Assembly (NCBI GenBank): GCA_903930565.1
Contig: CAIYZC010000357.1
Location: 4,728-68,727 of the forward strand
Reading direction: 5' to 3'
Source: an uncultured Pedosphaera sp.
Lineage (GTDB): Bacteria; Verrucomicrobiota; Verrucomicrobiia; Limisphaerales; Pedosphaeraceae
Length of the DNA stretch: 64,000 nucleotides
Shown here: one piece after another, positions 1 to 64,000 of the stretch
Position numbering within the stretch: position 1 is the stretch's first letter
Layout of the letters: each line of letters begins with the position of its first letter
Translations under genes and position numbers: made by a program
The notes under the pieces: generated by a model
Seen by the model: only the letters and a program-made list of their open reading frames with translations
The model's database searches: none
What the model was told of the DNA's origin: nothing

Positions 1-1
1 C

Positions 2-340
2 GTGCGCAAAGTGCCCATTGCCGAGGACCTGGTGCGCCACGCCGTTCGGCTCGCCGCGGCCTCCCGGCCCCGCCAGCCGCACACCAGCCCTTTTGTCAAC
101 GAGTGGGTCAATTGGGGCGCGGGTTTGCGCGCCGGTCAGTTCCTCGTGCTGGGCGCCAAGGTCCGTGCCCTCCTGCACGGCCGCACGCACGTCACCCGCG
201 AGGATTTGCACGCGCTCGCGCTGCCCACGCTGCGCCACCGCATCCTGCTCAACTACCGCGCCGAAGCCGAGGGCGTGACGGTGGACCGCGTCATCGAACG
301 TTTGGTCGAGCATGTTTCCTCCGCCTCCGGCCGGCCATGA
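2..340 (+). CDS. MoxR-like AAA+ ATPase, C-terminal fragment (5' end outside window)
   Basis: ORF is open from the window edge. The C-terminal lid sequence '...WGAGLRAGQFLVLGAKVRALLHGRTHVTREDLHALALPTLRHRILLNYRAEAEG' is typical of MoxR-type ATPases. Its stop overlaps the next start (ATGA at 337-340), and the next gene is DUF58, the canonical MoxR partner. Confidence 0.8.
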   Translation: MRKVPIAEDLVRHAVRLAAASRPRQPHTSPFVNEWVNWGAGLRAGQFLVLGAKVRALLHGRTHVTREDLHALALPTLRHRILLNYRAEAEGVTVDRVIERLVEHVSSASGRP

Positions 341-1299
341 GCACCGCCCCCGCCAACGCCCCCGCTCCGGCCCCGGCCGCGCCCCCCGGCGCGCGCGGCT
401 TGATCGACCCGGTCACGCTCATGTCGATCCGCAATCTCGAAATGCGGGCCCGCGTGGTGGTGGAGGGCTTTTGGCATGGCCTGCACCGGAGCCCGTACCA
501 CGGCTTTTCGGTCGAGTTCAGCGAATACCGGGAGTATTCCCCGGGCGACGACACCCGGTACCTCGATTGGCGCCTCTATGCGCGGAGCGACCGATATTAC
601 ATCAAGAAGTTCGAGGACGAAACGAACCTCCGCTGCCATTTGCTCGTGGACAACAGCCGCTCCATGACCTACGGCTCGGTTGGCTACACCAAGTCCCAAT
701 ACGCCAACACGCTGGCGGCGACGCTGGCTTATTTCCTGCACCAGCAGGGCGACGCGGTCGGCTTGCTCACCTTCGACGAGGCGATCCGCGATTACCTGCC
801 CGCCCGCCACCGTCCCGGCCACTTGCGCCATATCATGCTCAAGCTGGAGCGCCCCGCCGATGGCACTTCCACCAGCCTGGCGGCGCCCTTGGCCCGCATC
901 GTCCGCACGGTCACCAAACGCGCCCTCCTTGTTTTGATTTCGGACCTGCTCGCCCCGCTGGACACGTTGGAAAAGGATCTCACCACCCTGGCCGCCTGCG
1001 GCCACGAAATCGTGGTCTTTCACGTCTTGGATCCCGCGGAACTCACCTTCAATTTCGGCCCGGCCGTGACCTTCAAGGATGTGGAATCCGGCCGCGAAAT
1101 TTATGTCGACCCCGCCGCGGCCCGGGCCGGGTATCTGGAAAAACTGCGCGCGCACAACACGGCCGTCGAGGCCGCCTGCAAGAAGCTGGGCGTCGGCTAC
1201 CGCCTGCTGGCCAGCGATCAACCGCTGGAACTCGCCTTGTTCGATTTCCTCCGCGAGCGGATGACGCGCGGTAAATTGGTGAAACGCCGCCTCGCCTGA
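337..1299 (+). CDS. DUF58 (vWA-like) domain protein
   Basis: ATG at 337 overlaps the moxR stop. Carries the DUF58 hallmark 'GDDTRYLDWRLYARSDRYYIKKFEDE'. The longer ORF from 103 would overlap moxR out of frame and is rejected. Confidence 0.85.
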   Translation: MSTAPANAPAPAPAAPPGARGLIDPVTLMSIRNLEMRARVVVEGFWHGLHRSPYHGFSVEFSEYREYSPGDDTRYLDWRLYARSDRYYIKKFEDETNLRCHLLVDNSRSMTYGSVGYTKSQYANTLAATLAYFLHQQGDAVGLLTFDEAIRDYLPARHRPGHLRHIMLKLERPADGTSTSLAAPLARIVRTVTKRALLVLISDLLAPLDTLEKDLTTLAACGHEIVVFHVLDPAELTFNFGPAVTFKDVESGREIYVDPAAARAGYLEKLRAHNTAVEAACKKLGVGYRLLASDQPLELALFDFLRERMTRGKLVKRRLA

Positions 1300-1321
1300 T
1301 GACGAATCCCACTCCCCCGGC

Positions 1322-3439
1322 ATGAGTTTTCTCGCCCCCTTTTTTCTGCTCGGCGCCCTGGCGGTCGGCCTGCCGATATTTCTGCACCTCATCCGCCGCT
1401 CCGCGCGCGACCAGGTGCCGTTCAGCTCGCTGCTCTTTCTCCAGCCCACCCCGCCGCGCGTCACGAAGCGCAGCCGCCTGGAGCACCTCCTGCTCCTCCT
1501 CCTGCGCTGCTTGATCATCTGCCTGCTGGCGCTCGGCTTCGCCCGCCCCTTCGTCCAACGCGCCACCCTCGCCGATCCCGCCGCCGCGCGGGGGGCCAAG
1601 GTGATTCTGCTCTTGGACCGCAGCGCCAGCATGCGCCGCGCCGGCGTCTGGCCCGCCGCCCTGGCCCGCGCCCGCGCCGCCCTCGCCGAAACCGGCCCGG
1701 GCGATCAAGTGGCGGTTTATACCTTTGATGACGAGGTGCGCGCCTTTCTGAGCTTTGACGAATGGGCCGCGCTGCCCGCGGATCAACGCGGGCCGGTGTT
1801 GTCCAAACGCTTGGACAGCCTGCAACCCGGTTGGGGCGCCACCCATCTTGGCCACGCGCTCACCCGCGCCGCCGAAGCGTTCAGCGACGCCGACCGCCGG
1901 CAGCCCAACGCGGGCCAACATCGCCTCGTCCTGGTCTCCGACCTCCAGGAGGGCGCGCGCCTCGACGGCCTCCAAGGCTACGATTGGCCCAAGGGAGTGA
2001 CCGTGCGCGTTGAAGCCGTCCGCGCCAACAAGCCCACCAACGCGGGCCTCCAGTGGCTCCCCGAAACCGCCGACGCCCCCGCCGCCGGCGCCGATCCCGG
2101 CCTGCGCGTGCGTGTGAGTAATTCCGCCAATTCCGCCCGCGAAAGTTTCCAAATCCACTGGGATGGCGTTGCCGCCGCCTTGCCGCAGGATGTCTACGTT
2201 CCCCCCGGTCAGAGCCGCGTCGTGCCCGCCCCCAAGCTCCCGCCCAATGTCACCGCCGAGCGCTTGGTGCTCACGGGTGACGACGATGATTTCGACAACA
2301 CGGTTTATGTCCTCCCGCCGCAGGCGGAACAGGTGGCTGTGACTTACTTGGGCGATGAACCGGCCACCGATCCCGGCCAACCGCTTTATTATTTTCAACG
2401 CGCGTTCCAAGCCACCCGCCGCCGTACGGTCACCGTCACCGCCCATTCCGCGGCCGCTCCGTTGTCCGCGGCGGAGTTGGCCGCCACCCGGTTGGTCATG
2501 GTGGCCGCGCCCCTGCCGGAGGCTTCGGTCGCCACTCTGCGCGACTTCGCCACGAATGGGGGCACGGTGTGCTTCCTCCTCCGCACAAATGCCACCGCCG
2601 CGACCCTGGCCGCCCTGGCGGGCGTGCCGGACGTGGCGGTGACCGACCAGGCCCCGACCAGTTACGCCATGTTCGGCACCATTGCGTTTGATCATCCGTT
2701 GTTCGCGTCCCTCGCCGATTCCCGGTTCAACGATTTCACGAAGATCCATTTCTGGAAATACCGCCGCCTCGATCCCGCGCAACTGCCCGGGGCGCGCGTG
2801 CTGGCCAAGTATGACAATGGCGATCCCGCTTTCCTGGAATTGGCCCGTGGCCACGGTCGGTTGCTGGTGCTGACTTCCGGTTGGCAGCCCGCCGACAGCC
2901 AGTTGGCGTTGTCCTCCAAGTTCGTCCCCCTCCTCTACGCCATCTTGGAATTGGCAGGCGGACTGCATGGCCAAGTCACGCAGGGTGTGACCGGCGAACC
3001 CATCGACCTCGCGGGCGCGCTGCCTGCGGGGGCGGGGGCCGCCGCCGGGTTGGTGGTCACCCGCCCGGATGGCGGCACGGTGACGCTGGCCGCCGGCCAA
3101 ACGCAATTTGCGGGCACGGAGCAACCGGGGTTATATTCCGTCGCGGCCCCGGGCGCGCCGCTGGTGCGGTTCGCCGTGAACCTCGCCGCCGGGGAGAGCC
3201 GCACGGCGCCCTTGCCGGTGGAGGAACTGGCCCGGCTCGGCGTGCCCTTGCAAGCCGCCGCCCCCGCGCCCCAGGAGCAGGCCGCCCGGCAACGCCGGCT
3301 GCACGATAATGAATTGGAAAGTCAGCAAAAACTGTGGCGGTGGTTGACGTTGGCCGCTTTGGTGGTCCTCCTTTTGGAGACCCTCCTCGCCGGCCGCGCC
3401 ACCCTGACCGCCCCGGTGCAACTGGAAGGCAAAGTATGA
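1322..3439 (+). CDS. BatA-type membrane protein (aerotolerance-regulator N-terminal TM domain + vWA domain)
   Basis: N-terminus 'MSFLAPFFLLGALAVGLPIFLHLIRR' resembles the BatA_N motif. A vWA MIDAS-like 'VILLLDRSASM' follows. A C-terminal TM helix is present. Sits in the MoxR/DUF58 operon context. Confidence 0.75.
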   Translation: MSFLAPFFLLGALAVGLPIFLHLIRRSARDQVPFSSLLFLQPTPPRVTKRSRLEHLLLLLLRCLIICLLALGFARPFVQRATLADPAAARGAKVILLLDRSASMRRAGVWPAALARARAALAETGPGDQVAVYTFDDEVRAFLSFDEWAALPADQRGPVLSKRLDSLQPGWGATHLGHALTRAAEAFSDADRRQPNAGQHRLVLVSDLQEGARLDGLQGYDWPKGVTVRVEAVRANKPTNAGLQWLPETADAPAAGADPGLRVRVSNSANSARESFQIHWDGVAAALPQDVYVPPGQSRVVPAPKLPPNVTAERLVLTGDDDDFDNTVYVLPPQAEQVAVTYLGDEPATDPGQPLYYFQRAFQATRRRTVTVTAHSAAAPLSAAELAATRLVMVAAPLPEASVATLRDFATNGGTVCFLLRTNATAATLAALAGVPDVAVTDQAPTSYAMFGTIAFDHPLFASLADSRFNDFTKIHFWKYRRLDPAQLPGARVLAKYDNGDPAFLELARGHGRLLVLTSGWQPADSQLALSSKFVPLLYAILELAGGLHGQVTQGVTGEPIDLAGALPAGAGAAAGLVVTRPDGGTVTLAAGQTQFAGTEQPGLYSVAAPGAPLVRFAVNLAAGESRTAPLPVEELARLGVPLQAAAPAPQEQAARQRRLHDNELESQQKLWRWLTLAALVVLLLETLLAGRATLTAPVQLEGKV

Positions 3440-6400
3440 TCGACCCCGGATTGTTGGCCCATCTTGAACCGCTCGCCCGCGGGGCGCGCCGCCGCCGGTT
3501 GCACCGTCGACTCGCCCTCGTTTGGGCCGCCGCCGCCGCCGCCGGCTTATTGCTGTTTCAGTTGCACCGGATGTACGGCTGGAGCACTGGGGGCATTTTT
3601 CTTTGCCTCCTGATCGCCGCCCTGGCTGCCGCCGCCCGCGAGCTCTTTTTGCGCCGCACCGCCGCGCCCGACCTGCGCGACCTCACGCGCCGCATCCAGG
3701 AGGAGAACCCGCAGCTGCACACCCTCCTCCTCACGGCCGTCGAGCAGGAGGCGGCCCCGGGCACCGGTGCGCTTGGCTACCTGCAGCAGCGCGTGGTCGA
3801 TGAAGCCGTGGCCGCCTACGAAGCCTCCAGCTTCGGCCGGCGCGCCGCCGCGGACCTTTCCCGCGCCCGCTTGGCGCAGTGGGGCGCTCTGGCCGCGTTT
3901 GTCCTCGTGCTGACCGCCCTTCGTCCCAGCCTGCCCCACGGCGGCGCCGCGGCGGGCCGCGTGGCCGCCGCCGCCCCCGAACGCGGCGTGGAGGTCATGC
4001 CGGGGGACGTTTCCCTGGAGCGCGGCAGCAGCTTGGTCGTGCTCGCCAAATTCCATGGCGCCCTCCCCACCGAAGCCCGGTTGGTGCTGCGCCCGGTCAA
4101 CGAGCGCGAGCAAACCATTCCCTTGCTGAAGAATCTCGCCGACCCCGTGTTCGGCGGCGGCCTGCCCGCGGTGAAAGGCGATCTCACCTACCGGGTGGAA
4201 TACGGCAAAGACCAAACCCGCGAGTTCCGGGTGAGCGTCTTCGATTATCCCCGCCTGGAGCGCGCGGACGCGAAGGTTTCTTATCCCGCCTACACCGGCC
4301 TGCCCGAGAAAACCATTCCCGACACCCGCCGCGTCAGCGCGGTGGAAGGCTCCGCCCTCGCCTACTCCTTTTTCCTCAACAAGGCCGTGGCCTCCGCCAA
4401 GTTGGTGGCCAAGGACGGCTCCAGTGTCCCGCTCACGGTCGATCCCGCCAACCCGAGCGTCTACCACGCCCAATTTCAGTTCGACCAATCCCGGCGCTAC
4501 GAACTCGCCCTGCTGGATGCCGCCGGCCGATCGAACAAGCTCTCCGCCGAGTTCGTTCTGGAAGCCCTCAAAAACAAGCCCGCCGAGGTCAAACTCATCC
4601 TGCCGCGCGGGGATCAACGCCTCTCGGCCCTCGCGGAAATCACCTTCCAAGGCGAAGTCTCGGATGACTTCGGCCTCAAAGCGTTCGGCATTGGTTACTC
4701 CCTCGCGGGCGGTGACGTGAAGGAGATCGAACTCGGGCGCGACTCCAAACCGCGCGAGAAAAAGCTGCTCAATTACCAATTGCCCTTGGAGAGTCTCGGC
4801 GCCCAGCCCGATCAGGTGCTGAGTTACTACGTGTGGGCGGATGACCTCGACAACCAGGGCGCGCCCCGGCGCACGGTCAGCGACATGTTCTTCGCCGAGA
4901 TCAAACCCTTCGATGAAATCTTTCGCGAAGGCCAGCCCGGCGATCCCAGCGAAAGTCAGGATCAGCAATCGCAGAGCGGCCAGCAGGGCGGAGGTTCCCA
5001 ATCCGAGAAGCTCGCCGATCTGCAGAAGCAAATTCTCAGCGCCACGTGGAATCTCAAGCGCCGCGAAAACGCCCCCCGCCCCTCGACCAGCTACACCAAT
5101 GATGTCTCGGTGATCCGCGACTCGCAGGACGACGCGCTCAAACAGGTGCGCGAAATGCAGGGGGCGGTTTCCGATCCCCGGCTCAAACCCTTCGTGGACG
5201 CCGCGGAGAAGGCCATGGTCAAGGCGCGCACCCAATTGGCCGAGGCCACGGATAAAAACGTGATTACGCCCCTGACTCCGGCTTTGGCCGATGAACAATC
5301 CGCCCTCCAGGCGGTGCTCAAGCTCCAGGCCCGCGAATACAACGTCACCCAGCAACGCAGCCAGCGCGGGCAACGGGGCCAGCAAGGCCAGCGTGGTCAG
5401 CGGCAGGCGAGTCAGTTGGACCTCAAGCAATCGGACAACCGCTACGAAAATCAACGCGAGGCTTCCGCCCAACAAACCCCCGAGCAGAAGGAACAGGTGC
5501 AGGTGGTCAACCGCCTCAAGGAGCTCGCCCAGCGCCAGCAGGACCTCAACCAGCGCCTGAAGGAGCTCCAGACCGCCCTCCAGGAAGCCCGCGACGAACG
5601 TGAACGGGAAGCCGTGCGCGACCGGCTCAAGCGCCTCCGCGAGGAGCAACAGGACATGCTCGCGGATGTCGATGAACTCCGCCAGCGCATGGACCGCCCG
5701 GAAAACCAATCCCGCATGGCCGAGGAGCGCCAGCAGCTCGACCAGACCCGCCAGGAAGTGCAGCAGACCGCCGAGGCCATCGAGCAGCAGTCCGTGCCCC
5801 AGGCCCTCGCCTCCGGCACCCGCGCGCAGCGCGATCTCCAGCAACTCCACGACGACGTCCGCAAAAAGAGTTCGGCCCAGTTCGCCGATGACATGCGCCG
5901 CATGCGCGACGACGCCCGCCAGCTCGCGCAAAAGGAGGAGGATTTGGCGAAAAAGATGTCCGAACTGGCGGATGCCAAACAAAAGACGCTCGCCGATTCC
6001 GAAGCCCGCCACGCCCTCGCCGAGCAGCTGAGCGGCCAAAAGGCCGGGCTCACCAACCTGTTCAACGAAATGCGCACGGTTTCCGAACAGGCGGAAACCA
6101 CCGAACCGCTGTTGTCGCAGCAACTCTACGACACCCTCCGCCAGTCCGCGCCGGACAAGCTTGACGCCGCCCTCGATCAAACCGCGGACTTGGTGCAACG
6201 CGGCTTCGTTCCGATGGCCGGCGATTATGAGCAACCCGCGCGCAAGGGCATCAACGATCTCAAGCAAGCCGTCGAACGCGCCGCCGAAAGCGTGCTCGGC
6301 GACGAAACTGAATCCCTGCGGCTCGCCCGGCAGGAGTTGGAAAAGTTAAGCCAACAACTCGATCAGGAACTCGCCCGCGCCGCCGCCCGCGACACCAACG

Positions 6401-7320
6401 CCACCGCCGCCGCCGCCGGCGGGCGCGAGCCCGGTGACCAAGCCGGCGCGCAACCCGGGAAAGAAGGGCAGGCCGGTCAGGCCGGTCAGCCCGGCCAACG
6501 TGGTCAGGCCGGCGGCCGCCAACCCGGCGATCAAGCCGGTGCGCAGCCCGGCCAGGAGGGTCAGCCCGGTCAGGCGGGTGGTCAAGGCCAGGAGGGCCGG
6601 AGCGGCCAGGCCGGGCAGGGGAGCCAGCCCGGACAGGGCGACCAGCCGGGGCAGTCCGGCCAAGCCGGCGCCGGCCAGGGTCAACGCGGCCAGCGCGGGC
6701 AGCGTGGCCAAGGCGGCCAGGGTGGCCAGGGCGGCCAGGCTGGTCAGTCCGACCCGTCGGACCAGTCCGACTCGTCCGATCCGTCCAACCCAGCCGGCCA
6801 ACAAGCCGGCGCCCGCCAAGGCCAGCGTGGTCAGCGTGGCCAAGGGGGTCAGGCCGGCGGCCAGCGCGGCGGTCAACGCGCCGGCGCCAATGGCGGCGGC
6901 GAGCGCCCAACTCTCGACGGTGATCCCACCGCTGCGGGCGGCAACTTCGTCGATGGCGGCAACGGCGGCGGCAATTACGGCGGCCCGCTCACCGGCGCCG
7001 ATTACACCGATTGGTCCGACCGCCTCCGCAATGTCGAGGAAATGGTGGATTCCCCCGAGTTGCGCACCCAAGCCGCCCGCATTCGCGACCGCGCCAAGGC
7101 CGTGCGCCAGGACTTCAAGAAAGTCGGTAAAAAGCCCGACTGGGCCGTGGTGCGCCAGGAGATTTCCCGCCCGCTCGCGGAGCTCCGCGCCCGGGTGGAT
7201 GAGGAAATCGCCCGCCGGACGTCGCAGGACGCCCTGGTGCCCCTCGATCGCGATCCCGTGCCCGCGCAATATTCCGAGCTGGTGCGCCGCTATTACGAAC
7301 AATTGGGAAAAGGCAACTAA
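3436..7320 (+). CDS. Large membrane-anchored coiled-coil protein with Gly/Gln-rich tract (DUF4175-like), function unknown
   Basis: ATG at 3436 overlaps the upstream stop (ATGA). Two N-terminal hydrophobic helices are followed by a long charged heptad-like region (aa ~640-1000) and then a (GQX)n tract. Codon-phased GC3 bias is consistent with coding. Confidence 0.7.
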   Translation: MIDPGLLAHLEPLARGARRRRLHRRLALVWAAAAAAGLLLFQLHRMYGWSTGGIFLCLLIAALAAAARELFLRRTAAPDLRDLTRRIQEENPQLHTLLLTAVEQEAAPGTGALGYLQQRVVDEAVAAYEASSFGRRAAADLSRARLAQWGALAAFVLVLTALRPSLPHGGAAAGRVAAAAPERGVEVMPGDVSLERGSSLVVLAKFHGALPTEARLVLRPVNEREQTIPLLKNLADPVFGGGLPAVKGDLTYRVEYGKDQTREFRVSVFDYPRLERADAKVSYPAYTGLPEKTIPDTRRVSAVEGSALAYSFFLNKAVASAKLVAKDGSSVPLTVDPANPSVYHAQFQFDQSRRYELALLDAAGRSNKLSAEFVLEALKNKPAEVKLILPRGDQRLSALAEITFQGEVSDDFGLKAFGIGYSLAGGDVKEIELGRDSKPREKKLLNYQLPLESLGAQPDQVLSYYVWADDLDNQGAPRRTVSDMFFAEIKPFDEIFREGQPGDPSESQDQQSQSGQQGGGSQSEKLADLQKQILSATWNLKRRENAPRPSTSYTNDVSVIRDSQDDALKQVREMQGAVSDPRLKPFVDAAEKAMVKARTQLAEATDKNVITPLTPALADEQSALQAVLKLQAREYNVTQQRSQRGQRGQQGQRGQRQASQLDLKQSDNRYENQREASAQQTPEQKEQVQVVNRLKELAQRQQDLNQRLKELQTALQEARDEREREAVRDRLKRLREEQQDMLADVDELRQRMDRPENQSRMAEERQQLDQTRQEVQQTAEAIEQQSVPQALASGTRAQRDLQQLHDDVRKKSSAQFADDMRRMRDDARQLAQKEEDLAKKMSELADAKQKTLADSEARHALAEQLSGQKAGLTNLFNEMRTVSEQAETTEPLLSQQLYDTLRQSAPDKLDAALDQTADLVQRGFVPMAGDYEQPARKGINDLKQAVERAAESVLGDETESLRLARQELEKLSQQLDQELARAAARDTNATAAAAGGREPGDQAGAQPGKEGQAGQAGQPGQRGQAGGRQPGDQAGAQPGQEGQPGQAGGQGQEGRSGQAGQGSQPGQGDQPGQSGQAGAGQGQRGQRGQRGQGGQGGQGGQAGQSDPSDQSDSSDPSNPAGQQAGARQGQRGQRGQGGQAGGQRGGQRAGANGGGERPTLDGDPTAAGGNFVDGGNGGGNYGGPLTGADYTDWSDRLRNVEEMVDSPELRTQAARIRDRAKAVRQDFKKVGKKPDWAVVRQEISRPLAELRARVDEEIARRTSQDALVPLDRDPVPAQYSELVRRYYEQLGKGN
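6421..6900 (+). repeat. In-frame low-complexity Gly-Gln-X triplet repeat (collagen-like periodicity) inside CDS 3436..7320
   Basis: Translates to 'GQAGQAGQPGQRGQAG...GQRGQRGQRGQGGQGGQGGQAGQ...GQRGQRGQGGQAGGQRGGQRAG', interrupted by 'SDPSDQSDSSDPSNP'. At the DNA level it is imperfect ggccag/ggtcag repeats. Confidence 0.85.
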
Positions 7321-7323
7321 TTG

Positions 7324-9732
7324 ATGACCCTCGCCGCTTTGGTTCTCTCGGGCCGCGACTGGCTCCCCGTCGCCGCCGGCCTCACGCTCGTCGTGCTGGT
7401 GCTGCTCGTGGCCGTGTACCGCCGCGCCCCCGCGCGCCCCGGCCTGCGGGCCGCCGCCTTCGCCCTCAAGCTGCTCGGCGTGCTCACCCTCGCCGCCTGC
7501 CTCTTGGAGCCGCTTTGGTCCACCCGCCGCGCCCGCCCCGGCGCCAATGTCTTCGTGGTCCTCGCCGACAACAGCCAAGGCATGCGCATCCGCGACCTCA
7601 ACGCCAAGGAATTCCGCGCGGACCAACTGCGCAAAATTCTCACCGACCCGGCATCGCTCTGGTCCGCCAAGCTGGAACAGAACTTCCAGCTTCGGCGCTA
7701 TTATTTCGACAGCCGCCTCCAGGGCACCCGCGACTTCGCGGACTTGGATTTCAACGGCCGCAGCACCGCCCTGGCCACTGCCCTCCACGAAATCGCCGAA
7801 CGCCACCGCGGCCAGCCGTTGAGCGGCGTGCTGCTGCTCACGGACGGCAACGCCACCGACCTTCCCGCCGGCCAATGGGACACCGCCGGGCTGCCCCCGA
7901 TTTACCCGGTGGTCATCGGCACGGATGATCCCATCCGTGACGTCGCCCTCCGCCAGGTGGGCGTGAGCCAGACCGCGTTCGAGGACGCCCCGGTCAACCT
8001 TCAGGCGGACGTCACCGCCGCCGGCTACAACGGCCGTCCCCTCACGGTCCAGTTGCTCGACGCCGCCGGCAAGACCGTGCAGGAACAAAGCCTGCGCGCC
8101 CCGCCCATTGGGGACATCTCCGCCTTCCGCTTCCAGCTCAAGCCCGAGCAGCCCGGCCTTTCGTTTTACCGCGTGCGCGCCGCCGCCAAGGACGAGGTGG
8201 GCCAGTTCGACCATCCCGCCACCACCGCCGAAGCCACGCTCGCCAACAACAGCCGCCTCATCCTCGTAAACCGCGGTCAGGGGCACCACCGCATCCTCTA
8301 CATCGCCGGCCAGCCCAAGTGGGAATACCGCTTCATGCACCGCGCGCTGGAGGACGATGACCAGCTCCAACTCGCCTCCATGATCCGCATGGCCCGGCGC
8401 GAAGCGAAGTTCGCCTTCCGCGGCCGCCCCGGCGAATCCAGCAACCCGCTCTTCCGCGGCTTTGACAATCAGGAGGAAGTCGAGAAATACGACCAACCCG
8501 TCTTCATCCGGCTACTCCCCGATGGTTCGGACAGCGCCGAACTGGTCGGTGGCTTTCCCAAGACCGCCGCCGAACTCTTCACCAAATACGATGCCGTGGT
8601 GGTCAACGACCTGGAGGCTGAATACTTCACGCGCGACCAGATGACCCTCCTGCAAAAGTTCGTCTCCGAACGCGGCGGCGGCTTTCTCATGATGGGTGGC
8701 GCCGACGCCTTCCGCGAGGGCAAGTACGACCGCACGCCGATTGGCGACATGCTCCCGGTTTATCTGGATCACATCGCCCCCGCGCCCGAGTCCCATGAGT
8801 TCCATCTCAACCTCACCCACGAGGGCTGGCTCCAACCTTGGGCGCGCGTGCGCGCCACCGAATCCGACGAGCGCCTGCGCTTGAAGGATATGCCCCCGTT
8901 CATGACCCTCAACCACGTTCGGGACATGAAGCCCGGCGCCAGCACCATTGCCAGCGTCAAGGACGAGGCGGGCCGGGAGTATCCCGCGCTCGCCGTGCAG
9001 CGTTTCGGCAACGGCCGGGTCGGCGCCCTCATGCTCACCGACCTCTGGCGCTGGGGCATGAAAGACGAAGCCAGCCACCGCGAGATGGACAAAGCCTGGC
9101 GCCAGATGTTCCGCTGGCTGGTCGCGGACGTGCCCCGCCGGATTGAACTTCAGGTCGAAGCGGTTCCCCGCGACCCCAATGGCGCCATGCGCCTCCAAGT
9201 CCGTGTCCGGGATGTCGCTTTCCAACCCCAGGACAACGCCAATGTCGTCCTCCAGTTGCGCACCGTCACCGCCGCCCCGCCCGGCACCAACGGCGTCGCC
9301 CCCGCCGCCCTGGTCTATTCGACCAACCTCGTCCGCCTCCCCGCCGAGCCCGCCAACCGCGAGCCCGGCCTCTACGAGGCCACTTATCTCCCGCGGGAAA
9401 CCGGCGGCTACCTGGTCGAGGCCGTCGTGACGGACCCCGCCGGCGCCGAACTCGGACGCGCCCAGGCCGGCTGGACCTCGGACCCCGCCGCCGAGGAATT
9501 CGCCTCGCTCCAGCCCAACCGCCCCCTGCTCGAACGCCTCGCCCAACAAACCGGCGGCCGTATCGTGACCACGGGCGAGCTCGACCAATTTGCCACGGCC
9601 CTCCCCAACCGCCAGGCTCCGATCATGGAGGATGTCACCGCCCCCCTCTGGAACCGCTCCGCCGTCTTCCTCTTCGCCCTCGCCTGCTTCCTCGGCGAAT
9701 GGGCCCTCCGCCGCACGAAAGGACTCGCGTGA
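7324..9732 (+). CDS. Membrane protein with vWA-like and class-I glutamine-amidotransferase-like (DUF1355-type) domains
   Basis: N-terminal TM helices and a C-terminal TM helix. Contains 'NVFVVLADNSQGM' and 'YDAVVVNDLEAEYFTRDQMTLLQKFVSERGGGFLMMGG', typical of the last large gene of Bat/MoxR clusters. Start is ATG 7324 (TTG 7321 also possible), directly after the upstream TAA. Confidence 0.7.
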   Translation: MTLAALVLSGRDWLPVAAGLTLVVLVLLVAVYRRAPARPGLRAAAFALKLLGVLTLAACLLEPLWSTRRARPGANVFVVLADNSQGMRIRDLNAKEFRADQLRKILTDPASLWSAKLEQNFQLRRYYFDSRLQGTRDFADLDFNGRSTALATALHEIAERHRGQPLSGVLLLTDGNATDLPAGQWDTAGLPPIYPVVIGTDDPIRDVALRQVGVSQTAFEDAPVNLQADVTAAGYNGRPLTVQLLDAAGKTVQEQSLRAPPIGDISAFRFQLKPEQPGLSFYRVRAAAKDEVGQFDHPATTAEATLANNSRLILVNRGQGHHRILYIAGQPKWEYRFMHRALEDDDQLQLASMIRMARREAKFAFRGRPGESSNPLFRGFDNQEEVEKYDQPVFIRLLPDGSDSAELVGGFPKTAAELFTKYDAVVVNDLEAEYFTRDQMTLLQKFVSERGGGFLMMGGADAFREGKYDRTPIGDMLPVYLDHIAPAPESHEFHLNLTHEGWLQPWARVRATESDERLRLKDMPPFMTLNHVRDMKPGASTIASVKDEAGREYPALAVQRFGNGRVGALMLTDLWRWGMKDEASHREMDKAWRQMFRWLVADVPRRIELQVEAVPRDPNGAMRLQVRVRDVAFQPQDNANVVLQLRTVTAAPPGTNGVAPAALVYSTNLVRLPAEPANREPGLYEATYLPRETGGYLVEAVVTDPAGAELGRAQAGWTSDPAAEEFASLQPNRPLLERLAQQTGGRIVTTGELDQFATALPNRQAPIMEDVTAPLWNRSAVFLFALACFLGEWALRRTKGLA

Positions 9733-10811
9733 TCAATTCCGCCCGCTCCCAAAACCCCAACGGGGTTCCATCCCTCAGCCCAGGGTTGCGCGTCCCCGCG
9801 CTAACCTGGGTAACTGGCATTTTTAGAGTCCTCAACCCCAACGGGGTTGCGCCCTTCCTTCTCCTCTTCTGCCTGCTCCTCACCACCGCCCGTGCCGCGG
9901 ATGTCCCCACCGTCCTGATCGTCGTCGGCGCCCCCGGTGAAGAAGAATACGGCACCGCGTTCGCCAAGGCCGCCGAACTCTGGCGCGCCGCCGCCGAAAA
10001 AGGCGCCGCCACCAACCAGGTCATCGGCCTCGCGCCCACCAACGCCACCACGACCGACCGCGCCCTTTTCACCGCGGCCCTCACCAACGCCCCCCACGAC
10101 GGCCTAGCGCCCCTGTGGATCGTGCTGGTGGGTCACGGCACCTACGACGGACGCGAAGCCAAGTTCAACCTCCGCGGCCCCGATTTCGCCGCCACCGAGC
10201 TGGCCGCCTGGCTCAAACCCTTCACGCGCCCCTTGGCCGTCATTGATAGCTCCTCCGCCAGTGCCCCCTTCATGGCCGCGCTCAAAGGCACCAACCGCGT
10301 CGTCATCACCGCCACCCGCAGCGGCTCCGAGGAAAACTACGCCCGCTTCGGCACCTACCTGGCCGAGACCATCGCCGACCCCGCGGCCGACCTCGACAAG
10401 GACGGCCAAACCTCGCTCTTGGAAGCCTTCCTGATGGCCAGCCGCCGCACCCTGGAGTTTTACACTACCGCCGGTCGCCTCGCCACCGAGCACCCGCTCC
10501 TGGACGACAACGGCGACGGCCTCGGCACCCCCGCCGACTGGTTCCGCGGCATCCGCGCCATCAAACGCGCCCGCGACGGCGCCACCCTGGACGGCCTCCG
10601 CGCCCACCAATTCCACTTGGTCCCCAGCCCCGCCGAAGCCGCCCTGCCCCCGGAGCGACGCCGCCGCCGCGACGCCCTCGAACTCACCGTCACCCAACTC
10701 CGCGACCGCAAGGCCAAGCTCCCCGAGGAAGATTACTACCGCCAACTCGAACCGCTGATGCTGGAACTGTCGCGGTTGTCTACCACCACCCCGGACGGTC
10801 CCCCGAAATAG
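9729..10811 (+). CDS. Secreted clan-CD (caspase/legumain)-like fold protein with Ser at the nucleophile position and an EF-hand-like loop
   Basis: The order 'VLIVVGAPGE' ... 'LWIVLVGHGTYDG' ... 'LAVIDSSSASAPF' mirrors the beta1 / His-Gly / nucleophile motifs of C13/C14 peptidases, with no Cys. 'DLDKDGQTSLLE' fits DxDxDGxxxxxE. A hydrophobic signal-like segment 'APFLLLFCLLLTTARA' is present. The start is uncertain: GTG 9729 (GTGA overlap with the upstream stop) or TTG 9786. Confidence 0.55.
   Translation: MINSARSQNPNGVPSLSPGLRVPALTWVTGIFRVLNPNGVAPFLLLFCLLLTTARAADVPTVLIVVGAPGEEEYGTAFAKAAELWRAAAEKGAATNQVIGLAPTNATTTDRALFTAALTNAPHDGLAPLWIVLVGHGTYDGREAKFNLRGPDFAATELAAWLKPFTRPLAVIDSSSASAPFMAALKGTNRVVITATRSGSEENYARFGTYLAETIADPAADLDKDGQTSLLEAFLMASRRTLEFYTTAGRLATEHPLLDDNGDGLGTPADWFRGIRAIKRARDGATLDGLRAHQFHLVPSPAEAALPPERRRRRDALELTVTQLRDRKAKLPEEDYYRQLEPLMLELSRLSTTTPDGPPK
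9753..9848 (+). repeat. Two identical 15-nt hairpin-forming copies 'aaccccaacggggtt' (9753-9767 and 9834-9848)
   Basis: Exact duplicate read directly from the sequence. Each copy is a 6-bp stem (aacccc/ggggtt) with a 3-nt loop. They lie at the junction or extreme 5' end of CDS 9729..10811. Confidence 0.8.
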
Positions 10812-11232
10812 CCTCGCTCTGTCGAATGCTGGGCGCGACCAAGGTGGCGTGCCGCGCTCTCGAAGATTCAGTATCAGTGCTCGCCGCAGCGGCGCTTGGG
10901 CTTGACCAATCCGGTTACAGTTCGGCTCCGTCGCCACCGCGGCGCCTCCCGGCGCAAACTTCCTTCGGATAATCAAGGAATCAGTTGCCATGCAACGGCC
11001 TCCCCGCTCAGTTCCCTGGGTGCGGCCCCACGGTCGTTTTCCAAGCGCCGCAGACGACTCGTCACGATGTCCTGTCATGGTTTGCCGTTTCGGCGATCGA
11101 GAGCGCCGTCCTGGAGGTGTGCCCCTTGAGTCTCAGCCTGTCCGGCCAATAAATTGGGGCGACGCAACCGCTTGATTGGCAAGGCTTTACGGAGGTTGAT
11201 CAAAGGAATCAAAAATAATTTGAGAAACCCTG

Positions 11233-11261
11233 TTGACAGGTTCTGCCATCGGTGAGAATAT
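11233..11261 (+). promoter_or_regulatory. Sigma70-like promoter (TTGACA - 17 nt - GAATAT, TG at -15/-14), with an AT-rich UP-like tract upstream
   Basis: TTGACA at 11233-11238 and gaatat at 11256-11261, preceded by 'aaaaataattt'. The entire module is repeated almost verbatim at 24374-24450. Confidence 0.55.
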
Positions 11262-11278
11262 ACGACCAAGTTGATCGT
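11262..11278 (+). promoter_or_regulatory. Near-palindrome ACGACCAAGTTGATCGT overlapping -10/+1 (candidate repressor operator)
   Basis: 14 of 17 positions are self-complementary. An identical 17-mer occurs at 24427-24443 in the same position relative to a TTGACA box. A perfect relative occurs at 11705-11723. Confidence 0.5.
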
Positions 11279-12154
11279 GTATGGCGGGTTCGAATTCACC
11301 GAAAACGAACTGCTAATCGCGGGTCAACCTTCACCGGAGCGGGTTCGGGAGAGCGGGCGGTCACATCACCGCGCTCGATCGACAGAGGCCGGTGAACCAG
11401 CCGGTGGCAGTCGCCGCGAGTTTCGATTCTCGACTCGACGGTGTTTCGTGCCGGGCGGCTTCGGCTGCCTTGTAGCCGGAGAGAATCGTGCTCTACCCGT
11501 CCCCGGGAAGCCCACAGAGCTCACCAGTCCACTGGAAGTTTCGATACGTCACAACCGTACTTGATAACATGACTGGAATATCACTTTTAACCATTTCCGG
11601 CTTGGCCGGTATCAGAGCCGCCCTGATGGCGCGCGGCTGGGGCCAATCCGTTCGGGCTGCCCTTGGCCCGCGGGGCGCAACCCGTCTTTGTGGGTGCCTA
11701 GAAACACGACCTAATAGGTCGTGTATCGCGGGCGGCTACGACCCCAAGTGTGCAGTGCCGCCGCCGGGTCGGTTGCGGCCGATGACGATTGCCAGGCGGC
11801 GGATGGTCCGCGAACCGCGCTCCCTCGAAGTCGTCATTTTGGAGGCATAGCCGCCCGGAGTTGCGGTTGGCTTTTGCAACCGCACCAGCCGGCGGAATCG
11901 CGCGCCACCCGACCCCGGCAAACTCACCGGGCTCTCCAGTCCACTGGAGCTTCCCAGTGCTTATAACCGCGAGTGTAACCATGTTTGGCAAATTAATATT
12001 GACGTCTTTTGACTTTGGCGGCGGCCGGACCGCGAGCTGGTCCGGCAGCCACCGCGAACCACTCCCCGCGGGTCGCAACCGACGGAGCGCAGGCCTTTCC
12101 GCCGCCGCCGGTTGCGGTTCCTCTGAATCTGCAATCTAAAACTGTAAACTGCTT
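11268..12154 (+). promoter_or_regulatory. About 0.9 kb structured 5' leader made of two diverged tandem units (about 11262-11575 and 11705-11985) upstream of the pseudopilin gene
   Basis: Each unit begins with ACGACC-N5-GRTCGTGTAT(G/C)GCGGG. Each ends with CTCACC..CCAGTCCACTGGA(A/G)..TT..ATAACC(G)..TAAC(C)ATG. Many GC-rich hairpins lie between (for example gcggttg/caaccgc at 11863-11882 and ccggacc/ggtccgg at 12024-12044). No convincing ORF. Confidence 0.45.
11705..11723 (+). promoter_or_regulatory. Perfect palindrome CACGACCTA-a-TAGGTCGTG (second operator-like site, or an RNA hairpin)
   Basis: 9-bp arms are perfectly complementary. Shares the ACGACC/GGTCGT half-sites and the downstream GTGTATcGCGGG with the site at 11262. 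The centres are about 441 bp apart. Confidence 0.5.
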
Positions 12155-13087
12155 ATGAACACGAACCAGAAACCATCCGAATTGGGAGCCGCCCAATCCC
12201 TTACTCCTGTCGCCCTTGCCTTGCCGCGCTTCCCCTTGCCCGCCCGGCCCCGGCGGCGGGCCGCGGCCGGGGCTTTCACGCTCATCGAATTACTGGTGGT
12301 CATCGCCATCATCGCCATCCTGGCGGCCATGCTCCTGCCGGCCCTGGCCAAGGCGAAGGACAAGGCGAAGGCAATCAATTGCGCGTCCAATCTGCACCAG
12401 TGGGGCGTGGTCTGGAGCACCTATACCTCCGACAATGCGGATTCATTCCCGCCGGGGACCAACCCCGACGGCAGCCCCGACCCCAACGCCCGTTCCGCTT
12501 GGTATGACTCGCTGCAGCACGATACCGCCACCTTCCAGAAAATTGTGCTTTGCCCGTCGGCGATGAATACCAACTACAACCTCTCCACCGCCGCGGGCCA
12601 GGCATCGTTTGGGGGGCTGGACACCGCCTTCCGTTTCCCCACGGCGGCGGGAAACGCGGATCTATACGAGGACGGCCAACCCGGGGGATACGGTGCGAAT
12701 CTATGGATATACAACACCCAAGTGGACATCCAAAACCGGGTGGCGGCCAACCATTGGCGCAAAACCTCGGGCACGCCGTTGCCCAGCCAAACGCCGTTGA
12801 TGGCGGACAGCATGTGGCGCGGCGGCGGACCGTGGTACGGCCCGGACGCGCGCACCTATCAGGCCGCGACCGGCCCCGGAGTGTCCTCGGGGGACGCCTC
12901 CCGTGAGATGGAACATTTCTGCGTCCCCCGTCATGGCTCGGGCAAGCGGACCGAACTGGTGTTCTTTGACGGTTCCGCCAGCACTCTCCGAGTGCAGAAC
13001 TTGTGGTCGCTCAAGTGGCACCAGAATTGGGATCAAAGCTATCAGGCGAACAATTACGCCCTGCCCACGTGGGTCCGGGCGCAGTGA
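12155..13087 (+). CDS. Prepilin-type N-terminal cleavage/methylation domain protein (type II pseudopilin-like, DUF1559/H-X9-DG-like)
   Basis: '[42 protein letters not shown]' is the class III signal/pseudopilin motif. The C-terminal '[19 protein letters not shown]' resembles the H-X9-DG tail with slightly longer spacing. The 38-aa leader is long, so the true start may be an internal non-ATG codon. Confidence 0.8.
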
Positions 13088-13160
13088 CCGCGATGGCCGA
13101 ACTCAAACGAAATTCACAGGGTAAGTCAAATGTAGTCCCAAGTTTCAAGCGATCATCAAA

Positions 13161-16100
13161 ATGAGAATTCCACAGGGTTTATTGTTGGTAGCGGCCGCCG
13201 GGGCACTGGCGCTCGCCGCGGACAGCCGGGCTGGTTCTGCCTATCAGTTGTCGTACCAGTATGATTCGACCGCATCGGATCCAACGCAGTTTCGTCAAAG
13301 CGTCTCCACGTTGACCAACGATGTGTTCTTTCCGTACAGCCCGTCCTTTGGGCAGCAGTTGGATGACTGGTATGTCTTCGCCGGCACCTCCCCCAGTTTC
13401 GGGCTGCAAGGATCGCAGCAGATTGAGGGGCCGGCCAACGGCACCGATTACGGCACTTGGATCTTTGGCTACCTCGAAGCCCCGCTGACCGGGGCGTATG
13501 TCCTCTCGATCGCCAGCGCGGACAACTCGCAGTTGTGGCTGAGCAATGACTATAATCCGACCAACGAAGTGCTTATCGCCTACGAACCAGGGTCGGGCAA
13601 TCCGCTATTTTCCGGCGGCGACCTCGACACTCGGAATTCCGCGCCCATCAACCTGGTCCGGGGTCAGAAGTACTACTTCGACGTGTACCAACAGGTTGGT
13701 CCCGGCCCCGGTTATGTCCAGGTGGGCTGGGTGCGGCCGGATGGCGTTCAGGAGTTGATTCCGGCGCTGCATTTGGCCCAGTACGAGGGCTACAACTTTT
13801 ACACGGGAATCGGACCCATCCAGGCGCCGCAGTTCAATGCGCCGGGAAACGGCAACCATGGCGGTTTCAATGGTGGCAACCTCACGAACTCGGTCGCGCT
13901 CGCGGAAGGGCAGGAGCTGCTCTTGCAACTGGATGTCATCGCCCAACAGCCGACGACGTTTACTTGGTTTACCAACGGGGTGGTAGTGGCCGGGCAAAAC
14001 CTTTCGTATTTTGATGTGCCGCGCACGCCCGCCACCTACAACAATTTTCAAATCCAAGCGGTGGTGGCCAACCAATTCGGCAGCCTGACGAGTGCTGTGT
14101 CCCATGTGACGGTGGCGCCGAACACCACCCGGCCGACGGTGGCCACGGTCGATACCGCCGGGAGGCCCAACACTTTGGAAGTGGTGTTCAGCAAACCCCT
14201 CGACCCGACGAGCGCCACCAATCTGGCCAACTACCAGGTTAGCGTGGTCGGCGGCGGGGAGTTCCCCTTGAGCGGCGCCGTGCCGTCCCTCTCATCGGAT
14301 CAGCAAACCGTGACTTGGTCCGGCGCTTTCAGTTTTGCCGCGGGAACCACATATCTGCTGACCATCAGCGACGTGCGGGACCAGGCCAGTCACCCCAACA
14401 TCCTGAACCCCAATCCGACCACGTCCCCGTTCACCCTGAGCGCACCGCTGGGCACGACCTACAATTTTAATGCCGGTCTCCCAACCGGGGTCGCGCTCTA
14501 CGGCAACGCCGTCATTGAAACCAGTCCGGATCCCACCATTGGCGGATACATCGCCCTAACCGACGCCGCCCGCAACGAAAGCGGCGCCGTCCTCCTCACG
14601 GCGCGCAACAACATCGACGGAGCCCACATCAAATTTGATGCCAGTATCGGGTCCTCGTTCAATGCCCTGACCGGCGGCTCCGACGGGGGGGACGGCTTCA
14701 GCGTGAACATTTCGGCAAATTTGCCTTTGGGAACGTTTCAGAATCCGCAATTTGGCTACTCACCGCCGGTCGCCGAGCCGCAATTCAGCGTGTATTTCAA
14801 TACCCGCCAAAACGGCGCGCAGAATCCCGTCGAAATCGGCGTCGCCTTGAACGGGGTCGTGTTGACCAATGTGCCGGCCGGCACCAATTTCAACAGCCTG
14901 GATGGCGTTCCCCCCCTCACCAGCGCCGACGGGCATTGGGCGCCGGTGGACATCAATCTCCAGCGCGATGGCACGCTCAATTTGTCGTTTGACGGCGTGG
15001 TCGTGGTCACCAATTTTCCCACGGGATGGGTGGGTTTGAATAGCGCCCAGGTCGGCCTCGCGGCCAGAACCGAGAATTGGTTCGAGACCCACTATATCGC
15101 CAATTTATTCTTGAACTTCTATGAGGGCTACGTGGGCAATGTCGGCCTGGCCGCCAACAGCGTTTTGGGCGGAACCTTTCCCGAGGGCTCGACCGTCATG
15201 CTCCTGGCCAACCCCACGGGCGCAGGACCGGATTTGTATCAGTGGTACCGCAATGGAACCCCGATCAGCGGCGCCACCAACCGGGTGCTGTCCTTTCCGG
15301 CGACGGTGGGTGCGGGTGGCGGTTTTTCCCTGGGGATCAGCAATTCCTTTAGTGGGTTCTTGAGCAGTCCGCAGAGCGTGGTGATTCAACCGAATCTGAC
15401 GCCGCCCCAAGTCGTCTCGGGCAAAGCCACCGCCGGCAGCATCAATAAATTGTTCCTGCAGTTCAATCAGACGCTCGAAGTGGTGAGCGCGACGTCCCCC
15501 GCCACCTATTCTTCGCCCTATTTTGCGGTGACCGGCGTGACTTTGGGCGTGGATGGTCGAAGCGTCGTGTTACAGACCACCCAGCAGCGCTACGGCGCGA
15601 GTTATCCCGTCACCATCCGCGGTTTGAAAGACAGCTACGCCGCGCAGAATGTATTGAACACCAACCTCACGGTGGTTTCCGGTCTGAGCTACGACGATGA
15701 AGTCCTCGGGGACTCCCCGGTGCGCTATTACAAACTCAACGAGACGGGTGGTACGGTGGCCTACACCCAAACCACGGGCGGCGATTCCCTGAACACCAAC
15801 GGCATCTATCAGTTCGCCCCGTTGCTGGGCAGTCCGTCCATTGTTCCCTCGGCCGCGAACGATTTCGCGGCTCTGTTTGTCAACAGCAGCAGCAATAATG
15901 TCCTTGTGCCCAACAATGGCGACATTAATGTGACCCGCGGCCCCTGGCACCAACGGAGCATCGAATTGTGGTTCAATGCGAGCAGTTTTCCGATCGGCCG
16001 GCAGCCGGGGGACAGCGCGGTGAACGCCCAGACGCATGCCGTGACCGGGCTGTGGCAGGAAGGGGGGAATCTGCGGGATATCGGAATCTATCTCTGGAAT

Positions 16101-18590
16101 CCCGCGATCAATGCGGTGGCCAACACTAATCCTCCGGCCCAGGCATTATTGGCCTTCACCTCTTATAACTCGACCGACGACGGCCCTGGATCGCCCTTCG
16201 GTCTGCTTTTGAATCCGCCCGTTTACGTGACCTACCCGGTCACGACTGGGGTCACCTATCACGTCGTGGGTGTGCTCGATGGCGATCCCATCGGCACCAG
16301 CGGCGAACTGCGGCTCTATGTCAACGGCCAGTTGGCGGGGCGCACGACCAACGGGGTGGGGCAGATTTACGATCACAACGGTTCAGTGCATATCGCCGGC
16401 GGCGGCAGTTCCCGTTCGCACCTCAATGTGAGCGGCCTGTGGAATTATTTCGACGGCCTGGAGCAGGATGTTTCGATTTACAACTCCGTCCTTTCCTCCA
16501 ACGCCATTCTCGCGCATTACCTCGCTGGCACGGGCGACAGCTTGGTGCCAACGACGCCCCCCACCTTGGTTGCGGGCGTGGACCCGCAAGGCGACCGGCG
16601 GGCTCTCACCGTCGTCTTTAATCAGCCGGTGTCGCCCCAGACCGCGACCAACCTCGCTAACTATGTGCTGCAAACGAGCGGTGGCGGCGGCCTGGTGGTG
16701 CAATCGGCCCAACTCCAGGCCGATTTGCGGACCGTCACACTGAACTTGGGGGCCGCCTCGAGTTTCGCGGTGGGGGCCGCCTACCACGTGGCCGTCAGCG
16801 GGGTGGCGGATATTCTGGCGCTGGCCAATACCGTCGCTCCCACCAATTTGGGTTTCACTTTCACCAGCAGTGGGCCGGTGGGGATTGCGAACTCGAGCAC
16901 GCTCGGCGCGCAAAACGTCACGGAAAATCAAAGCGTTCAATTCTCCGTCAATGCCACCGGGCAACCCCCTTATTTTTATCAGTGGTATTACAACGGGGGT
17001 GTTGTGCCGGGGCGTACCAATGCGGTGCTCAGTTTCCCGGCCCCGCTTACTGCAGCCGGGAGTTACACCGTGGTGGTCAGCAACCTCTTCAGTGCGATCA
17101 CCAGCAGCCCGCCCTCGGTGCTGACCGTTTTGGCGGACCATACGCCACCGCAGTTGACCCAGGTGCGCGGATTGGCCGGCAGCCTCAACGAAATCGTGCT
17201 CAACTTTAATAAACCCGTGGACCCGGTCACGGCCACTAATTTGGCCACCTACAGCCTCCCGACCGCGGCTGCGACCGGCTTGGCCCTCCTTGGGGCCGCG
17301 ATTGCGACCAACGGAACGCAGGTCACCCTCTTCACCACGACGCAGACGCATGGTCAGACCAATGAGTTGAGCATCACCAATTTGAAGGATTTGGCGCATA
17401 CCCCCAATACCCTGTCCGTCACGGTGCAGTTTGCCTCCAGTATCAGCTACCGCGATGAAGTGCTCGCGGAGCCGGGACTGGTGCGCTACTTCACGTTTGA
17501 CGAGACCAACGGCACGTCCGTGAATTCCTTGGTGTCGAAGTTTGACACTTCCTCCCTGAACATCGTCGGGACGATTCGCGGAACGGGTTCCTCGCCGCTG
17601 CTGGGGGTCCCCGGTCTCATCGCCAATATCCCGAACAACACCGCGATCAGTTTTGATGGGACGGGCGGCACCAATCGCATCGAGTTGCCCAACGGAGCGG
17701 ATCTCAACTCGACCCTGGGACCGTGGTATCAAATCACCACCATCTTCGCCTTTGAAGCCCGGACGCTGCCGCAGATTCAGATCACGCCGAGTTTGACCAA
17801 CTATCAGGTACCGGTGCTCTTCTCGGACCTGCAGTATGCGGTTTACCTTTACCCCACCCAGACGAACAACAACAACCCCACCAGCGCCCAACTCGTCTTC
17901 GAAGCGCAGCAAACCTCCAGCGCAGGCGCCGGTTCACCCTGGGGCGGCAACACCACCGCCACGGCGAAGTACATCCCCTACACCATTCAGCCGAACAAAG
18001 TTTACCACGTGGTTGCCGTTCTGGATGGGAATGCGGGCTTTGTCAGCGGCGCGATGCGACTTTACATCAACGGCGTGCGGGTCGGCACGGTTAATGGCAT
18101 CGGGGCCATTTATCAAAACCCCAACGATCCGCCGGGATTCAGCCAGGGTTACGTGACGGCTTACTCCGGCAAGGGGGCGAAGAGCATTAATCCGGAGCTG
18201 GTTACCGCGACCACGCTGCTGGACGAACCGCTCAACGGTGTGATCGACGAGTTTGCATATCTGAATCAAGGCACCTTGACCGATCAACGCATTGCGCAGC
18301 TTTACGCCTACTCCCAGACCAATTGGGCGGGCAACGGCTTTGCGATTGTCACGAACGCCCTGGCCGGGCCGCCCCCCGCGATCAGCGTGGCTTCCTTGGC
18401 GGGGGGGGGTGCCCTGCATGTGAGCTGGCCGTCCAGCGCGTCCGGGTACCACCTCGAATATAGCACGAACCTGGCGTCGGGCTTGTGGTACTCGAACAGC
18501 TTACCGCCCGTGGGGACGAACGGAAACCAGGTCGTTAATCAGCCGGTGGGCTCGCGGGGCAACTTGTTCCTGCGCCTGCGCCATCCTTGA
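13161..18590 (+). CDS. Giant secreted multidomain protein: PA14-like + Ig-like + SbsA-Ig-like + LamG/ConA-like modules
   Basis: Signal peptide 'MRIPQGLLLVAAAGALALAADSRAGS'. PA14-like block (aa ~45-200: 'GYLEAPLTGAYVLSIASADNSQLWL...GQKYYFDVYQQ...VQVGW'). Repeated 'YQWY.NG....G.TN..LSF' Ig modules. 'P.V......G..N...V.F..P.DP..ATN.ANY' SbsA_Ig-like modules. Two LamG-like blocks ('LRLYVNGQLAG', 'MRLYINGVRVG'). Confidence 0.8.
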   Translation: MRIPQGLLLVAAAGALALAADSRAGSAYQLSYQYDSTASDPTQFRQSVSTLTNDVFFPYSPSFGQQLDDWYVFAGTSPSFGLQGSQQIEGPANGTDYGTWIFGYLEAPLTGAYVLSIASADNSQLWLSNDYNPTNEVLIAYEPGSGNPLFSGGDLDTRNSAPINLVRGQKYYFDVYQQVGPGPGYVQVGWVRPDGVQELIPALHLAQYEGYNFYTGIGPIQAPQFNAPGNGNHGGFNGGNLTNSVALAEGQELLLQLDVIAQQPTTFTWFTNGVVVAGQNLSYFDVPRTPATYNNFQIQAVVANQFGSLTSAVSHVTVAPNTTRPTVATVDTAGRPNTLEVVFSKPLDPTSATNLANYQVSVVGGGEFPLSGAVPSLSSDQQTVTWSGAFSFAAGTTYLLTISDVRDQASHPNILNPNPTTSPFTLSAPLGTTYNFNAGLPTGVALYGNAVIETSPDPTIGGYIALTDAARNESGAVLLTARNNIDGAHIKFDASIGSSFNALTGGSDGGDGFSVNISANLPLGTFQNPQFGYSPPVAEPQFSVYFNTRQNGAQNPVEIGVALNGVVLTNVPAGTNFNSLDGVPPLTSADGHWAPVDINLQRDGTLNLSFDGVVVVTNFPTGWVGLNSAQVGLAARTENWFETHYIANLFLNFYEGYVGNVGLAANSVLGGTFPEGSTVMLLANPTGAGPDLYQWYRNGTPISGATNRVLSFPATVGAGGGFSLGISNSFSGFLSSPQSVVIQPNLTPPQVVSGKATAGSINKLFLQFNQTLEVVSATSPATYSSPYFAVTGVTLGVDGRSVVLQTTQQRYGASYPVTIRGLKDSYAAQNVLNTNLTVVSGLSYDDEVLGDSPVRYYKLNETGGTVAYTQTTGGDSLNTNGIYQFAPLLGSPSIVPSAANDFAALFVNSSSNNVLVPNNGDINVTRGPWHQRSIELWFNASSFPIGRQPGDSAVNAQTHAVTGLWQEGGNLRDIGIYLWNPAINAVANTNPPAQALLAFTSYNSTDDGPGSPFGLLLNPPVYVTYPVTTGVTYHVVGVLDGDPIGTSGELRLYVNGQLAGRTTNGVGQIYDHNGSVHIAGGGSSRSHLNVSGLWNYFDGLEQDVSIYNSVLSSNAILAHYLAGTGDSLVPTTPPTLVAGVDPQGDRRALTVVFNQPVSPQTATNLANYVLQTSGGGGLVVQSAQLQADLRTVTLNLGAASSFAVGAAYHVAVSGVADILALANTVAPTNLGFTFTSSGPVGIANSSTLGAQNVTENQSVQFSVNATGQPPYFYQWYYNGGVVPGRTNAVLSFPAPLTAAGSYTVVVSNLFSAITSSPPSVLTVLADHTPPQLTQVRGLAGSLNEIVLNFNKPVDPVTATNLATYSLPTAAATGLALLGAAIATNGTQVTLFTTTQTHGQTNELSITNLKDLAHTPNTLSVTVQFASSISYRDEVLAEPGLVRYFTFDETNGTSVNSLVSKFDTSSLNIVGTIRGTGSSPLLGVPGLIANIPNNTAISFDGTGGTNRIELPNGADLNSTLGPWYQITTIFAFEARTLPQIQITPSLTNYQVPVLFSDLQYAVYLYPTQTNNNNPTSAQLVFEAQQTSSAGAGSPWGGNTTATAKYIPYTIQPNKVYHVVAVLDGNAGFVSGAMRLYINGVRVGTVNGIGAIYQNPNDPPGFSQGYVTAYSGKGAKSINPELVTATTLLDEPLNGVIDEFAYLNQGTLTDQRIAQLYAYSQTNWAGNGFAIVTNALAGPPPAISVASLAGGGALHVSWPSSASGYHLEYSTNLASGLWYSNSLPPVGTNGNQVVNQPVGSRGNLFLRLRHP

Positions 18591-18637
18591 GAATTGCCCG
18601 CCAACCTTTAACCCAATCCAAGAAAGAGTAATTCCCT

Positions 18638-21433
18638 ATGAGGCACTTACAACAGCTCAAATACCTCCGGTCATGGTTGACCGTTTCGGTCCTGGCGGTG
18701 GCGACCGCCGCGAGCGGTCAGGGCGCCGCCAAGACCAAGTCCATCACCCCCGCGCAACGCGAATTCTTCGAAAGCAAGATCCGCCCGGTGCTCATCGAGC
18801 ATTGCTACGACTGCCATTCGGACGAGAAGGGCAAGAACAAAGGCGAGTTGACGCTCGACACCCGCGATGGGATTCGAGCGGGTGGTGATCGGGGACCGGC
18901 GGTGGTGCCCGGGAAGCCGGATGAAAGCGTCCTGATCAACGCCATCCGCCAGGTCGGCCAATTGCGCATGCCCCCCGATTCGCGCGGTGGTCCGCTGTCC
19001 GAAAGTGTGGTGGCGGATTTCGAAAAATGGGTGGCGGAGGGCGCCCCGGACCCCCGCGACGCCGCCAAAGTGGGCGTGGTTGAGGCGGCGAAGCCGGAAA
19101 AGCCGGTGGAATGGGACAAGGAACGGCAGTTTTGGGCGTTTCAAAAGCCGAAAGCCGTGACGCCGCCCCAAGTGCTGAATACGGGGTGGGCGAAATCACC
19201 GGTGGATCAATTCGTCCTGGCGGGATTGGAGACCAAAGGTCTTCACCCAGTCGCGGACGCGGACAAGCGGACGCTGCTGCGGCGGACTTATTATGACCTG
19301 ATCGGTTTGCCCCCGTCCCCCGCGGAGATCGAGAGTTTCGTGCAGGATTTGGCGCCGGACGCGCTGGAGAAGATCGTGGACCGCCTGCTGGCCTCGCCGC
19401 GCTTTGGGGAACAATGGGGGCGCTATTGGCTGGACGTTGCGCGGTACGGGGAATCAACGGGGTTGGATCGCAACTTGAATTTTCCCTACGCCTGGCGATA
19501 TCGCGACTACGTCATCGACGCGTTCAACCACGACAAACCCTACGACCGGTTTATTTTGGAACAGATCGCCGGGGATCAACTGCCTTTCACCAGTGAAAAG
19601 GAACATGACGCCAACCTCACGGCGACCGGCTTTTTGGCCATCGGCCCCAAGGGTTTGAACGAGACGCGCGTGAAGTACTCCAAATGGCAGGTGGTGGTGG
19701 ACCAGATCGACGCCACCTCCCGGGGCTTTCTGGGGCTGACGGCGGGTTGCGCCCAGTGCCACGATCACAAGTTTGATCCCATTCCCCAGAAGGACTATTA
19801 CGCACTGGCCGGGATTTTCTCCAGCACCGAAACCCTCTATGGAACGGTCGGGGGACGCGGTAATCGCCGGCCGACCTCGTTGCTGTCGCTGGCCGGCGCC
19901 CCCGCGCTGGCGGTGCTCTCCACCGGGGAGCCGACGCCCAACATGTTCGTGAACACGAACGCCAACTTCAATGCCACGCCCCGCACCAATGGATTGGCCC
20001 GCCGGGTGAATGGCACGAACGGCTTTGGTGGCGGCGCGCGTCGCTTCGCACGCAACGTCAGCACCAACATCCTGGAGCGCATCCCGGCGACCAACACCTA
20101 CGCGATGGGCGTGCGCGACTATGACGAGCCGCAAGCGGCGTCCATCTATTACCGGGGGGATTTGACCAAGCCGCGGGATACCGTCCCGCGCGGTTTCCTC
20201 CGGATCTTGGCGTTGCCCCAGACCCCGGCCATTCCCACCAATGCCAGCGGCCGACTGCAACTGGCGCAATGGATCACCGACCCCGAGAATCCGCTGACCG
20301 CGCGCGTCGCCGTGAACCGGGTCTGGCAACATTTGTTCGGCGAGGGGATTGTCGCCACGCCGGATAATTTCGGGCACCTTGGGACCGCTCCCACCCATCC
20401 GGAATTGCTGGATTATTTGGCGGCGAAGTTTGCCACGGAGCAGAAGTGGTCCTTCAAGCAACTGGTGCGCTCCCTGGTGCTGACGCGGGCCTACCAACTC
20501 AGCAGCGAGATCGACGCCAAGGCCGCGGAGGCGGATCCGGAGAACCGTTTGCTCTGGCGGGCGACACCCCGGCGGCTCAAAGCCGAGCAGTTGCGCGATT
20601 CCATTCTGACTTCGAGCGGCCGCCTCGACTTGAATCCCCCTGCCTTCCCCGACACCGCGCGGTTTGGCGACGGTTACTACGGGGTGAACATTTGGGAGAG
20701 CGACCTGCCCCAGCACTTCTATTCCCGGAGCGTTTATCTGCCCGTGCCGCGCGATCTCGTGCCCGAATCCCTGTCCCTTTTCGATCTCCCGAATCCCAAC
20801 CTGGTGGGCGCCCACCGGGAGGAGACGACCTCGCCCAGTCAGGCGCTTTTCCTGATGAACAACGCCTTCGTGCAGGACGAGGCCCTGCACCTGGCCCGGC
20901 AACTTGCGAGCAACCAGGACTTGTCGGATGCGGAACGTATTCAACGGGCCTACCTGGCGGTGTTCCAACGGCGGCCGAGCCCGGACGAAGTCCAGCGCGC
21001 CACCCGGTTCATCCAGGAGGAGGCCGGCGTCTTGGCGGAGACTAAGTCGTTCAAGCCCGAGCAAACCGGGTTGGACATCCAATTGAAGCCCGCACCGGAA
21101 GCGCCGGCGCCCGCCGGTGAAGTGGCGGTGCCCCAGTTCGCCAAAGCCGAGCCTGCCGCCCCAGTGCCGGCGGCGGTGGTGGGGGCTCCGGCCGTCGCGG
21201 ATGACGGGACCAACGCCCCAGCCGCGGGGGGCTTCAATCCCCGCGGCCCCCGGCGCTATCTCGGCCCCGGTTCGGCGAGCGATGTCGTGGTTGGCAAACT
21301 GGCGCCGGGTATCGCCCGGCCCAAGGTTTTCCAGCAAGCCCTGCCGGAGCAGCCGGCCACGCCCGAGGAAGGTGCTTACGCGTTGTTCGCGCAGGCCTTG
21401 TTCGGCAGCGCGGAATTCCGCTATTTGCAGTGA
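18638..21433 (+). CDS. PSCyt1 (CxxCH) / DUF1549 (PSCyt2) / DUF1553 (PSD1) protein
   Basis: 'FFESKIRPVLIEHCYDCHS' is a planctomycete cytochrome-c motif. 'DQFVLAGLETKGLHPVADADKRTLLRRTYYDLIGLPPSPAEIESF' is DUF1549-type. 'RVAVNRVWQHLFGEGIVATPDNFG' is DUF1553-type. Confidence 0.85.
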   Translation: MRHLQQLKYLRSWLTVSVLAVATAASGQGAAKTKSITPAQREFFESKIRPVLIEHCYDCHSDEKGKNKGELTLDTRDGIRAGGDRGPAVVPGKPDESVLINAIRQVGQLRMPPDSRGGPLSESVVADFEKWVAEGAPDPRDAAKVGVVEAAKPEKPVEWDKERQFWAFQKPKAVTPPQVLNTGWAKSPVDQFVLAGLETKGLHPVADADKRTLLRRTYYDLIGLPPSPAEIESFVQDLAPDALEKIVDRLLASPRFGEQWGRYWLDVARYGESTGLDRNLNFPYAWRYRDYVIDAFNHDKPYDRFILEQIAGDQLPFTSEKEHDANLTATGFLAIGPKGLNETRVKYSKWQVVVDQIDATSRGFLGLTAGCAQCHDHKFDPIPQKDYYALAGIFSSTETLYGTVGGRGNRRPTSLLSLAGAPALAVLSTGEPTPNMFVNTNANFNATPRTNGLARRVNGTNGFGGGARRFARNVSTNILERIPATNTYAMGVRDYDEPQAASIYYRGDLTKPRDTVPRGFLRILALPQTPAIPTNASGRLQLAQWITDPENPLTARVAVNRVWQHLFGEGIVATPDNFGHLGTAPTHPELLDYLAAKFATEQKWSFKQLVRSLVLTRAYQLSSEIDAKAAEADPENRLLWRATPRRLKAEQLRDSILTSSGRLDLNPPAFPDTARFGDGYYGVNIWESDLPQHFYSRSVYLPVPRDLVPESLSLFDLPNPNLVGAHREETTSPSQALFLMNNAFVQDEALHLARQLASNQDLSDAERIQRAYLAVFQRRPSPDEVQRATRFIQEEAGVLAETKSFKPEQTGLDIQLKPAPEAPAPAGEVAVPQFAKAEPAAPVPAAVVGAPAVADDGTNAPAAGGFNPRGPRRYLGPGSASDVVVGKLAPGIARPKVFQQALPEQPATPEEGAYALFAQALFGSAEFRYLQ

Positions 21434-21464
21434 TTCCCAACCTTCCATCCAAACTCGTATAATC

Positions 21465-22913
21465 ATGAACCAACCACCTCTTCCCCAACGCTGCGACGGA
21501 GTCATCCCCGGGGTCTACACCCGGCGCCAGATGCTCAAGACCCTCACCACCGGCTTCGGCTATATGGCTTTCTCCGGGCTGGCCACCCAGGCCGCCCTGG
21601 CCGAGGGCCTGGGCGCGGACCCCGCCGCCGGCGCGGCCGCGGACGCGAGCCTGCTGCTGCCGAAAAAGCCGCATTTCGCCGCCGGCGCCAAGCGGATCAT
21701 CTTCCTCGGCATGGAAGGCGCCCCGTCCCATGTGGACACGTTTGATTACAAACCCAAGTTGCAGGCCGACAACGGGAAGACCTCGCCGACCAACGAGGAC
21801 CGTCAGATGCTCGGTTCCACCTTTGGCTTCAAGCAATACGGGCGGAGCGGCAAATGGATCTCCGAGTTGTTCCCCCAGGTGGCGACCCACGCGGATGAAC
21901 TGTGCTTCCTGCACGGCATGTGGACCAACGCGCCCGCGCTGCACCCGCAGGCGTGGCCGGCGTTGCACACCGGCAGCCCGGTGTTCGTCCGGCCGTCGAT
22001 GGGCTCCTGGATTCTCTACGGTTTGGGCACCATGAACCAAAACCTGCCCGGCTTCGTCACCATCAAACCGGCGCTGTCCATCGGCGGCGGGCAATCCTAT
22101 GAGTCCGCCTTCCTGCCCTCGGTTTATTCAGCCACCCGCATTGGCGAATCCAAGACCGACATCCGCAATTGCGGCGTCAACAACATCCGCAACGCCAATA
22201 TCGACAACCGGGCCCAGCGCCGCCAAATCGATTTCGTGCAGGAGTTGAACCACGATCTCCTCAAAAAGGGCTCCCTCGACCACCAAGTCGAAGGGGTCAT
22301 TCAATCCTACGAACTCGCTTTCAAGATGCAGATGGAGGTTCCGGAAGTGACGGACATCTCGAAGGAATCGCAAAAAACCTTGGACCTCTACGGGGTGGGC
22401 CAGGATGAAACCGATGACTTCGCCCGCCAATGCCTGCTGGCCCGGCGCTTCGCCGAAGCCGGCGTGCGGTTCATCGAAGTGTGCTACGATGACTGGGATC
22501 ATCATGGTCAGCTCTACACGGGCCTCAAAAAGAGCACCCGGGCGGTGGACCAGCCGATCGCGGCCCTGCTCACGGATCTCAAGGAGCGCGGTTTGCTCAA
22601 GGACACGCTGGTTCTCTGGGGCGGCGAGTTTGGCCGCACCCCGGACAGTCCCAAACCCGACGGCCGCGATCACAGCACCAAGGGGTGGACGATGTGGATG
22701 GCGGGCGGCGGCGTGAAGCCCGGCTTCTCCTACGGCGCCACCGACGAGTACGGCATTAGCGCCGTCGAGGGGCGCATGGATTACCACGATTTGCACGCGA
22801 CCCTCCTGCATGCCTTCGGGCTCGACCATGAGAAGCTCACCTACCGCTACGGCGGGCGGGATTACCGCCTCACCGACGTTTCGGGCATTGTCGCCGAGGA
22901 GATTTTCGCCTGA
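21465..22913 (+). CDS. DUF1501 (sulfatase/alkaline-phosphatase-superfamily-like) protein with Tat-like signal
   Basis: 'TRRQMLKTLTTGFGYMAFSGLA' is twin-arginine-like. 'EGAPSHVDTFDYKPKL' and 'WGGEFGRTP' are typical of DUF1501. This is the canonical partner gene of DUF1549/DUF1553 proteins. ATG 21465 is chosen over the out-of-context 21117 start. Confidence 0.85.
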   Translation: MNQPPLPQRCDGVIPGVYTRRQMLKTLTTGFGYMAFSGLATQAALAEGLGADPAAGAAADASLLLPKKPHFAAGAKRIIFLGMEGAPSHVDTFDYKPKLQADNGKTSPTNEDRQMLGSTFGFKQYGRSGKWISELFPQVATHADELCFLHGMWTNAPALHPQAWPALHTGSPVFVRPSMGSWILYGLGTMNQNLPGFVTIKPALSIGGGQSYESAFLPSVYSATRIGESKTDIRNCGVNNIRNANIDNRAQRRQIDFVQELNHDLLKKGSLDHQVEGVIQSYELAFKMQMEVPEVTDISKESQKTLDLYGVGQDETDDFARQCLLARRFAEAGVRFIEVCYDDWDHHGQLYTGLKKSTRAVDQPIAALLTDLKERGLLKDTLVLWGGEFGRTPDSPKPDGRDHSTKGWTMWMAGGGVKPGFSYGATDEYGISAVEGRMDYHDLHATLLHAFGLDHEKLTYRYGGRDYRLTDVSGIVAEEIFA

Positions 22914-22946
22914 ACCAATTCTGCCCCAAACCTTCAACTCATACTT

Positions 22947-23786
22947 ATGCTCAATTCTGACCAAACCAAGTTCGTGGCGATCAAACGTGGCTTCCTGACC
23001 CTGCTCGCCCTGGGCACGCTGCTCTCGGCGCGCGCCGAGGACGCCAGCGGCCTGTGGAAATGGAGCACCCCCAACCGCAGTGGCGGGCCGGACCGGGTGG
23101 TGAATTTGAAACTCGCCATCGAAGGCCGCACCCTCACGGGCAAAATCTATACCCCCAATCGCACCAACGACACCTTCGCCGAGGTGGAGATCAAAGACGG
23201 AACGATCCAGGACGGGGAATTGTCCTTCACGGTTTCCCGTGGCGGCCGCGGGGGCGGCGCCGGGATTGTGACCAAATACACCGGCAAATTGAAGGGGGAC
23301 AAAATCGAGGGCAAGATTGAAACCCCTTCGCGCGATGGCGAGGTCCGCGCGCTGGATTGGAAAGCCGAGCGCAACACCACGGGGCAATTGATTGCCGGGG
23401 AAAAAATCGTCCTCAAGCCCGGCTATGACGAAAACGGAAACAAGATTGTCAATGAGACCCACTACAAAGAGGTTTCGGTGGATGAAGCGGAAAAGTTTCT
23501 CGCCGGCCATCCCGAGGCGATCATCTTGGACGCCCGCTCCCCGGAGGAGTTCGCCGCCGGCCATTTGCCGAACGCGAAGAACTACAACTTGACCGACAAA
23601 GACACCTACAAAAGCTTGCTGGCCGGCTTGGACAAATCCAAATGGTACGTGGTCCACAGCGCGGTGGGACATTATCGCACCGTGCGGGCCTTGGAGTATT
23701 TTGAGGCCAACGGCTTCGAGCACGCCATTGCGATCGACGGCGGCTACGCCGCTTGGGCGAAAGCCGGCAAACCCACCGTGAAATGA
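22947..23786 (+). CDS. Secreted two-domain protein with C-terminal rhodanese-like domain lacking the catalytic Cys
   Basis: Signal-like N-terminus. The C-terminal 'IILDARSPEEFAAGHLPNAKNY...WYVVHSAVGHYRTVRALEYFEANGFEHAIAIDGGYAAW' matches the rhodanese fold, and the active-site loop (HSAVGHYR) contains no Cys. Confidence 0.7.
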   Translation: MLNSDQTKFVAIKRGFLTLLALGTLLSARAEDASGLWKWSTPNRSGGPDRVVNLKLAIEGRTLTGKIYTPNRTNDTFAEVEIKDGTIQDGELSFTVSRGGRGGGAGIVTKYTGKLKGDKIEGKIETPSRDGEVRALDWKAERNTTGQLIAGEKIVLKPGYDENGNKIVNETHYKEVSVDEAEKFLAGHPEAIILDARSPEEFAAGHLPNAKNYNLTDKDTYKSLLAGLDKSKWYVVHSAVGHYRTVRALEYFEANGFEHAIAIDGGYAAWAKAGKPTVK

Positions 23787-23823
23787 CCGGCACGGTCTCC
23801 CGGTCTTTGGATCCGGGCACCCC

Positions 23824-24228
23824 ATGAAGCATTCCGTTCGAGTAATTCTTGTTACGGGAGCCGCCCTGCTGGGCGCGAGCCTGCCGGCTCGCGCCCGGCC
23901 CGGCACTCCGGTGGACGATCCCGTCGCGGGCAAAGCCAAATACTCCATTGCGCAGGTGATGAAGGCCCTGCACAAGGGGGAGGACTCCATCGGCAAGCGG
24001 GTCGGTCGCGGGCAGGGGACCAAGGAGGACTTTGCCAAGCTGGTGGAGTACTACGAATCCCTCCCCCTCAACGAACCGCCGGAGGGCGGTTCGGCAAGCT
24101 GGAAGAAAAAGTCGACCGCCCTGCTCGTCTCCGCGAAGGCACTGAATGAAGGCCGGGAAGGCGCCTTGGCCGCTTACAAGCAAGCGGTGGACTGCAAGGC
24201 TTGCCATGAAGTGCATCGGCCGGAGTGA
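23824..24228 (+). CDS. Small periplasmic c-type cytochrome (class II / cytochrome c'-like: single CxxCH near the C-terminus)
   Basis: Signal peptide 'MKHSVRVILVTGAALLGASLPARA'. About 110-aa helical-looking mature part. 'CKACH' lies 8 residues from the C-terminus. Confidence 0.6.
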   Translation: MKHSVRVILVTGAALLGASLPARARPGTPVDDPVAGKAKYSIAQVMKALHKGEDSIGKRVGRGQGTKEDFAKLVEYYESLPLNEPPEGGSASWKKKSTALLVSAKALNEGREGALAAYKQAVDCKACHEVHRPE

Positions 24229-24397
24229 TCCTGGTGCTGTCGCCCTTGCCGTCCCGCACAAATTTTTATCGGCGGCCGCCGACAAGTTTGAAGCCAGGCC
24301 GCCGGGTGGATGAAAAAGCCAATCGTGATAACCGGTTCATCATCAAGGGTTTAGAAACATTTTTGAAGGTTCGCTAAAATAATTTTACGAATCCTTG

Positions 24398-24426
24398 TTG
24401 ACAGGGGAGGAGTTCACGATCAATAT
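24398..24426 (+). promoter_or_regulatory. Sigma70-like promoter (TTGACA - 17 nt - CAATAT), second copy of the 11233 module
   Basis: TTGACA at 24398-24403 and caatat at 24421-24426, preceded by 'aaaataattt', as at 11210-11220. Confidence 0.55.
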
Positions 24427-24443
24427 ACGACCAAGTTGATCGT
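24427..24443 (+). promoter_or_regulatory. Near-palindrome ACGACCAAGTTGATCGT (identical to 11262-11278)
   Basis: Exact 17-nt identity, with conserved flanks: 'aatatACGACCAAGTTGATCGTGaATGGCGG' versus 'aatatACGACCAAGTTGATCGTGtATGGCGG'. Confidence 0.5.
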
Positions 24444-24828
24444 GAATGGCGGCTGCTAAATCCGCAAATATCAGCCGCGGAGGTCGGATCGATCTTCCGC
24501 GGTGTCGGAACGGGCTTCGCTGATCGTCGGAGTGGCAGGCAAGGCTGGAGTTCTGCTGGTTAACCCCGAAACCCGAAACCCGAAAGGGTCCAAGGAAGTG
24601 TTTGGAACGTGGGCAGGAATCGATCCGGGATTTTAGCCGGGCTCCCGACGTCCGCGAAGCATTCGTCCAGGTAAAACGCATCCGTAACGAAGATGGCCGC
24701 CTTGAATTTCACCAAGCGTGGGGAAAGTGCCAGTCCGGCCGCCGGTCCGGGTCCGGAAGGGCTGCGGCCAAATTGAATCGATACCACGACTCCCCGGGCT
24801 GGCGCATCCGGCCCTCGGTAATCCCCCT
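24433..24828 (+). promoter_or_regulatory. About 0.4 kb structured leader upstream of the M14-like/cysK/encapsulin genes, related at both ends to the 11.3-12.0 kb leader units
   Basis: The 5' end is identical to unit A. The 3' part, 'tcaccaag...gccagtcc(ggccgccggtccgggtcc)ggaagg...tcgatacc', parallels 'ctcaccagtccactggaagtttcgatacg' of unit A, with an expanded hairpin. Confidence 0.4.
24565..24585 (+). repeat. Heptanucleotide tandem repeat (CCCGAAA)x3 followed by GGG
   Basis: Read directly: 'cccgaaacccgaaacccgaaaggg'. The last unit can form a CCC-GAAA-GGG tetraloop hairpin. Confidence 0.9.
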
Positions 24829-25662
24829 ATGAATCCCTCCCCAACTATTATGCGCGCACTCGTTCCCAAGCGGCGTACCGTGCTGCCCACCGAGAGCCCG
24901 GCGGAGCACCGCCGAGCGGATCCTCCGATTGAGTTCCTCCAGCCGCTGCTGGATTTGGCCCGAGTCTCGGATTCCGTCATCGCGGGAACCGTCGGGAAAT
25001 TTACGGCGGGGGGCGGAACTTTTCGCATTCCCCGCTTCATTTTCATGGGCCCGACGGGCGGCGGCCAACCAATTCGGATTGGTTTGTTCGCCTGCTTCCA
25101 TGGTGACGAATGGGAGGGGGCGGAGGCGTTGGTCGAGCTGTTTCTGCATTTCGAGCGCCATCCCGAATTGGTGAAGGACTTTCACCTTTACGCCTATCCT
25201 GTTTGCAATCCCTTTGGCTTCGCGGCGAGCGCCCGCCGCAACGCGAATGGCTGCGACTTGGCTGCCGAGCTCTGGCGCGGTTCCTCCCAAGTGGAGGCTT
25301 ATTATGTGGAGCGGGAAATGGGCGTGCATCAGTTTCACGGCGTGATTTCCTTACACACGGCCAAGAATTCCAGCCGGTTCTCCGCCGCGTGCCCCAGCGC
25401 CCTTCTCCAAGAGGCGGTGGCCGGGCCCGCCCTCTTGGCCACCCGGCGGTTCAGCCCGGCCGGTGCCGATAGCGCCGTCGGCCTGGCCGTGCCCAACGGC
25501 TTTCTGACCGCGACCGACGAACTCCGTCCCGCTCCCTTTGAAATCAACCTGGCCATCCCCCGCCTGCTGCCCGGTCCCTTCTGGGTTCAGGGAACGGTGG
25601 CCGCCTTGGCCTCGATCCTGCACTCCTACCGCAACCTGATGGCCTTTCGCCCAAATATATGA
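24829..25662 (+). CDS. M14 / succinylglutamate-desuccinylase-aspartoacylase-like zinc hydrolase family protein (divergent)
   Basis: 'GLFACFHGDEWEG' is an HxxE zinc motif. 'YPVCNPFGF' is the NP.G motif. 'ISLHTA' is a candidate third zinc ligand. The usual 'DLNR' reads 'DLAAE'. The start is taken at ATG 24829, since the ORF upstream of it lies in the leader. Confidence 0.55.
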   Translation: MNPSPTIMRALVPKRRTVLPTESPAEHRRADPPIEFLQPLLDLARVSDSVIAGTVGKFTAGGGTFRIPRFIFMGPTGGGQPIRIGLFACFHGDEWEGAEALVELFLHFERHPELVKDFHLYAYPVCNPFGFAASARRNANGCDLAAELWRGSSQVEAYYVEREMGVHQFHGVISLHTAKNSSRFSAACPSALLQEAVAGPALLATRRFSPAGADSAVGLAVPNGFLTATDELRPAPFEINLAIPRLLPGPFWVQGTVAALASILHSYRNLMAFRPNI

Positions 25663-25843
25663 TTACATTCTGGAATGTGGCCGTCCCCGGTCTTCCCGGC
25701 CGTTTGGCGGTCGGCCCCGCGACTAACGATGTTTGTGGGTCTGGGTGCTTATTCCAAACTTGCCCGGGCGCGGCCCTTGCGTTATTCGTCAAAAAAGACG
25801 GCGGCATTCCAGCCTGTTCTTGGACGCAACTTATCTAAATTCT

Positions 25844-26827
25844 ATGGGAAACATCTACCAAAACATCACCGAAACCATTGGGCGCACTCCCTTGGTTAAA
25901 CTCAACCGGGTGGCGGCCGGCGTGCCCGCCACCATCCTGCTCAAGTGCGAGTTTTTTAATCCCTTGGGCAGTGTCAAGGACCGCATCGGTCTGGCCCTGA
26001 TCGAGGACGCGGAGCGGCGGGGCGTGCTCAAGCCGGAAACCGTGATCATTGAACCCACCAGCGGCAACACCGGCATCGCCCTTGCTTTTGTCGCCGCCGC
26101 GAAGGGATATAAGATCATCCTGACCATGCCCGAAACGATGTCGTTGGAGCGGCGCACGCTCCTGGCGTTGCTGGGGGCGAAACTCGTGCTCACGCCCGGT
26201 AAAGAGGGGATGAAGGGGGCGATCGCCCGCGCCGAGTTGTTGGCGAAGGAAACGCCCAATTCCTGGATTCCCCAGCAGTTTGAGAACCCGGCGAATCCGG
26301 CCGTCCACCAACGGACTACCGCGGAGGAGATCTGGGCGGACACGGATGGCCGGGTGGACATTTTGGTGGCGGCGGTGGGCACGGGCGGCACGATCACCGG
26401 TTGTGTGGAGGTAATCAAACCGCGCAAGCCCACGTTCGTGGCGATCGCCGTCGAGCCGAAGGATTCGCCGGTGATTTCGCAGACCCTGGCGGGGCAAACA
26501 CCGGTGCCGGGGCCGCACAAAATTCAAGGCACCGGGGCGGGATTTGTGCCCAAAAACCTGCACCTGAAGGACAGCCTGGGCCATTCGCAGATTACGGAGT
26601 GCGTGCAGGTGACCAATGACGAAGCCATCGGGATGGCGCGACGGCTGGCCAAGGAAGAAGGGTTGTTGGTGGGAATTTCTACCGGCGCGAATGTGGTGGC
26701 GGCGCTGCAAGTGGCGGCGCGACCGGAGAACCATGGGAAGATTATCGTTACCGTTGCTTGCTCCACTGGCGAGCGATATCTCAGCACTGCCTTGGCCGAC
26801 GAAGCCCGGGCGGCCGTCGGGGGCTGA
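25844..26827 (+). CDS. cysK: Cysteine synthase A (O-acetylserine sulfhydrylase)
   Basis: '[12 protein letters not shown]', the PLP-lysine motif '[11 protein letters not shown]', and '[11 protein letters not shown]' with 'GTGGTITG'. Full-length, about 327 aa. Confidence 0.9.
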
Positions 26828-26871
26828 GCGACGTCGAGTCGCGGGCGGGCGCGGAAGGTGCACGAAGTTGT

Positions 26872-26899
26872 TTGACAACCACCGCGATTACCTTAGCCT
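26872..26899 (+). promoter_or_regulatory. Candidate promoter (TTGACA - 16 nt - TAGCCT) for the encapsulin operon
   Basis: Consensus -35 hexamer at 26872-26877, but only a weak TAnnnT -10. It would leave a leader of about 290 nt. Confidence 0.3.
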
Positions 26900-27195
26900 G
26901 ACTCCACCGGCCCGGCATTCTGAACCCATCAATTGCCGCGACCGGATCCAAACCAACCGACAGTCAGTGAAGTCGGGCCGACCGGACCACCGGAAGCCTC
27001 ATGAAAATGCAGTTTTATTCATGCCGGCCGCCTCTCAGGTTCGCGGTGGAGCCCAAGTAAGTTCCGCTCGTTTTGCGATCCCGGAATTCTCCCGTCAGGG
27101 ATTTCCGCGCCGCCGGCATTTCACCCTCCCCTCCGCATCACGGGGTGGCACATCCCGGGTAGTCAATCCGGCAACCGCCGCCCCCACCCACGACC

Positions 27196-28167
27196 ATGCC
27201 GAATAATCCAGATTCCAAGATTCCCGGACTCAGCCTCAGCGCCACCGCCGCGCGCAACCTCGCCACCGCCACCGTAACGGTGCCGCAGATGGCGGAAATT
27301 ACCCCGCGTTGGCTTCACCGTCTTCTGCCTTGGGTGGATGTGGACGGCGGGGTCTACCGGGTCAACCGCATCGCGAAAGCGGCGGCCGGCAAACCCGCCA
27401 ATGAGTTCGGGGAAACAAAAGTGGATCTCGTCACCGTGGACGGCGGCGAACCCAAATTGCCCACCACTTTCGTCAATTACGAGGAGGACCCCCGCGAGTA
27501 CCATCTGAGCACCATCCAGACGGTGCTGCGCACCCACACGCGCGTCACCGACCTGTACAGCAACCAGATCGACCAACTGCGCGAACAAATCCGCCTGACG
27601 GTCGAAGCGGTGAAGGAACGCGAGGAATGGGAGCTGATCAACCATGCGGCCTTCGGCCTGCTGCATGAAGTGGCGCCTTCGCAAAGAATCCATACCCGCA
27701 AAGGCGCGCCTTCGCCCGATGATTTGGATGAACTGCTCACCTTGGTTTGGAAGAGGCCCGCGTTCTTCCTGGCCCATCCCCGGGCGATCGCTGCTTTCGG
27801 CCGCGAATGCACCCGCCGGGGCGTGCCGCCGCCCACCGTGCAGCTGTTTGGCTCCCCGTTCCTGACCTGGCGGGGTTTGCCGCTCATCCCCAGCAACAAA
27901 CTCGAGTTGAATGCCAAGACCGGCGCGACCAGCATTCTGTTGCTGCGTGTGGGGGAGGCGGAGCAAGGCGTCGTGGGCCTGCAAAAAACCGGGGTCACCG
28001 GGGAAGTCGAACCGGGCCTCTCCGTCCGCTACATGGGCACCAACGAGAATTCCATCGCCTCCCACTTGATCACGCGCTACTTCTCCACCAGCGTGCTCAC
28101 CACGGATGCCATCGCCCGCCTCGACAACGTCCTCGTTGACCAATATCATGAGTATCAGTGGAAGTGA
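27196..28167 (+). CDS. Family 2A encapsulin nanocompartment shell protein (HK97-fold, no cNMP-binding domain)
   Basis: Motifs 'ITPRWLHRLLPWV', 'GVYRVNR', 'DPREYHL', 'GAPSPDDLDELL', 'AAFGRECTRRGVPPP', 'LTWRGLPLIPS', 'QGVVGL', 'GLSVRY' and 'DQYHEYQ' match my recollection of SrpI-type Family 2A shells. The gene is directly followed by an N-terminally extended cysteine desulfurase. Confidence 0.85.
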   Translation: MPNNPDSKIPGLSLSATAARNLATATVTVPQMAEITPRWLHRLLPWVDVDGGVYRVNRIAKAAAGKPANEFGETKVDLVTVDGGEPKLPTTFVNYEEDPREYHLSTIQTVLRTHTRVTDLYSNQIDQLREQIRLTVEAVKEREEWELINHAAFGLLHEVAPSQRIHTRKGAPSPDDLDELLTLVWKRPAFFLAHPRAIAAFGRECTRRGVPPPTVQLFGSPFLTWRGLPLIPSNKLELNAKTGATSILLLRVGEAEQGVVGLQKTGVTGEVEPGLSVRYMGTNENSIASHLITRYFSTSVLTTDAIARLDNVLVDQYHEYQWK

Positions 28168-29863
28168 CGCCGGCGCCGGCGCAACTCCGGCGGCGGAGGG
28201 CGACCCCAATGATCTGATTGCCCGGCTGGTGGCGGAGGAATACTCCAAATCAATCCGGCCCGGGGCTCCGACTCCCGGCTGGCCGGTCGTGGCCGACGCT
28301 TTGCGGTCGGCCGGCGCGCCGCGGGTCGATCTGCCCTTGCCCGCGACCGCAGCCGCCCCTTTGCCTCCGGTGCACCCCAGCTCGCAACCGCCCGCGCCCG
28401 CGCTGGCGCCCGCGAAATCGCCCGCCTCGGGCGCGCATGAACCCGAGTCGGCCGACAGCTATGCGTTCGGCGAGCCGCGTTGCAACGGTCGGTTGGCCAC
28501 CCACCCGGCCGGGGCGCGGCCCGCCGGGGCGCACCTCCGGTCGGACCCCGACGCCGCGCCGGAGTATTATTTTCTGCGCGCCGGCCAATCAAAGGGGCGG
28601 AAGGTGTCGGCGGGGGCGCCATACGCCGCCACCGCGACCCCGGTTCCCAGTTTCGATCCGGAAGGCGTGCGGCGGGATTTCCCCGCCCTGCACCAACGGG
28701 TCAACGGGAAGCCTTTGGTTTGGCTCGACAACGCGGCCACCACGCACAAACCCCAAGCGGTGTTGGACGCCACCGCCGAGTTTTACGGGCGCGACAATTC
28801 GAACATCCACCGGGCCGCGCACACGCCGGCGGCGCGCGCCAGTGAATTGTTTGAGGCGGGCCGCGAAAAAGTGCGGCGCTTTCTGGGCGCCGCCGACGCC
28901 AAGGAAATCGTCTTCGTCCGCGGGACTACCGAAGCGATCAATTTGGTCGCCCAATCCTATGGCCGCCAACATGTCGGCCCGGGCGACGAAATCATTGTCA
29001 CCGAGTTGGAACACCATGCGAACATCGTGCCCTGGCAGTTGCTGGCCGGGCAGACGGGGGCCGCGTTGCGTGTGGTGCCCATCAACGACCGGGGCGAATT
29101 GATCTTGGAGGAATACGCGAAACTGCTCGGGCCGCGAACCAAACTGGTCGCGGTGGCGCACGTTTCCAACTCCCTCGGCACGATCAATCCCGTGGAGCAA
29201 ATCATCGCGCTGGCGCACGCCCGCGGCGTGCCGGTGCTCGTGGATGGCGCGCAATCCACCCCCCACCTGCCGGTGAATGTGACCGCTTTGGACGCCGATT
29301 TCTATGTGTTCTCCGGGCACAAAGTTTTCGGCCCGACCGGTGTCGGCGCCCTTTACGGCAAAGCCGCCTGGCTCGAAGCGATGCCACCCTGGCAGGGCGG
29401 CGGGCACATGATCAAGGATGTGCGGTTTGAAAAAACGGTTTACCAGTCGGCCCCGGAGAAGTTCGAAGCCGGCACGCCCGACATCGCCGGCGTGGTGGGC
29501 CTGGGGGCGGCGATCGACTACCTGTTCAAGTTGGGCCTGCCCGCGATCGCGGCCTACGAGCATTCCTTGCTGGAATATGCCACGCACGCGTTGGCCGGAG
29601 TTCCCGGCTTGCGCCCGATCGGCACGGCCGCGAACAAGGCGAGCGTGTTGTCCTTCGTCATTCCGGGCATCCCCAACGAGCGGATCGCGCGGCACTTGGA
29701 CCGCCAAGGGATCGCCGTGCGCGCGGGGCATCATTGCGCCCAGCCCGCCCAGCGGCATTTCGGATTGGAAAGCACGGTCCGCCCCTCGCTGGCTTTTTAC
29801 AACACCCGCGCCGAAATTGACCAACTCGTGCGCGCGCTTCGGCAGCTCCGGCGCGATTTTTGA
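28148..29863 (+). CDS. Encapsulin cargo cysteine desulfurase (SufS/CsdA-like, group II) with an N-terminal extension of about 185 aa, Pro/Ala-rich
   Basis: Catalytic core motifs: 'LDNAATTHKPQAVLDA', 'FSGHKVFGPTGVGALYG' (PLP Lys) and 'RAGHHCAQP' (catalytic Cys). The N-terminal low-complexity region contains 'LIARLVAEEY', resembling the LARLANEFF cargo-loading motif. ATG 28148 overlaps the shell gene by 20 nt (alternative ATG at 28106). Confidence 0.85.
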   Translation: MSISGSDAGAGATPAAEGDPNDLIARLVAEEYSKSIRPGAPTPGWPVVADALRSAGAPRVDLPLPATAAAPLPPVHPSSQPPAPALAPAKSPASGAHEPESADSYAFGEPRCNGRLATHPAGARPAGAHLRSDPDAAPEYYFLRAGQSKGRKVSAGAPYAATATPVPSFDPEGVRRDFPALHQRVNGKPLVWLDNAATTHKPQAVLDATAEFYGRDNSNIHRAAHTPAARASELFEAGREKVRRFLGAADAKEIVFVRGTTEAINLVAQSYGRQHVGPGDEIIVTELEHHANIVPWQLLAGQTGAALRVVPINDRGELILEEYAKLLGPRTKLVAVAHVSNSLGTINPVEQIIALAHARGVPVLVDGAQSTPHLPVNVTALDADFYVFSGHKVFGPTGVGALYGKAAWLEAMPPWQGGGHMIKDVRFEKTVYQSAPEKFEAGTPDIAGVVGLGAAIDYLFKLGLPAIAAYEHSLLEYATHALAGVPGLRPIGTAANKASVLSFVIPGIPNERIARHLDRQGIAVRAGHHCAQPAQRHFGLESTVRPSLAFYNTRAEIDQLVRALRQLRRDF

Positions 29864-29874
29864 ACCCCCTGCGA

Positions 29875-30861
29875 ATGAGTGCCTTACCGATTGAAGCGGG
29901 GACGCCCGCCCTGCCGAGGGAAACCCGCCGGGACGCCGTTTGGATGCGCGAGGTCTTGGAGGAAACGGTCCCGGAGTTGCTCCACTCCTATCAGCGCGCC
30001 GGCGGATTGAACCATCGCGAATCGCACAACCTGCCCTCCAAGCGGGCGGTGGGGCAGATTTGCGAGGGCTTGCTGCAAATCCTCTTCCCGGGCTTTCACG
30101 ATGATGACGTGGTGCCCCACGGCTCCTTGGAAGAATTCACCACACGCCGGCTCGCGACAGTCGTCCAAGCCTTGATTGACCAGGTGCGCAAGAGCGTGCG
30201 CGTGGGCGATCCTCATAAGCCGACCGGCAAGACGCCGCCCATCATTCGCAAGTTCTGCCGCGCTTTGCCCGAAATCCGCGAATTGCTGCGCTGGGACGTC
30301 GAAGCGGCGTTTGACGGTGACCCCGCGGCGTTGCTTCGCGAAGAAATCATCCTCTCCTATCCCTTCATTGAGGCCGTGGCCATCCAGCGTCTGGCCCACC
30401 GCCTGCATGTGTTGGGCGCGCCCGTGCTGCCGCGCATGATGACGGAGTGGGCGCACAACCGCACGGGGATCGACATTCATCCCGGCGCGCTCCTTGGGAC
30501 GCATTTTTTTATCGACCACGGAACCGGCATCGTCATCGGCGAAACCTGTCGTATCGGAAACCACGTCAAAATCTACCACGGCGTCACCTTGGGCGCCCGG
30601 AGCTTTGTCAAAGACCAGTCGGGCCACATCATCAAGGGGGGCAAGCGGCATCCGGACGTGGGCGATCATGTGACCATTTATCCGAACTCCACCATCCTGG
30701 GCGGCAAGACCTTCATCGGCTCCAATTCCACCATTGGCGCGAACGTGTTCCTCATGCACAGCATCCCGGCCAATTCGCTGGTGGTTTACGAAGAGAAACA
30801 ATTGACCATTCGGGAAAAGCCGGAGCCAAAAGCGCCCGCCGACCGGGATTCCTCGATGTGA
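29875..30861 (+). CDS. cysE: Serine O-acetyltransferase
   Basis: Left-handed beta-helix hexapeptide core 'GIDIHPGALLGTHFFIDHGTGIVIGETCRIGNHVKIYHGVTLGA'. Long helical N-terminal domain. Start is ATG 29875, or TTG 29860 overlapping the upstream stop. Confidence 0.85.
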   Translation: MSALPIEAGTPALPRETRRDAVWMREVLEETVPELLHSYQRAGGLNHRESHNLPSKRAVGQICEGLLQILFPGFHDDDVVPHGSLEEFTTRRLATVVQALIDQVRKSVRVGDPHKPTGKTPPIIRKFCRALPEIRELLRWDVEAAFDGDPAALLREEIILSYPFIEAVAIQRLAHRLHVLGAPVLPRMMTEWAHNRTGIDIHPGALLGTHFFIDHGTGIVIGETCRIGNHVKIYHGVTLGARSFVKDQSGHIIKGGKRHPDVGDHVTIYPNSTILGGKTFIGSNSTIGANVFLMHSIPANSLVVYEEKQLTIREKPEPKAPADRDSSM

Positions 30862-31181
30862 TTGACGAGGACATTGCACCGAGTGGGCCTTGGCCCCCGA
30901 CTCCGGACGGCCTGGCCGGGCTGCCCGATCAGTACCCCCCGCCAATAAGGCTGATTCAAACGTCGTCCGCACTTTGGTCGCAGATTCCTATGTTTGTGAT
31001 ATTGGCCGGATGTCTCGGTTTATAGGTTCAAAGTGAAGCAATAAACCACACGTATCTCACCGCCGGTCAATCAGGCAAACGATCCGGTACAGCAAAAACT
31101 GTGTTTAAATTAGCTTGCTTTTTTTAAGTTGATACTACACTATCTCTATCGAGTTAGTGTGCTTGCCGATTGTTTTAAGTC

Positions 31182-31406
31182 ATGAATGCCCATTCCACGA
31201 TTTGCCCGAAGGATTTGGAACCAAACCCGATCCCCTTCCAGCGGGCTTTGAGCGAAAACCAGGCCGCTGGCTTTTTCAGCCTGGCCGTGGCGTGGGAAAT
31301 GAATCCTGCGCTCCGTGATCGGAGCCCGGAGGAGATTCTGGATCTGTTCCACCGGCTGGCCTCTGAAGAGCTCGCCCAAGAATGGGCTTCCGGCCGGGGC
31401 GGTTAA
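31182..31406 (+). CDS. Hypothetical small acidic protein (74 aa)
   Basis: Isolated ORF directly after an AT-rich tract. I recognise no motif, so coding status is uncertain. Confidence 0.3.
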   Translation: MNAHSTICPKDLEPNPIPFQRALSENQAAGFFSLAVAWEMNPALRDRSPEEILDLFHRLASEELAQEWASGRGG

Positions 31407-31694
31407 CGTCTGCTCCAGTAGCGAAACTGCTATCCCCGCTCCCGGCCAACACCCTTTGCTTCCATTGTCAGCAGACTCACCGAATCACGGGAAGTCGCGC
31501 GCCGGTTCGCCGTGAAGACGATTCCCTTTTGCGGTCCTCCAAGCTCAAGGCGTTCAGGGTGCCGGCCGCCATACCCCAGCTTTCCGACCCTACCATGGGA
31601 GGTCAAAACCGGTTCGCTCCGCTCCGCGCCGCCGTTTGGGGGCGTGGGAGTGGTGCGACCCAAACTCATCCTAATCTTAAGCCTAATACAAATA

Positions 31695-33179
31695 ATGAAT
31701 CCAAAATCGTCCTTTCAAGCCATCGCCATGGTCGGAGCCTTGGGGCTTGCGGCCCAGGCCAACGCCGACGTCGTCACCGACTGGAATCTGATCACGGTCA
31801 ATGCCACCAAAACCGCCGGGCAGAACAGCAATCTGGGGTCGCGCACGGATGCCATCGAGGCCATCGCGGTTTACGACGCGGTCAATTCCATCCGCCAATT
31901 CGGGACGCCCTACAATTACTACGTGCCCGGCAACGGCTCCGCCCAAGCCGCCGCCGCGCAGGCCGCGCACGACGTGCTGGTGAATTATTTCCCGTCCCAA
32001 GCGGCGGCTTTCGACACCGCCCTGAGCAACAGCCTGTCGGCCATCACCGACGGACCCGTCGGCAACGGACCCGCGGTGGGCGCGGCGGCGGCGGCGAGCA
32101 TCATCGCGTTGCGGTCAAACGATGGCTCGACTCCGAACGTCACTTATGGGGGGCCGACGACGATCGTTCCCGGGGCCTACCAGCTCACGCCGAACGTTCC
32201 CGCAGTAACGAGTCCTCCTTACACCTTCAATGCGGGCATCAACGAACAATGGGGATCGGTGCGGCCGTTTACCTTGGCGGCGACCAACCAGTTCCGACCC
32301 GGGCCTCCGCCGGCGTTGAACAGCCTGCAATACAGCAATGATTTTGCCCAAGTTCAGGCGCTCGGTTCGTTGACGGGCGGCACGCGCACCCCCGATCAGA
32401 CGCGTGTCGCGCAATTTTACAAGCAGGACGCGGAGTTGACGGTCAACGAAGCCGCCCGCGAACTCGCCCTCGCCCAAGGGCTGCCTCTGGAGCAGTCCGC
32501 CCTGCTGTTTGTGCTCGTGGACATCGCCGTGGCGGATGCGCGCATCGCCGTTTGGGATGCGAAATACACCTATCTCTTTTGGCGTCCCATAACCGCCCTG
32601 AACGCCAATGCCGATGGCACCGTGACCAACAATTATTCCGCCTGGCAGCCGCTCATTGTCACGCCCAACCACCCGGAATATCCCAGTGGCCACGGCGGCA
32701 CGGTGAACGCCGGTTTCGAAGTCTTGAAGGCTTTTTTCGGTGACCAAAACACCCTGCTGCTCCACACGACCACGGCGGGTGAACCGCCGCGGCTGGTGCA
32801 ATCGTTGACCAAGGGGGAGACCGAAAATGTGCTCGCCCGCATCTATGACGGAGTGCACTTCTGGTTCTCGGACACTGCCGGCCAGACCATTGGCAACCAA
32901 GTCGCCGCCTACGTGCTTTCGCATGGTCCTTCGCTCATCGTCAATTCGACCAACACGGCCAATTCGCAACTGGCGATTAATTCGTATCCCGGCATCAGCA
33001 TTAGCGGCAATCCCGGCCAGTCGTACCGTATCGATTATTCCACCACCTTGGCGCCCACGAACTGGATCACGCTCAAATACGTCACCCTGCCCACGTCCGC
33101 GCCGTATCTCGTTCAGGATCATACGCCTTACTCGGCCGGCGCCAAGCGCTTCTACCGCACCGTGGCGATTTCGAACTGA
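31695..33179 (+). CDS. Secreted PAP2-superfamily / vanadium-haloperoxidase-like protein with a C-terminal beta-sandwich tail
   Basis: Signal peptide 'MNPKSSFQAIAMVGALGLAAQANA'. PAP2 signature in order: 'KYTYLFWRP', 'YPSGHG', 'ARIYDGVHFWFSD'. ATG 31695 is chosen. Confidence 0.75.
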   Translation: MNPKSSFQAIAMVGALGLAAQANADVVTDWNLITVNATKTAGQNSNLGSRTDAIEAIAVYDAVNSIRQFGTPYNYYVPGNGSAQAAAAQAAHDVLVNYFPSQAAAFDTALSNSLSAITDGPVGNGPAVGAAAAASIIALRSNDGSTPNVTYGGPTTIVPGAYQLTPNVPAVTSPPYTFNAGINEQWGSVRPFTLAATNQFRPGPPPALNSLQYSNDFAQVQALGSLTGGTRTPDQTRVAQFYKQDAELTVNEAARELALAQGLPLEQSALLFVLVDIAVADARIAVWDAKYTYLFWRPITALNANADGTVTNNYSAWQPLIVTPNHPEYPSGHGGTVNAGFEVLKAFFGDQNTLLLHTTTAGEPPRLVQSLTKGETENVLARIYDGVHFWFSDTAGQTIGNQVAAYVLSHGPSLIVNSTNTANSQLAINSYPGISISGNPGQSYRIDYSTTLAPTNWITLKYVTLPTSAPYLVQDHTPYSAGAKRFYRTVAISN

Positions 33180-33340
33180 GCCGGGCCGGACTGGTGGCGC
33201 GGGCGGGCAGTCCGATCCTGCCGCCCGGGTTCACAAAAAATTACGGGCCACGAGGTTTCCGCTACCGCCTCGACTTGCGGGGGCTTCCTCGATCGGGTGG
33301 ATTGGCGTGTGGAGCCGGCCGTGGCCAGGGCTCGCGGGCA

Positions 33341-33377
33341 TAAAAATGCGGTCGGGAAGCTTTGGCTTCCCGACCGC
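33341..33377 (-). terminator. Rho-independent terminator of CDS 33417..35930 (minus strand)
   Basis: Perfect 13-bp stem gcggtcgggaagc/gcttcccgaccgc (33348-33360 / 33365-33377) with a 4-nt loop. On the minus strand it is followed by AUUUUUA. It lies 39 nt past the stop codon. Confidence 0.75.
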
Positions 33378-33416
33378 TTGGAGTCGGCAGTGAGTGCCTG
33401 GGCGAACGTGTCTCGC

Positions 33417-35930
33417 TTAGCGGACCGCGCGATAGAACTTCGCCGGGCCCGTGGTCGAAACCGTGAGGGGCGAGGCGCCGGTCACGTTGGTGTAGGGGCC
33501 GGTCACGGCGGACGCGGATTGGAGGGTGCCGTTCCAGGTCACCGTCACGGAGCCGGTGCCGTTGGGCGCGATGCTCACCTTGGGGGTGTAGCCAGGCGGG
33601 GCGAGGGGATTCTTGAAGTCCACATAGACGAAGTTGAATTCGCCGTCGCGGAGCGCTTCGATGCCGTCCACCGTGCCGGTGTTGTCCGCTTGGACGAAAC
33701 GGGATTCGATGATGAAGGCGGTGGCCGGGGTGTTGGTGCCGCCGAACTCATAGGAGAGCAGGCTGGTGTCCACCACGTTGGTGTAGCCGCTGGGCTGCTG
33801 GGCCAGGTAGCCCGTGTTCTGGAGCAACAACATGCCGGTGGCGTCGCTCTTGCCGGGGATGGTCACCGCGTAACGGCCGGTGGACAGGTGTTGGACGGTG
33901 AAGCTGCCCGCGCCCTTGATGGTCGTGCCGTTCGTGCCGATATGGCCGGCGACGAGGTTGTCGGCGTTGTACGGCACGTAGAGGAAGGAGAAGCTGCGGC
34001 CGGAGTCATTGCCGCCCGAGGAGGCGTAAATCGTGGGGTCATTCTTGCTGGTTTCGATGTCGCGCACGGCCACATACCAACCGGAACCATCCGCCAGGGC
34101 GGCGTTGTTGGCGAAGGGACCGCGGATGCTGTTGTTTTCGTCGTTGCCGACGGTGAAGAGGATGCCGTCGTTTAGGGAATTCACGCCGGGCAAGCTGAAC
34201 TGGGCCAGACCGGCGTAGGTGCCGTCTTGGTAGGGGTCCAGCCAGGTGAGCAGGAATTGCGGGGAGTTGTAGGCCGATTGGCCGCCGATGATGCTGCCAT
34301 TGCCATCGTATTGGTAGGTGATCCCCGACAGGGCCGCGCCGCTCTGGGAACCCCAGCCATTGCCGAATTTCCAAACCGGCGTCCCGTCGTCTTTGGGATT
34401 GTCAAAGTAGCCGGCCTTCCAGCCCTGTTCATAGGGGAAGTAGGCAATGGAGATGGGAACGGCCGCGCGTTGCAGGTTGCCCGAAGCGGGACCGCCGGGC
34501 AGCGCCGGATTGCCCGTATCACCGGTGACGAGTTTGGTGTGCCGGGTGTAGAGCCAGCCGGAGGTGAAGTGGCCGCCGATCATGTCGTAGGCCTGGGAGG
34601 AAGTGCCGTTGTCCAACTGCATGTAGGTGGCGGCGTGGAAGGCGGGGCTGCCGTCATTCCAAGCGGCACCGTTCTTGTGCACCGTGGAGATGGCGAAACC
34701 GTGCGTCGGGGCCGGGGCGTAGGCTTGGGAGCCGGCCACGGTGAGATCCCCCGCGCTGTAACGATCCCGGTTGGGGTTGGCGTACGGCCCGAAGTTTTGA
34801 TTCGCGGCCACCGGATCCCGGGGGCTCAGTTCAAAGTCGAACGCACCCAGTTGGTAGCGGGGCGCCGAGAAGCCCACCGCGGTTTCCTGCGTGATGAAGT
34901 CCACAATCTCGTCGCGGGACACGCTGCCGAACCCGCCGTTGTTCCAAACAATGGGGGAAGGGGAGCCTTGGGCGGATTGAAGGGTGTTGCCGGGGTAGCC
35001 TTGGCCGTCCGCCGGGAGGCTGACGTAGAAGTTCACCGCCGCCACTTGCTTGGCGGGGAACGGGCCGGGGGCTTGCGTCGGACCCACCAGCGACCCGTTG
35101 GCGGAGGGCAGGCTGGCCAGGGCGGGAGTGGGGCCGTAATCGGAGTAGGTCGAGGTGACGGTGTGCGTGGTGTCGCCAATGTCGTTGTTGTGGGCGACGG
35201 TGGCCAGACCGACGTAGACCGTGGAGCCGAAGTTGGTGCCGACCGGGAGCATCACCAACAACTGCCAGCCGTTCGTGCTCTGCGGGCTGCTGCGCGGCGG
35301 GAAATCCGTTTGGTTCGCCGTGGCGAAATAGCTCATGAGCTTGTTGCCTTGGCGCTGAACGCGCAGCCAGAGGTCCGGATAGGTGCAATAGCCGGCGGCG
35401 GTCGTGTCGCCGCCGTAAATCTGGCCCCGGCCCGGGAGGTCGTCGGTGTCATTCCCCACGGCCACGCGGCCGATGCTCTCGATCTGGCCCTGGCGGCCGG
35501 AAGGCGCGAGCGGCAGGGCATTGATCATGAAATCCGGGCTGGCCGGGCTCAGGCTGGCGCGCACCATCAGCGAGCCTTTGGGGGAATCCTGGCCCTGCGG
35601 ATCCGTGGCCGTCACGTTCAGCACCCGCACGCGGATGTCGAAGTCGCCGGTCACCTGCTGGTAGGCGTAGGTGAAGGAATCCGGATTACTATAGGTGTCC
35701 CCGCCGCCGGCGATGACCGAGATGGAGCCGGTGGGGGCGGCGACGCCCCCGGGGCCGTTGGTGTTGCCGGGGGCGTTGGTCACCACGATGGGTGCGATCG
35801 GGTTGTTGATGTTGGTCAGCGTCAACCCCCAGGGAAAAGCCTGGGAATGCGCCGCGGGCGCAAAGGCCGCCACGCCCGCTGCGGCCAGGAGGGCCAGGGC
35901 GCCACGGGGGCGGATCAATGTTGTTTTCAT
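33417..35930 (-). CDS. Secreted 837-aa protein of unknown function (ConA/LamG-like jelly-roll segment; C-terminal beta-sandwich tail)
   Basis: Signal peptide 'MKTTLIRPRGALALLAAAGVAAFAPAAHS'. 'DFDIRVRVLNVTATDP...GSLMVRASL...DLWLRVQRQGNKLMSYFA' resembles DUF1349/LamG-type domains. Ends '...PAKFYRAVR'. Confidence 0.7.
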   Translation of the reverse strand: MKTTLIRPRGALALLAAAGVAAFAPAAHSQAFPWGLTLTNINNPIAPIVVTNAPGNTNGPGGVAAPTGSISVIAGGGDTYSNPDSFTYAYQQVTGDFDIRVRVLNVTATDPQGQDSPKGSLMVRASLSPASPDFMINALPLAPSGRQGQIESIGRVAVGNDTDDLPGRGQIYGGDTTAAGYCTYPDLWLRVQRQGNKLMSYFATANQTDFPPRSSPQSTNGWQLLVMLPVGTNFGSTVYVGLATVAHNNDIGDTTHTVTSTYSDYGPTPALASLPSANGSLVGPTQAPGPFPAKQVAAVNFYVSLPADGQGYPGNTLQSAQGSPSPIVWNNGGFGSVSRDEIVDFITQETAVGFSAPRYQLGAFDFELSPRDPVAANQNFGPYANPNRDRYSAGDLTVAGSQAYAPAPTHGFAISTVHKNGAAWNDGSPAFHAATYMQLDNGTSSQAYDMIGGHFTSGWLYTRHTKLVTGDTGNPALPGGPASGNLQRAAVPISIAYFPYEQGWKAGYFDNPKDDGTPVWKFGNGWGSQSGAALSGITYQYDGNGSIIGGQSAYNSPQFLLTWLDPYQDGTYAGLAQFSLPGVNSLNDGILFTVGNDENNSIRGPFANNAALADGSGWYVAVRDIETSKNDPTIYASSGGNDSGRSFSFLYVPYNADNLVAGHIGTNGTTIKGAGSFTVQHLSTGRYAVTIPGKSDATGMLLLQNTGYLAQQPSGYTNVVDTSLLSYEFGGTNTPATAFIIESRFVQADNTGTVDGIEALRDGEFNFVYVDFKNPLAPPGYTPKVSIAPNGTGSVTVTWNGTLQSASAVTGPYTNVTGASPLTVSTTGPAKFYRAVR

Positions 35931-36164
35931 ATTCTTTGGCTAAGGGTCGGGTTCGAGGTTGCTTTCAGGTTAATCAATGAACTTGTCCGCCCGCGGTGGC
36001 GGGGGGACGGCCCATTTTCGCCCTTTCGGACGAATCATCCAAGTCCATTATCGAGCCTTGTATTGCAATCGGATGGTGATCAAGTAACGATTGGGAGAAC
36101 CCGCCCCCGCCCGTTCTCACCGGCACGGCCGGGGTGGTGCGGGCCGGCGCGCTATCGAAGGGGC

Positions 36165-36193
36165 TTGACGGCCCCCTTTGCCACGCGGATAAC
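36165..36193 (+). promoter_or_regulatory. Candidate promoter (TTGACG - 17 nt - GATAAC) upstream of the YfhO-like gene
   Basis: Hexamers read directly, about 65 nt upstream of ATG 36258. Confidence 0.35.
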
Positions 36194-36257
36194 CACCCGG
36201 TCGCCGGCGGCCCGGTGCAGCACATGCCCGTTTTTGTCCACAGCTTGAAGTTAGACC

Positions 36258-38642
36258 ATGCGTCCCCGGCGGAATAATTCAACCTCCGTGCCGTCCCGGC
36301 CGGCCGCTCCCGCTGCCGGCGTCCCCGCCGCCGGCAGCGGCGAAGCCTGGTTTTCCCCCGGCCGGTGTGCCTTGCTCATCGGCGCGCTGCTGGTGCTGTC
36401 CTTCCCCGGGGTGTTCAGCGGCCAGGAGACTTTTTTTTACCGGGATTTCGGCAATTTCGCCTATCCGGCGGCGCTGTTTCACCAGGAATCCTTTTGGCGC
36501 GGCGAACTGCCGCTGTGGAATCCACTCAATTACTGCGGCATTCCCTTTCTGGCCCAATGGAACACGCTCACCTTGTACCCTCCCGCGCTGCTTTACTTGG
36601 TGTTCCCGCTCACTTGGTCCCTGGGGGTGTTCTGTTTGGCGCACTGGTGGTTCGGCGGGCTGGGGATGTATTACCTGGCGCGGCGGTGGACCCGGAGCGC
36701 TCCGGGCGCGACGATCGCGGCGGTGGTCTTCGCGTTCAACGGGGTGTCCTGGCATTGTGTGGCGCTCCCAAATTATCTGGTGGGGCTGGGATGGTTGCCG
36801 TGGGTGCTGCTGGCGGTGGATGAGGTGGTGCACCGGGGGGGCGCGGGCGGGCGGCGGTCGATCGTGCTCACCGGGCTGGCCGGTGGAATGCAGATGTTGT
36901 CCGGGGCGCCTGAGGTGATTTTGGTGACTTGGTTTTGCGCGGGGGTGCTGACCCTGCGGGAAGTGATCGCCGGGACGGTGCGCGGCGCCGGCATCACCCG
37001 GTTGCTCGGGGCGGGGCTGTTGGTGGCCGCGCTGGCGGCGGCCCAGTTGCTGCCCTTCCTGCAATTGGTCGGCGCGGCGCAGCGGGATGCCGCCTTCGGC
37101 GGCGTGGGGGACACGCAGGGGGCGATGCCGGCCTCGGGTTGGGCCAATTACTTTGTTCCGTTGTTCCACCTGTTCCGCACGCCCCAGGGCGCCTGGGTCC
37201 AACGGCACCAAGTTTACTTCGGCTCGTATTACCTCGGTTTGGCCACGATTGCGCTGGCGGGGCTGGCCGTCGCGCGGGTGCGGGACACCCGCTGGCGCTG
37301 GCTCGGCGCGGTGGCCTTGGCCGGTGTGGTGCTGGCCATGGGGGATCATGGCGGGGTTTATCCCGTGTTGAAACGGCTCATTCCGCCGCTGGGCATGTTC
37401 CGGTTTCCGGTGAAATTCACCCTGCTCCCCGTGGTGGCCGCGCCCCTCCTCACCGCGGCGGCGGTGGGTTGGGTGCTCGGGGTGGGGGCGGCGGACTGGC
37501 CGCGGGCGCGCCGTTGGCTTTGGGGTGCGGCGAGCCTGGCGATCGCGGTGGCCGCGGGTGTTGTCGCCCAAGCTTGGTTCGCGCCGCTGGCCGGGGATGA
37601 ACCCCGGCAAGTGGCGGCCAACGCCATCTTGCGCGCCGGCTTTCTGGTGGCGGTCATCGCCTGTCTCGCCGGCCTCCGGGAGTTCGATCCCCGGGATCGT
37701 CGCCAACTCCGCAACGCCCTCCTGCTGCCGGCCTTGTTTTGGTTTGATATCTACACCCACCAACCCATGGTGGGGCCGACGATCACCACCACGGTTTACG
37801 AGCCGGACACCGTGCGGGAACAGTTCCACTGGACCAACTCGATGCACGTGGGCGAAGGGCGCGCCCTGCAGGGCCTGGCATCCATGAACCAATTGGTTTC
37901 CACCCCCCTGCCCGATCCGGTCATTGATTTCAACAGCCGCCGGCTGTGTCTGTATTCCGATTACAACGGTCTGGATCACGTGCCCAAGCTCGACGGCAAT
38001 TTCGCGCTCTATCCCCGCGAAATCCATGAATTGATCGCGCGGCTCTACACCGCCCGAACCGAACCCGTGCCGCTGGAGGATTTCCTGGGGGTGGCCCAGG
38101 TGAGTGATCCCGCCAATCCGGTGGGCTGGGTGGCGCGGACCAATTTTCTGCCCTTGGTGACCATCGGCCAGGAGCCGCGGTTCGAGTCCGCGTCCAATGC
38201 CCTGCGCGTGGTCACCGCGCCGGACTTCCAGCCGCGGGCGGAGGTGCTCTTGCCCGTCGCCGCCGCCCGCTTGGTGGTGGCGAAACGCAGTCCGGATGCC
38301 CGGGTGCTCACGGTGACCAACACCCAGCAGGAAATCACCGCCGAGGTTTCGAGCCCCGGCCCGGCCATGGTGGTCGTGGCCCAGACCGATTATCCCGCCT
38401 GGCGCGCCGAAGTGGACGGTCAACCGGCTGTCTTGTGGCGCGCCAATTACGCCTTCCAAGCGCTCGCCGTGCCGCCGGGCAAACATTTGGTGCGCCTTTA
38501 TTATCAGGACTCCGTCTTCCTCACGGGGGTGGTGGTATCGTTGCTCGCGCTGGTGGGCTGCCTCGTGGTGGGGCGGTTGAGTCCGGAGGAGCCCGCCGCG
38601 GTCGCCGCCGCCCCTTGCCACCCCCCTTCGCCCCATGTTTGA
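36258..38642 (+). CDS. YfhO-family polytopic membrane protein (putative glycosyltransferase)
   Basis: 'FFYRDFGNFAYPAALFHQESFWRGELPLWNPLNYCGIPFLAQW' and multiple TM segments are typical of YfhO. A C-terminal TM helix follows a beta-rich domain. Confidence 0.7.
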   Translation: MRPRRNNSTSVPSRPAAPAAGVPAAGSGEAWFSPGRCALLIGALLVLSFPGVFSGQETFFYRDFGNFAYPAALFHQESFWRGELPLWNPLNYCGIPFLAQWNTLTLYPPALLYLVFPLTWSLGVFCLAHWWFGGLGMYYLARRWTRSAPGATIAAVVFAFNGVSWHCVALPNYLVGLGWLPWVLLAVDEVVHRGGAGGRRSIVLTGLAGGMQMLSGAPEVILVTWFCAGVLTLREVIAGTVRGAGITRLLGAGLLVAALAAAQLLPFLQLVGAAQRDAAFGGVGDTQGAMPASGWANYFVPLFHLFRTPQGAWVQRHQVYFGSYYLGLATIALAGLAVARVRDTRWRWLGAVALAGVVLAMGDHGGVYPVLKRLIPPLGMFRFPVKFTLLPVVAAPLLTAAAVGWVLGVGAADWPRARRWLWGAASLAIAVAAGVVAQAWFAPLAGDEPRQVAANAILRAGFLVAVIACLAGLREFDPRDRRQLRNALLLPALFWFDIYTHQPMVGPTITTTVYEPDTVREQFHWTNSMHVGEGRALQGLASMNQLVSTPLPDPVIDFNSRRLCLYSDYNGLDHVPKLDGNFALYPREIHELIARLYTARTEPVPLEDFLGVAQVSDPANPVGWVARTNFLPLVTIGQEPRFESASNALRVVTAPDFQPRAEVLLPVAAARLVVAKRSPDARVLTVTNTQQEITAEVSSPGPAMVVVAQTDYPAWRAEVDGQPAVLWRANYAFQALAVPPGKHLVRLYYQDSVFLTGVVVSLLALVGCLVVGRLSPEEPAAVAAAPCHPPSPHV

Positions 38643-39312
38643 CCTCGACCCCGCCGCCTTGGCCGCCCGCGCCCGCACGTCCGGCGGCGCCCCCCGTGTT
38701 CCCGGCCTCGCCGACTCGCTCTTGCGCGGCACGCTGGGGTTCTCGTTGGTGAGTCTGGGCGGGTTCGGTCCCTGGGTGTTGACGAGCCGCTGGTTCCACC
38801 AACACGGTGGCGAAGGCGCCATGTACGCCGCCTGCGCGGTGGTGTTCATTGCTTTGAGCGGATGGTTGCTGCACCCCCTGATTATCGGTCCGGGTAACTT
38901 GCGGAGATTCTACCAAGTATTCGGCTTGGGGTTTGGCCTCTACGCGATCGGTTGGACCGGGGGCTGGATGGCCTGGGGGGGCACCACCGGCAGTCTGGCC
39001 GGCCTTGCGCTCGGGACCGCCGCGATGGGCTGGGTGTTCGCGCGGACGTTCCGCTGCCCCGGCCGTTGGCCGGCTCTGGCCTTGATTCTGTTTGCCGGCA
39101 ACACGTTGGGTTATTTCGCCGGCGACTGGGCGCACGTCGCCGTGCTCCATGCGGGCGGCGGTCTGATCCCCCCGGGCTATATCATGGCGGCCAAAGCCGT
39201 CTGGGGATTGGCTTACGGGTTGGGATTCGGGGCCGGTATTGGGCTGGTGATCTACCAGTGCCAGACGGCCGCGCGGCAACTGCTCCGCGCCGCGCCGCCG
39301 GGCGCCCGTTGA
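38635..39312 (+). CDS. Hypothetical polytopic membrane protein
   Basis: ATG overlaps the upstream stop (ATGTTTGA). About 5-6 Gly/Trp-rich hydrophobic segments. No recognised motif. Confidence 0.5.
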   Translation: MFDLDPAALAARARTSGGAPRVPGLADSLLRGTLGFSLVSLGGFGPWVLTSRWFHQHGGEGAMYAACAVVFIALSGWLLHPLIIGPGNLRRFYQVFGLGFGLYAIGWTGGWMAWGGTTGSLAGLALGTAAMGWVFARTFRCPGRWPALALILFAGNTLGYFAGDWAHVAVLHAGGGLIPPGYIMAAKAVWGLAYGLGFGAGIGLVIYQCQTAARQLLRAAPPGAR

Positions 39313-39344
39313 ACGGCGCACCCCCTGGTGGTGTCCAAGGGCGC

Positions 39345-40049
39345 ATGAAGAATACGTTTTTCACGCGGCCCTACTGGCGCCGTTTTCTCCGCGAGGAAGC
39401 CCGTCCGCTCCTGATTCTTTGCCTCATTATCTTCTCCCTGCGGTCCGCGATCGCGGATTGGAATGACGTGCCCACCGGCTCCATGAAGCCCACGATCCTC
39501 GAGGGCGACCGCGTGTGGGTGAACAAACTGGCGTACGACCTCAAAGTGCCGTTCACCACGCATCACCTCGCCGAGTGGGGCGCTCCTTCCCGGGGCGAAA
39601 TTGTGGTCTTCTTTTCGCCGGCGGACGGGCAGCGCCTCGTCAAGCGCGTCGTGGGGCTGCCCGGCGACCAAATTGAGATGGTCAACGAACAACTGCTCGT
39701 CAACGGCCGGGCCGTGACCTATGGCCCGCTCGCGCCCGCCACCGTCGCGGAAATCCCGGCCGCCGAGCAACCGGCCCACCAATTCGCCGCCGAATCGTTG
39801 GGCGGGCATGTGCATGCCGTGATGGTCACGCCCGCCCTGCCGGCCCGGCGCAGTTTCGGCCCGGTAACCGTGCCCGCGGAGCAATACTTCATGCTGGGCG
39901 ACAATCGCGACAACAGCTTCGATTCCCGCTATTACGGTCCGGTGGCCCGCTCCCAAATTGTCGGGCGCGCCTCGGCCGTGGTAATGTCGCTGGATCGTTC
40001 GGATTACTGGCTCCCCCGGTGGCACCGGTTTTTCACCAGTTTGCCTTGA
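39345..40049 (+). CDS. lepB: Signal peptidase I
   Basis: 'PTGSMKPTI' (catalytic Ser), 'KRVVGLPGD' (catalytic Lys) and 'GDNRDNSFDSRYYG'. Confidence 0.9.
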   Translation: MKNTFFTRPYWRRFLREEARPLLILCLIIFSLRSAIADWNDVPTGSMKPTILEGDRVWVNKLAYDLKVPFTTHHLAEWGAPSRGEIVVFFSPADGQRLVKRVVGLPGDQIEMVNEQLLVNGRAVTYGPLAPATVAEIPAAEQPAHQFAAESLGGHVHAVMVTPALPARRSFGPVTVPAEQYFMLGDNRDNSFDSRYYGPVARSQIVGRASAVVMSLDRSDYWLPRWHRFFTSLP

Positions 40050-40122
40050 TCCGTTTGGGCGGAGAACATTGGCGGCGGGGTGAAAGGGTTGCCGCGCGGA
40101 GGGAAACGGGGTAGTTTACGGC

Positions 40123-41127
40123 ATGATTGAATTGGTCGACGGGCAACAATTTGGGGTGGACCGGATGCCGACGCGGGCGGGGACGCCGCCGGCGCGGTTG
40201 GACGCGCTGGGCCGGGAAATTCTGGCGCTCAAAAAGCGGCTCAATGCGGTGATTCTCGCCCATAATTACCAAGTGCCGGAGATTCAGGATTTGGCCGATT
40301 TTGTGGGTGATTCCCTGGGGTTGTCGCAGCAGGCGGCCAAAACCAGCGCCGATGTGATCGTGTTCTGCGGGGTGCATTTCATGGCGGAAACAGCCAAGAT
40401 TTTGAACCCCGGCAAGATCGTGGTGCTGCCGGACCGGGACGCCGGGTGTTCATTGGAGGAAAGCTGCCCGGCGGACAAATTGGCGCGGTTGCAGGCCACC
40501 AATCCCAAGTTCTACACCGTCACCTACATCAATTGCAGCGCGGAGGTGAAAGCGCTGAGCGACGTGATTTGCACCAGCGGCAACGCGGTGAAGATTGTCA
40601 ACGCCGCACCGGCCGACCGGGATTTGCTCTTCGTGCCCGACGAAAACCTCGGCGCGTGGGTCATGGAGCAAACGGGGCGGCCCATGACCTTGTGGCGGGG
40701 GAATTGCTACGCGCATGTGGAGTTCACCCACGCCAGTATCTCGCGCATCCGGCAGGATCATCCGGGCGCGCCGATCGTCGCGCACCCCGAATGCACCCGG
40801 GCGGTGCGGTTGTTGGCCGACGAAATCTGCTCGACGGAGAAGATGGTCACCTATTGCAAACAGTCGGCGGCCCGGGAGTTCATCATCGCCACGGAGGCGG
40901 GGATGTTGCATCGCTTGCAGCGGGAGTGTCCGGACAAAAAGTTCATCCCGGCGCCAACGGACCACTGCAAGTGCAACGAGTGTCGGTTCATGAAAATGAA
41001 CACCCTCGAAAAACTCCACGACTGCATGCTCAACTTGGCCCCGCGCGTGGAACTCAGCCCGGAAATCATCGCCCGGGCCCGGGCGCCGATTGAGCGGATG
41101 CTGGAGATTTCGGCGCGGCCCGCTTAG
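40123..41127 (+). CDS. nadA: Quinolinate synthase
   Basis: 'AVILAHNYQVPEIQDLADFVGDSLGLS', 'GVHFMAETAKILNP', 'HPEC' and 'ATEAGMLHRL' motifs. Confidence 0.9.
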   Translation: MIELVDGQQFGVDRMPTRAGTPPARLDALGREILALKKRLNAVILAHNYQVPEIQDLADFVGDSLGLSQQAAKTSADVIVFCGVHFMAETAKILNPGKIVVLPDRDAGCSLEESCPADKLARLQATNPKFYTVTYINCSAEVKALSDVICTSGNAVKIVNAAPADRDLLFVPDENLGAWVMEQTGRPMTLWRGNCYAHVEFTHASISRIRQDHPGAPIVAHPECTRAVRLLADEICSTEKMVTYCKQSAAREFIIATEAGMLHRLQRECPDKKFIPAPTDHCKCNECRFMKMNTLEKLHDCMLNLAPRVELSPEIIARARAPIERMLEISARPA

Positions 41128-41900
41128 GCGCGCCTACCCGCTGCCGCCTTGCGATTGTAGGCGACCGCATCGGCGTAGCGCACGCCGGTGCCGCCAAAAA
41201 TGTCCAAGGCGGAGCCGATCGTGAGGTGGACGCGGCCGCCGCTCAGGCGGTCGACCGTCTCCAAGTCCGCCAATGAACTCGCTCCCCCGGCGTAGGTCGC
41301 GGGGAGTGACGACCACTCGGCCAACCGCGTGACCAGCTCCGTGTCGATGCCCCGGCACAAGCCTTCCACATCCACGGCGTGGACCAGGAATTCCGCGCAA
41401 TAGGCGGCGAGTTGTTCGATCGCGGCGGGACCGACCGCCAGTTCCGTGAACTTTTGCCAGCGGTCGGTCACAACCCAATATTGGCCGTCCCTTTTTCGGC
41501 AGCTCAAATCCAGCACCAAACGTTCCCGGCCAATCGCCTGGACCAACGCGGCGAGGCGTTCCCAATCCACCCGGCCGTCGCGGAACACCCACGAGGTGAC
41601 GATGACCTGCGAAGCGCCGGCATCCAGGTACGCCGCGGCGTTGCCGAGGTTGATGCCGCCCCCGACTTGCAGCCCCCCGGGGTAGGCTCGCAAGGCCGCC
41701 TTGGCCGCCGCTTCATTGCCGGGACCCAGCAGGATCACGTGGCCGCCGGTCAAACCGTCGCGGCGGTAAAGGTCGGCGTAATACTCGGCCCCGCGTTCCG
41801 AGATGAAATTGGTCCGCAGCCCGGCGGACGACTCCCCGAGGGTGCCGCCGACAATCTGTTTGACTTTGCCTTCATGCAGATCAATGCAGGGACGAAACAT
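41124..41900 (-). CDS. hisA: Phosphoribosylformimino-5-aminoimidazole carboxamide ribotide isomerase, eukaryote-type (His6-like)
   Basis: 'MFRPCIDLHEGKVKQIVGGTL' and 'GGLQVGGGIN' match the His6/TIGR02129-type HisA rather than the classical bacterial HisA. Confidence 0.7.
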   Translation of the reverse strand: MFRPCIDLHEGKVKQIVGGTLGESSAGLRTNFISERGAEYYADLYRRDGLTGGHVILLGPGNEAAAKAALRAYPGGLQVGGGINLGNAAAYLDAGASQVIVTSWVFRDGRVDWERLAALVQAIGRERLVLDLSCRKRDGQYWVVTDRWQKFTELAVGPAAIEQLAAYCAEFLVHAVDVEGLCRGIDTELVTRLAEWSSLPATYAGGASSLADLETVDRLSGGRVHLTIGSALDIFGGTGVRYADAVAYNRKAAAGRRA

Positions 41901-41977
41901 GGCGCCAAGCTAATCGATACCCCGGGGGGCGTCGAGGCGGCAGTCGGGGCTGTTGACGCTTGGAGTGGGCGGATTTC

Positions 41978-42571
41978 TTAATTCTCGTGGTGCGCGGGGC
42001 GCACGGGACCGCTGATTTGGCCCGTTCGGGTGTCGATTTCAACCGTGTCCCCGGCGGCGCATTCCGCGGGCACCACCACCGGCTGGCGGCAGCCGCGCAG
42101 CGCGGCGAGTTTGCGGCCGGTCGGATATTGGCTCGCGCGACCGGGCGCTTCGGTGGTGGCGATGACGCGTTGGACCCGGGGGGGAAGTTCGACCGCCACC
42201 GCCCGGCCTTCATAGAACAGCAGGGTCACCGGTTCCAGCATGGCGGGCTCCAAGTAACTGGCCCGGGAACCAAACGCTTCCGCGGGCAGTTCATATTCCT
42301 GATCCTGCCCGTCGGTGAAAACGCACCCAAAATCGGCACTCCGGCAGATCCGGCAACCGGGTTTGCGTTCCAACGGCAGGGATTCAAAGCTGGTGGTGGC
42401 CGCGCACAAGCAAGGTCCGGCCGCCTGTCCGGTCCGCAGGTTGCGCAATTGCAACCGCACCCAGGTGGCCGCCGGACCGTGCCACATCCATTCGATCCGC
42501 AAGACCCGCATCGGATCTTCCCCGAGCTGGATGACATCCCCCGAATGCAAGTATTCCGCAGTTTGTTTCAT
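41978..42571 (-). CDS. Divergent elongation factor P paralog (Lys34-equivalent replaced, Cys-rich domain II)
   Basis: 197 aa. It aligns by eye with E. coli EF-P along its length. For example, 'TEAPGRASQYPTGRKLAALRGCRQPVVVPAECAAGDTVEIDTRTGQ' corresponds to '[45 protein letters not shown]'. The loop 'VKPGKGQAF' reads 'MWHGPAATW'. Confidence 0.75.
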   Translation of the reverse strand: MKQTAEYLHSGDVIQLGEDPMRVLRIEWMWHGPAATWVRLQLRNLRTGQAAGPCLCAATTSFESLPLERKPGCRICRSADFGCVFTDGQDQEYELPAEAFGSRASYLEPAMLEPVTLLFYEGRAVAVELPPRVQRVIATTEAPGRASQYPTGRKLAALRGCRQPVVVPAECAAGDTVEIDTRTGQISGPVRPAHHEN

Positions 42572-43006
42572 GATGGATTCGGGTTGTCTTGGTTTTAATC
42601 GGTTCACGTTGACTATTTGGCTCGTTGCCATCTTCGATTTAGCAGCCCCCGTGCCGGCGGCGACCCTCCGCCCTGTCACTGCGGTGGGGAGCCCATGCCG
42701 GGCGCCGGCCGTGGACGGAGAAAGGGCCTGAATACGGTCATATGGAGGGGGACGACCCACGATTGGATTTCGCTGGTCCGGCGCGACGCGCGAAACCGGT
42801 AACCCCCAATGGACGGTATTGCATGTCCGTTGAAATGCATTGGCGTGGCAATTGCAATGCCTCCGATGCCAAAGCGGAGGTGGCCGGAATTGGCGCCGGC
42901 AAAGGCGGCCGACCCAGCGCAAAGGCCAGGCCATCCCATGTTTTGGGCCTCCACAGTGTGGGGTCAAACCATAGTATGGCCTGGCTTTATTGGTTCAGCA
43001 GGGGAC

Positions 43007-43043
43007 AAAAAAAGGCCCCGCCGCGCGAGGGCGCGCGGCGGGG
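43007..43043 (-). terminator. Rho-independent terminator of htrA (minus strand)
   Basis: Perfect 12-bp GC stem ccccgccgcgcg/cgcgcggcgggg (43016-43027 / 43032-43043). On the minus strand it is followed by a run of 7 U (A-run at 43007-43013). It lies about 30 nt past the stop. Confidence 0.85.
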
Positions 43044-43073
43044 CGGCGGGGAAGTTCGGCGGACCTTGCTTGC

Positions 43074-44597
43074 TTACTTGCTTTCGTCCACCACGAGGAA
43101 GCGGGTGCCGGAGCTGCCGCCTTGGCGGCTCCAGACCTTGAGCAGGATGGTCTTGTCCGCGAGCTTTTGGGTGAGGCGGACGGCATCTTCCGCGTTGCGC
43201 ACGGAGTGCTTGTTGATTTCGATGATGACATCCCCTTCGCGCAGGCCGGAGGCGTAAGCGACCGAGTCTTGGTCCACCGAGTTCACGACGGCGCCATTAA
43301 TGCCGGCCGGCACGCGCAGTTGGGTGCGAGTTTGGCTGTCGAGGTCGGTGACCCCCACGCCTTTGAGGGATTCACTGTTGTCCTCATCGGCCGGTTTGGC
43401 GTTCGCTTCATCTTCCGAGCCGGGTTTCTCCCGCACGGTGACATGGAGGGAGACGCGTTCTCCGTCGCGCAGGACTTCGAGGGGCACCTTGGTGCCGGGA
43501 GCGGTTTCGGCGACCTGAATCTTGAGGTGGCCGCGGTCGGTGACTTTCTTGCCGTTGTAGGTGAGAACGACGTCGCCGTCCTTGAGGCCGGCCTTGTCGG
43601 CGGGACTCTTGGCTTGGACCTCCCCGATCAACGCGCCTTCGTCATTCTGCAGCTTGAACTTCTTGGCGAGCGCCGGCGTGACGTCCTGCAGTACGACCCC
43701 GAGGTAGCTGCGCACCACTTTGCCGTTCTCAATCAAGCTGGTCATGATGAAGCGGGCGAGGTTGCTGGGCACGGCGAAGCCGATGCCCTGGTAACCGCCG
43801 CTGCGGCTGAGGATCAGGGTGTTGAGCCCGATGAGCCGGCCTTCGGCATCCACGAGGGCGCCGCCGGAATTGCCGGGGTTGATGGCGGCATCGGTTTGGA
43901 TGAAGTCCTCGTAGTCGAGGCCCACGTTGCCGCGACCGGTGGCGCTGACGATGCCCATGGTTACGGTCTGGCCGACGCCGAAGGGATTGCCGATGGCGAG
44001 GCACACGTCGCCGACTTCGATCTTGTCGCTGTCGGCGAGGGTGACGACCGGCAGGCCGTGGGCGTCGATCTTGATGACGGCCACCTCGGTCTTGGGATCG
44101 CGGCCGATCACCTTGGCGGTGAATTCGCGACCGTCGTTCAGGGCCACTTTGATCTCATCCGCACCATCCACGACGTGGTTGTTGGTCAGGATGTAACCAT
44201 CCTCGGTGATGATCACCCCGGAGCCCAGACCGCGTTGCGCGGGGGTGCGCATGTTGCCGCCCCCGCCGAGCGGGTTGCCAAAGAAAAAGCGCCGGGGATC
44301 ATTGTCGCCGAAGGGCGATTGGGACATGGGGATGATCTTGGCCTTGGTCTCAACATTGACCTTGACCACACTGGCGGCGACCCGCTTGACGACGGGGGCG
44401 AAGCTGACGGCGTGGCGGCCGTCGCGGGCGAGGGGGGAGTCGGACACGGCCACATTAACCTTGGCCGGATGGGTCGGTGGTTCCTTCGCCCGGACCAGAT
44501 GGGTGAAGGCGAGCGTGGCGACCGCCACGGCGGCGGTCATGGTCAGGAAGCCCACGCGGATGGCGGCGGTATTGCCGGAAAGAATGCGATGTTTCAT
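43074..44597 (-). CDS. htrA: HtrA/DegP-family periplasmic serine endoprotease with two PDZ domains
   Basis: 'GSGVIITEDGYILTNNHVV' (His), 'DPKTEVAVIKI' (Asp) and 'TDAAINPGNSGGALV' (Ser). Two PDZ-like segments. N-terminal signal/TM. Confidence 0.9.
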   Translation of the reverse strand: MKHRILSGNTAAIRVGFLTMTAAVAVATLAFTHLVRAKEPPTHPAKVNVAVSDSPLARDGRHAVSFAPVVKRVAASVVKVNVETKAKIIPMSQSPFGDNDPRRFFFGNPLGGGGNMRTPAQRGLGSGVIITEDGYILTNNHVVDGADEIKVALNDGREFTAKVIGRDPKTEVAVIKIDAHGLPVVTLADSDKIEVGDVCLAIGNPFGVGQTVTMGIVSATGRGNVGLDYEDFIQTDAAINPGNSGGALVDAEGRLIGLNTLILSRSGGYQGIGFAVPSNLARFIMTSLIENGKVVRSYLGVVLQDVTPALAKKFKLQNDEGALIGEVQAKSPADKAGLKDGDVVLTYNGKKVTDRGHLKIQVAETAPGTKVPLEVLRDGERVSLHVTVREKPGSEDEANAKPADEDNSESLKGVGVTDLDSQTRTQLRVPAGINGAVVNSVDQDSVAYASGLREGDVIIEINKHSVRNAEDAVRLTQKLADKTILLKVWSRQGGSSGTRFLVVDESK

Positions 44598-44741
44598 AAG
44601 CTATTGGTTCTGCGTTAACACGGCGTTTAATGTTGCCGTAGAGAACCTCGCATCCGCGCATGGCGGGAACCTTTCCCGGGCATTACAGATTTGTAAGCGG
44701 GGGAAAGGAGGTTGGGGATCCCCCCCACTGGCGGAACCGGT

Positions 44742-45620
44742 TCAGACGGGAACCGTGGCCACCCACGCGCTGGGGCCGAATTTCATCCGGAACGCCTCCA
44801 CGAGGTGTTCCGCGCGGGCGGGGGAGTCCGCGATGGCGAAGGTGGTGGAACCGCTCCCGGACATGAGAGTGGCCGCGGCGCCGGCCTCGCGGAAGAAATC
44901 CTGGTACAGGGCGAGCAGGGGAAATTTTTCGAGCGCGGGGGCTTCCAAGGAATTGTAAAACTCCCGCCCCGCGGCCGCGAGGTCGGCGCGTTCGAGCAAC
45001 TTCACCAACTGTTGCGCGCGGCCGGGAACGCCGTTGAGCGCGGCGGGGAAGCGGGCCAGGTTTTGGTACGCCCAAGGGGTGGCGATGCCGAAGCCCGGGT
45101 GGACCAGCACGAACACCGCGCCCCGCAGGGCCGGGAAGGGCGCGAGCGGGGTGATGAGCTCACCGCGGCCGGTGGCCAGGGCCGGGCCGGGTTGGAGGAA
45201 GAACGGAATGTCCGAACCCAAAGCCGCCGCGAGCGGCGTGAGCGCTTCCGGTGCCAAGGGGTGGCCGAAAAGTTCGTTCAAGCCCAAAAAGGTTTGGGCG
45301 GCATTGCCGCTGCCGCCGCCAAGGCCCGCCGCTTGCGGAATGCGTTTCTCCAAGTGAATCCTCACGCCATCGGGGATTCCCGCCGCTGTCAGGAAGGCGG
45401 TGGCCGCGCGGTGCACCAGGTTACGGCCGTCCACCGGCAGCGTGGCGTCGCTGCAGCTGAGTTCCACGCCCGCCGGGTGGGGTGCAAACGTCAGTTCATC
45501 ACACCAATTGACCGGCTGCATGACGGTTTCCAGCTCGTGAAAACCGTCCGGCCGGCGGCCGAGAATATTGAGCAACAGGTTGACCTTGCACGGCGAGGGG
45601 CGGACGAGTGTCGGGGGCAT
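44742..45620 (-). CDS. ispE: 4-diphosphocytidyl-2-C-methyl-D-erythritol kinase
   Basis: 'PSPCKVNLLLNILGRRPDGFHELETV' and 'GLGGGSGNAA'. ATG 45620 is preferred over GTG 45638, because the latter would place a terminator hairpin inside the CDS. Confidence 0.85.
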   Translation of the reverse strand: MPPTLVRPSPCKVNLLLNILGRRPDGFHELETVMQPVNWCDELTFAPHPAGVELSCSDATLPVDGRNLVHRAATAFLTAAGIPDGVRIHLEKRIPQAAGLGGGSGNAAQTFLGLNELFGHPLAPEALTPLAAALGSDIPFFLQPGPALATGRGELITPLAPFPALRGAVFVLVHPGFGIATPWAYQNLARFPAALNGVPGRAQQLVKLLERADLAAAGREFYNSLEAPALEKFPLLALYQDFFREAGAAATLMSGSGSTTFAIADSPARAEHLVEAFRMKFGPSAWVATVPV

Positions 45621-45654
45621 AAAAAAGCGCGCCAACACCGGGGTGTTGGCGCGC
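45621..45654 (-). terminator. Rho-independent terminator after the lipoprotein gene, abutting the ispE start codon
   Basis: 13-nt arms gcgcgccaacacc/ggtgttggcgcgc (45627-45639 / 45642-45654). On the minus strand they are followed by UUUUUU (45621-45626), then immediately the ATG of ispE. Confidence 0.7.
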
Positions 45655-45671
45655 GGGGGCGGAAAGTTGAA

Positions 45672-46103
45672 TCAATTATCGAACACGCTGAACCGGCTGC
45701 CGAAGAACCACGGGGCGACATCGCCGCCGCTGAACCCGAGGTAATGATCGGTGTCCGTGACCCCCATGGACCAACTGCGGGGCTTGTAGGCGTCCGGGTG
45801 TTGGGGATTGGCGGGCAGATAGCTGGTCCAAACCGGGCCGTAGGGCGGAATCGGGCTGGTCACGATTTCATACAGTCCCAGGCCGGTGCGCGCAAAAGTG
45901 TGGTTGACCCCATCGACGAAGCCGATGGAAAAGCCGTTGTCCGGGCCGCCAAAATACTCGTGCTGCTCCATCGAACGGGAGAATTCCCCGCCGCGGACGA
46001 TTTCGGCGGTATTGGAAATGCCGCGCCCCAGTTTTTGTTCCGGCCCCGCGCAACCCACGGCGACCAAGGCCAGCATGGCCAGGAGAGAAATTGTATTACG
46101 CAT
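45672..46103 (-). CDS. Small lipoprotein (possibly exosortase-system-associated TIGR04073-like family)
   Basis: Lipobox 'LVAVGCAG'. 'KLGRGISNTAEIV' and 'GLGLYEIVT' resemble what I recall of TIGR04073. The family assignment is tentative. Confidence 0.5.
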   Translation of the reverse strand: MRNTISLLAMLALVAVGCAGPEQKLGRGISNTAEIVRGGEFSRSMEQHEYFGGPDNGFSIGFVDGVNHTFARTGLGLYEIVTSPIPPYGPVWTSYLPANPQHPDAYKPRSWSMGVTDTDHYLGFSGGDVAPWFFGSRFSVFDN

Positions 46104-46279
46104 AATTGATTGAACTGTGGTGGTAACTTAGCCCTCGCCACCCGGTTTTGTAAAGCGCTTTTCTGCAAATTCGTTGACGCGGCGGGCGGGGCGGATTATG
46201 AACCCGGCGGTTTCCGTCCGGGCCCGCCCCGCCGGCCGCGGGGCGGCCGTGTTTCACCCGCGCGGGACCAAGCCTTGCT

Positions 46280-48781
46280 ATGTATTGCGTCGTGGGATCC
46301 GGCCCGTCCGGCATTGCCTGCGCCCGGGCCTTGTTGGCCCAAGGGCGGACCGTGCGCATGGTCGACGCGGGCCTGACCTTGGAACCCGCGCGGGAAGCGG
46401 CCGTGGCGCAAATGCGCGCGGCGGCGCCCGCGGATTGGACGCCCGCCCAGGTGGCGGCGCTCAAGGAGGGAATGGCGTCCACCGCGCAAGGGGTGCCGCT
46501 CAAGCTGGTTTACGGCTCGGATTTTCCCTACCGTGAGGCGGCGCAATTCCTGCCCGGCGGGAATGCGGGCGTGGGGTTGAAAGCCTCGCTGGCGCAGGGT
46601 GGTTTCAGCAATGTCTGGGGCAGTGCCATGCTGCCATATTTGGATCGCGATTTGGGGGCGTGGCCCGTGGGGGCGGCGGAACTGGCGCCGCACTACGAGG
46701 CCGTGCTGGCCTTCACCGGGCTGGCGGCGCGGGAGGATGATTTGGCGGCGGATTTTCCCTTGTATACCCGGCGGTTCGCCCCCTTGGATTTGAGCCGCCA
46801 AAGTCGGCGCCTGTGGACCCGCTGGGAGCGGCACCGGGCGGCCTTGGGGGTGGCGGGCGTGCGGTTCGGCGCGGCGCGGCTGGCCTTGCAGGCACCGCCC
46901 GCGGGCGGCGGGGCGGGCTGTGTGTATTGCGGGGTGTGCATGTACGGCTGCCCGTACGGCTATATTTATAATAGCGCGTCCACGCTGGCGGAGTTGCGGC
47001 GCGACCCCCGCTTCACCTATGAACCGGACACCGTCGTCGAAACCGTGGCCGAGGACGCGCATGGGGCCACCCTGCGGACGGTGGACCGGCGCACCGGGCA
47101 GCCGCGGGAAATCACCGCGGAGCGGGTCTTTTTGGCGGCCGGGGTGCTGCCCACCACCCGCATCTTGTTGGCTTCCCGTGACCTGTACCAACAGCCGGTC
47201 TGGCTCAAGGACAGCCAATACTTTTTGTCGCCGCTCCTCATGCCGTTTCGGGTGCCGGGGGTGCGGGAGGAGCGGTTGCACACCTTGAGCCAGTTGTTTC
47301 TGGAGATTCTGGACCCGCAACTGAGCCCGCACACCATCCACCTGCAGATTTATTCCTACAACGACCTCATTTCCGGCGCCCTCCGGCAGACGCTCGGCAA
47401 GTTGAAGCTGAACCGGGAGGTGTTGGTGCGACAACTGGAGGAGCGCCTGCTGGTGGCCCAGGGGTATTTGCACTCCGACCAATCGTCGCGCATCGTGGCG
47501 ACGCTGGAGCGCGGGCCGGCCGGCGGGCGGGCGCGGTTGGAATTGCGGCCGGAATTGAACCCGCAAACACCCGCCGCCGTCCGGGCCGTGCTCGGGAAGT
47601 TGTTGCGGCTGGCGCCGCGATTGGGGGCGGTGCCGCTGCCGCCCATGCTCCAGATCACCGAACCCGGCCGGGGGTTCCATACGGGCGGGTCCTTCCCGAT
47701 GCGCCGGGATCCGGGGCCCTGGGAGACCGATGTCCTGGGCCGTGCGCACGGTTGGCGCCGCATCCACGCCGTGGACGCCACCATTTTGCCCACCATTCCC
47801 GCCACCACCATCACTTTTTCCGTTATGGCCAACGCGCATCGCATCGGTACCGCCGCCGCCCAACTCGACGCCGCGCCCGCGGTGGAAATCAGCGGGGGCG
47901 GGGCCCCCGCGCCGCGCACCTGTTTTATCACCGGGGCCCGCGGCTACCTCGGGGGCTGCGTCGCCGCCACGTTTCAAGCGGCGGGCTGGCGCGTGGTCGA
48001 GTTGGTGCGGAAACCCTCCGCCGAAGCGGTGCGCGCCGGCCGGGCGGTGGATTTCGCGCTGGATCGGGAGTTGGCGCCGGGGCAATTGCGGGGGGCGGAT
48101 GCGTTGGTGCACTGCGCCTACGATTTTTCGGGACGCTCCTGGGCGGACATCGAGCGGACCAATGTGGCCGGTTCCCGCCGCCTGCTCGCCGCCGCCCGGG
48201 CGGATGGCGTCAAAGCAACGGTGTTTATTTCCACCATGAGTGCGTTTGCGGGGTGCCGTTCGTTGTACGGGCGCGCGAAATTGGCGATCGAGCGCGACGC
48301 GCCCTCCGGCACCCTTATCCTGCGCCCCGGCCTGATCCACGGGGACACGCCCCGGGGCATGTTCGGCAACCTGGTGGCTCAAGTGAAAAAATCCCGGCGC
48401 GTGCCGATTTTTGGCGATGGCGGGCAGGTCCTGTATCTCACGCATCAGGCGGATTTGTGCCGGACCATCCACGATTTTTGCACCCGCGGGGCGCCGGCCG
48501 GCCCCGATCCGGTAATTGCGGCGCACGACCAAGGTTGGACCTTCCGCCAAATATTGGAGGAAATTGCGCGGGCGCGGGGGAAGCGTATCGGCTTCCTGCC
48601 GCTGCCCTGGCACCTCGTCTGGCTGGGGATCAAGACCTTTGAGACGATCGGCGTGCCGTTGAGCTTTCGCAGCGACAGCTTGGTCAGCTTGATGAACCAG
48701 GATCTGCAACCCTCGTTCACCGCCACCCACGCCGCCGGGTTTGTCTTTCGGCCCTTCAATGCCGCGGCGCTCCACCTTTGA
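46280..48781 (+). CDS. Fusion protein: GMC/FAD-dependent oxidoreductase (N) + extended SDR NAD(P)-dependent epimerase/dehydratase-like domain (C)
   Basis: N-terminal 'VVGSGPSGIACARALLAQGRTVRMVDAG' is an FAD Rossmann motif, and 'RIHAVDATILPTIPATTITFSVMANAHRI' is a GMC C-terminal motif. From about nt 47918, 'CFITGARGYLGG' is a TGxxGxxG motif and 'SLYGRAKLAIE' is YxxxK. Confidence 0.75.
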   Translation: MYCVVGSGPSGIACARALLAQGRTVRMVDAGLTLEPAREAAVAQMRAAAPADWTPAQVAALKEGMASTAQGVPLKLVYGSDFPYREAAQFLPGGNAGVGLKASLAQGGFSNVWGSAMLPYLDRDLGAWPVGAAELAPHYEAVLAFTGLAAREDDLAADFPLYTRRFAPLDLSRQSRRLWTRWERHRAALGVAGVRFGAARLALQAPPAGGGAGCVYCGVCMYGCPYGYIYNSASTLAELRRDPRFTYEPDTVVETVAEDAHGATLRTVDRRTGQPREITAERVFLAAGVLPTTRILLASRDLYQQPVWLKDSQYFLSPLLMPFRVPGVREERLHTLSQLFLEILDPQLSPHTIHLQIYSYNDLISGALRQTLGKLKLNREVLVRQLEERLLVAQGYLHSDQSSRIVATLERGPAGGRARLELRPELNPQTPAAVRAVLGKLLRLAPRLGAVPLPPMLQITEPGRGFHTGGSFPMRRDPGPWETDVLGRAHGWRRIHAVDATILPTIPATTITFSVMANAHRIGTAAAQLDAAPAVEISGGGAPAPRTCFITGARGYLGGCVAATFQAAGWRVVELVRKPSAEAVRAGRAVDFALDRELAPGQLRGADALVHCAYDFSGRSWADIERTNVAGSRRLLAAARADGVKATVFISTMSAFAGCRSLYGRAKLAIERDAPSGTLILRPGLIHGDTPRGMFGNLVAQVKKSRRVPIFGDGGQVLYLTHQADLCRTIHDFCTRGAPAGPDPVIAAHDQGWTFRQILEEIARARGKRIGFLPLPWHLVWLGIKTFETIGVPLSFRSDSLVSLMNQDLQPSFTATHAAGFVFRPFNAAALHL

Positions 48782-48820
48782 CCCCCGGTGGGGGCGGTCC
48801 GCAAAATATGGGGATTGCCC

Positions 48821-48849
48821 TTGACGCCCGGGCCAAAGGTATTTAATGT
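48821..48849 (+). promoter_or_regulatory. Sigma70-like promoter of the nusA-infB operon (TTGACG - 17 nt - TAATGT)
   Basis: Hexamers at 48821-48826 and 48844-48849, about 100 nt upstream of nusA. Confidence 0.5.
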
Positions 48850-48888
48850 TTCGTTTGAACGGTACAGATCGCTGGATCGCCAGCACGG

Positions 48889-48926
48889 AAAAGTCGGAAG
48901 AATCAAATCTGCCGACTTTTTTATTT
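48889..48926 (+). terminator. Leader hairpin + U-tract between promoter and nusA (candidate attenuator)
   Basis: Stem aaagtcgg/ccgacttt (48890-48897 / 48912-48919) with a 14-nt loop, followed by 'ttttatttcc'. Confidence 0.4.
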
Positions 48927-48958
48927 CCATTGCGGGTGGGTGTGCCGGGATGAACCTT

Positions 48959-50245
48959 ATGAACGCAGACTTTTTAGCGGTTTTGGAATTTTGGGAACGC
49001 GAAAAAGGCATCAGCCGGGCCACGCTCGTTGCTGCTGTCGAGGAATCCCTTTTGTCCGCCGCCAAGAAGGCGATTGGCCCGGCCCGTGAACTTCGGTGCG
49101 TCATTGATCCGAAGAGCGGGGATATCAAGGCATTTGCCAAACTGGTGGTTTCGGAAAAAGTGTTGTCCAAGCACGACCAGATCAGTGTTTTTGACGCGCG
49201 CCGGGTCAAATCCGACGCCCAGGTCGGCGAGGAATTGGAAGTCGAAGTGACCCCCGCGGGTTTCGGGCGCATCGCGTCCCAATACGCCAAGCAGTCCCTG
49301 ACCCAGCACATCCGCCGGGCGGAAAAGCAGCTTATTTTCACGGAGTTCAAGGACCGGGTCGGTGACATCATCAGCGGTGTCGTGCGCCGGTTCGACCGCT
49401 CCGACGTTTGCATCGATTTGGGCAAATACGAGGCGCTGCTGCCGAACCGCGAGCGTGTGCCCACCGAGGAATACCAGATCGGCGAGCGCATCCGTTGCTA
49501 CGTGAAGGCCGTGGAAAACGGTCCCCACGGGCCGGAAATCATCCTTTCGCGGGCGGATCCCCGCTTCGTGGTGAAGTTGTTCCAATTGGAAGTCTCCGAA
49601 ATTGGCGACGGCACGATCGAGGTCAAGGGGATCGCGCGTGAGCCCGGGTTCCGTTCCAAGCTGGCGGTCTACACCCGCGACGAAAAAGTGGACCCGGTGG
49701 GTGCCTGTGTTGGCTTGCGTGGCCAGCGGGTGAAAAACATCGTGCGGGAACTCAACAACGAGAAGGTGGACATCATTCGCTGGGATCCGAACATCAAGGT
49801 GTTCCTGACCAACGCCCTGGCGCCCGCCGTCTTGAAAACGTTTGAAGTGGACGAGGCCCGGCGGCGCGTGCACATCATCGTCGGCGGGGACCAGCTGTCC
49901 CTGGCCATCGGCAAGCGCGGGCAGAACGCCCGCTTGTCGTCGCGGTTGACCGGTTGGCAGGTGGACATTGATCCCGAAGTCGTGGTGTCCGTGGGCTTCC
50001 AGGAGAAGGTGGCGCACGCCGTCAAGGAAGTGGCCGCTATTCCCGGGATCAGCCAACAGCAGGCGGATGTGCTGGTCCATCATGGGCTGACCCGCTTGGA
50101 GGATTTGTTGCAGGCGGATGCCAGCGACTTGGCGGGGATTCCCGAACTCGGGGACCAGTCGACGGCGATTATGGCGGCCGTGTGGGCGGAAGCCAAACGG
50201 CGGGGCATCAAGTTGGGCCCGGGCATGGACCCGGGCGCGGTATGA
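48959..50245 (+). CDS. nusA: Transcription termination/antitermination factor NusA
   Basis: 'MNADFLAVLEFWEREKGI' parallels the E. coli N-terminus 'MNKEILAVVEAVSNEKAL'. S1 domain 'GDIISGVVRRFDRSDVCIDLGKYEALLP'. KH domains 'GACVGLRGQRVKNIVRELNNEKVDII' and 'AIGKRGQNARLSSRLTGWQVDI'. An alternative ATG lies at 48950. Confidence 0.9.
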   Translation: MNADFLAVLEFWEREKGISRATLVAAVEESLLSAAKKAIGPARELRCVIDPKSGDIKAFAKLVVSEKVLSKHDQISVFDARRVKSDAQVGEELEVEVTPAGFGRIASQYAKQSLTQHIRRAEKQLIFTEFKDRVGDIISGVVRRFDRSDVCIDLGKYEALLPNRERVPTEEYQIGERIRCYVKAVENGPHGPEIILSRADPRFVVKLFQLEVSEIGDGTIEVKGIAREPGFRSKLAVYTRDEKVDPVGACVGLRGQRVKNIVRELNNEKVDIIRWDPNIKVFLTNALAPAVLKTFEVDEARRRVHIIVGGDQLSLAIGKRGQNARLSSRLTGWQVDIDPEVVVSVGFQEKVAHAVKEVAAIPGISQQQADVLVHHGLTRLEDLLQADASDLAGIPELGDQSTAIMAAVWAEAKRRGIKLGPGMDPGAV

Positions 50246-50346
50246 AGATGCCCACCGCGGAAAATTTGGGAAGCAATCATAACCCCCGGCGGCAATGCGC
50301 CCGGGGGGCGGTGGCGGTGCGCAGTTGAGAATCCAATAGATAGATT

Positions 50347-53187
50347 ATGCCCGTTCGTATTTACGACATTTCAAAAAAGCTCGGCTTGGACAACAAGGAA
50401 GTGCTGACCAAAGCCAAGGAATTGGGCATTGCGGCCGCGAAGGTCGCGTCGAGTTCGCTGGACAAGATCACCGCCGAATATTTGGAGAATGAACTGGTGC
50501 GGGGCCGTCCGTTGCCGCCGCCGGCGCCGCCCTCCGAACCTGCCAAAATCATTTTGGTTACCGAGGCGCGACCCGAGACTCACGCCGAGGACACGCTGGC
50601 CGCCGCCGCCGGCGTTCAAGATGAGGATTTTGCCGGCGGGGAATCCGCGCCCGAACCGACCGCCGAGGCGCCCGCGCCCACGGTGGCGGCCGAACCGGTA
50701 TTTGTCCCGCCACCCGCCCCGGTGGCGACGGCCGGGCCCGCTCCGGCCCCCGTGTCCGCCGAGCCCGTGGTGCCCGCCCCGGCCCCGGCGCCCGAGCCCG
50801 CCCCTTTTTCAGCGACGGTCCCGGCGGAACCCCGTCCGGTGGAACCCGCTTCCTCCCCGGTGATTCATACGATGCCTCCGCCGCTCCCGCCGGCCCCCGT
50901 TACGACCTCCGTCCCGGTGGCGGCCGCGCCCGAAGCGCCGCCCGCCGCCAGCCAGCCGGCGACTCCGGTCGCCCCGCCGGCTCCGGCCGTCCCGGTTGTC
51001 CCGCCCGTGCCTGCCGCTCCTGCGGCGCCGCCGGCCCCGCCCAAGCCCCAAGTGGGCGACAAGGTTGGGTTTATTCAATTGCCCGTGAAGGCCGCGCCCC
51101 GCGTGCCCGACAAGAACACCGGCGGTCGGCCCCAGCCGCCCGGCCGCCCCGGTGCGCCCGCCGGCCGTCCCGGCCAAGGGACCGGTCCGGGCCAAGGCCA
51201 GGATGCCAATCGCGGCGGCCGCCCCGGCGACAACCGCAATGTGCGCCCCGGTGGTCCCGGTGGCGGGAGTGGCGGTAATCAATATGGCAATCGCGGGCCG
51301 AACAACCAGTACGGCCGCTCCGGTGGCGGCTACGGGCGCAACGAACCGGCCAAGCCGACGCCTCCGCCCGTCCCCAAATTTGTCGGTCCGTTGACCGGCG
51401 AGATGATTTCGATTAAGCCACCGATCGTGGTGCGCGACTTGGCCGAGCAATTGAAGCTCAAGCCGTTCAAACTCATCGCCGACCTGATGGAGTTGAACGT
51501 GTTCGCCAACGTCAATCAATCCATCGATGAATTGGTGGCGCAGAAGATTTGCGCCAAATACGGCTACCGCTTTGAAGTTGAAAAGCGCGAGCGCGGCACG
51601 GGCGTGATCCATGCGCCGGTGAAAAAGGTGGAGTTGGACATGGACGACAAGCCGGAGGATCTCCGGCCGCGCGCGCCCATCGTCACCATCATGGGCCACG
51701 TGGACCATGGCAAGACCTCCCTGCTCGATGTCATCCGCAAGACCAACGTGGTGGCCGGGGAAGCCGGCGGCATCACCCAGCACATCGGTGCCTACACGAT
51801 TGCCTTCCCGCATCCCGAGCGGAAGAACGAGCTGCAGCAAATCACCTTCCTGGACACGCCGGGTCACGCCGCCTTCAGTTCGATGCGCGCCCGCGGCGCC
51901 AATGTCACCGACATTGTCGTGCTGGTCGTCGCGGCCAATGACGGCGTGATGCCCCAAACCATCGAGGCGTTGAACCACGCTTTGGCGGCGAAGACGGAAA
52001 TCATTGTCGCGGTGAACAAAAGCGACCATCCGAACGCGAACCCCACCCGGGTCCGCCAGCAGCTCCAAGAAAAGGGGTTGGTGTGCGAGGAATGGGGCGG
52101 CAAAACGCTGTTCGTTGACGTGTCGGCGCTGACCAAGGTCGGTGTGGACAAACTGCTGGAAGCGATCCTGCTCCAGGCGGAAGTCATGGAATTGAAGGCC
52201 AACCCGACGCGCCGGGCCAAGGGGAACGTCATCGAGTCCGGGCTGGAGCCGGGCGGCCCCACCGCGACGGTGCTCGTGCGCAAGGGCACGTTGGCGCTGG
52301 GCGACATCGTGATTTGCGGCCAGTTTTACGGCAAGGTGCGCGCCCTCATCAACGAGGAGGATAAGCGGTTGAAGAACGCCGCCCCGTCGGTCGCGGTGAA
52401 ACTGCTGGGCTTGAATGGCGTCCCCCAGGCGGGCTTGGAATTCAGCGTGGTGGAAAACGAGAAGGAAGCCCGCGATCTGGCGGAGAAACGGGCCGACGAG
52501 GCCCGGGCCCAGGGCCAGGAAGTGCGCGCCAAGGTCACCTTGGAAAACTTGTTCGCCACCATGACCTCCAACGCCGGCAAGGTGTTGAAAGTCATCGTCA
52601 AGGCCGACACCCAGGGTTCGGTCGAAGCCATCGTCGAAGAGCTCAAGAAGATCGAATCCAGCAAGGTCAGCCTGGAAGTGGTGCATCATGCGGTCGGCAC
52701 CATCACCTCGTCCGACGTCGCCCTCGCGGCCGCTTCGGAGTTGGTCATTCTCGGCTTCCACACCCGGATCGACAACGGGGTGTCCGAGGAAGCCAAGCGC
52801 GAAGGCGTGCAGATCAAACTCTACGCCATCATTTACGAACTCATCGATCAGGTCAAAGAAGCGATGGCCGGTCTGTTGGACCCGTTGCTGAAGGATATCG
52901 TCGTCGGCTCGGCCGAAGTGCGCAAGGTGTTCCAGTTGTCCAAGGGCGGCCCGGTGGCGGGTTGCATGGTCACCATGGGCCGGATTGTGCGCGGCAAAGT
53001 GCGTGTGCTCCGGCGCAAGGGCCTCATTTACGAGGGCGTCACGCAAACGCTGCGCCGGTTCCAGGACGAGGTCAACGAGGTGCGTTCCGGCATGGAGTGC
53101 GGCATCCGGCTCGAGGGTTTTGGCGACTTCCAGCCCGGCGACACTATTGAGTGCTACAGCGTGGAGAAGGTGGCGCAGAAATTGTGA
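50347..53187 (+). CDS. infB: Translation initiation factor IF-2
   Basis: G-domain '[14 protein letters not shown]', 'DTPGH' and 'NKSD'. Pro/Ala-rich N-terminal region. Confidence 0.95.
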
Positions 53188-53207
53188 CACGGCCCTGAGC
53201 CGGACCC

Positions 53208-53618
53208 ATGTCCTCCCTTAGAATTCAACGCGTACGCGAGCTGCTCAAACGCGAGCTTGGCGATGTCATCCGCCGGGAAATCCCCGTGGCGGAAGCCGGC
53301 TTGGTCACCGTCAATGAGGTGACCATGAGCAGCGACCTGCGTTCCGCCACCGCGTTCGTGGGCATCATGGGGAACGCCGTCCAGCAAAAGCGGGGGTTCG
53401 CCCTGCTCAATGCGGAGCGCAAGCGCCTGCGCGGCCTTCTCGGCAAGGCGGTCATTCTCAAGTACACCCCCAACCTGCGGTTTGTTTTGGACGATTCCAT
53501 CGTCCACGGCAACCGCGTCCTCCAGATTCTGGAGGAGTTGGGCCCCGAGACCCCCGCCGCGCCCCCGTCCCCCGACTCCGACCCCGCCGACGATGAAGAA
53601 GCATCCGAAGATCATTGA
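53208..53618 (+). CDS. rbfA: Ribosome-binding factor A
   Basis: 'RIQRVRELLKRELGDVIRREI...VTVNEVTMSSDLRSATAFV' is typical RbfA. Position after infB. Confidence 0.85.
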   Translation: MSSLRIQRVRELLKRELGDVIRREIPVAEAGLVTVNEVTMSSDLRSATAFVGIMGNAVQQKRGFALLNAERKRLRGLLGKAVILKYTPNLRFVLDDSIVHGNRVLQILEELGPETPAAPPSPDSDPADDEEASEDH

Positions 53619-54585
53619 CCGCATCGTGGAGGCCCTGGCGCCCCACCAACGGATCTGTGTGGTGGGCCATGTGCGGCCGGATGGTGACTGCATCGGCTCC
53701 CAAGTCGGGCTGGCCTTGGCCTTGCGGGCCGAAGGCAAGGACGTGGTGTGTTGGAACGAGGATTCGGTGCCGAAAAAACTGGCGTTTCTGGATCCCGAGC
53801 GCTTGGTGCAAAAACCCAAACGCGGCCAGGCCTTCGACTGCGTGGTGGCCACGGACGCGGCCAGTTTCGAGCGGTTGGGCAAAGTGGGCGAGTGCATCGC
53901 CGACCGGAAGCTCTTCATCAACATCGACCATCACAAAAGCAACACGCGCTACGCGGACCTCAATTGGGTCTCCGCGCGGGAGCCGTCGAGCGGGGAGTTG
54001 ATTTTCCGGTTGTTGAAGGTGGCCGGCTGGCCGATCACCCCGGCCATTGCGGATTGCCTGTTCACCGCGGTGTCCACCGATACCGGCTCCTTCCAGTATC
54101 CCAGCACCCGGCCGGGCACGTATCACGTGGCCGGCGAATTGGTGCAGCGCGGGGCCAACCTGGCGCGCATTTGCGACGAGGTGTACCAGTCGTTCCCGCT
54201 CTCCCGGGTGCGGTTGCTGCAGCACGTTTACAACCATTTCCGGCTGATCCACGACGAGCAGATCGCCTATTTCTGGCTCAAACAAGCCGATTTCACCCGC
54301 ACCGGCGCCAGCACGGGCGACGCCGAAGGGCTCATCGACCATATCCGTGCCATCGAACCGGTGGTAGTGGCCTGTGTCTTTGAGGAGATGGGGCCGGACG
54401 TGACCCGCGTCAGTCTGCGCTCCAAGAGCGAGCGTGTGAACGTGAACGAGATCGCCGCCCGGTTCGGCGGCGGCGGCCACGTGGCCGCCGCGGGCGCCCG
54501 CGTGCCGGGCCGCCCCCTCTCCGTCCAACGCCGCGTGTTGCAGGCCATCAAGCGTGCGCTGGATGCCGCCGGTCCGGCCGTCTGA
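53593..54585 (+). CDS. nrnA: DHH-family phosphoesterase (NrnA-type oligoribonuclease / pAp phosphatase)
   Basis: 'GHVRPDGDCIGS', 'VATDAAS', 'NIDHHKSN' (DHH) and 'FGGGGHVAAAG' (DHHA1). Overlaps rbfA by 26 nt. Confidence 0.8.
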   Translation: MKKHPKIIDRIVEALAPHQRICVVGHVRPDGDCIGSQVGLALALRAEGKDVVCWNEDSVPKKLAFLDPERLVQKPKRGQAFDCVVATDAASFERLGKVGECIADRKLFINIDHHKSNTRYADLNWVSAREPSSGELIFRLLKVAGWPITPAIADCLFTAVSTDTGSFQYPSTRPGTYHVAGELVQRGANLARICDEVYQSFPLSRVRLLQHVYNHFRLIHDEQIAYFWLKQADFTRTGASTGDAEGLIDHIRAIEPVVVACVFEEMGPDVTRVSLRSKSERVNVNEIAARFGGGGHVAAAGARVPGRPLSVQRRVLQAIKRALDAAGPAV

Positions 54586-54625
54586 TTTTCCCCCGGCCGC
54601 CTCCGCGGCCCTGTCCCCGAAACCT

Positions 54626-55333
54626 ATGCACGAATTTGACACTCTGGACGGCGCCATCTTGGTGGACAAACCCGCCGGCCCGACCTCCCACGACGTGGTG
54701 GACGAAATCCGTCGGCAGTTCCAAATCAAGAAGGTGGGCCATTGCGGCACCCTGGACCCGAACGCGACCGGCTTGCTGGTCATCGTCCTGGGGCGGGGCA
54801 CCAAGTTGTCCGAAAAGCTCATGTCCTCGGACAAGGTGTACGAGGGCACGGTTAAGTTCGGCGAGACCACCGCGAGTTACGATGCGGATGGCGAGTTGGT
54901 CGCGTCGCTGCCGGTGCCGCCGACGACGCTGGCGGAGCTGAATGAACTGGCGGCGGGATTTGTGGGGGACCAGATGCAAATGCCGCCCATGGTGTCCGCC
55001 ATCAAGCAGGGCGGGGTGCCGTTGTACAAGCTGGCGCGCAAAGGCGTGGAAGTGGTGCGGGAGCCGCGGTTCATCCACGTGTACAGCTTCAAGTTTTCCA
55101 GCTACGAGGAGCCTTTCGGGCGGTTCCGCGTGGCCTGCACCAAGGGCACCTACGTGCGGAGCCTGGCCCATGATCTGGGCGAAAAGTTGGGCTGCGGGGC
55201 GCACCTGGCCACTCTGCGGCGGGTCGTCGCGGGCAAATTCGACGTGGCGAACGCCACCCCCTTCGAGGACTTGCTCGCGCTGGGCAAGGCGGAATTCGAA
55301 AAGCGGGTGATCCCCTTCCTAAAGTTGGTCTGA
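54626..55333 (+). CDS. truB: tRNA pseudouridine(55) synthase
   Basis: 'GAILVDKPAGPTSHDVV' and 'KVGHCGTLDPNATGLLVI' (catalytic Asp). Confidence 0.9.
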   Translation: MHEFDTLDGAILVDKPAGPTSHDVVDEIRRQFQIKKVGHCGTLDPNATGLLVIVLGRGTKLSEKLMSSDKVYEGTVKFGETTASYDADGELVASLPVPPTTLAELNELAAGFVGDQMQMPPMVSAIKQGGVPLYKLARKGVEVVREPRFIHVYSFKFSSYEEPFGRFRVACTKGTYVRSLAHDLGEKLGCGAHLATLRRVVAGKFDVANATPFEDLLALGKAEFEKRVIPFLKLV

Positions 55334-55369
55334 GGGCCGCCGCCCCGCGGCGCGCCCCCGCCCCTGGCC

Positions 55370-56293
55370 ATGCGCATCATCCATCAAGCCGCTGAACTCC
55401 AGCCCGCGGGGCGGAAGGTGTGCCTGGGCATTGGCTTCTTTGACGGCGTCCACCTCGGGCACCAGCAGATTCTCCGGCAGACCATCACCGACGCGCGGCA
55501 GCACAACGCGGTTTCGTTGGTCGTCACTTTCGACCGGCATCCGGCGGTCGTGGTGGCGCCCGCCCGCGCTCCCGGGCTGATCTATTCCCTGCCGCAGAAG
55601 TTGCGCACCATCGCCGCGCTCGGCGCGGACGCGCTGTTGCTGATCCATTTCGACCGCGCCTTCAGCCAGTTGCCCGGCGAGGTGTTCATCCGCGAATTGG
55701 TGCGGGATTTGGGCCGTTGCCAGAGCCTCTGCGTGGGCAGCGCATTCACCTTCGGGCACCGGCGCGGCGGCAATGTCGCCCTCTTGAAAACCCTGGGCGC
55801 CGAGTTGCAATTCGCCGTCCACGGCCTCTCCGCCCTGGCCTTGGATGGCCGGGTGGTGAGCAGCACGCGCATCCGGGAGGCGGTCGGCGCGGGCGATCTG
55901 GACGCGGCTTCGCAAATGCTCGGGCGGGCCTATTCCCTGGCGGGCACGGTGGTGGCGGGGGATCGCCTGGGCCGGGAGTTGGGCTTTCCCACCGCCAATG
56001 TGGACGCGACCGGATTGCAGCTCCCGCCGTTGGGCGTTTATGCCGTGCAGGCGCGGGTCCGCGGCGTGAGCCATCCCGCGGTGGCCAATTTGGGCCGGCG
56101 GCCCACCTTGCGCAGCGCGACGCCCGAATTGCGCGTGGAGGCCCACCTGCTGGATTTTTCGGGCGACCTCTACGGCGAGGAAATGGAATTGGTGTTTCTG
56201 GAAAAGCTGCGGGATGAGCGGGCCTTTCCTTCCTTGGACGAACTCCGGGCGCAAATTGCCCGGGACGTGGCCGCCGCCCGCGCCCGGTTCTGA
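55370..56293 (+). CDS. ribF: Bifunctional riboflavin kinase / FMN adenylyltransferase
   Basis: 'GFFDGVHLGHQ', 'GFPTANV' and 'EAHLLDFSGDLYGEEMELVFLEKLRDE'. Confidence 0.9.
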   Translation: MRIIHQAAELQPAGRKVCLGIGFFDGVHLGHQQILRQTITDARQHNAVSLVVTFDRHPAVVVAPARAPGLIYSLPQKLRTIAALGADALLLIHFDRAFSQLPGEVFIRELVRDLGRCQSLCVGSAFTFGHRRGGNVALLKTLGAELQFAVHGLSALALDGRVVSSTRIREAVGAGDLDAASQMLGRAYSLAGTVVAGDRLGRELGFPTANVDATGLQLPPLGVYAVQARVRGVSHPAVANLGRRPTLRSATPELRVEAHLLDFSGDLYGEEMELVFLEKLRDERAFPSLDELRAQIARDVAAARARF

Positions 56294-56309
56294 GCGCGGG
56301 CGGGCCGCC

Positions 56310-57752
56310 CTACTTTGCCGGCGTCGCCGGTGCGTTCGTGGCCGCCGGCGGGGCGTTGGTCCCCGCGGGCACGGTGCGGCCGAGCGCTTGGAGGATGTAA
56401 TCCTTCCATTCCGCGCCCAGCTCATCCGCGGTTTTCCCGGTGGCGTCCTGCCAGACTTTTTCCGAGTATTTCCCCGAGCGGATGGCGTCATTGAGTTTGG
56501 TCACCAGATGGCGGTCGTATTTCTCCGAAGCCCAATTCAGGAAATTGGCGCCGGGGCGGTAGGCCTGGTCGTACTTGGGATTGAAATTGCGCTGGCGGCG
56601 GACCCATTCCAAGTCCGCCCCGTGGCTCGCCGGCTCATAGAGAAACCAACGAATGTAATCAGGAATCGCCTCTGTGAGCCAACCCGGGGCCCGGGTCGCG
56701 CCGGCGATGCGCCGGGCGCGGCCGTATTGTTGAATCACGTGGATTTCTTCATGCAGCAGCGCCCCGATGGCTTCGCGCTGCAATTCCCGGCGCAGCCAAT
56801 CGCTGTTCGCCGTCACCCGCGTGCCCCCGGTGGCGGCCACGCCATTGCCGGGAGCGATCCGGATCGTGAAGTTGGTCGGCGGGGTATAGCCCTCGCTGGG
56901 CAGCATGGCCGCCAGCTTGGGATACCACTCGGCGAGCACCGGGGCCAGTTTTTCCGCGGCCCACGCCGACAGGTCCGGGGCGGCGGAGGTGTCGATGGTG
57001 ATCCGGCAGGAGCCATCCGGGGCGTTGGTCACCAACGGCACGTACGCCGGCGTTTCCGCGACGGCCGGCGCCGCGTTGGATCCCCCGGCGCCCGGGACGA
57101 TATCGATTTCGCTGTAAAACGTGTTGCCGAAAGCGTCATCCATCTCCGTGGCGGAGCAGGCGAAAAGCAGGTAGCGAAATTGGCCCAAGGGCCCGGCGGT
57201 GTCCGTGATGCTGACCCCGTACTGGCCGCCGCCGGATCGCGCGGCGACACGGGCGAGCAGTTGCCACCCGGCTTTGGCGGGATCGGCTTCCGCCGCCGGG
57301 CGGGCCGTGAAGCCGGCCTCCGCGCCCGTGGCCGCATAGAGCCGGTAAACCTGGGGCGCGCGTTCGGCGGGATGCCAGGAATAGGTGTTCACCTGCCTGA
57401 TTTCAATGGCCCGGCCGAAGTCGAATTCGATCCGGCCGCCGTCCGTGCCCGCGGCGAAGAAAAAGTTGGCCGCGGGCTGGTCGGCTTCCGTGGGGAGTCG
57501 TCCGTCCGTGAGCCGGCGCAACCCCCCGCCGTTCTCGTCCGCCTGGCCGGACAAAACGGTGACGGTGGCGCGGGCGGCGGCTTGGTTCGGCGCCGGGGTG
57601 GGGGGTGGTACATGCGGAAAGCGGAATCCGGGAGTGGCATCGTCATTTTCCCGGTGGTCCACCACCACGCGGACTTCCGCACGGGCGGTGGTGGCGGCGA
57701 GGAGACTGAGCAAAAGCGGAACGGCGAAGTAACGGCGGGGGAGAACGTTCAT
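56310..57752 (-). CDS. Secreted protein: galactose-binding/discoidin-like N-domain + basic-secretory-protein (BSP, 'peptidase of plants and bacteria') HExxH domain
   Basis: Signal peptide 'MNVLPRRYFAVPLLLSLLAATTARA'. 'LLHEEIHVIQQY' (HExxH) and 'GWLTEAIPDYIRWF' resemble PF04450-type proteins. Confidence 0.6.
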   Translation of the reverse strand: MNVLPRRYFAVPLLLSLLAATTARAEVRVVVDHRENDDATPGFRFPHVPPPTPAPNQAAARATVTVLSGQADENGGGLRRLTDGRLPTEADQPAANFFFAAGTDGGRIEFDFGRAIEIRQVNTYSWHPAERAPQVYRLYAATGAEAGFTARPAAEADPAKAGWQLLARVAARSGGGQYGVSITDTAGPLGQFRYLLFACSATEMDDAFGNTFYSEIDIVPGAGGSNAAPAVAETPAYVPLVTNAPDGSCRITIDTSAAPDLSAWAAEKLAPVLAEWYPKLAAMLPSEGYTPPTNFTIRIAPGNGVAATGGTRVTANSDWLRRELQREAIGALLHEEIHVIQQYGRARRIAGATRAPGWLTEAIPDYIRWFLYEPASHGADLEWVRRQRNFNPKYDQAYRPGANFLNWASEKYDRHLVTKLNDAIRSGKYSEKVWQDATGKTADELGAEWKDYILQALGRTVPAGTNAPPAATNAPATPAK

Positions 57753-57915
57753 GCGGATTCATCCTAGCGCGCACAAGTGGAAAGTAAACGGTTTTCGCCG
57801 GCCGGAAAGCCGGCCTCCGGCTGGGCGTTCGGGGAAGGACTCACCCGGGCCGGTTGGAAAACTTGACCGCCCCCCCGGCCATTGGTTAATTTCGCGCCCT
57901 GCAAATGCTGCAATT

Positions 57916-58785
57916 ATGCTCTCGTTCGCCCGAGCCGCCGCCAATGGTTTCCATATGCCCCCGCAATTGGAAGCGCTGAGTGTGGCGGAATACGCGCGCC
58001 TCGAAACGGCGCTCGGCATGACAGTTCGGGAGTCCGGGGGGATCCACTGGGTTCGTCCCCGCCCGTTTTTTTGGCGCCCCCTCCTGCCCTATGAACCTTT
58101 TCCTTTGGCGCCCGCGAACCGCCCCCCCGGTTGGGGCGGTTGGCAGCAGGTGGTGCGCGAGCCGGCGGCGGCCAATGCCACGATGGCGTTCCTCATGTTG
58201 GAGCAGCCCGCCGAATACTCCCTGGAGGGGGTGACCCACAACCGCCGGCGGTTGATCCGCGGGGCCGGCCGCAAATTGACGGTCCGGCCGCTGCGGGACG
58301 CCCGCCAGTTCCACACCGAGGGTTACGCCGCCTATGTTTCTTTTTACCAGCGCACCCGCTACGGGCACTTGGAATCCCGCCGCCGCGGGGAGCATTTCGC
58401 GCGGTGGGCCGACACCCTGTTGGCCGAGCCGAAGGCCTTGATTTTGGGGGCGTTTGCGGAGGATACCCTCCGGGCGGTCTCCGTGGCTTACTGGGTGGGC
58501 GCGACCCTGTTGTACGCCACTCATTTCACGGATGGCGAAGCGCTGCGTTGGGGGGCCACGGAACTGCTGTTCCACAGCCTGCGGGAGGCGGCCGCCGCGC
58601 AGCCCGGGATCCGCCGCGTTTACGTGCGCCGTTACCAAGGCGGCAACAGCATGGACCAGTATTACCAAATGCGGGGGGCGGAATTGGTGCGGCTGCCCGC
58701 GCGCTTGGAGTTGCCCCCCGCGCTGCGGTGGCCCCTCCGGTTGCTGCGCCCGCGCTGGTACGCGCGCTTGCGCGGCACCCCATGA
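57916..58785 (+). CDS. GNAT-fold (Acetyltransf_6 / FemAB-like C-terminal domain) protein
   Basis: 'ALILGAFAEDTLRAVSVAYWVGATLLYATHFTDGEALRWGATELLFHSLREAAA' has the Fem-like GNAT pattern. Its stop overlaps the next start (ATGA at 58782-58785). ATG 57916 is chosen, since 57751 would overlap the divergent gene. Confidence 0.5.
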   Translation: MLSFARAAANGFHMPPQLEALSVAEYARLETALGMTVRESGGIHWVRPRPFFWRPLLPYEPFPLAPANRPPGWGGWQQVVREPAAANATMAFLMLEQPAEYSLEGVTHNRRRLIRGAGRKLTVRPLRDARQFHTEGYAAYVSFYQRTRYGHLESRRRGEHFARWADTLLAEPKALILGAFAEDTLRAVSVAYWVGATLLYATHFTDGEALRWGATELLFHSLREAAAAQPGIRRVYVRRYQGGNSMDQYYQMRGAELVRLPARLELPPALRWPLRLLRPRWYARLRGTP

Positions 58786-59843
58786 ACGACGCGGCCGCGG
58801 CGGCGGGGGCGTGGGACGCTTTTTTGCGGCGCACCCCGGCGGGACAATTCCAACAGGCCTCGGGCTGGGCGCGGGCCAAGGCCGTCGAAGGCTGGGCGGT
58901 TTGTCGCCGGATGCGGACGGCGGCGGGCGCGGTCACCGGCGGCTTCCAATTGCTGTGGCGCGATACCCGGATTGGGCGCGTGGGCTATGTCAGCAAGGGG
59001 CCGGTGGTGGCGGTCGCCGGTGGCGGGGCGGAGGCGGAGCTGCTCGCGGATTTGCTGGCCGCGGTGCGCGCGTGCCGGTTGACCGCCCTGGTGGTGCAAC
59101 CGCCCGATGACCAACCGCATTGGGGGGATTTGTTGGCCGCGCGCGGATTCGCCCCCAACCGGATCACCAAGGTGATTGACGCGACCCTTTGCGTGGACCT
59201 CGCCGGCCCGCCGGGGGCGTGGGAGGCGCGTCTGCGGCCCGCGCGGCGCAAAGAGGCGCGCCAGGCCCGGACGCGGGGTTGCGCCATCCGCGAGGGCGGG
59301 GTGGGGGACGCCGCCGAGTTCTTCGCTCTCATGCAGCTTTCCTGCGCCCGCCAAGGGGCGCCGCCCACGCCGCCGACCGCCGCCGCGTTCGCGGCTTTGG
59401 TTGCCGGCTTCGCCGCGGAGGGCGAGGCGCGCCTGGCTTTCGCCACCTGCGCGGGGGAAACCGTGGCCGCGGGGTTCACCTTGCGGTTCGGATGCCGGTG
59501 CACCACTTTCAAAATTGGCTGGAACGGCGCCCACGCCGCGGCCAATCCCAACGTGTTGATCACCCATGACGCCATGGCCGCGGCCGCGGCGCGGGGTTGC
59601 ACGGTGTTCGACTTTGCGGGATTGGAACGTCCGCTGGCGGAAGCCCTCCTGGCCGGTCAACCGCCGACGGAAGCGCAACTCCGGCACTACGACGCCGCCA
59701 AACTGGGGTTCGGCGGCCTCCCGCGCCTCCTGCCCCCCGCGTGGATTTATTTCCGGCAACCGTGGTGGCGCTTCGCCTATCGCCACGCCATCGCCCGCCC
59801 TTGGTTGGCCGCGCGTCTCAAGGAGCTGGCGCGCGGGGTTTGA
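58782..59843 (+). CDS. FemAB-family (aminoacyl-tRNA-dependent peptidyl/aminoacyl transferase-like) protein, copy 1
   Basis: 'WDAFLRRTPAGQFQQASGWARAKAVEGW' and 'NPNVLITHDAMAAAAARGCTVFDFAG' are typical of FemX/FemAB-like proteins. Confidence 0.65.
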   Translation: MNDAAAAAGAWDAFLRRTPAGQFQQASGWARAKAVEGWAVCRRMRTAAGAVTGGFQLLWRDTRIGRVGYVSKGPVVAVAGGGAEAELLADLLAAVRACRLTALVVQPPDDQPHWGDLLAARGFAPNRITKVIDATLCVDLAGPPGAWEARLRPARRKEARQARTRGCAIREGGVGDAAEFFALMQLSCARQGAPPTPPTAAAFAALVAGFAAEGEARLAFATCAGETVAAGFTLRFGCRCTTFKIGWNGAHAAANPNVLITHDAMAAAAARGCTVFDFAGLERPLAEALLAGQPPTEAQLRHYDAAKLGFGGLPRLLPPAWIYFRQPWWRFAYRHAIARPWLAARLKELARGV

Positions 59844-61235
59844 CCGGCTCACGGATGGCCGGAGCACCGCCCCCTCGGCGTCGCTTGACAAAAGGGCCGC
59901 CGCTCGAAACTCTTGAGCCACTCCAAGCTAAACTGAATCCGCCAACGTAATGACCGCCAACCATTTCTTGACGGAGAGTTCCTCTCGGTGCTCACGGATC
60001 GAATCCGGCCGGCGGCCGCGGTTGCGGCGTCCCCGGTCATCCCCGCGCCGGCGGGGAGCGGCATGAACGGCGCGCCCGGGGCAACCCCGGCGGAAGCGGA
60101 GCGGGCGGCCGCCGATTTGGCGGCATGGGAGGCGTTTTTGCGGCGCACCCCGGCGGGGCAGTTCCAGCAGGCGGCCGGGTGGGCGCGGGCCAAGCAGAGC
60201 GAGGGCTGGCAGTGCGCGCGGGTGGTGCGGACGGCGGACGGGAGCGTGACCGGCGGCTGTCAATTGCTCTGGCGCCACACCCGCATTGGGCGCGTGGGTT
60301 ATGTGAGCAAAGGGCCGGTCATCGCGGAGCCCGGCGGGGGGCGGGAGGCCGCCTTGTTGACCGATTTGCTCGCGCTGGCGCGGAATTGTCGCTTGACGGC
60401 TTTGGTGATCCAACCGCCCGACCACCAACCCCATTGGGGGGAACTCCTCCGCCCGCGGGGCTTTGCCCCCAACCGCATCACCAAGGTCATCGACGCGAGC
60501 TTGAGCGCGGACCTGACGGGCCCGCCGGGGGCTTGGGAGGCACGGCTGCGGTCCGACCGTCGCCGGGAGGCGCGGCTGGCCCGGGAGCGGGGTTGCGCCA
60601 TCCGTACGGGCGGCCCCGGGGACGCCGCGGAGTTCTTTGCCCTCATGTGCCAGACCTGCGCCCGGCAGGGCGTGCCGCCCAACCCATCCACCGCCACGGC
60701 GTTTGCGGCCTTGGTCGCGGGCTTCGCGCCGGCGGGGGAGGCGCGCCTGGCCTTCGCCACCTGCGGCGGCGAAACCGTGGCCGCGGGCTTCACCCTGCGC
60801 TTTGGCGCGCGGAGCACCTTTTGCAAGCGGGCGTGGAACGGCGCGCACGCCGCGGCCAAACCCAACGTGTTGATCACCCATGACCTTATGGCCGCCGCCG
60901 CGGCCCAAGGCTGCACGGAGTTCGATTTCGCGGGCGTGGAGCGGGCCCTGGCCGAGAACCTCCTGGCGGGGCGGCCGCCGACGCCGGCGCAACTGCGGCA
61001 CTATGACACGGCCAAATTGGGCTTCGGCGGCCAACCCCGCCTGCTGCCGCCCGCCTGGATTTACTTCCGTCAACCGTGGTGGCGTTTCGCCTACCGCCAT
61101 GCCGTCGCCCGCCCTTGGCTGGCCGCGCGCTTGCAGGCGCTCGCCCGGGGCGTTTGAATCGCGGTTCGCGCGCCCGTCGTCCCGCCTGCTGCCGTCCGGC
61201 GGTCGCTTCGGCGCGGCTTGACACGCGGGCCGCCG
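58800..61235 (+). repeat. Tandem duplication (about 1.3 kb unit) comprising a FemAB-like gene plus its 3' flank with a TTGACA-N6-GGGCCGCCGC element
   Basis: Gene copies at 58782-59843 and 60063-61157. The flanks 'cgcTTGACAaaaGGGCCGCCGCt' (59882-59904) and 'ggcTTGACAcgcGGGCCGCCGCc' (61215-61237) are also duplicated. Confidence 0.8.
60063..61157 (+). CDS. FemAB-family protein, copy 2 (tandem paralog)
   Basis: Collinear with copy 1 over the whole length, about three-quarters or more identical by eye, with the same C-terminus 'QPWWRFAYRHA(I/V)ARPWLAARL'. Alternative GTG start at 59988. Confidence 0.65.
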   Translation: MNGAPGATPAEAERAAADLAAWEAFLRRTPAGQFQQAAGWARAKQSEGWQCARVVRTADGSVTGGCQLLWRHTRIGRVGYVSKGPVIAEPGGGREAALLTDLLALARNCRLTALVIQPPDHQPHWGELLRPRGFAPNRITKVIDASLSADLTGPPGAWEARLRSDRRREARLARERGCAIRTGGPGDAAEFFALMCQTCARQGVPPNPSTATAFAALVAGFAPAGEARLAFATCGGETVAAGFTLRFGARSTFCKRAWNGAHAAAKPNVLITHDLMAAAAAQGCTEFDFAGVERALAENLLAGRPPTPAQLRHYDTAKLGFGGQPRLLPPAWIYFRQPWWRFAYRHAVARPWLAARLQALARGV

Positions 61236-61279
61236 CCGGGAATGGTGGCGGGAACCGAACGCGAACCACCGCTGCTCCG

Positions 61280-61945
61280 ATGAAGATTACCTACTATCTT
61301 GAAGTCATTTCCTCCTGGTGCTACTGGGCTGAGCCGGCGTGGGCCGAGCTCCAACGGCGCTACGCCGGGCGCGTGCAGTTTGACTGGCAGATCGCCCAAA
61401 TGCCGGCCGCGGCCTATCCGCCCACCCAGGCGGATTCGGAATGGTATTACCGCCGGAGCGGCACGGTGATGCGTTCCCCTTTCATGTTGAACGCGGGGTG
61501 GTTCGAGCCGGAGATCCAGCAATACGTGGTCCCCAACCTGGTGGCCGAGGCGGCGAAGGATTTCGGCGTCACCGATGACCGGGTGCGCCTCGCGCTCGCC
61601 GAAGCGGCGTTGCGCCAGGGGCGCAGGGTCGGCCGGTGGGACGAAGCCGTGGCGATCGCGGCGGCGGCGGGCGGCCTGGCGGCGGAAGCCCTGCGGGAAC
61701 GGGCCCAAAGCGCCGGGGTGGCGGAGCGGGTGCGGGTGAGTTCGGCGGCCTTCGCTGCGCTGCAGATCGATCAGCGTCCGGGCTTCCTGTTGCAAAGCCC
61801 CATCGGGGACCGGGCGGTGTTTTCCGGTTTGGCGCGGATTGAACCGCTGGCCGCCACCTTGGACGCCATGCTGGCCGACGCGGCCGCGTACACCTCCTTT
61901 GCCGCGCACTTTGGCAGTCGGCCCCCCGCCGCGGCGGCGGCCTGA
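61280..61945 (+). CDS. DsbA-family thioredoxin-fold protein (FrnE/HCCA-isomerase-like) with SxxC instead of CxxC
   Basis: 'MKITYYLEVISSWCYWAEPAW' aligns with the 'DxxCPWCY' N-terminal motif of DSBA-like proteins, with the first Cys replaced by Ser. Confidence 0.55.
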   Translation: MKITYYLEVISSWCYWAEPAWAELQRRYAGRVQFDWQIAQMPAAAYPPTQADSEWYYRRSGTVMRSPFMLNAGWFEPEIQQYVVPNLVAEAAKDFGVTDDRVRLALAEAALRQGRRVGRWDEAVAIAAAAGGLAAEALRERAQSAGVAERVRVSSAAFAALQIDQRPGFLLQSPIGDRAVFSGLARIEPLAATLDAMLADAAAYTSFAAHFGSRPPAAAAA

Positions 61946-61974
61946 GCGGGAGGGCCGGCCCGGGATTTCCACCT

Positions 61975-64000
61975 TTGAAACTGAACGTGATCAACCCGGG
62001 GGCCCGCCGCCGTGGAGTGGCGGCAACCCTGCTGGCGGTCGCCTGGATTCTCCTCGCGCCCGGTCCCTTGCGGGCGGGGCCGCCGGCCCGCTACAGCGTG
62101 GCCAATTGGGGGCCGGAGCAGGGGTTGCGCTCCAGCGCCGTCATATCTCTGCTCCAATCCGCGGACGGCTATTTGTGGCTGGGCACGGTGAAGGGGTTGA
62201 TTCGTTTCGATGGGGTGCATTTTACGCCTTTTCAATCCGAGGACGCCCCGTGGTTGAACAACAGCACCGTGGTGCGGCTGTTCGAGGACCGGCGCCAACG
62301 GCTCTGGATCGGCACCGCGGGGGACGGCGTCGCGGTGGTGCGGGAAGGCTTGGTGACCCGGCTGGACCTCGGCCCGGCGGCCCGCACGCGGGAAGGGCGG
62401 CTGGCGGCGGCCGGTGAAGCGGCGGACGGCGCGGTGTGGCTGGCCACCGCCGACGGCCTCCTGGTGCGCCACGCGGAGGAAACGACGCGGGAAATCCTGG
62501 CCCGGCGCGGGGGCGAAGGCAAATTCCCGGAAGTGATGAGTACTCCGGACGGGGAGCTTTGGGTCTGCCGGGGGTTGGAATTGTCCACGGTGCGACCCGG
62601 GGCGTCCGCCGCCGCGGACGTTCTGCAACCGCGCTTGACCCTGCCCGAGGGGCGGCGGCCGGACTACCTCCTGCCGTGCGCCGCCGGGGGCTTTTGGTTG
62701 ATCGCCGGGCCGAACGTCTGGCGGTTGGGGACGAATGGCGAGGCGCGCGTCTTCGCCGCCTGCCCTTGGCGCCCCTATCCCAATCAAGTGACCTGCGCCT
62801 GCGAAGACCGGGACGGCCATCTGGTGGTGGGGACCTCGCAGGAGGGGGTCTTTTGGTTTGACGGCGTCGGGACGCACCGGCAGTTCTCGACGGCGCGCGA
62901 CCTGCCTTTGAATTACATCCTGGCCTTGTGTGTGGACCGCGAGGGCAGTCTGTGGATCGGGATGGACGGCGGCGGGGTGAGCCGGATCACCGCGCAGACC
63001 TTTCATGTGCTGGAGGCCCTGGGTTCGAAAACGGTCCAATCCGTGTGCGAGGATCCGGCGGGCGGCCTGTGGTTGGGGATCTTTGGCGGCGGGGTTTACC
63101 ATTATCAAAACGAGGTTTTGGCCCAGGTGGGCCTCCGGCAGGGTGAGTTGGAGCGGCATTTGAATGTCGCGGCGGTCCAGGTGGATCCCGGCGGCATCCC
63201 GTGGGTGGCCATCCAGTCGCGCCCCGGGCATGGCTTGCTGTTGCAGGCCCGGGAAGGGGGCATCTGGCGGGTGCCCGGGTTTGGGGAAATCGGCGAGATT
63301 TCGGGCCTGTTCACCGATCACACCGGCCGGTTGTGGGTGGCCACCCGCCAAGGCCTGGGCCTTGGTTCCAAGGCAATTGGGAGTTGTACACCACCCGGCA
63401 GGGTTTGTCCGCCGACGATGTGCGCGCCCTGGCGGAAGATGCCGCGGGCGGCCTGTGGGTCGGCACGCGCGGCGGTGGGCTGAATTACTTCAAGGACGGC
63501 AAGTTCACCGCCTACCACCGGCAGGAGCCGGACGGACTGCCGGGGGAGGACATCACCTCCCTCTGCCGGGACGCGGACGGCGTTCTCTGGGCGGGGACGC
63601 CCGGGCAGGGCTTGGCGCGCTACGCCGGCGGCAAGTGGAGCCGCTGCACGACCCGCGAGGGCCTGGCCAGCAATAACCTCGGCTATCTGCTCGATGATCC
63701 GCAGGGCAACCTGTGGCTGGGCTCGGACCTGGGCTTGTTGCGCGTGCCGCGGAAGGCCCTGGCGGACCTGGCGGAGCACCGCACCAACGCCGTGCCGTGC
63801 AGTGTTTACGGCAAGGCCGACGGCCTGCCCACGCCGGAATGCACCCAGGATTCCCAACCCGGGCCGTGCCGCACCCGGGACGGCACGCTGTGGTTTCCGA
63901 CGACGAAAGGGCTGGCGGGCGTGAATCCGGCCGACCTCCGGCCCAACACCAACCCGCCGCCGGTGGTCATTGAATCCGTCCTGATCGACGATGTGGAGCA
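61975..64000 (+). pseudogene. Beta-propeller (Reg_prop repeat) ligand-binding sensor protein, apparently frameshifted near 63361; 3' end outside window
   Basis: Repeats of 'D..G.LW(I/V)GT..GL' run through frame 1 (61975-63361). They continue without interruption in frame 0 from 63363: 'WFQGNWELYTTRQGLSADDVRALAEDAAGGLWVGTRGGGLNYF...'. Frame 1 decays into non-homologous sequence and stops at 63483. Start is TTG 61975 or GTG 61987. Confidence 0.65.

Follow-up and report, generated by a model that had tools for sequence, protein, structure and literature searches.

Two operons in the 64,000-nucleotide stretch of Pedosphaera DNA analysed here (the window) begin with the same promoter-operator module, and the 25-bp palindrome within this module is, judging from its conservation and gene context, very probably the operator of an uncharacterised Rrf2-type repressor. 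It is likely that the holo-form of the Rrf2 protein sits on this operator over the -10/+1 region of sigma-70-type promoters and is released under sulfur limitation. An earlier note on this DNA had reported two module copies about 13 kb apart, and both were found where it had placed them. The elements of the two copies, together with a further operator between them, are as follows.

11212-11221, plus strand: A/T-rich tract aaaataattt of promoter A, UP-element-like, with a putative function
11233-11238, plus strand: -35 hexamer TTGACA of promoter A, in the block TGTTGACAGG
11256-11261, plus strand: -10 hexamer GAATAT of promoter A, after a 17-nt spacer, as read from the sequence
11258-11282, no strand: operator O-A, the 25-bp palindrome ATATACGACCAAGTTGATCGTGTAT (PWM 33.7 bits)
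11702-11726, no strand: auxiliary operator AAACACGACCTAATAGGTCGTGTAT, 25 bp (PWM 34.5 bits)
24376-24386, plus strand: A/T-rich tract of promoter B, 5' of the -35 hexamer
24398-24403, plus strand: -35 hexamer TTGACA of promoter B
24421-24426, plus strand: -10 hexamer CAATAT of promoter B, after a 17-nt spacer, as read from the sequence
24423-24447, no strand: operator O-B, ATATACGACCAAGTTGATCGTGAAT, 25 bp (PWM 33.1 bits)

The palindrome is longer than first described. The same 17-mer, ACGACCAAGTTGATCGT, forms the core of O-A (11262-11278) and of O-B (24427-24443), and 14 of its 17 positions equal its own reverse complement, as had been claimed; the full site is ATAYACGAYC-N5-GRTCGTRTAT, which extends over 25 bp at 11258-11282, 11702-11726 and 24423-24447 and whose left arm is the promoter -10. 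In promoter A the last four bases of GAATAT are the first four of O-A. Two more full modules were found on other contigs of the same genome (G000:C470:2018-2067 and G000:C762:783-833), and the A/T tract is kept in all four copies as well as in the promoters of relatives (aaaataatttcaaaaa...).

A generic sigma-70 scan called neither promoter A nor promoter B, because xAATAT matches TATAAT at only three of six positions (GAATAT has the A at position 2 and the T at position 6), so that conservation is the basis on which the promoters are called. Relatives have GATAAT in place of the promoter A -10. Of 63 distinct related promoters, 55 have a distance of exactly 19 nt from the end of the TTGAC hexamer to the 25-bp site, as does promoter A. 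The site covers the xAATAT -10 at a fixed 19 nt from the -35 and would overlap the core promoter; O-A is predicted to span the -10 to about +15, with a start near 11268, and the predicted start of promoter B is near 24433. The earlier reading of the palindrome as a repressor-type operator on -10/+1 gains support from this fixed -35 distance and from the half-sites, which are conserved independently.

The motif ACGAYC-N5-GRTCGT has three matches in the window (11262, 11706 and 24427) against 0.01 expected, and none of 100 shuffled windows reached three. A scan of the genome with this motif, from which the earlier note expected a regulon to emerge, gave only five exact sites in 6.6 Mb. PWM scores are 33-35 bits for the three window sites and 1.8 bits for the window position ranked next, and seven sites genome-wide lie above the control maximum of 15.7 bits; chance is excluded as the source of the sites. 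The genome (G000) is a metagenome bin of 870 contigs with 4.8% contamination, so that regulator and targets are assumed to come from one organism. The window DNA is present in lake metagenomes and in none of the RNA runs, and two metatranscriptomes of a relative (L095) gave at most five short contigs at a depth of about 2-10, none of them over operators, which is too sparse for start mapping.

The auxiliary operator has no -35 hexamer and stands at the head of the second of two diverged tandem units that make up the leader of operon A.

11268-12154, plus strand: leader of operon A, about 0.89 kb, two diverged tandem units

The second palindrome reported earlier, CACGACCTAATAGGTCGTG at 11705-11723, is perfect (9+1+9, 19 nt) and lies 444 nt 3' of the first. 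Its interpretation as a downstream auxiliary operator is supported by the relatives, in which second operators are usual, 73-127 nt past the first (55 loci). The two leader units, at about 11255-11704 and 11697-12154, give a global alignment score of 257 versus 159 +/- 11 in shuffles, and both contain a 63-nt block of 81% identity (11474-11536 and 11887-11948). A tandem duplication of operator plus leader probably gave rise to the second operator at 11702-11726, which would act as a roadblock or as a looping partner. The leaders of operon A and of the C470 operon showed no similarity outside the 75-nt module.

The genes downstream of the two promoters in the window are listed below.

12155-13087, plus strand: operon A gene 1, pseudopilin-like, N-terminal methylation motif (Pfam N_methyl)
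13161-18590, plus strand: operon A gene 2, 1809-aa PA14/LamG/Ig protein (Pfam)
18638-21433, plus strand: operon A gene 3, PSCyt1/PSCyt2/PSD1 (DUF1549/DUF1553; Pfam)
21465-22913, plus strand: operon A gene 4, DUF1501 (Pfam DUF1501, E = 1e-138), start codon uncertain
24829-25662, plus strand: operon B gene 1, M14-peptidase-like, HGDE motif (from the translation)
25844-26827, plus strand: operon B gene 2, cysteine synthase CysK (Pfam PALP), start from orthologue alignment
27196-28167, plus strand: operon B, type 2A encapsulin shell protein, SrpI-like (Pfam SrpI-like, E = 4e-108)
28106-29863, plus strand: operon B, cysteine desulfurase (Aminotran_5), presumed encapsulin cargo
29875-30861, plus strand: operon B, hexapeptide-repeat acyltransferase, serine acetyltransferase-like (weak Hexapep match)

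Position 21465 in operon A gene 4 is the first in-frame ATG past the upstream stop. The C470 operon is paralogous to operon A and likewise contains a pseudopilin and a giant lectin-like protein. At E <= 1e-30, the four related genomes with the regulator gave no orthologue of the operon A pseudopilin, and it is therefore not possible to show that the place of operon A in the regulon is conserved. The M14-like product of operon B gene 1 has no Pfam or NCBIfam match; its gene has a paralogue at C762:1255-2091 and homologues directly 3' of operators in two related loci (L038 and L082), and by these positions the family is a recurrent member of the predicted regulon.

The candidate regulator is encoded by an Rrf2 gene, G000:C762:294-755 (153 aa). 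Contig C762 has sites at 266 (between a TTGACT box and the start codon), 809 and 926, and its full module, with the site at 809, begins 54 nt past the Rrf2 stop. It satisfies the rrf2_super model. The closest solved structures are those of an Rrf2/BadM regulator and, in second place, CymR (2Y75, E = 2e-16). Three cysteines, C92, C101 and C107, are kept without exception in 68 distinct orthologues. The clade is conserved in Verrucomicrobiota and occurs in at least one Planctomycetaceae genome. The earlier note could match the half-site to no regulator family; the evidence now points to Rrf2, the motif bracketing the gene and having the frame of an IscR type-1 site. The genome has two further full Rrf2 paralogues, on C517 and C827.

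Rrf2 orthologues 79-86% identical are carried by 80 metagenomic loci, which are related to one another. Footprinting in these loci, put forward earlier as a check on the motif, bore it out: 206 motif matches of at least 12 bits were found, versus six with the reversed matrix, although these counts overstate the independent support because the second matrix was partly trained on the scored, related loci; the first matrix, built without the 80 loci, gave 78 matches versus one in the control. The matches cluster at the same positions, namely in the Rrf2 gene's own promoter (66 of 78 loci), where they lie 3-6 nt 5' of the start codon, and within 110 nt past the Rrf2 stop (70 of 76 loci). The genes 3' of the sites in the 80 loci encode a sulfate-binding protein, a porin, an OscA-like protein, CysK and sulfite reductase. 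In the column counts of 64 distinct sites, C6, A8, T18 and G20 are invariant and G7, C9, G17 and C19 are strong, with A/T in the centre and at the ends. On a Planctomycetaceae contig (L042), a consensus module stands directly 5' of a 64%-identical Rrf2 gene, which is followed by porin, sbp, cysT and cysW genes.

Among 41 relatives, the Rrf2 orthologue was found only in G000, G001, G020, G022 and G028, and sites whose centre is AT-rich turned up only in G000, G001, G020 and G022. A strict promoter-plus-operator pattern, applied to 40 relatives, had G000 as its sole match; it missed the relatives because they use AATAACGAC-N7-GTCGT. A phylum-wide pattern scan of 401 genomes gave about 110 matches versus about 35 in the control, most of them intragenic and with GC-rich centres, and the exact G000 variant is therefore not widespread. 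In the same-genus genome G001, the orthologous cysK has a short, different upstream region without the module. Three exact sites in G001 were considered as operators and rejected, being arms of a different multi-hairpin intergenic repeat.

In the mechanism that we propose, each module would be a sigma-70-type promoter consisting of the A/T tract, a consensus -35, a 17-nt spacer and xAATAT, with the operator covering the -10 and the first 15 or so transcribed positions. A homodimer of the regulator encoded at G000:C762:294-755 would bind this operator and exclude RNA polymerase or block open-complex formation, and would thus act as a repressor, both of its own gene and of the adjacent sulfur operon. 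The G000 regulon would include the copy B operon for CysK, type-2A encapsulin and cysteine desulfurase, as well as operons A and C470, and in the window the PSCyt-DUF1553 and DUF1501 genes that come after. The clade as a whole would control sulfate uptake and cysteine synthesis; genes linked to operators elsewhere are cysK with a sulfite-reductase-like gene, and M14-like, porin, sbp and OscA-like genes. The three invariant cysteines would hold an Fe-S cluster, the holo-protein would bind DNA at sulfur sufficiency, and when sulfur (cysteine) runs short the cluster would be lost and the regulon thereby derepressed. Such cluster-based sensing would respond to iron or oxidants too.

The IscR type-1 operator consensus, ATASYYGACTRWWWYAGTCRRSTAT (PMC3899308), agrees with the window sites at 18 of 25 positions in a comparison by hand, and IscR represses in its holo-form (PMC3899308). 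Common to both systems are the 25-bp palindrome, the CGAC/GTCG-type cores at 6-9 and 17-20, the A/T-rich centre and the ATA/TAT ends, an Rrf2-family protein with three cysteines (the homodimer being predicted here), the overlap with the core promoter (in the window a predicted one), a site in the promoter of the regulator's own gene (autoregulation being predicted here) and tandem sites. Unlike IscR, the C762 protein fails TIGR02010 (58.5 versus 207.55 bits) and NF008110 (49.6 versus 275), its gene neighbours are oscA-like, porin, sbp and M14-like genes and not isc or suf, and the predicted regulon consists of sulfur acquisition and envelope operons and not of Fe-S assembly genes. The cysteine spacing is C-X8-C-X5-C in the C762 protein, whereas it is C-X5-C-X5-C-X2-H in IscR.

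With CymR of Bacillus and Staphylococcus the candidate shares the Rrf2 family and a cysteine/sulfur acquisition regulon, repression being predicted here; behind the operator lie cysK, sulfite-reductase-like, sbp, cysTW and OscA-like genes and the encapsulin with cysteine desulfurase. CymR is also the best-scoring equivalog model for the C762 protein, yet the score is below the cut-off (NF047409, 77.8 versus 195 bits), and the operator sequence is different. CymR is not known to have a triad of cluster-binding cysteines, and it becomes active in a complex with CysK; the three cysteines invariant in 68 orthologues therefore argue for a sensing mode other than that of CymR. OscA-like and sbp genes behind the operator, and proteins poor in sulfur amino acids, are features in common with sulfate-starvation regulons (CysB/Cbl; OscA). 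CysB and Cbl are LysR-type regulators and thus belong to another family than Rrf2. Like the family 2A encapsulins (SrpI, Synechococcus), operon B pairs an SrpI-type shell with a cysteine desulfurase, a combination that belongs to a compartment family of sulfur metabolism (PMC8049743, PMC10836720). A literature search found no description of Rrf2 control of an encapsulin operon.

It is unlikely that the palindrome is a true operator read by another binder, either one of the Rrf2 paralogues (C517, C827) or an unrelated factor, with the C762 Rrf2 gene as a mere regulon member. Three full Rrf2 paralogues are indeed encoded in G000, and a generic IscR type-1 layout might be read by several Rrf2 proteins. 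However, it is the C762-type gene that the motif brackets in the related loci (66 of 78 and 70 of 76) and also in a second phylum, no site of at least 12 bits was found near the C517 or C827 genes, and AT-rich-centre sites were found only in genomes with a C762-type orthologue. An origin as a propagated strong promoter, of which the palindrome would be a regulator-free by-product, is extremely improbable. This would account for near-identical blocks ahead of unrelated genes, copies A and B differing at a single one of the 32 positions that begin with the -10, but their 17-nt spacers differ at most positions, so that the similarity is confined to functional blocks. Moreover, the same architecture recurs with diverged sequence across species and phyla, and one perfect site (11702-11726) is wholly without a promoter.

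The 17-mer could also act as RNA, in the form of a 5'-terminal stem-loop, repeated in leader A, that stabilises the mRNA or recruits an RNA-binding or antitermination factor, and this we regard as very unlikely. In its favour, the sequence can form a 6-bp stem and recurs at the head of the second of the two tandem units that are transcribed as leader. The block (A/T)AT(G/C)GCGG that comes after it is common to A, B and the auxiliary site, and in these operons the leaders are long and the genes very long. At the usual 7 nt from the -10, however, transcription is predicted from the sequence to start near 11268 and 24433, inside the loop, and the left arm of the palindrome would therefore stay untranscribed; the palindrome also reaches into the untranscribed -10, and in the Rrf2 genes' own promoters the sites have a -35-like box on one side and the start codon on the other. 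A C-A mismatch in the stem is retained in five of the eight first-found sites, and over the 64 sites each of the 12 symmetric pairs is matched about as often as independence would predict (0.69 observed versus 0.67 expected for pair 9/17, and 0.73 versus 0.76 for pair 7/19). This lack of Watson-Crick covariation between the half-sites argues for a protein-bound DNA operator and not an RNA hairpin. Searches against Rfam, of the window and 19 related loci at the gathering threshold and of both leaders at E <= 1, gave only an unrelated tRNA, with no RNA family in either leader, and a tRNA/tmRNA search found none.

A block ATGGCGG lies directly 3' of the operator in A and B and is partly shared by the auxiliary site, and the operator model leaves it without explanation. 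Recruitment of an RfaH/ops-like factor or NusG paralogue via its GGCGG part was considered and rejected, as the block is missing in the C470 and C762 modules and in the relatives.

Transcriptional regulation across the PVC superphylum is almost unmapped, and a literature search found no sulfur regulator described for PVC phyla. The Rrf2-type operator reading defines an operator, puts a name to a candidate regulator gene and outlines a small, sharply bounded regulon that would tie together sulfate/cysteine genes, a sulfur-storing encapsulin operon and the DUF1549/DUF1553/DUF1501 and pseudopilin families. These families are hugely expanded and obscure in function. A wider and rather doubtful extension, in which the regulon would reveal what these enigmatic PVC families do, would make the three-cysteine Rrf2 clade the master sensor of sulfur sufficiency in many Verrucomicrobiota and some Planctomycetota, with Fe-S occupancy reporting cysteine/sulfide, repression from multiple operators and an envelope regulon that scavenges sulfur. 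Two or three helically phased operators would then be used, in the regulator's own promoter, at the target promoter (O1) and, as O2, past a terminator-like hairpin TTTTTATTTG. The pseudopilin, the giant PA14/LamG protein, PSCyt-DUF1553 and DUF1501, proteins almost devoid of sulfur, would then form a sulfur-scavenging machine in the envelope, which would capture organic sulfate esters and desulfate them.

The 1809-aa protein of operon A contains 0 Cys and 3 Met, the lowest Cys+Met content among the 152 genome ORFs of at least 1000 aa, and its near freedom from sulfur is an independent mark of operon A as a sulfur-limitation response. Among these 152 large ORFs, the giant proteins of three operons driven by the operator are the 1st, 4th and 8th poorest in Cys+Met, and the Cys+Met content of operon A gene 3 is at the 5th percentile.

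The promoter with a palindrome that the earlier note had described as duplicated in the window is present in both places (copies A and B), and its block structure was borne out by reading the two loci and aligning them; the perfect palindrome that had been reported downstream of copy A was also found.

Elements of the modules in the window
11212-11221: A/T tract (aaaataattt), copy A
11233-11238: -35 TTGACA, copy A (inside TGTTGACAGG)
11256-11261: -10 GAATAT, copy A
11258-11282: 25-bp palindrome, copy A
11262-11278: 17-mer ACGACCAAGTTGATCGT, copy A
11702-11726: 25-bp palindrome, auxiliary site
11705-11723: perfect 19-nt palindrome CACGACCTAATAGGTCGTG
24376-24386: A/T tract, copy B
24398-24403: -35 TTGACA, copy B
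24421-24426: -10 CAATAT, copy B
24423-24447: 25-bp palindrome, copy B
24427-24443: 17-mer ACGACCAAGTTGATCGT, copy B

The spacer is 17 nt long in both copies and unconserved in sequence between them, and G(T/A)ATGGCGG stands directly 3' of each 17-mer. Comparison of all copies extends the palindrome to 25 bp, ATAYACGAYC-N5-GRTCGTRTAT, the first four bases of which are the final four of the -10. Each of the three 25-bp sites scores 33-35 bits with the PWM; nothing else in the 64 kb of the window exceeds 1.8 bits. The core ACGAYC-N5-GRTCGT occurs three times, compared with 0.01 expected from dinucleotide-preserving shuffles of the window, and three or more occurrences were seen in none of 100 shuffles. 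The operator's right flank supplies an ATG that starts short ORFs at 11281-11316 and 24446-24523 (MAGSNSPKTNC and MAAAKSANISRGGRIDLPRCRNGLR, each followed by a stop), both with one Cys codon near the end and no evident Shine-Dalgarno sequence; they may be due to chance or may be cysteine-sensing leader peptides, and this ATG is unconserved in relatives.

The scan of the source genome (6.6 Mb, 64% G+C) that the earlier note had proposed yielded five exact core sites. Three of them are those of the window; contig C470 has the fourth, as part of another complete module (the third), and contig C524 has the fifth, which is GC-flanked and intragenic. A fourth module, the right half-site of which is degenerate, is found on contig C762. 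With the PWM, seven sites genome-wide (the three window sites, C470:2043, C762:809, C762:266 and C762:926) exceed the top control score of 15.7 bits. Just 5' of the pseudopilin gene of C470, at 2725-2770, there is also a promoter-like stretch, TTGACAACTACGTTACAAATTTGTAATTTACC, with a GTTACAAATTTGTAAC-like palindromic core, perhaps an internal promoter that has another operator.

Scanning one genome per species for TTGACA-N18-20-ATATACGAYC-N5-GRTCGT gave four matches and one chance match within a Bacteroidales gene. Two are on separate contigs of one Verrucomicrobiota MAG, 5' of an M14-like gene and of cysK with a sulfite-reductase-like gene, and the third, in a peat Verrucomicrobiota MAG, is 5' of a porin-like gene. 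In the fourth, a Planctomycetaceae MAG, the module lies immediately 5' of an Rrf2-family regulator gene, followed by genes for a porin and a sulfate-binding protein, cysT and cysW. The orthologue of this regulator in the source genome (C762:294-755, 64% identity) has the motif on both sides: a 10/12 core site preceded by a TTGACT box and followed by the GTG start, and the fourth full module, beginning 28 nt past its stop, with a further site 117 nt downstream of the post-stop site.

In a metagenome scan the regulator had more than 555 relatives, and the best 80 of these (79-86% identity; peat, bog and lake samples) were taken with their flanks. A first matrix, built from the source genome and the four genome-scan matches only, gave, at a threshold of 14 bits, 78 matches over 346 kb versus one with the reversed matrix, and 77 of the 78 are within 400 nt of either end of the regulator gene. 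A refined matrix, partly circular because it was trained also on the 80 loci it scored, gave 206 matches versus six in the control; by this matrix 66 of 78 loci have a site in the promoter of the regulator gene itself, and 70 of 76 have one (O1) within 110 nt past its stop codon. A second site (O2) exists in 55 loci, 73-127 nt beyond O1 (most commonly 103-106 nt). Among 63 distinct O1 contexts, 55 have a TTGAC hexamer ending exactly 19 nt 5' of the site, as the modules in the window do, and the genes behind O1 and O2 encode porin, sulfate-binding, OscA-like and M14-like proteins. Only five of 41 relatives of the same order have an orthologue; sites with an A/T-rich centre were seen only among these genomes, and those lacking the orthologue gave GC-centred matches only, at control frequency.

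The sites are conserved, do not occur at random and hold a constant position with respect to the promoter, and they are physically linked to, and co-occur with, one Rrf2 clade. The interpretation as a promoter with a repressor-type operator is supported, and the half-site, which had been left without a known regulator family, can now be assigned: it very probably belongs to an operator through which an Rrf2-family protein represses a sulfur regulon. We are less confident that sulfur is the signal. The target genes are sulfur-related.

Genes behind the modules
Operon A, in order: pseudopilin-like; 1809-aa PA14/LamG/Ig protein (13161-18590); PSCyt/DUF1549/DUF1553 protein; DUF1501 protein
Operon B, in order: M14-peptidase-like; CysK; SrpI-type family 2A encapsulin; cysteine desulfurase; hexapeptide acyltransferase
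C762:984-1170: OscA/DUF2292-related ORF, 62 aa, first gene behind the regulator-linked module
24829-25662, C762:1255-2091, and loci L038 and L082 of relatives: M14-like protein, about 270 aa

Copy A is located in a 1.34-kb intergenic gap and has a leader of 0.89 kb; that of copy B is about 0.4 kb. The C470 operon has a layout similar to operon A, with a leader of about 0.84 kb ahead of a pseudopilin-like gene and a gene for a 1401-aa protein, and the two leaders showed no similarity outside the 75-nt module. On C762 the OscA-like ORF, which matches the sulfur starvation response family at E = 1e-9, below the family cut-off, and has homologues at the equivalent position in three relatives (L084, L113 and L125), is followed by the second M14-like paralogue and more same-strand genes. 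The M14-like protein, among the most constant members of the putative regulon, has the HGDE/NPxGF pattern of M14 carboxypeptidases or succinylglutamate desuccinylase and no Pfam or NCBIfam match. Sulfur sparing is a recognised signature of proteins induced by sulfur starvation. The 1809-aa protein contains no cysteine and three methionines, and its Cys+Met fraction (0.0011) is the lowest of the 152 genome ORFs of at least 1000 aa, the next being 0.0062. In the same ranking the other two operons behind an operator have their giant proteins in fourth (C762:6225-10280) and eighth (C470) place from the bottom. The encapsulin, the desulfurase and the PSCyt protein are at about the 5th-6th percentile among all long ORFs. 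These sulfur-poor proteins independently support a sulfur-limitation regulon.

A palindrome of this kind might also be a selected RNA stem, but RNA covariation is absent. Across 64 distinct sites, Watson-Crick complementarity equals the independence expectation at all 12 symmetric pairs (for example 0.69 observed versus 0.67 expected at pair 9/17, 0.73 versus 0.76 at 7/19, and 0.20 versus 0.27 at 10/16); therefore, each arm is conserved separately toward one consensus, which fits a homodimer on DNA instead. The palindrome takes in untranscribed -10 bases, and its copy in the promoter of the regulator gene stops 3-6 nt short of the start codon. With the usual -10-to-start distance of 7 nt, transcription would begin near 11268 and 24433, inside the loop. 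None of the leaders matched an Rfam family.

The operator consensus AATAACGAC-N7-GTCGTTTAT (in the source genome, ATATACGACC-N5-GATCGTGTAT) has a 25-bp frame in common with the IscR type-1 site ATASYYGACTRWWWYAGTCRRSTAT, which is bound by [2Fe-2S]-IscR only and represses via promoter occlusion (PMC3899308). By hand count the window sites match the type-1 consensus at 18 of 25 positions, similar to accepted Pseudomonas type-1 sites, at 68% and 76% (PMC3899308). The regulator protein passes the Rrf2 superfamily model only, far below every cut-off of the CymR, IscR, NsrR, RirA and SUF-regulator equivalog models, and among solved structures it is closest to 4CIC, an Rrf2/BadM regulator, and 2Y75, CymR. 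C92, C101 and C107 are kept in all 68 distinct orthologues, 67 of which have no other cysteine, a pattern resembling that of the cluster-binding Rrf2 members rather than that of CymR. An Rrf2 dimer on the 25-bp site would occlude -10/+1 in promoters that would otherwise be strong; the cysteine triad could hold an Fe-S cluster and, if IscR type-1 sites are a guide, the holo form would be the one that binds DNA. Sulfur limitation would then lower cluster occupancy and derepress sulfate uptake, cysteine synthesis, the encapsulin system and the two envelope operons. In the literature we found no Rrf2 sulfur regulator described for Verrucomicrobiota or Planctomycetota and no Rrf2 control of encapsulin operons; the regulator clade, operator and regulon are all undescribed so far and of a kind already known.

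Leader A (11255-12154) consists of two diverged tandem units (global alignment score 257 versus 159 +/- 11 for shuffles), each headed by the palindrome, and the auxiliary site therefore came from duplication of operator plus leader. It retains a perfect operator (34.5 bits) without a -35. A role as roadblock or looping partner is plausible, because second downstream operators are the rule in this regulon. The units share a 63-nt block (11474-11536 and 11887-11948, 81% identity), and this conservation points to something functional there in addition to the operator, whether or not it acts as RNA.

Between O1 and O2, at C762:834-950 and in loci L078-L156 of relatives, a variable GC hairpin and a conserved TTTTTATTTG box lie 5-9 nt 5' of O2 (50 of 52 distinct relatives, plus the source genome). 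This element, which has no Rfam match, resembles a terminator between promoter and genes; it might act as an attenuator or short leader RNA, end the transcript of the regulator itself, or be a DNA-bending tract. In the same-genus genome G001, a multi-hairpin intergenic repeat (L035:2520-2575, L036:3666-3760 and L037:3830-3960) has an arm, GAATCACGACC-loop-GGTCGTGATTC, that mimics the operator core; this repeat seems to be an element of REP or MITE type, with no relation to the regulon.

Follow-up and report, generated by a model that had tools for sequence, protein, structure and literature searches.

A probable sulfur-assimilation regulon of the Limisphaerales joins a conserved envelope operon to encapsulin and cysteine genes

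Introduction

The window, a 64,000-nucleotide stretch of DNA, likely holds part of a sulfur-assimilation regulon of the Limisphaerales (Verrucomicrobiota) that is defined by a palindromic operator (O) and a hairpin (H), and in which an envelope operon would serve extracytoplasmic sulfur capture. An earlier note on this DNA had proposed a single regulon linking the envelope operon to the encapsulin/cysteine genes, and three independent comparative lines, namely, O, H, and gene neighbourhood, now support that proposal. Given the distribution of O and H, the operon encoding a pseudopilin, a giant protein, PSCyt/DUF1553 and DUF1501 proteins, a Ser-rhodanese, and a cytochrome c is therefore a conserved member of this regulon.

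A shared promoter and operator

The earlier note had ascribed one promoter/operator module to both gene strings (Table 1), and this is confirmed by an identical 22-mer, ATATACGACCAAGTTGATCGTG, embedded in about 75 nt of similarity and present in exactly two copies in the window (11258-11279 and 24423-24444), with none expected from shuffles. The module consists of TTGACA, N17, NAATAT, and the palindrome ACGAC-N7-RTCGT, and the stretch common to both copies reads AAAATAATTT..GAA.CC.TGTTGACAGG, N17, (G/C)AATAT, ACGACCAAGTTGATCGTG, (T/A)ATGGCGG. The sequence of the spacer between -35 and -10 is unconserved between the two modules, and the similarity of their leaders declines to about 55-60% within about 70 nt. 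Only three palindrome sites occur in the window, against 0.2 expected. A simple sigma-70 scan called neither module, because the weak -10 hexamer matches just three of six positions. The notion that the module heads each string holds as to the sharing but not as to the position of module 1, which lies 877 nt 5′ of 12155 and outside the range originally drawn; a tandemly duplicated leader fills the interval. The likeness of the two modules exceeds what an operator would need in order to function, and this suggests recent local duplication.

Table 1. Features of the two gene strings and their leaders, in window positions
Feature	Positions	Strand	Basis
Promoter 1: AT-rich UP-like stretch, -35 TTGACA 11233-11238, 17-nt spacer, -10 GAATAT 11256-11261, TGA before -10	11210..11261	+	Same architecture in orthologous leaders
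Operator O1 ACGACCAAGTTGATCGT, overlapping predicted transcription start	11262..11278	+	Fits ACGAC-N7-RTCGT
Leader unit A: hairpin P1 11496-11507, RBS-type hairpin H 11519-11539	11279..11705	+	Alignments, model R2
Operator copy O3 ACGACCTAATAGGTCGT, perfect palindrome, without recognisable -35	11706..11722	+	Palindrome match
Leader unit B, tandem duplicate of unit A: P1 11907-11918, H 11930-11949	11723..12154	+	Alignments, model R2
Pseudopilin, prepilin N-methylation motif	12155..13087	+	Pfam N_methyl
Giant exported protein, 1809 aa, PA14 + Laminin_G_3 + Ig domains	13161..18590	+	Pfam; signal peptide seen
PSCyt1 (CYDCH haem motif)-DUF1549-DUF1553 protein	18638..21433	+	Pfam, motif
DUF1501 protein, twin-arginine signal TRRQML	21465..22913	+	Pfam, signal motif
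Exported two-domain protein: unannotated N-terminal beta-rich domain + rhodanese homology domain	22947..23786	+	Pfam; Ser for catalytic Cys in 12 of 12 orthologs
Small exported c-type cytochrome, single C-terminal CKACH	23824..24228	+	Motif
Module 2: AT-rich stretch, -35 TTGACA 24398-24403, -10 CAATAT 24421-24426, operator O2 24427-24443	24370..24443	+	Similarity to module 1
Leader 2: unit-A-like for ~70 nt, without H hairpin	24444..24828	+	Alignment
M14-like protein, HGDE motif, no Pfam hit	24829..25662	+	Weak hits to 2qvp and 3ieh
Cysteine synthase CysK (PALP)	25844..26827	+	Pfam
Enc own promoter TTGACA 26872-26877 + TAGCCT 26894-26899, H 26977-26997, uORF MKMQFYSCRPPLRFAVEPK 27001-27060	26872..27060	+	Conservation, R2
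Family 2A encapsulin shell (Enc)	27196..28167	+	Pfam SrpI-like, E 4e-108
Cysteine desulfurase cargo (Aminotran_5), ~200-aa Pro/Ala/Ser-rich N-terminal extension	28106..29863	+	Pfam
Serine O-acetyltransferase CysE, hexapeptide	29875..30861	+	Pfam

The fuller consensus of O is TAATA-ACGAC-N7-GTCGT-TATTA with an AT-rich N7; the operator shares its first base with the end of the -10 hexamer and spans the predicted transcription start. Both the envelope operon and the M14-like-cysK operon of the window have O in front of them. In other Limisphaerales O abuts the -10 element 5′ of DUF2292-sbp-cysK, cysE, M14-like, PAP2-like, and Enc genes, and in six of eight species it stands 5′ of the orthologous pseudopilin-giant-PSCyt/DUF1553-DUF1501-rhodanese operon. 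The arrangement TTGACA-N16/17-TATTAT-ACGAC-N7-RTCGT is found 350-390 nt 5′ of the pseudopilin gene in L081, L082, L084, L087, and L105, and TTGACT-N17-ATAATA-ACGAC precedes DUF2292, H, a sulfate-binding protein, and CysK in L003. Paired operators lie 5′ of cysK (L005), PAP2-like genes (L006, L029), cysE (L020), M14-like-cysE (L033), Enc (L047), and DUF2292-cysK (L098, L104); most Enc promoters are without O. Neither O nor H was found in the envelope-operon leader of L085, and that of L086 has a different palindrome, TCTAC-N7-GTAGA, in place of O. In the Limisphaerales loci examined, the module is not a generic promoter; O stands there before sulfur and envelope genes. These loci were chosen by Enc, pseudopilin, or rhodanese anchors, and the restriction of O to sulfur genes therefore rests on a biased sample of 1.9 Mb. 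The window has no transcription factor gene, and among the loci examined the genes that flank operator-bearing operons vary.

Encapsulin genes and sulfur-gene neighbourhoods

The second string encodes CysK, a Family 2A encapsulin, its desulfurase cargo, and CysE, as the earlier note had it, and its first gene, which had been left unnamed, is for an M14-like protein. The M14-like protein is a recurrent sulfur-cluster member, with homologs near CysK, CysE, or Enc in L011, L014, L033, L050-L056, and L100, and in L033 both O and H lie 5′ of its gene. The encapsulin shell is 85-86% identical to Limisphaerales MAG proteins. As in known Family 2A operons (R-AT-Enc-CD; SrpI of Synechococcus, Acinetobacter baumannii 118362), a SrpI-like shell adjoins a desulfurase with a long disordered N-terminal extension, with CysE alongside, in a sulfur-gene neighbourhood. 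Unlike those operons, the window Enc has an RBS-hairpin and uORF leader and lies beside M14-like and CysK genes, and the "rhodanese" of the window is a member of the envelope operon and does not occupy the R position. This exported two-domain protein carries Ser where the catalytic Cys would be (VVHSAVGHYRT in the window), a replacement found in 12 of 12 orthologs, and is therefore not of the encapsulin-operon type, so that the earlier argument from rhodanese was flawed; the Enc-associated rhodanese of Verrucomicrobia seems instead to be the rhodanese-YgaP protein of L047 and L087.

The envelope operon recurs as a conserved unit in L036, L081, L082, L084-L087, L089, L092-L097, L101, and L105. 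The proposed co-occurrence of the envelope set with Family 2A encapsulins exists: Enc lies downstream in tandem in the window and L036, divergently in L087, and convergently in L089, with physical adjacency uncommon overall (1-2 of about 60 Enc-anchored loci). CysK, DUF2292, or M14-like genes adjoin the envelope operon in L092, L093, L097, L098, L100, and L104, SorAB genes (a SorA-like sulfite oxidase and a cytochrome c) do so in L101, and DUF2292 is its last gene on the L105/L092 contig.

A possible though unlikely alternative is that the regulon answers reactive sulfur species, sulfite, or oxidative stress, and that the exported operon, like the CstR, SqrR, and BigR regulons, serves to detoxify or oxidise sulfane sulfur and sulfite and not to acquire sulfur. 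Extended operons with an exported metallo-beta-lactamase-fold protein, AhpC, a Cys-containing rhodanese (L036), and cytochromes c would fit such a role, as would the SorA-like molybdenum sulfite oxidase with a cytochrome c beside the envelope operon of L101, and the sequestration of elemental sulfur by encapsulins (PMC10836720). However, the same operator stands 5′ of assimilation genes (sulfate-binding protein, cysK, cysE), genes for a sulfide:quinone oxidoreductase or a persulfide sensor were not seen, and Family 2A desulfurase encapsulin operons are induced by sulfur starvation in both organisms tested, about 10-fold in Acinetobacter and also in Synechococcus (PMC10836720, PMC8049743). Sulfur assimilation remains the reading that we favour.

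The leader hairpin

The second signal, H, has the form GCU-GA-CCRG-NCNA-CYGG-A-RGY, and the short uORF behind it has the 3′ arm of H as its Shine-Dalgarno sequence. The combination of H and uORF is common to the leaders of Enc, sbp, cysE, M14-like, and PAP2-like genes and of envelope operons; H precedes Enc-CyD, the envelope operon, and most of the other O-bearing operons. A model of H (R2) built without window or pilin-leader sequences matches unit A (11513-11553; 36.5 bits, E 3e-9), the Enc leader (at 26971; 33.9 bits, E 2e-8), and unit B (at 11925; 15.9 bits, E 0.012), as well as the pilin leaders of L082, L084, L086, and L087. A canonical uORF start after H was not found in units A and B, and a possible uORF in unit B runs from GTG 11957 to 12139. 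The 370-nt gap 5′ of Enc contains a conserved promoter of its own and a leader with H and without O, whose uORF retains the peptide ..YSCRVV.. through synonymous codon changes. Enc-CyD-CysE is probably tied into the regulon via H and this promoter, not via module 2 alone.

H is known in 39 distinct copies; 96.9% of alignment cells are paired, and covariation reaches 0.285 compared with 0.221 in shuffles (attained by 0 of 500), a modest value from a score that ignores phylogeny and a stem of only 7 bp. It is improbable that H, instead of being a regulatory RNA, is a strong conserved region for ribosome binding or a site in the DNA to which a second transcription factor binds. The short stem with three invariant G-C pairs, the self-complementary CCGG core, the window Enc copy, readable as a direct repeat ACCGGA-CC-ACCGGA, and the lack of a ligand-binding architecture common to the leaders would all be compatible with a site of that kind. 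Yet the variable stem pair is most commonly G.U, a mismatch in DNA (16 copies, against 12 G-C and 11 A-U), and never A.C; the loop varies between 4 and 5 nt with the spacing from H to the start codon fixed; and sliding the pairing partner lowers the paired share from 97% to 20-56%. These features argue for H as an RNA element, and it resembles known leader-peptide and RBS-sequestering leaders in placing a short uORF right behind a hairpin that pairs its Shine-Dalgarno sequence, 5′ of biosynthetic genes. In contrast to attenuation leaders, the uORFs here have no run of regulatory codons (many are without any Cys codon), no terminator/antiterminator alternative was found in the leaders, and no Rfam family matches H or the leaders.

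The envelope operon

All products of the envelope operon are predicted to be exported. Its intergenic gaps of 31-73 nt were verified, and Pfam and motif evidence bore out its ending in a rhodanese-domain protein and a c-type cytochrome. Orthologs of the pseudopilin (58-71% identity) lead the same operon in relatives, the giant protein has about 1800 aa in all orthologous operons, and the cytochrome keeps its position in L092-L098 and L104. Profile similarity predicts that the DUF1501 protein belongs, as a distant member, to the alkaline-phosphatase/sulfatase superfamily: among PDB sequences there are eight hits at E<=1, of which seven are sulfatases or LtaS (best 9bb9, E 0.005), and the CxPxR sulfatase motif is absent from the protein.

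The operon shares with the DUF1501-PSCyt1/PSCyt2/PSD1 modules of Planctomycetes and Verrucomicrobia, whose function is stated to be unknown in papers that report no regulation (Kamneva et al., 2012, PMC3542564; He et al., 2017, PMC5615132), a PSCyt1-DUF1549-DUF1553 gene followed by Tat-DUF1501, LamG/PA14-type binding domains close by, and products that are all exported. Unlike those modules, the subfamily described here is fixed with a pseudopilin, the ~1800-aa protein, a Ser-rhodanese, and a cytochrome c, and carries sulfur-regulon signals. The lectin-like PA14 and LamG domains raise the prospect, in our judgement very improbable, that the operon serves mainly glycan or carbon acquisition and is co-regulated with sulfur genes only via sulfated polymer substrates. 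The PA14, Laminin_G_3, and Ig domains of the giant protein would suit this role, sulfatases and carbohydrate-binding modules have been reported near PSCyt genes (PMC5615132), and in L011 a bona fide sulfatase lies between a giant-like gene and cysK/M14-like genes; but glycoside hydrolases and sugar transporters are absent from all operons seen, and the accessory genes are redox- or sulfur-related. Extracytoplasmic sulfur capture accordingly stays our preferred role for the operon.

That the likeness of the modules merely reflects a recent copy of a promoter segment of ~80-150 nt, with an envelope operon that adjoins sulfur genes and is unrelated to sulfur, has next to no likelihood left: the two copies do share their N7 spacer, flanks, and part of the leader beyond operator need, with the spacers of other sites within one genome differing, but the reading is already contradicted by cross-species sequence comparison, in which five other species have O 5′ of their orthologous envelope operon without Enc as its downstream neighbour, H is shared independently of O, and the sulfur-gene neighbourhood recurs in varied arrangements.

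Discussion

Sulfate-starvation-induced regulons include that of CysB/Cbl in Proteobacteria, with tau, ssu, and ats, CymR in Firmicutes, and McbR/CysR/SsuR in Corynebacterium, where the McbR operator is TAGAC-N6-GTCTA. The Limisphaerales regulon resembles them in that one regulator, putative here, would tie sulfate uptake and cysteine synthesis to the scavenging of alternative sulfur sources outside the cell, and it shares with McbR-type repressors a palindromic operator overlapping the promoter. It differs in the sequence of O, in a second signal that would act at the RNA level, and in a scavenging module made of the PVC-specific pseudopilin, giant protein, PSCyt/DUF1553, and DUF1501 proteins, not of tau/ssu/ats.

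From the motifs with their positions and conservation, together with gene neighbourhoods and protein features, we infer the following mechanism. A putative dimeric repressor at O would block RNA polymerase when sulfur is sufficient and leave the operator upon sulfur limitation. H may then gate translation of the uORF and thereby expression of the downstream genes. When sulfur is scarce, the products of the envelope operon would work outside the cytoplasm to capture an external sulfur source and process it, and inside the cell the encapsulin with its desulfurase, together with CysK and CysE, would handle cysteine and stored sulfur. The enigmatic exported proteins of the PVC bacteria, namely, the pseudopilin, the giant lectin-like protein, and the DUF1553 and DUF1501 proteins, would thus gain a first testable role, in sulfur acquisition.

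Shared module of the two gene strings

Two gene strings in the window share a promoter/operator module: the envelope operon (string 1: pseudopilin, 1809-aa giant protein, PSCyt1-DUF1549-DUF1553, DUF1501, Ser-rhodanese, and cytochrome c) and string 2 (M14-like protein, CysK, the encapsulin Enc, the cysteine desulfurase CyD, and CysE). The sequence ATATACGACCAAGTTGATCGTG occurs exactly twice, with zero matches expected, and both copies are surrounded by an AT-rich stretch, a perfect TTGACA, NAATAT, the palindrome, and (T/A)ATGGCGG, in a window of ~65% G+C. In both modules the −35 and −10 elements are separated by a 17-nt spacer of nonconserved sequence. The palindrome, ACGAC-N7-RTCGT (operator O), abuts the −10 element at both O1 and O2, a placement compatible with control of initiation, and the same operator hence occupies at least two promoters of one genome. 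Together with a third palindrome, ACGACCTAATAGGTCGT, the window holds three O sites versus 0.2 expected. The TTGACA hexamer agrees with the consensus at 6/6 positions and GAATAT/CAATAT at 3/6; because this −10 element is weak, a sigma-70 consensus scanner makes no call, and relatives have TATTAT in its place.

The shared module, first pointed out in an earlier note on this DNA, is therefore real, the intergenic gaps of 31–73 nt hold, and the genes named there are confirmed with Pfam. The view of each module as the head of its string is more nuanced. Module 1 is present but lies 877 nt 5′ of the pseudopilin ATG, outside the range then considered. The M14-like gene, previously unnamed, comes first in string 2, and module 2 is accompanied by a separate promoter and leader in the 370-nt gap 5′ of Enc.

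Coordinates of features in the window and in loci from relatives (L numbers)
Locus	Position	Feature	Remarks
Window	5353–6887	Extended repeat arrays with a 9-nt period (CAGCGCGGC-like)	Within 1335-aa ORF (3313–7320), no Pfam match
Window	11258–11279; 24423–24444	ATATACGACCAAGTTGATCGTG	None elsewhere in window
Window	11262; 24427	Operators O1; O2	Modules 1; 2
Window	11262–11705	Leader unit A
Window	11513–11553	R2 match	36.5 bits, E 3e-9
Window	11706	Operator O3, ACGACCTAATAGGTCGT
Window	11706–12154	Leader unit B
Window	11925–11965	R2 match	15.9 bits, E 0.012
Window	12155–24228	String 1
Window	22947–23450	W.W.TPGRNGGPDR domain
Window	24829–30861	String 2
Window	24829–25662	M14-like (HGDE) protein
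Window	26971–27011	R2 match	33.9 bits, E 2e-8
Window	27001–27060	Enc uORF	MKMQFYSCRPPLRFAVEPK
Window	27196–28167	Enc	PF19307, E 4e-108
Window	31090–31180	AT-rich promoter region	Of PAP2/vanadium-haloperoxidase-like gene
Window	31512–33179	PAP2/vanadium-haloperoxidase-like protein	3′ of cysE
Window	58791–60525	Segment of >400 nt, twice, 1314 nt apart	75–79% identical; overlaps FemAB/GNAT-like acetyltransferase genes
Window	61843–63998	Reg_prop (two-component regulator propeller) protein	Runs past window end
L011; L036; L092	1235–1651; 8090–8569; 10811–11290	W.W.TPGRNGGPDR domain
L086	~470–500; ~9095–9115	TCTAC-N7-GTAGA	At operator position
L082, L084, L086, L087		R2 matches in pilin leaders	E 1e-4 to 1e-3
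L035; L040; L041	5735; 1499; 4080	Hairpin GACCGGACCACCGGAGGUUCUCAUG	Nitrospirota MAGs
L003; L006; L020; L029; L033	600–923; 16680–17030; 7893–8141; 1465–1803; 3406–3807	DFSDPSLGGANPS-type protein
L005		O-bearing promoter	Upstream of cysK
L006, L029		O-bearing promoters	Upstream of PAP2/VCPO-like genes
L020		O-bearing promoter	Upstream of cysE
L033		O-bearing promoter	Upstream of M14-like-cysE
L047		O-bearing promoter	Upstream of Enc, rhodanese-YgaP divergent
L010, L017, L098, L104		O-bearing promoters	Upstream of DUF2292-cysK

The envelope operon and its leader

The pseudopilin has many orthologs at 58–71% identity, and every orthologous locus fetched (L081, L082, L084, L085, L086, L087, and L105, and likewise L036) retains the order pseudopilin, ~1800-aa PA14/LamG/Ig protein, PSCyt1-DUF1549-DUF1553, DUF1501, and rhodanese-domain protein. 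In L081, L082, L084, L087, and L105, the arrangement TTGACA-N16/17-TATTAT-ACGAC-N7-RTCGT is found 350–390 nt 5′ of the pseudopilin gene; O is upstream of the envelope operon in six of eight species, the window included. The exceptions are L085, with neither signal, and L086, with two TCTAC-N7-GTAGA sites at the same place. Judged from sequence, the envelope operon is a conserved member of the proposed regulon. The L086 sites precede two pseudopilin-led operons with the same hairpin leader, and may represent a change in regulator specificity.

The leaders of the relatives' envelope operons consist, in order, of O, ~110 nt, a hairpin P1 (CCCN..NGGG, with one compensatory change from U-A to G-C), the ribosome-binding-site hairpin H, here with a loop of 5 nt, and last a uORF (M....NQSDF..). 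Units A and B of the window, each ~440 nt, both align to this single leader and retain operator, P1, and H, the −35 element being kept in unit A only. The 0.9-kb leader of the window is evidently a tandem duplication of the leader that is single in relatives, which accounts for why module 1 lies as far as 877 nt upstream and why a third operator is present. Coding capacity in the gap 10811–12155 was considered and rejected: neither its 97-, 120-, and 116-aa ORFs nor the small paralogous ORFs starting at 11569 and 11981 have a homolog in any locus, and an apparent match in L013/L015 lies inside a TonB-like gene. The gap is thus better explained as duplicated leader.

The operator across Limisphaerales

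A strict pattern, ACGACC-N5-GRTCGT, yielded no match in 80 Enc-anchored loci, which would have suggested a lineage-specific module; this pattern proved too strict, and the relaxed ACGAC-N7-RTCGT recovers conserved sites. With ACGAC-N7-RTCG(T/C), AT-flanked palindromes appear in many Limisphaerales loci, often paired 90–120 nt apart, with the consensus TAATA-ACGAC-N7-GTCGT-TATTA; the duplex form of O is TAATAACGAC-N7-GTCGTTATTA. In L003, TTGACT-N17-ATAATA-ACGAC lies ahead of a DUF2292 small protein, then a hairpin, an SBP_bac_11 protein of the sulfate-binding-protein type, and CysK. In total, O is carried by 6/8 envelope operons, that of the window included, and by more than 12 sulfur-gene promoter regions, so that it is conserved before orthologous genes in other species; Enc promoters are mostly without it. 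These cross-species data speak against a mere local promoter duplication as the source of the likeness between the two modules, an explanation that is largely excluded. The specificity of O for sulfur and envelope genes applies to ~1.9 Mb of loci and the 64-kb window, because the loci were chosen around such genes.

The operator always starts where the −10 element ends, in relatives as in the window. Repressors typically bind at such a position, from which we infer that O acts as a repressor site. A Pfam search for the regulator, covering the window ORFs and the genes divergent from operators, returned no consistent DNA-binding protein and no transcription factor gene within the window; GerE-type regulators are near some loci only. 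O resembles Rrf2/IscR type-1 sites, but its spacing differs, and no solved relative was found for DUF2292 as a candidate small regulator. Separately, sensor kinases similar to the Reg_prop protein of the window occur with GerE-type response regulators 3′ of the envelope operon in L101.

A conserved hairpin and uORF

BLAST of the long window leader against Enc loci gave a match ~200 nt 5′ of many Enc genes, namely the conserved hairpin H (GCU-GA-CCRG-NCNA-CYGG-A-RGY). A Shine-Dalgarno sequence (GGAGG/GGAAG) forms the 3′ arm and is followed after 5 nt by the ATG of a uORF, the product of which in Enc loci is MK..(V/F)YSCRVV..; the codons for this peptide vary synonymously among species. H also occurs before sbp, cysE, M14-like, and PAP2-like genes, and after DUF2292 genes, Nitrospirota loci included; leader 2 of the window is without it.

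That H is not an RNA signal was considered as an alternative. Across 39 distinct copies of H, the variable pair of the stem is A-U in 11, G.U in 16, G-C in 12, and A.C in none. In alignment A7 of H, 96.9% of cells are paired and covariation is 0.285 versus 0.221 in shuffles, none of 500 reaching the observed value; slid-partner controls pair 20–56% of cells, and all are exceeded by H in covariation score. As an RNA element, H would thus have kept its base pairs through covarying changes, for which the evidence is modest because the stem is short (7 pairs) and the sequences are related. A covariance model of H (R2), trained on Enc, sbp, cysE, and PAP2-type leaders with window and pilin-leader sequences excluded, has three matches in the window and no other there, as well as matches in the pilin leaders of four relatives. 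Rfam 15 gave no family in the window at gathering score, nothing at E ≤ 10 for an Enc leader, and chance-level matches only for the long leader (11200–12200).

The same hairpin in three Nitrospirota loci with Nitrospira-type encapsulin neighborhoods, in L035 and L040 directly 3′ of a DUF2292 gene, indicates that the element crosses phyla. Several operator-controlled operons also encode, 3′ of the hairpin/uORF, a conserved ~80–130-aa protein (..LLL.CRFDF.Q(R/K).W.LPA.. DFSDPSLGGANPS..) that has no Pfam match, no copy in the window, and a start that often overlaps the uORF in a different frame.

Gene neighborhoods and gene products

Of ~60 verrucomicrobial Enc-anchored loci, L036 alone has the envelope operon upstream. 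In loci anchored on the envelope operon, by contrast, sulfur genes are the usual neighbors: the operon is divergent from an Enc-CyD-rhodanese/YgaP operon (L087), convergent with Enc-CyD-CysE (L089), or abuts a convergent DUF2292-cysK operon bearing O (L097, L098, L104). In L092 and L093 it extends via a small beta-domain protein, an exported metallo-beta-lactamase-fold protein, and cytochrome c to DUF2292, and at its 3′ side are an M14-like gene in L100 and a SorA-like molybdenum sulfite oxidase with cytochrome c in L101. A partial version in L011 comprises a giant-like gene, a small beta-domain protein, and a true sulfatase, with cysK-like and M14-like genes next in line. Adjacency to Enc is hence occasional and adjacency to sulfur metabolism the rule.

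The M14-like protein, with no Pfam match and weak PDB matches (2qvp, 3ieh), often accompanies cysK, cysE, and Enc in Verrucomicrobiota, with homologs in L011, L014, L033, L050–L056, and L100. The PAP2/vanadium-haloperoxidase-like gene, found with operator and hairpin in L006 and L029, has a different promoter region in the window and is preceded by a 74-aa ORF. The paired segments at the far end of the window suggest tandem paralogs.

All six string 1 products bear export signals, with a twin-arginine motif on DUF1501. The rhodanese-domain protein carries a signal peptide plus an additional domain at its N terminus, and its active-site loop, VVHSAVGHYRT, has Ser for the Cys that opens the loop of catalytic rhodaneses in 12/12 sequences (the window and 11 aligned orthologs). 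It is evidently neither a canonical sulfurtransferase nor the rhodanese of R-AT-Enc-CD operons (PMC10836720), and its previous identification with the rhodanese that neighbors Family 2A encapsulins was mistaken. The N-terminal domain is an unannotated exported domain of ~130–150 aa (W.W.TPGRNGGPDR ... DW.AKR), for which stand-alone genes are present in the same clusters as well. Searched as a profile against PDB sequences, DUF1501 gave eight matches at E ≤ 1, seven of them sulfatases or LtaS and all weak (best 9bb9, E 0.005, over ~50 residues); a single-sequence search gave 7aj0, also weak (E 0.055), and the CxPxR motif is absent from DUF1501.

Enc, whose sole Pfam match is PF19307, shares 85–86% identity with proteins from Limisphaerales, Pedosphaera, and subdivision-3 MAGs, which assigns the window to a bacterium of the Verrucomicrobiota. 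The hallmarks of Family 2A are present: an SrpI-like shell, here without the cNMP-binding insertion, and, next to it, a cysteine desulfurase whose N terminus bears a long, disordered extension for cargo loading (~200 aa, Pro/Ala/Ser-rich; Aminotran_5 spans residues 205–574 of 585).

A proposed two-layer sulfur regulon

The proposal of the earlier note that one regulon links the envelope operon to the encapsulin and cysteine genes is supported, with corrections, by the conservation of O and H and by the sulfur-gene neighborhoods. In our model, a sulfur-responsive regulon would be subject to two layers of control: initiation would be blocked by a repressor bound to O (positions −7 to +10), and H would mask the RBS of a uORF. 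An extracytoplasmic, sulfur-scavenging arm would be formed by the envelope operon, and a cytoplasmic arm by CysK, CysE, the M14-like protein, and Enc with its desulfurase. Reactive sulfur species or sulfite were considered as an alternative signal, and glycan acquisition as an alternative role of the envelope operon. Our full reading, tentative and somewhat short of probable, is that one DUF1501-PSCyt/DUF1553 subfamily (with pseudopilin, ~1800-aa lectin-like protein, Cys-less rhodanese, and cytochrome c) is a sulfur-limitation-induced extracytoplasmic sulfur harvester, under common control with sulfate uptake, cysteine synthesis, and the sulfur-storing encapsulin via an undescribed repressor operator and a new RBS-hairpin/uORF riboregulator also present in Nitrospirota.

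Relation to known systems

The encapsulin part of the window is a normal member of the Family 2A desulfurase systems, for which induction by sulfur starvation is described in Synechococcus and Acinetobacter only (PMC8049743, PMC10836720). Sulfur-starvation regulons joining assimilation and scavenging are already a known kind, and the proposed regulon would likewise combine both. New are the operator O, the hairpin/uORF element, and the proposed regulon membership of the DUF1501-PSCyt/DUF1553 module; in literature on DUF1501 with DUF1553, DUF2292/YezD, and encapsulin with Verrucomicrobia, no description of a sulfur-regulon link was found. DUF1501 and PSCyt/PSD1 (DUF1549/DUF1553) genes, of which a single planctomycete or verrucomicrobial genome carries dozens of copies, have been flagged from 2004–2012 onward as conserved modules, with function unassigned in the literature (PMC3542564, PMC5615132). 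The conserved regulatory and neighborhood link to sulfur assimilation offers a concrete, testable physiological context for one such subfamily. O is a candidate bait for a sulfur regulator of Verrucomicrobiota and H a candidate RNA element absent from Rfam, and the Family 2A sulfur-storage encapsulin would become part of a broader sulfur economy at the level of the organism, extending across envelope and cytoplasm.

Follow-up and report, generated by a model that had tools for sequence, protein, structure and literature searches.

The window, a stretch of 64,000 nucleotides of DNA, carries on its + strand genes for a cysteine synthase, an encapsulin-type shell protein, a cysteine desulfurase and a serine O-acetyltransferase. 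The sequence and its open reading frames place all four exactly where an earlier note, made from the letters alone, had put them, and HMM and PDB matches bear out its reading of CysK upstream and CysE downstream of the compartment genes. The features are:

11516-11542, + strand: copy 2 of the leader hairpin (CUCACCAGUCCACUGGAAGUU; covariance model R1)
11924-11961, + strand: copy 3 of the leader hairpin, weaker (covariance model R1)
12155-13087: prepilin-type N-methyl protein gene, downstream of hairpin copies 2 and 3
25844-26827, + strand: cysK, O-acetylserine sulfhydrylase (cysteine synthase A), 327 aa (TIGR01139, PF00291)
26872-26899, + strand: putative promoter-like site of the shell operon (sequence reading, conservation in relatives)
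26974-27000, + strand: conserved leader hairpin (covariance model, pair counts)
27001-27060, + strand: small upstream ORF in the shell leader (sequence reading)
27196-28167, + strand: Family 2A encapsulin shell (SrpI-like, HK97 fold, without cNMP domain), 323 aa (PF19307, NF041162, PDB, AF2/Foldseek)
28148-29863, + strand: SufS-type cysteine desulfurase, whole gene, 571 aa (PF00266, TIGR01979)
28148-28672, + strand: cargo-loading domain, the desulfurase N-terminus, ~175 aa (composition, 72-sequence alignment)
28673-29863, + strand: catalytic class II (SufS/CsdA-type) cysteine desulfurase domain (PF00266, TIGR01979, PDB 8kg1)
29875-30861, + strand: serine O-acetyltransferase, long-form, CysE-like, 328 aa (full-length alignment to solved SATs)

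The assignment of 27196-28167 to the Family 2A shells, proposed in the earlier note, holds: the protein matches NCBIfam NF041162 (encap_f2a) at 463.9 bits, above the cut-off of 380 and over model positions 1-295 of 295, and Pfam PF19307 (SrpI-like) at 360.5 bits (E=4.4e-108). In a PDB sequence search, it matches 6x8m, 8t6r, 8wol and 9ksl at E=1e-105 to 1e-114, with SrpI itself (6x8m) aligned to shell residues 9-322 at E=4.7e-114 and ~61% identity. A cNMP domain is absent: the alignment to the 2A model runs over its whole length, and that to the 2B model leaves out the insert. The AlphaFold (AF2) model has a pLDDT of 80.1, and its top Foldseek matches are the 2A shells 8t6r, 6x8m and 8wol (TM 0.80-0.92), HK97 phage capsids following from rank 8 onward; the HK97-fold check suggested earlier thus found clear matches, to 2A shells first and to phage capsids after them.

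The shell gene overlaps a SufS-like gene by 20 nt, as had been noted: the desulfurase ATG (28148) lies inside the last shell codons, and relatives keep this overlapping ATG with their reading frame closed further upstream, whereas automatic gene calling chose ATG 28106 and a 62-nt overlap. The desulfurase scores 476.7 bits against PF00266 and 538 bits against TIGR01979 sufS (cut-off 475); its catalytic domain is best matched in the PDB by 8kg1, a solved 426-residue desulfurase (E=1.8e-167), and holds the PLP lysine K392 (SGHK) and the catalytic cysteine C530 (GHHCAQP), in 571-aa desulfurase numbering. The Family 2A cargo model NF041166 is matched at 783.9 bits, just below its cut-off of 800 and at model positions 151-623 only, the first ~95 residues being unaligned. 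These belong to the long disordered extension that the earlier note had described, ~175 low-complexity residues with 21% Ala, 16% Pro, 9% Ser and 9% Gly, which has no match among PDB sequences, as expected for a disordered region. Four short motifs in it are conserved across 72 aligned homologues: DLIARLVAEEYS (22-33), PPVHP (72-76), SYAFGEPRC (104-112) and EYYFLR (138-143), of which the first and last are the counterparts of the motifs that Nichols et al. 2021 (PMC8049743) give as LARLANEFFS and AASPYYFLDG.

Could the shell gene nevertheless come from a degraded prophage or gene-transfer element and encode its major capsid protein, with the sulfur genes beside it by coincidence? The HK97 fold, the phage capsids in the fold search and a weak NCBIfam match to the phage MCP model NF045672 (E=0.0075, 15.8 bits) would fit. 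However, encapsulin shells take all the top places in both the sequence and the structure search (50-61% identity, versus 9-15% for phage capsids), the flanks hold CysK, CysE, DUF1501 and PSD1 proteins and housekeeping genes but no portal, terminase, protease or tail genes, and shell and desulfurase are adjacent in 80/80 related genome loci, mostly from Verrucomicrobiota and spanning several phyla. Together, encapsulin-first matches, flanks free of phage genes and a conserved desulfurase pairing effectively refute a prophage capsid, to which we give practically no credence. Alternatively, the desulfurase might be an ordinary cytosolic SufS serving Fe-S cluster or thio-cofactor synthesis, the shell holding other cargo or none, given that the catalytic domain passes the generic TIGR01979 and that the protein stays 16 bits short of the dedicated cargo model's cut-off. 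This is very unlikely: sufBCD, sufE and sufU were not found nearby, housekeeping SufS proteins do not carry a 175-aa disordered extension, the extension bears the motifs that direct loading in experiments on S. elongatus and M. smegmatis, and the desulfurase ATG lies within the shell gene, an overlap that relatives conserve. No evidence that we found contradicts the family assignment, and we are highly confident that the locus as a whole is best explained as a Family 2A (SrpI-type) desulfurase encapsulin system working as set out below.

The neighbouring enzymes also have clear relatives. CysK scores 431 bits against TIGR01139 (cut-off 350.95) and 249.6 bits against PF00291; it lies 368 nt from the shell gene, its position relative to the shell differs among relatives and it is probably a transcription unit separate from the shell operon. 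CysE falls under both NCBIfam cut-offs (cysE, 147.8 vs 210.65; EpsC, 140.2 vs 150) and aligns full-length to crystallised serine O-acetyltransferases (6lcn, E=7.3e-78; 3f1x, E=6e-66); its ATG (29875, 328 aa) is 11 nt past the desulfurase stop codon, with an alternative TTG at 29860 (333 aa). Nichols et al. (supplementary file 2) list Hexapep at 56%, rhodanese at 49% and PALP at 22.5% among the neighbours, and SAT and rhodanese are the accessory genes most enriched at Family 2A systems according to the literature. Among the 80 related loci, CysE is beside the pair in most and CysK is often nearby; a CysE homologue of 66-78% identity adjoins the shell-cargo pair in most relatives and the order CysK-shell-CyD-CysE recurs in L005, L028 and L037. 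No dedicated rhodanese was found in the operon, and the sole nearby rhodanese-domain protein (22947-23786) has a signal peptide and zero cysteines; to remobilise sulfur, the system would therefore depend on a partner encoded elsewhere.

The SrpI system of Synechococcus elongatus PCC 7942, where srpG and srpH adjoin srpI, is carried on a plasmid, whereas the window locus is chromosomal, in a verrucomicrobial genome. Compared with SrpI and Synpcc7942_B2661 (6x8m/6x8t; PMC8049743), the window shell is ~61% identical over 301 aligned residues and, judging by the fold comparison (TM 0.80/0.92), would share the T=1 Family 2A architecture, but has an 11-residue insertion (about residues 63-73) that is absent from SrpI and from the Acinetobacter baumannii shell; the two cargoes both have a disordered N-terminal domain with equivalents of LARLANEFFS and AASPYYFLDG, ~175 aa long in the window versus ~225 aa in S. 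elongatus. The desulfurase encapsulin of A. baumannii 118362 (8t6r; Benisch et al. 2024, PMC10836720), for which elemental-sulfur storage has been demonstrated, has a shell ~59% identical to that of the window and is the best structural match to its model (E=1.2e-43). Shell, desulfurase and L-serine O-acetyltransferase are common to both operons, but the A. baumannii order is rhodanese-AT-shell-CD, while in the window there is no operon rhodanese, the acetyltransferase is downstream of the cargo and CysK is upstream. Mycobacterium smegmatis Mmp1/Enc-CD (8wol, 8won, 9ksl; Tang et al. 2024, PMC11659603), matched by the shell at E=1e-102 to 1e-105, belongs to a different phylum; its loading requires several short motifs in the disordered N-terminus, a set only partly alignable with that of the window, and a decameric alternative assembly is reported for Enc-CD only.

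Transcription of the shell, cargo and CysE genes appears to start from a sigma-70-like promoter of their own, ahead of a ~300-nt leader. A promoter-like site combines a -35 TTGACA (26872-26877), a 16-nt spacer and a -10 TAGCCT (26894-26899); a consensus promoter scan did not flag 26872-26899, where the -10 fits only 3/6 positions, and TTGACA-N16/17-TAGCAT is kept at the equivalent place in relatives, whichever gene lies upstream. The leader contains a short hairpin (8-9 bp), with an outer helix P1 (GGGC/GCCU with a C-A mismatch), an internal loop (GA/A) and an inner helix P2 (CCGG/CCGG, 26982-26985 with 26990-26993) closed by the loop ACCA, its consensus across instances being GCUGACCGG-N4-CYGGARGY. 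A covariance model made only from sequences outside the window finds it at 26968-27008 (32.2 bits, E=4.5e-8). In 38 instances, 83.7% of cells are paired and covariation is 0.295 versus 0.229+-0.022 in shuffles, an apparent conservation inflated by the gathering of instances through sequence patterns. The hairpin has no sequence or structure match among 4227 Rfam 15 families, and the window's leader, folded as a single sequence, does not outdo shuffles. Immediately 3', an upstream ORF (27001-27060, MKMQFYSCRPPLRFAVEPK then stop) begins 5 nt past the hairpin's GGAAG, and a second AUG (27021), 21 nt past the motif, opens an ORF (27021-27206) whose last 11 nt overlap the start of the shell gene. 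This arrangement of the two AUGs is kept in the shell leaders of relatives and in sbp leaders, where the second is the sbp start codon; the upstream-ORF peptide is not conserved and is interrupted in L014 and L017.

In 36 verrucomicrobial loci, the hairpin precedes the shell gene. Genes for sulfate-binding proteins, anion porins and CysK, from Verrucomicrobiota, Nitrospirota and metagenomes, have it 21-27 nt ahead of their start codons. In metagenome sequences sampled independently, 58/79 instances are followed, at a distance of 15-35 nt, by the start of an ORF at least 100 aa long, versus 2/83 in a reverse-strand control; the 74 ORFs downstream of the hairpin include 17 sulfate ABC substrate-binding proteins, 15 Porin_O_P and 3 cysteine synthases. 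Within the window, covariance model R1 detects further copies at 11516-11542 (27.6 bits, E=1.4e-6) and 11924-11961 (13.6 bits, E=0.063), both in a 1-kb intergenic region upstream of the prepilin-type N-methyl gene. On metagenome contigs, the hairpin also occurs directly before N_methyl/DUF1559 proteins. The SAM riboswitch classes are sulfur-metabolism leaders of other phyla. They resemble the window hairpin as cis elements in 5' leaders of sulfur-assimilation genes, beside the ribosome-binding region, but the hairpin is much smaller, a single stem with an internal loop, and is placed on sulfate-uptake, porin and encapsulin genes rather than on methionine/SAM genes. The common hairpin suggests a shared sulfur-limitation regulon: since it also precedes sulfate-binding-protein, anion-porin and CysK genes, the shell-cargo-CysE operon would be co-regulated with sulfate uptake and induced by sulfur limitation. 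This agrees with the sulfur-starvation induction measured for the Family 2A systems of S. elongatus and A. baumannii.

How might the compartment work? By homology, 60 copies of the 323-aa HK97-fold shell protein would self-assemble into a ~24-nm T=1 shell; the desulfurase, translated from a start codon that overlaps the shell stop, may be translationally coupled to it and would be tethered inside by the several short motifs of its disordered ~175-aa N-terminus. As in A. baumannii and M. smegmatis, L-cysteine could enter via fivefold pores and be converted to L-alanine and persulfide sulfur, building up as elemental sulfur or polysulfide shielded from cytosolic reductants; in the literature, a desulfurase in an encapsulin stores S0 and the shell excludes glutathione. 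CysE and CysK, whose functions are assigned by homology, may supply the substrate locally (serine to O-acetylserine to cysteine). We infer assembly, loading, sulfur deposition and sulfur-dependent induction at this locus by homology.

A real compartment could still serve mainly for cysteine detoxification, for protecting the desulfurase from oxidation or for channelling sulfur to a privileged acceptor. Benisch et al. (PMC10836720) raise detoxification and a privileged sulfur pool as possibilities, Tang et al. (PMC11659603) report that the shell protects the enzyme from oxidation, and CysE and CysK would raise the local cysteine supply. We regard this as unlikely to be the main role, as the operon has no rhodanese acceptor and a hairpin common with sulfate-binding-protein and porin genes points to induction under sulfur scarcity, a poor fit to detoxification; such roles and storage are not mutually exclusive. 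More plausible, if still doubtful, is that the leader element is no structured RNA but a double-stranded DNA operator of a sulfur-responsive transcription factor, just past the transcription start. Its core CCGG-N4-CCGG is an inverted repeat of the type bound by dimeric regulators, it is very short, single-sequence RNA folding of the leader is not significant, and promoter-RBS cassettes spreading as units could explain the fixed spacing. On the other hand, the element is asymmetric (GA on one side, A on the other) with non-palindromic flanks and, in shell leaders, follows the conserved promoter-like site at a distance of ~95 nt; across 38 instances, G-C, G-U and A-U all occur at the inner pair, but A-C never; the outer helix varies in sequence but stays complementary, even within the L017 genome (AACU/AAGA, GAACU/AGUUC, GGUGCU/AGCUCC); and the spacing to the start codon is tight across unrelated gene families.

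The closest relatives of the locus are dozens of verrucomicrobial MAGs. Verrucomicrobial and Nitrospira homologues (e.g. L001-L058; P0002-P0120) have shells 72-89% identical to that of the window, with the same overlapping start codon and loading-domain motifs; their accessory order varies, CysE lying up- or downstream and CysK and sbp sometimes downstream, and in many the cargo gene is directly followed by a CRSGQR rhodanese that has a membrane domain and that the window lacks. The earlier note knew of no characterised example from Verrucomicrobiota, and our literature search likewise found none. The novelty that it implied was nonetheless overstated: Family 2A desulfurase systems are reported from 11-13 phyla, NCBI already gives some relatives the name 'family 2A encapsulin nanocompartment shell protein [Verrucomicrobiota bacterium]', and the neighbour genes were tabulated by Nichols et al. 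The locus is thus a genuine yet ordinary member of a known family of sulfur-storing nanocompartments with a cysteine-degrading cargo, and the new detail here appears to be the short conserved leader hairpin common to the shell operon and to sulfate-uptake genes.

The sulfur compartment locus, real and rightly interpreted, adds an ordinary new member to an encapsulin family already known. The earlier note had placed four genes on the + strand between 25844 and 30861, and these were found exactly as described:

25844-26827, + strand: cysK, 431 bits on TIGR01139, the equivalog model for cysteine synthase A (cut-off 350.95)
27196-28167, + strand: Family 2A encapsulin shell gene, 323 aa (PF19307 and NF041162)
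28148-29863, + strand: desulfurase (cargo) gene, with its start codon within the shell gene
29875-30861, + strand: hexapeptide-repeat acetyltransferase gene, 11 nt past the desulfurase stop codon

On its sequence, the shell is a Family 2A protein and not a Family 2B protein, being without the cNMP insertion domain. It is matched end to end by NF041162, the NCBIfam Family 2A model (463.9 bits against 380, model positions 1-295 of 295). In Pfam it matches PF19307, 'Type 2A encapsulin shell protein SrpI-like', with 360.5 bits where the cut-off is 22.8 (E=4.4e-108). Over the whole shell, PDB matches are to SrpI of S. elongatus (6x8m, E=4.7e-114; PMC8049743), the A. baumannii shell (8t6r, E=2.9e-111; PMC10836720) and mycobacterial Mmp1 (8wol, 9ksl; PMC11659603). 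Family 2B shells in the PDB gave weaker matches, confined to regions outside the cNMP insert; no Pfam match to a cNMP domain was found in the 323-aa shell, and the 2B model NF041163 matched at 198-449 and the N-terminus only, outside the insert. Identity is ~61% to SrpI and ~59% to the A. baumannii shell, and the 57-61% range across three shells solved as T=1 particles suggests a ~24-nm T=1 assembly that would enclose the desulfurase.

The HK97 fold expected by the earlier note was recovered by structure prediction. The AlphaFold model used was computed from an alignment with more distant representatives (pLDDT 80.1, pTM 0.72); a run on 34 sequences that were 81-89% identical gave a pLDDT of 36.8 and was discarded. 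Foldseek against the PDB returned 8t6r, 6x8m and 8wol on top (TM 0.80-0.92), next the 2B shells, and next HK97 and other phage capsids, with HK97 Head II (2ft1) matched at E=3.6e-10. These matches bear out the HK97 fold (A-domain, P-domain, E-loop and an arm at the N-terminus), the arm being covered because the alignment of the shell to SrpI begins at residue 9. Significant similarity and a fold match are thus both present, and the shell assignment made in the earlier note stands. The only visible peculiarity of the shell is an 11-residue insertion, AAGKPANEFGE, at residues ~63-73 (27382-27414), missing from the SrpI, A. baumannii and mycobacterial shells and conserved in the verrucomicrobial clade. 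The insertion site is the break point of the alignment to the 2B model NF041163; in Family 2B shells the cNMP domain sits in the E-loop. Model confidence is low around the insertion.

The cargo was likewise described correctly as a SufS-like desulfurase with a long disordered N-terminal extension. Its catalytic part (the C-terminal ~400 residues) is of the class II SufS/CsdA type (PF00266, 476.7 bits; TIGR01979, 538 bits), its best match among solved structures is PDB 8kg1 (E=1.8e-167), and the active-site residues are in place: the PLP lysine K392 (SGHK) and the catalytic cysteine C530 (GHHCAQP). NF041166, the dedicated 2A cargo model, scores 783.9 bits, just below its cut-off of 800, and aligns at model positions 151-623 only. 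The N-terminal ~175 residues are of low complexity (Ala 21%, Pro 16%, Ser 9%, Gly 9%), and a PDB sequence search with this domain gave no match. In an alignment of 72 homologues, the loading domain is poorly conserved save for four islands, DLIARLVAEEYS, PPVHP, SYAFGEPRC and EYYFLR. The first and last of these are the counterparts of LARLANEFFS and AASPYYFLDG, motifs of SrpI-associated desulfurases (Nichols et al. 2021, PMC8049743). This matches the picture from the Acinetobacter (PMC10836720) and mycobacterial (PMC11659603) cargo, in which several short shell-binding motifs are carried on flexible linkers. The terminal cysteine of SYAFGEPRC (28457-28483, cargo residues 104-112) is present in many, not all, homologues and is the sole cysteine outside the active site; a role in a persulfide relay would be pure speculation. 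The 20-nt overlap between shell and cargo genes holds too: the ATG at 28148 lies in the last shell codons and an equivalent ATG is kept in relatives. Automatic and public gene calls place the start at ATG 28106 (585 aa, 62-nt overlap) versus ATG 28148 (571 aa, 20-nt overlap); we favour 28148 because in relatives the frame is closed further upstream.

The claim of a cysteine-synthesis pair around the compartment genes is upheld for CysK by its TIGR01139 score. The acetyltransferase falls below the NCBIfam cut-offs for cysE (147.8 against 210.65) and EpsC (140.2 against 150), though its residues 23-314 align with a solved serine acetyltransferase (SAT), 6lcn (E=7.3e-78), and 3f1x is also matched at full length. 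Both crystallised enzymes are of the same long form, and we accept the product of 29875-30861 as a probable long-form SAT homologue, as the earlier note had it with CysE. The rest of the window holds housekeeping genes (NusA, IF-2, NadA, HtrA, signal peptidase) together with families typical of PVC bacteria (PSCyt1/2, PSD1, DUF1501). From this gene content the window is part of a verrucomicrobial chromosome, in agreement with what had been assumed.

What had seemed special about the locus, its phylum and its CysK/CysE bracket, is widespread in public genomes and already described in published work. At least 8000 proteins match the shell at E<=1e-20. Identity among the best 120 is 81-100%, several of these already bear the name 'family 2A encapsulin nanocompartment shell protein [Verrucomicrobiota bacterium]', and one listed protein, from NCBI/ENA metagenome assemblies, is identical to the window shell. 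A scan of one genome per species gave 80 related loci, mostly from Verrucomicrobiota (Limisphaerales/subdivision 3, Chthoniobacterales, Verrucomicrobiaceae, Methylacidiphilales), the others including Nitrospira as well as Xanthobacter and Actinomycetota, the last two with some loci of the Family 2B type. The desulfurase follows the shell in 80 of 80. A CysE homologue (66-78% identity) adjoins the shell-cargo pair in most verrucomicrobial loci, CysK is often near, and the exact order CysK-shell-desulfurase-CysE recurs in three of the numbered loci (L005, L028, L037). The three main studies list Family 2A desulfurase systems from 13, 12 and 11 phyla, and four operon types are recognised (Benisch et al. 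2024, PMC10836720). In supplementary file 2 of Nichols et al. (PMC8049743), the neighbours of 2A shell genes are Aminotran_5 (94.9%), Hexapep (56.2%), rhodanese (48.7%), Hexapep-SATase (23.3%) and PALP (22.5%); the CysE/CysK bracket is therefore a known neighbourhood and not a new arrangement. Our literature search found no paper characterising a verrucomicrobial 2A desulfurase encapsulin, which agrees with the earlier note on this point.

Some of the related loci have features of their own. In L059-L073 and L077-L080 (Methylacidiphilales, Xanthobacter, Acetobacter and Actinomycetota) a desulfurase of the same kind comes after a longer 2B-type shell (~460-480 aa), and L080 (Planctomycetota) has shell genes in tandem; such loci fit the 2B-CD and two-component systems already published. 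Several 'binchicken' MAG records (L001, L004, L011, L024, L032 and others) contain verrucomicrobial-type loci under titles such as 'uncultured Bifidobacteriaceae', 'Bifidobacterium sp.', 'Enterobacteriaceae' and 'Solirubrobacteraceae', and these taxonomy labels are probably wrong.

A rhodanese directly 3' of the cargo gene, with a CRSGQR motif and a membrane domain, is found in many relatives (L002, L009, L013, L024, L033), and none of this kind was found in the window. The window does encode, 3.4 kb upstream at 22947-23786, a 279-aa protein with a C-terminal rhodanese domain, paired with a DUF1501 gene as in the related locus L036 and just 32% identical to the CRSGQR protein. It was rejected as sulfur acceptor for the encapsulin, since it carries a signal peptide and lacks any cysteine, the latter leaving it catalytically dead as a sulfurtransferase.

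The part of the locus that may be new lies in front of the shell gene, in a leader hairpin common to encapsulin and sulfate-uptake genes. The cysK-to-shell gap is 368 nt, and alignment of the regions upstream of the shell gene in relatives brought out two features:

26872-26877 and 26894-26899, + strand: promoter-like site, -35 TTGACA and -10 TAGCCT (N16), conserved in relatives
26974-27023, + strand: hairpin and two AUGs, ~95 nt beyond the promoter-like site, conserved whatever gene is upstream

The promoter-like site starts 45 nt past the cysK stop codon; in relatives it reads TTGACA-N16/17-TAGCAT, sigma-70-like, whatever gene is upstream. The leader of relatives reads GCUGA-CCGG-N4-CYGG-A-AGC, then CCC-AUG-AAAA...UUC-AUG, and that of the window GGGCCGA-CCGG-ACCA-CCGG-A-AGCCUC-AUG...UUC-AUG. 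From the conservation of both features, the shell, cargo and CysE genes are probably transcribed from their own promoter with a ~300-nt leader, separately from cysK. When 25500-31600 was scanned for consensus promoters and terminators, no terminator turned up behind cysK or cysE, and the promoter-like matches were intragenic only. The reading frame that opens at the second AUG (27021-27206) has 61 codons and ends 11 nt within the shell gene; its equivalents in relatives stop earlier. A cysteine-sensing leader peptide, suggested by a conserved ..YSCR.. in the uORF, was considered and rejected: the uORF is broken by stop codons in two relatives (L014, L017), and in sbp leaders these nucleotides hold the sbp start codon and are read as ..IHAEL.. 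instead. The leader is therefore conserved at the nucleotide level, not as a peptide.

The hairpin, present in the window leader and upstream of shell genes among L001-L049, has the consensus GCUGACCGG-N4-CYGGARGY. By RNAalifold and explicit pair counting, its outer helix has 3-5 bp and its inner helix 4 bp, with an asymmetric GA/A internal loop and a 4-nt loop. Over 38 instances of this short element, gathered by pattern matching, 83.7% of cells are paired and the covariation score of 0.295 exceeds that of shuffles (0.229+-0.022; none of 500 reaches it); slid controls are far lower. The third inner pair (columns 17/24) is G-C in 21 instances, G-U in 10 and A-U in 7, and never unpaired. Model R1, a covariance model of the hairpin built without the window sequence, scores the window leader at 32.2 bits (E=4.5e-8) and finds two further copies in the window, both within 1 kb of gene-free sequence that lies upstream of the gene for a prepilin-type N-methyl protein (12155-13087):

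11510-11550, + strand: second hairpin copy (R1 E=1.4e-6)
11924-11961: third, weaker hairpin copy (R1 E=0.063)

Across the 80 genome loci R1 gives 58 matches, 54 of them on the shell strand, with a copy upstream of the shell in 36 verrucomicrobial loci; no copy was found by R1 in L055 (Brevifollis gellanilyticus NBRC 108608) or L050 (Verrucomicrobium sp. BvORR106). Rfam 15 at permissive E-values gave no match at the hairpin in window positions 24000-32000 and 11000-12250 or in 11 motif-bearing metagenome loci, and unrelated primer sequences were all that a full-text literature search for the motif brought up.

In the genome loci the hairpin also stands 5' of sbp-like genes (L017, and L041 in Nitrospira), of a CysK-like gene (L049) and of CysE (L017). 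In L033 it precedes an AstE-like protein that is a homologue of the window ORF 24718-25662. This ORF, upstream of cysK, has itself weak AstE/AspA-like similarity (E=0.0069), and homologues adjoin CysK in at least 10 relatives; it may be part of the same sulfur regulon. The genome loci had been picked around encapsulins, and an independent metagenome sample was therefore taken with a pattern that leaves out most shell leaders (at least 120 contigs). Many of the metagenome contigs listed carry two hairpin copies ~1 kb apart on one strand. Among the metagenome matches listed, an ORF of at least 100 aa begins 15-35 nt past the motif in 58 of 79 (mode 21-27 nt), against 2 of 83 in a reverse-strand control; the second AUG of the window leader (27021), 21 nt past the motif, has the same spacing. 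The 74 downstream ORFs listed include 17 sulfate ABC transporter substrate-binding proteins (TIGR00971) and 15 anion porins of the phosphate-selective type (Porin_O_P), together with 3 cysteine synthases, 2 AstE/AspA-like proteins (AstE_AspA_cat) and 2 N-methyl/DUF1559 proteins. Taken together, the genes behind the hairpin suggest, with good confidence, that it marks a sulfur-assimilation regulon that includes the encapsulin operon. Metagenome copies also stand directly 5' of N_methyl/DUF1559 proteins. In eight porin-type metagenome leaders (L083, L090, L107, L108, L123, L128, L147, L148), a second conserved hairpin, CCGGACCAGGGAAGGAUCCGG, lies ~60 nt upstream, and the full leader element may be larger in some lineages.

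How such an element would work is a separate matter. We lean, with some reserve, towards action as RNA on translation initiation, because its orientation is strict, its spacing to the start codon is tight across unrelated gene families, and the outer helix varies in sequence yet remains complementary. The same three observations speak against a DNA operator, a reading that we regard as rather unlikely. The evidence is limited in three respects: the hairpin is a small one, pattern matching supplied its instances, and single-sequence folding of the window leader is not significant (z = -1.5 and -0.03). Acting as RNA, the hairpin would be either a small riboswitch or a site bound by a translational regulator, and would control translation initiation; that it binds a small molecule directly seems to us distinctly improbable. 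The full proposal, in which the hairpin both acts as RNA and marks the sulfur regulon, and would thus be an undescribed sulfur-responsive cis-regulatory RNA, we consider evenly poised. The regulon would then extend over Verrucomicrobiota, Nitrospirota and further bacteria from soil and freshwater, and would hold the sulfate-binding protein, anion porins, CysK, the AstE-like protein, DUF1559/N-methyl proteins and the encapsulin operon.

For the compartment itself, the gene identities, the 20-nt overlap and the cargo motifs can be read directly from the locus, and the following steps are proposed by homology to three characterised systems. Sixty shell subunits would assemble into a ~24-nm T=1 compartment, in which a desulfurase dimer would be tethered through its N-terminal motifs. 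Cysteine, supplied by CysE and CysK, would enter through the fivefold pores, and the freed sulfur would accumulate as elemental or polysulfide sulfur, shielded from reductants of the size of glutathione. Elemental sulfur storage and induction by sulfur starvation are known from the A. baumannii (PMC10836720) and S. elongatus systems. Regulation of the window operon is likewise a prediction: from its leader, the compartment would be switched on together with sulfate uptake, in agreement with the starvation induction measured in those two systems.

As an encapsulin, the locus adds little beyond confirming that Verrucomicrobiota, a phylum abundant in soil and freshwater and without a known characterised example, commonly carry the compartment in well conserved form. 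The hairpin may have wider reach: the same element of ~30 nt stands before encapsulin, sulfate-binding-protein, porin and cysteine-synthase genes in at least two phyla. It offers a testable handle on how the compartment is tied to sulfur supply and, for lineages without a known sulfur regulator, a candidate for a new regulatory RNA that responds to sulfur. The leader element bears on why a sulfur-storing compartment is induced under sulfur scarcity: if our reading is true, the encapsulin would be wired directly into the sulfate-uptake response.
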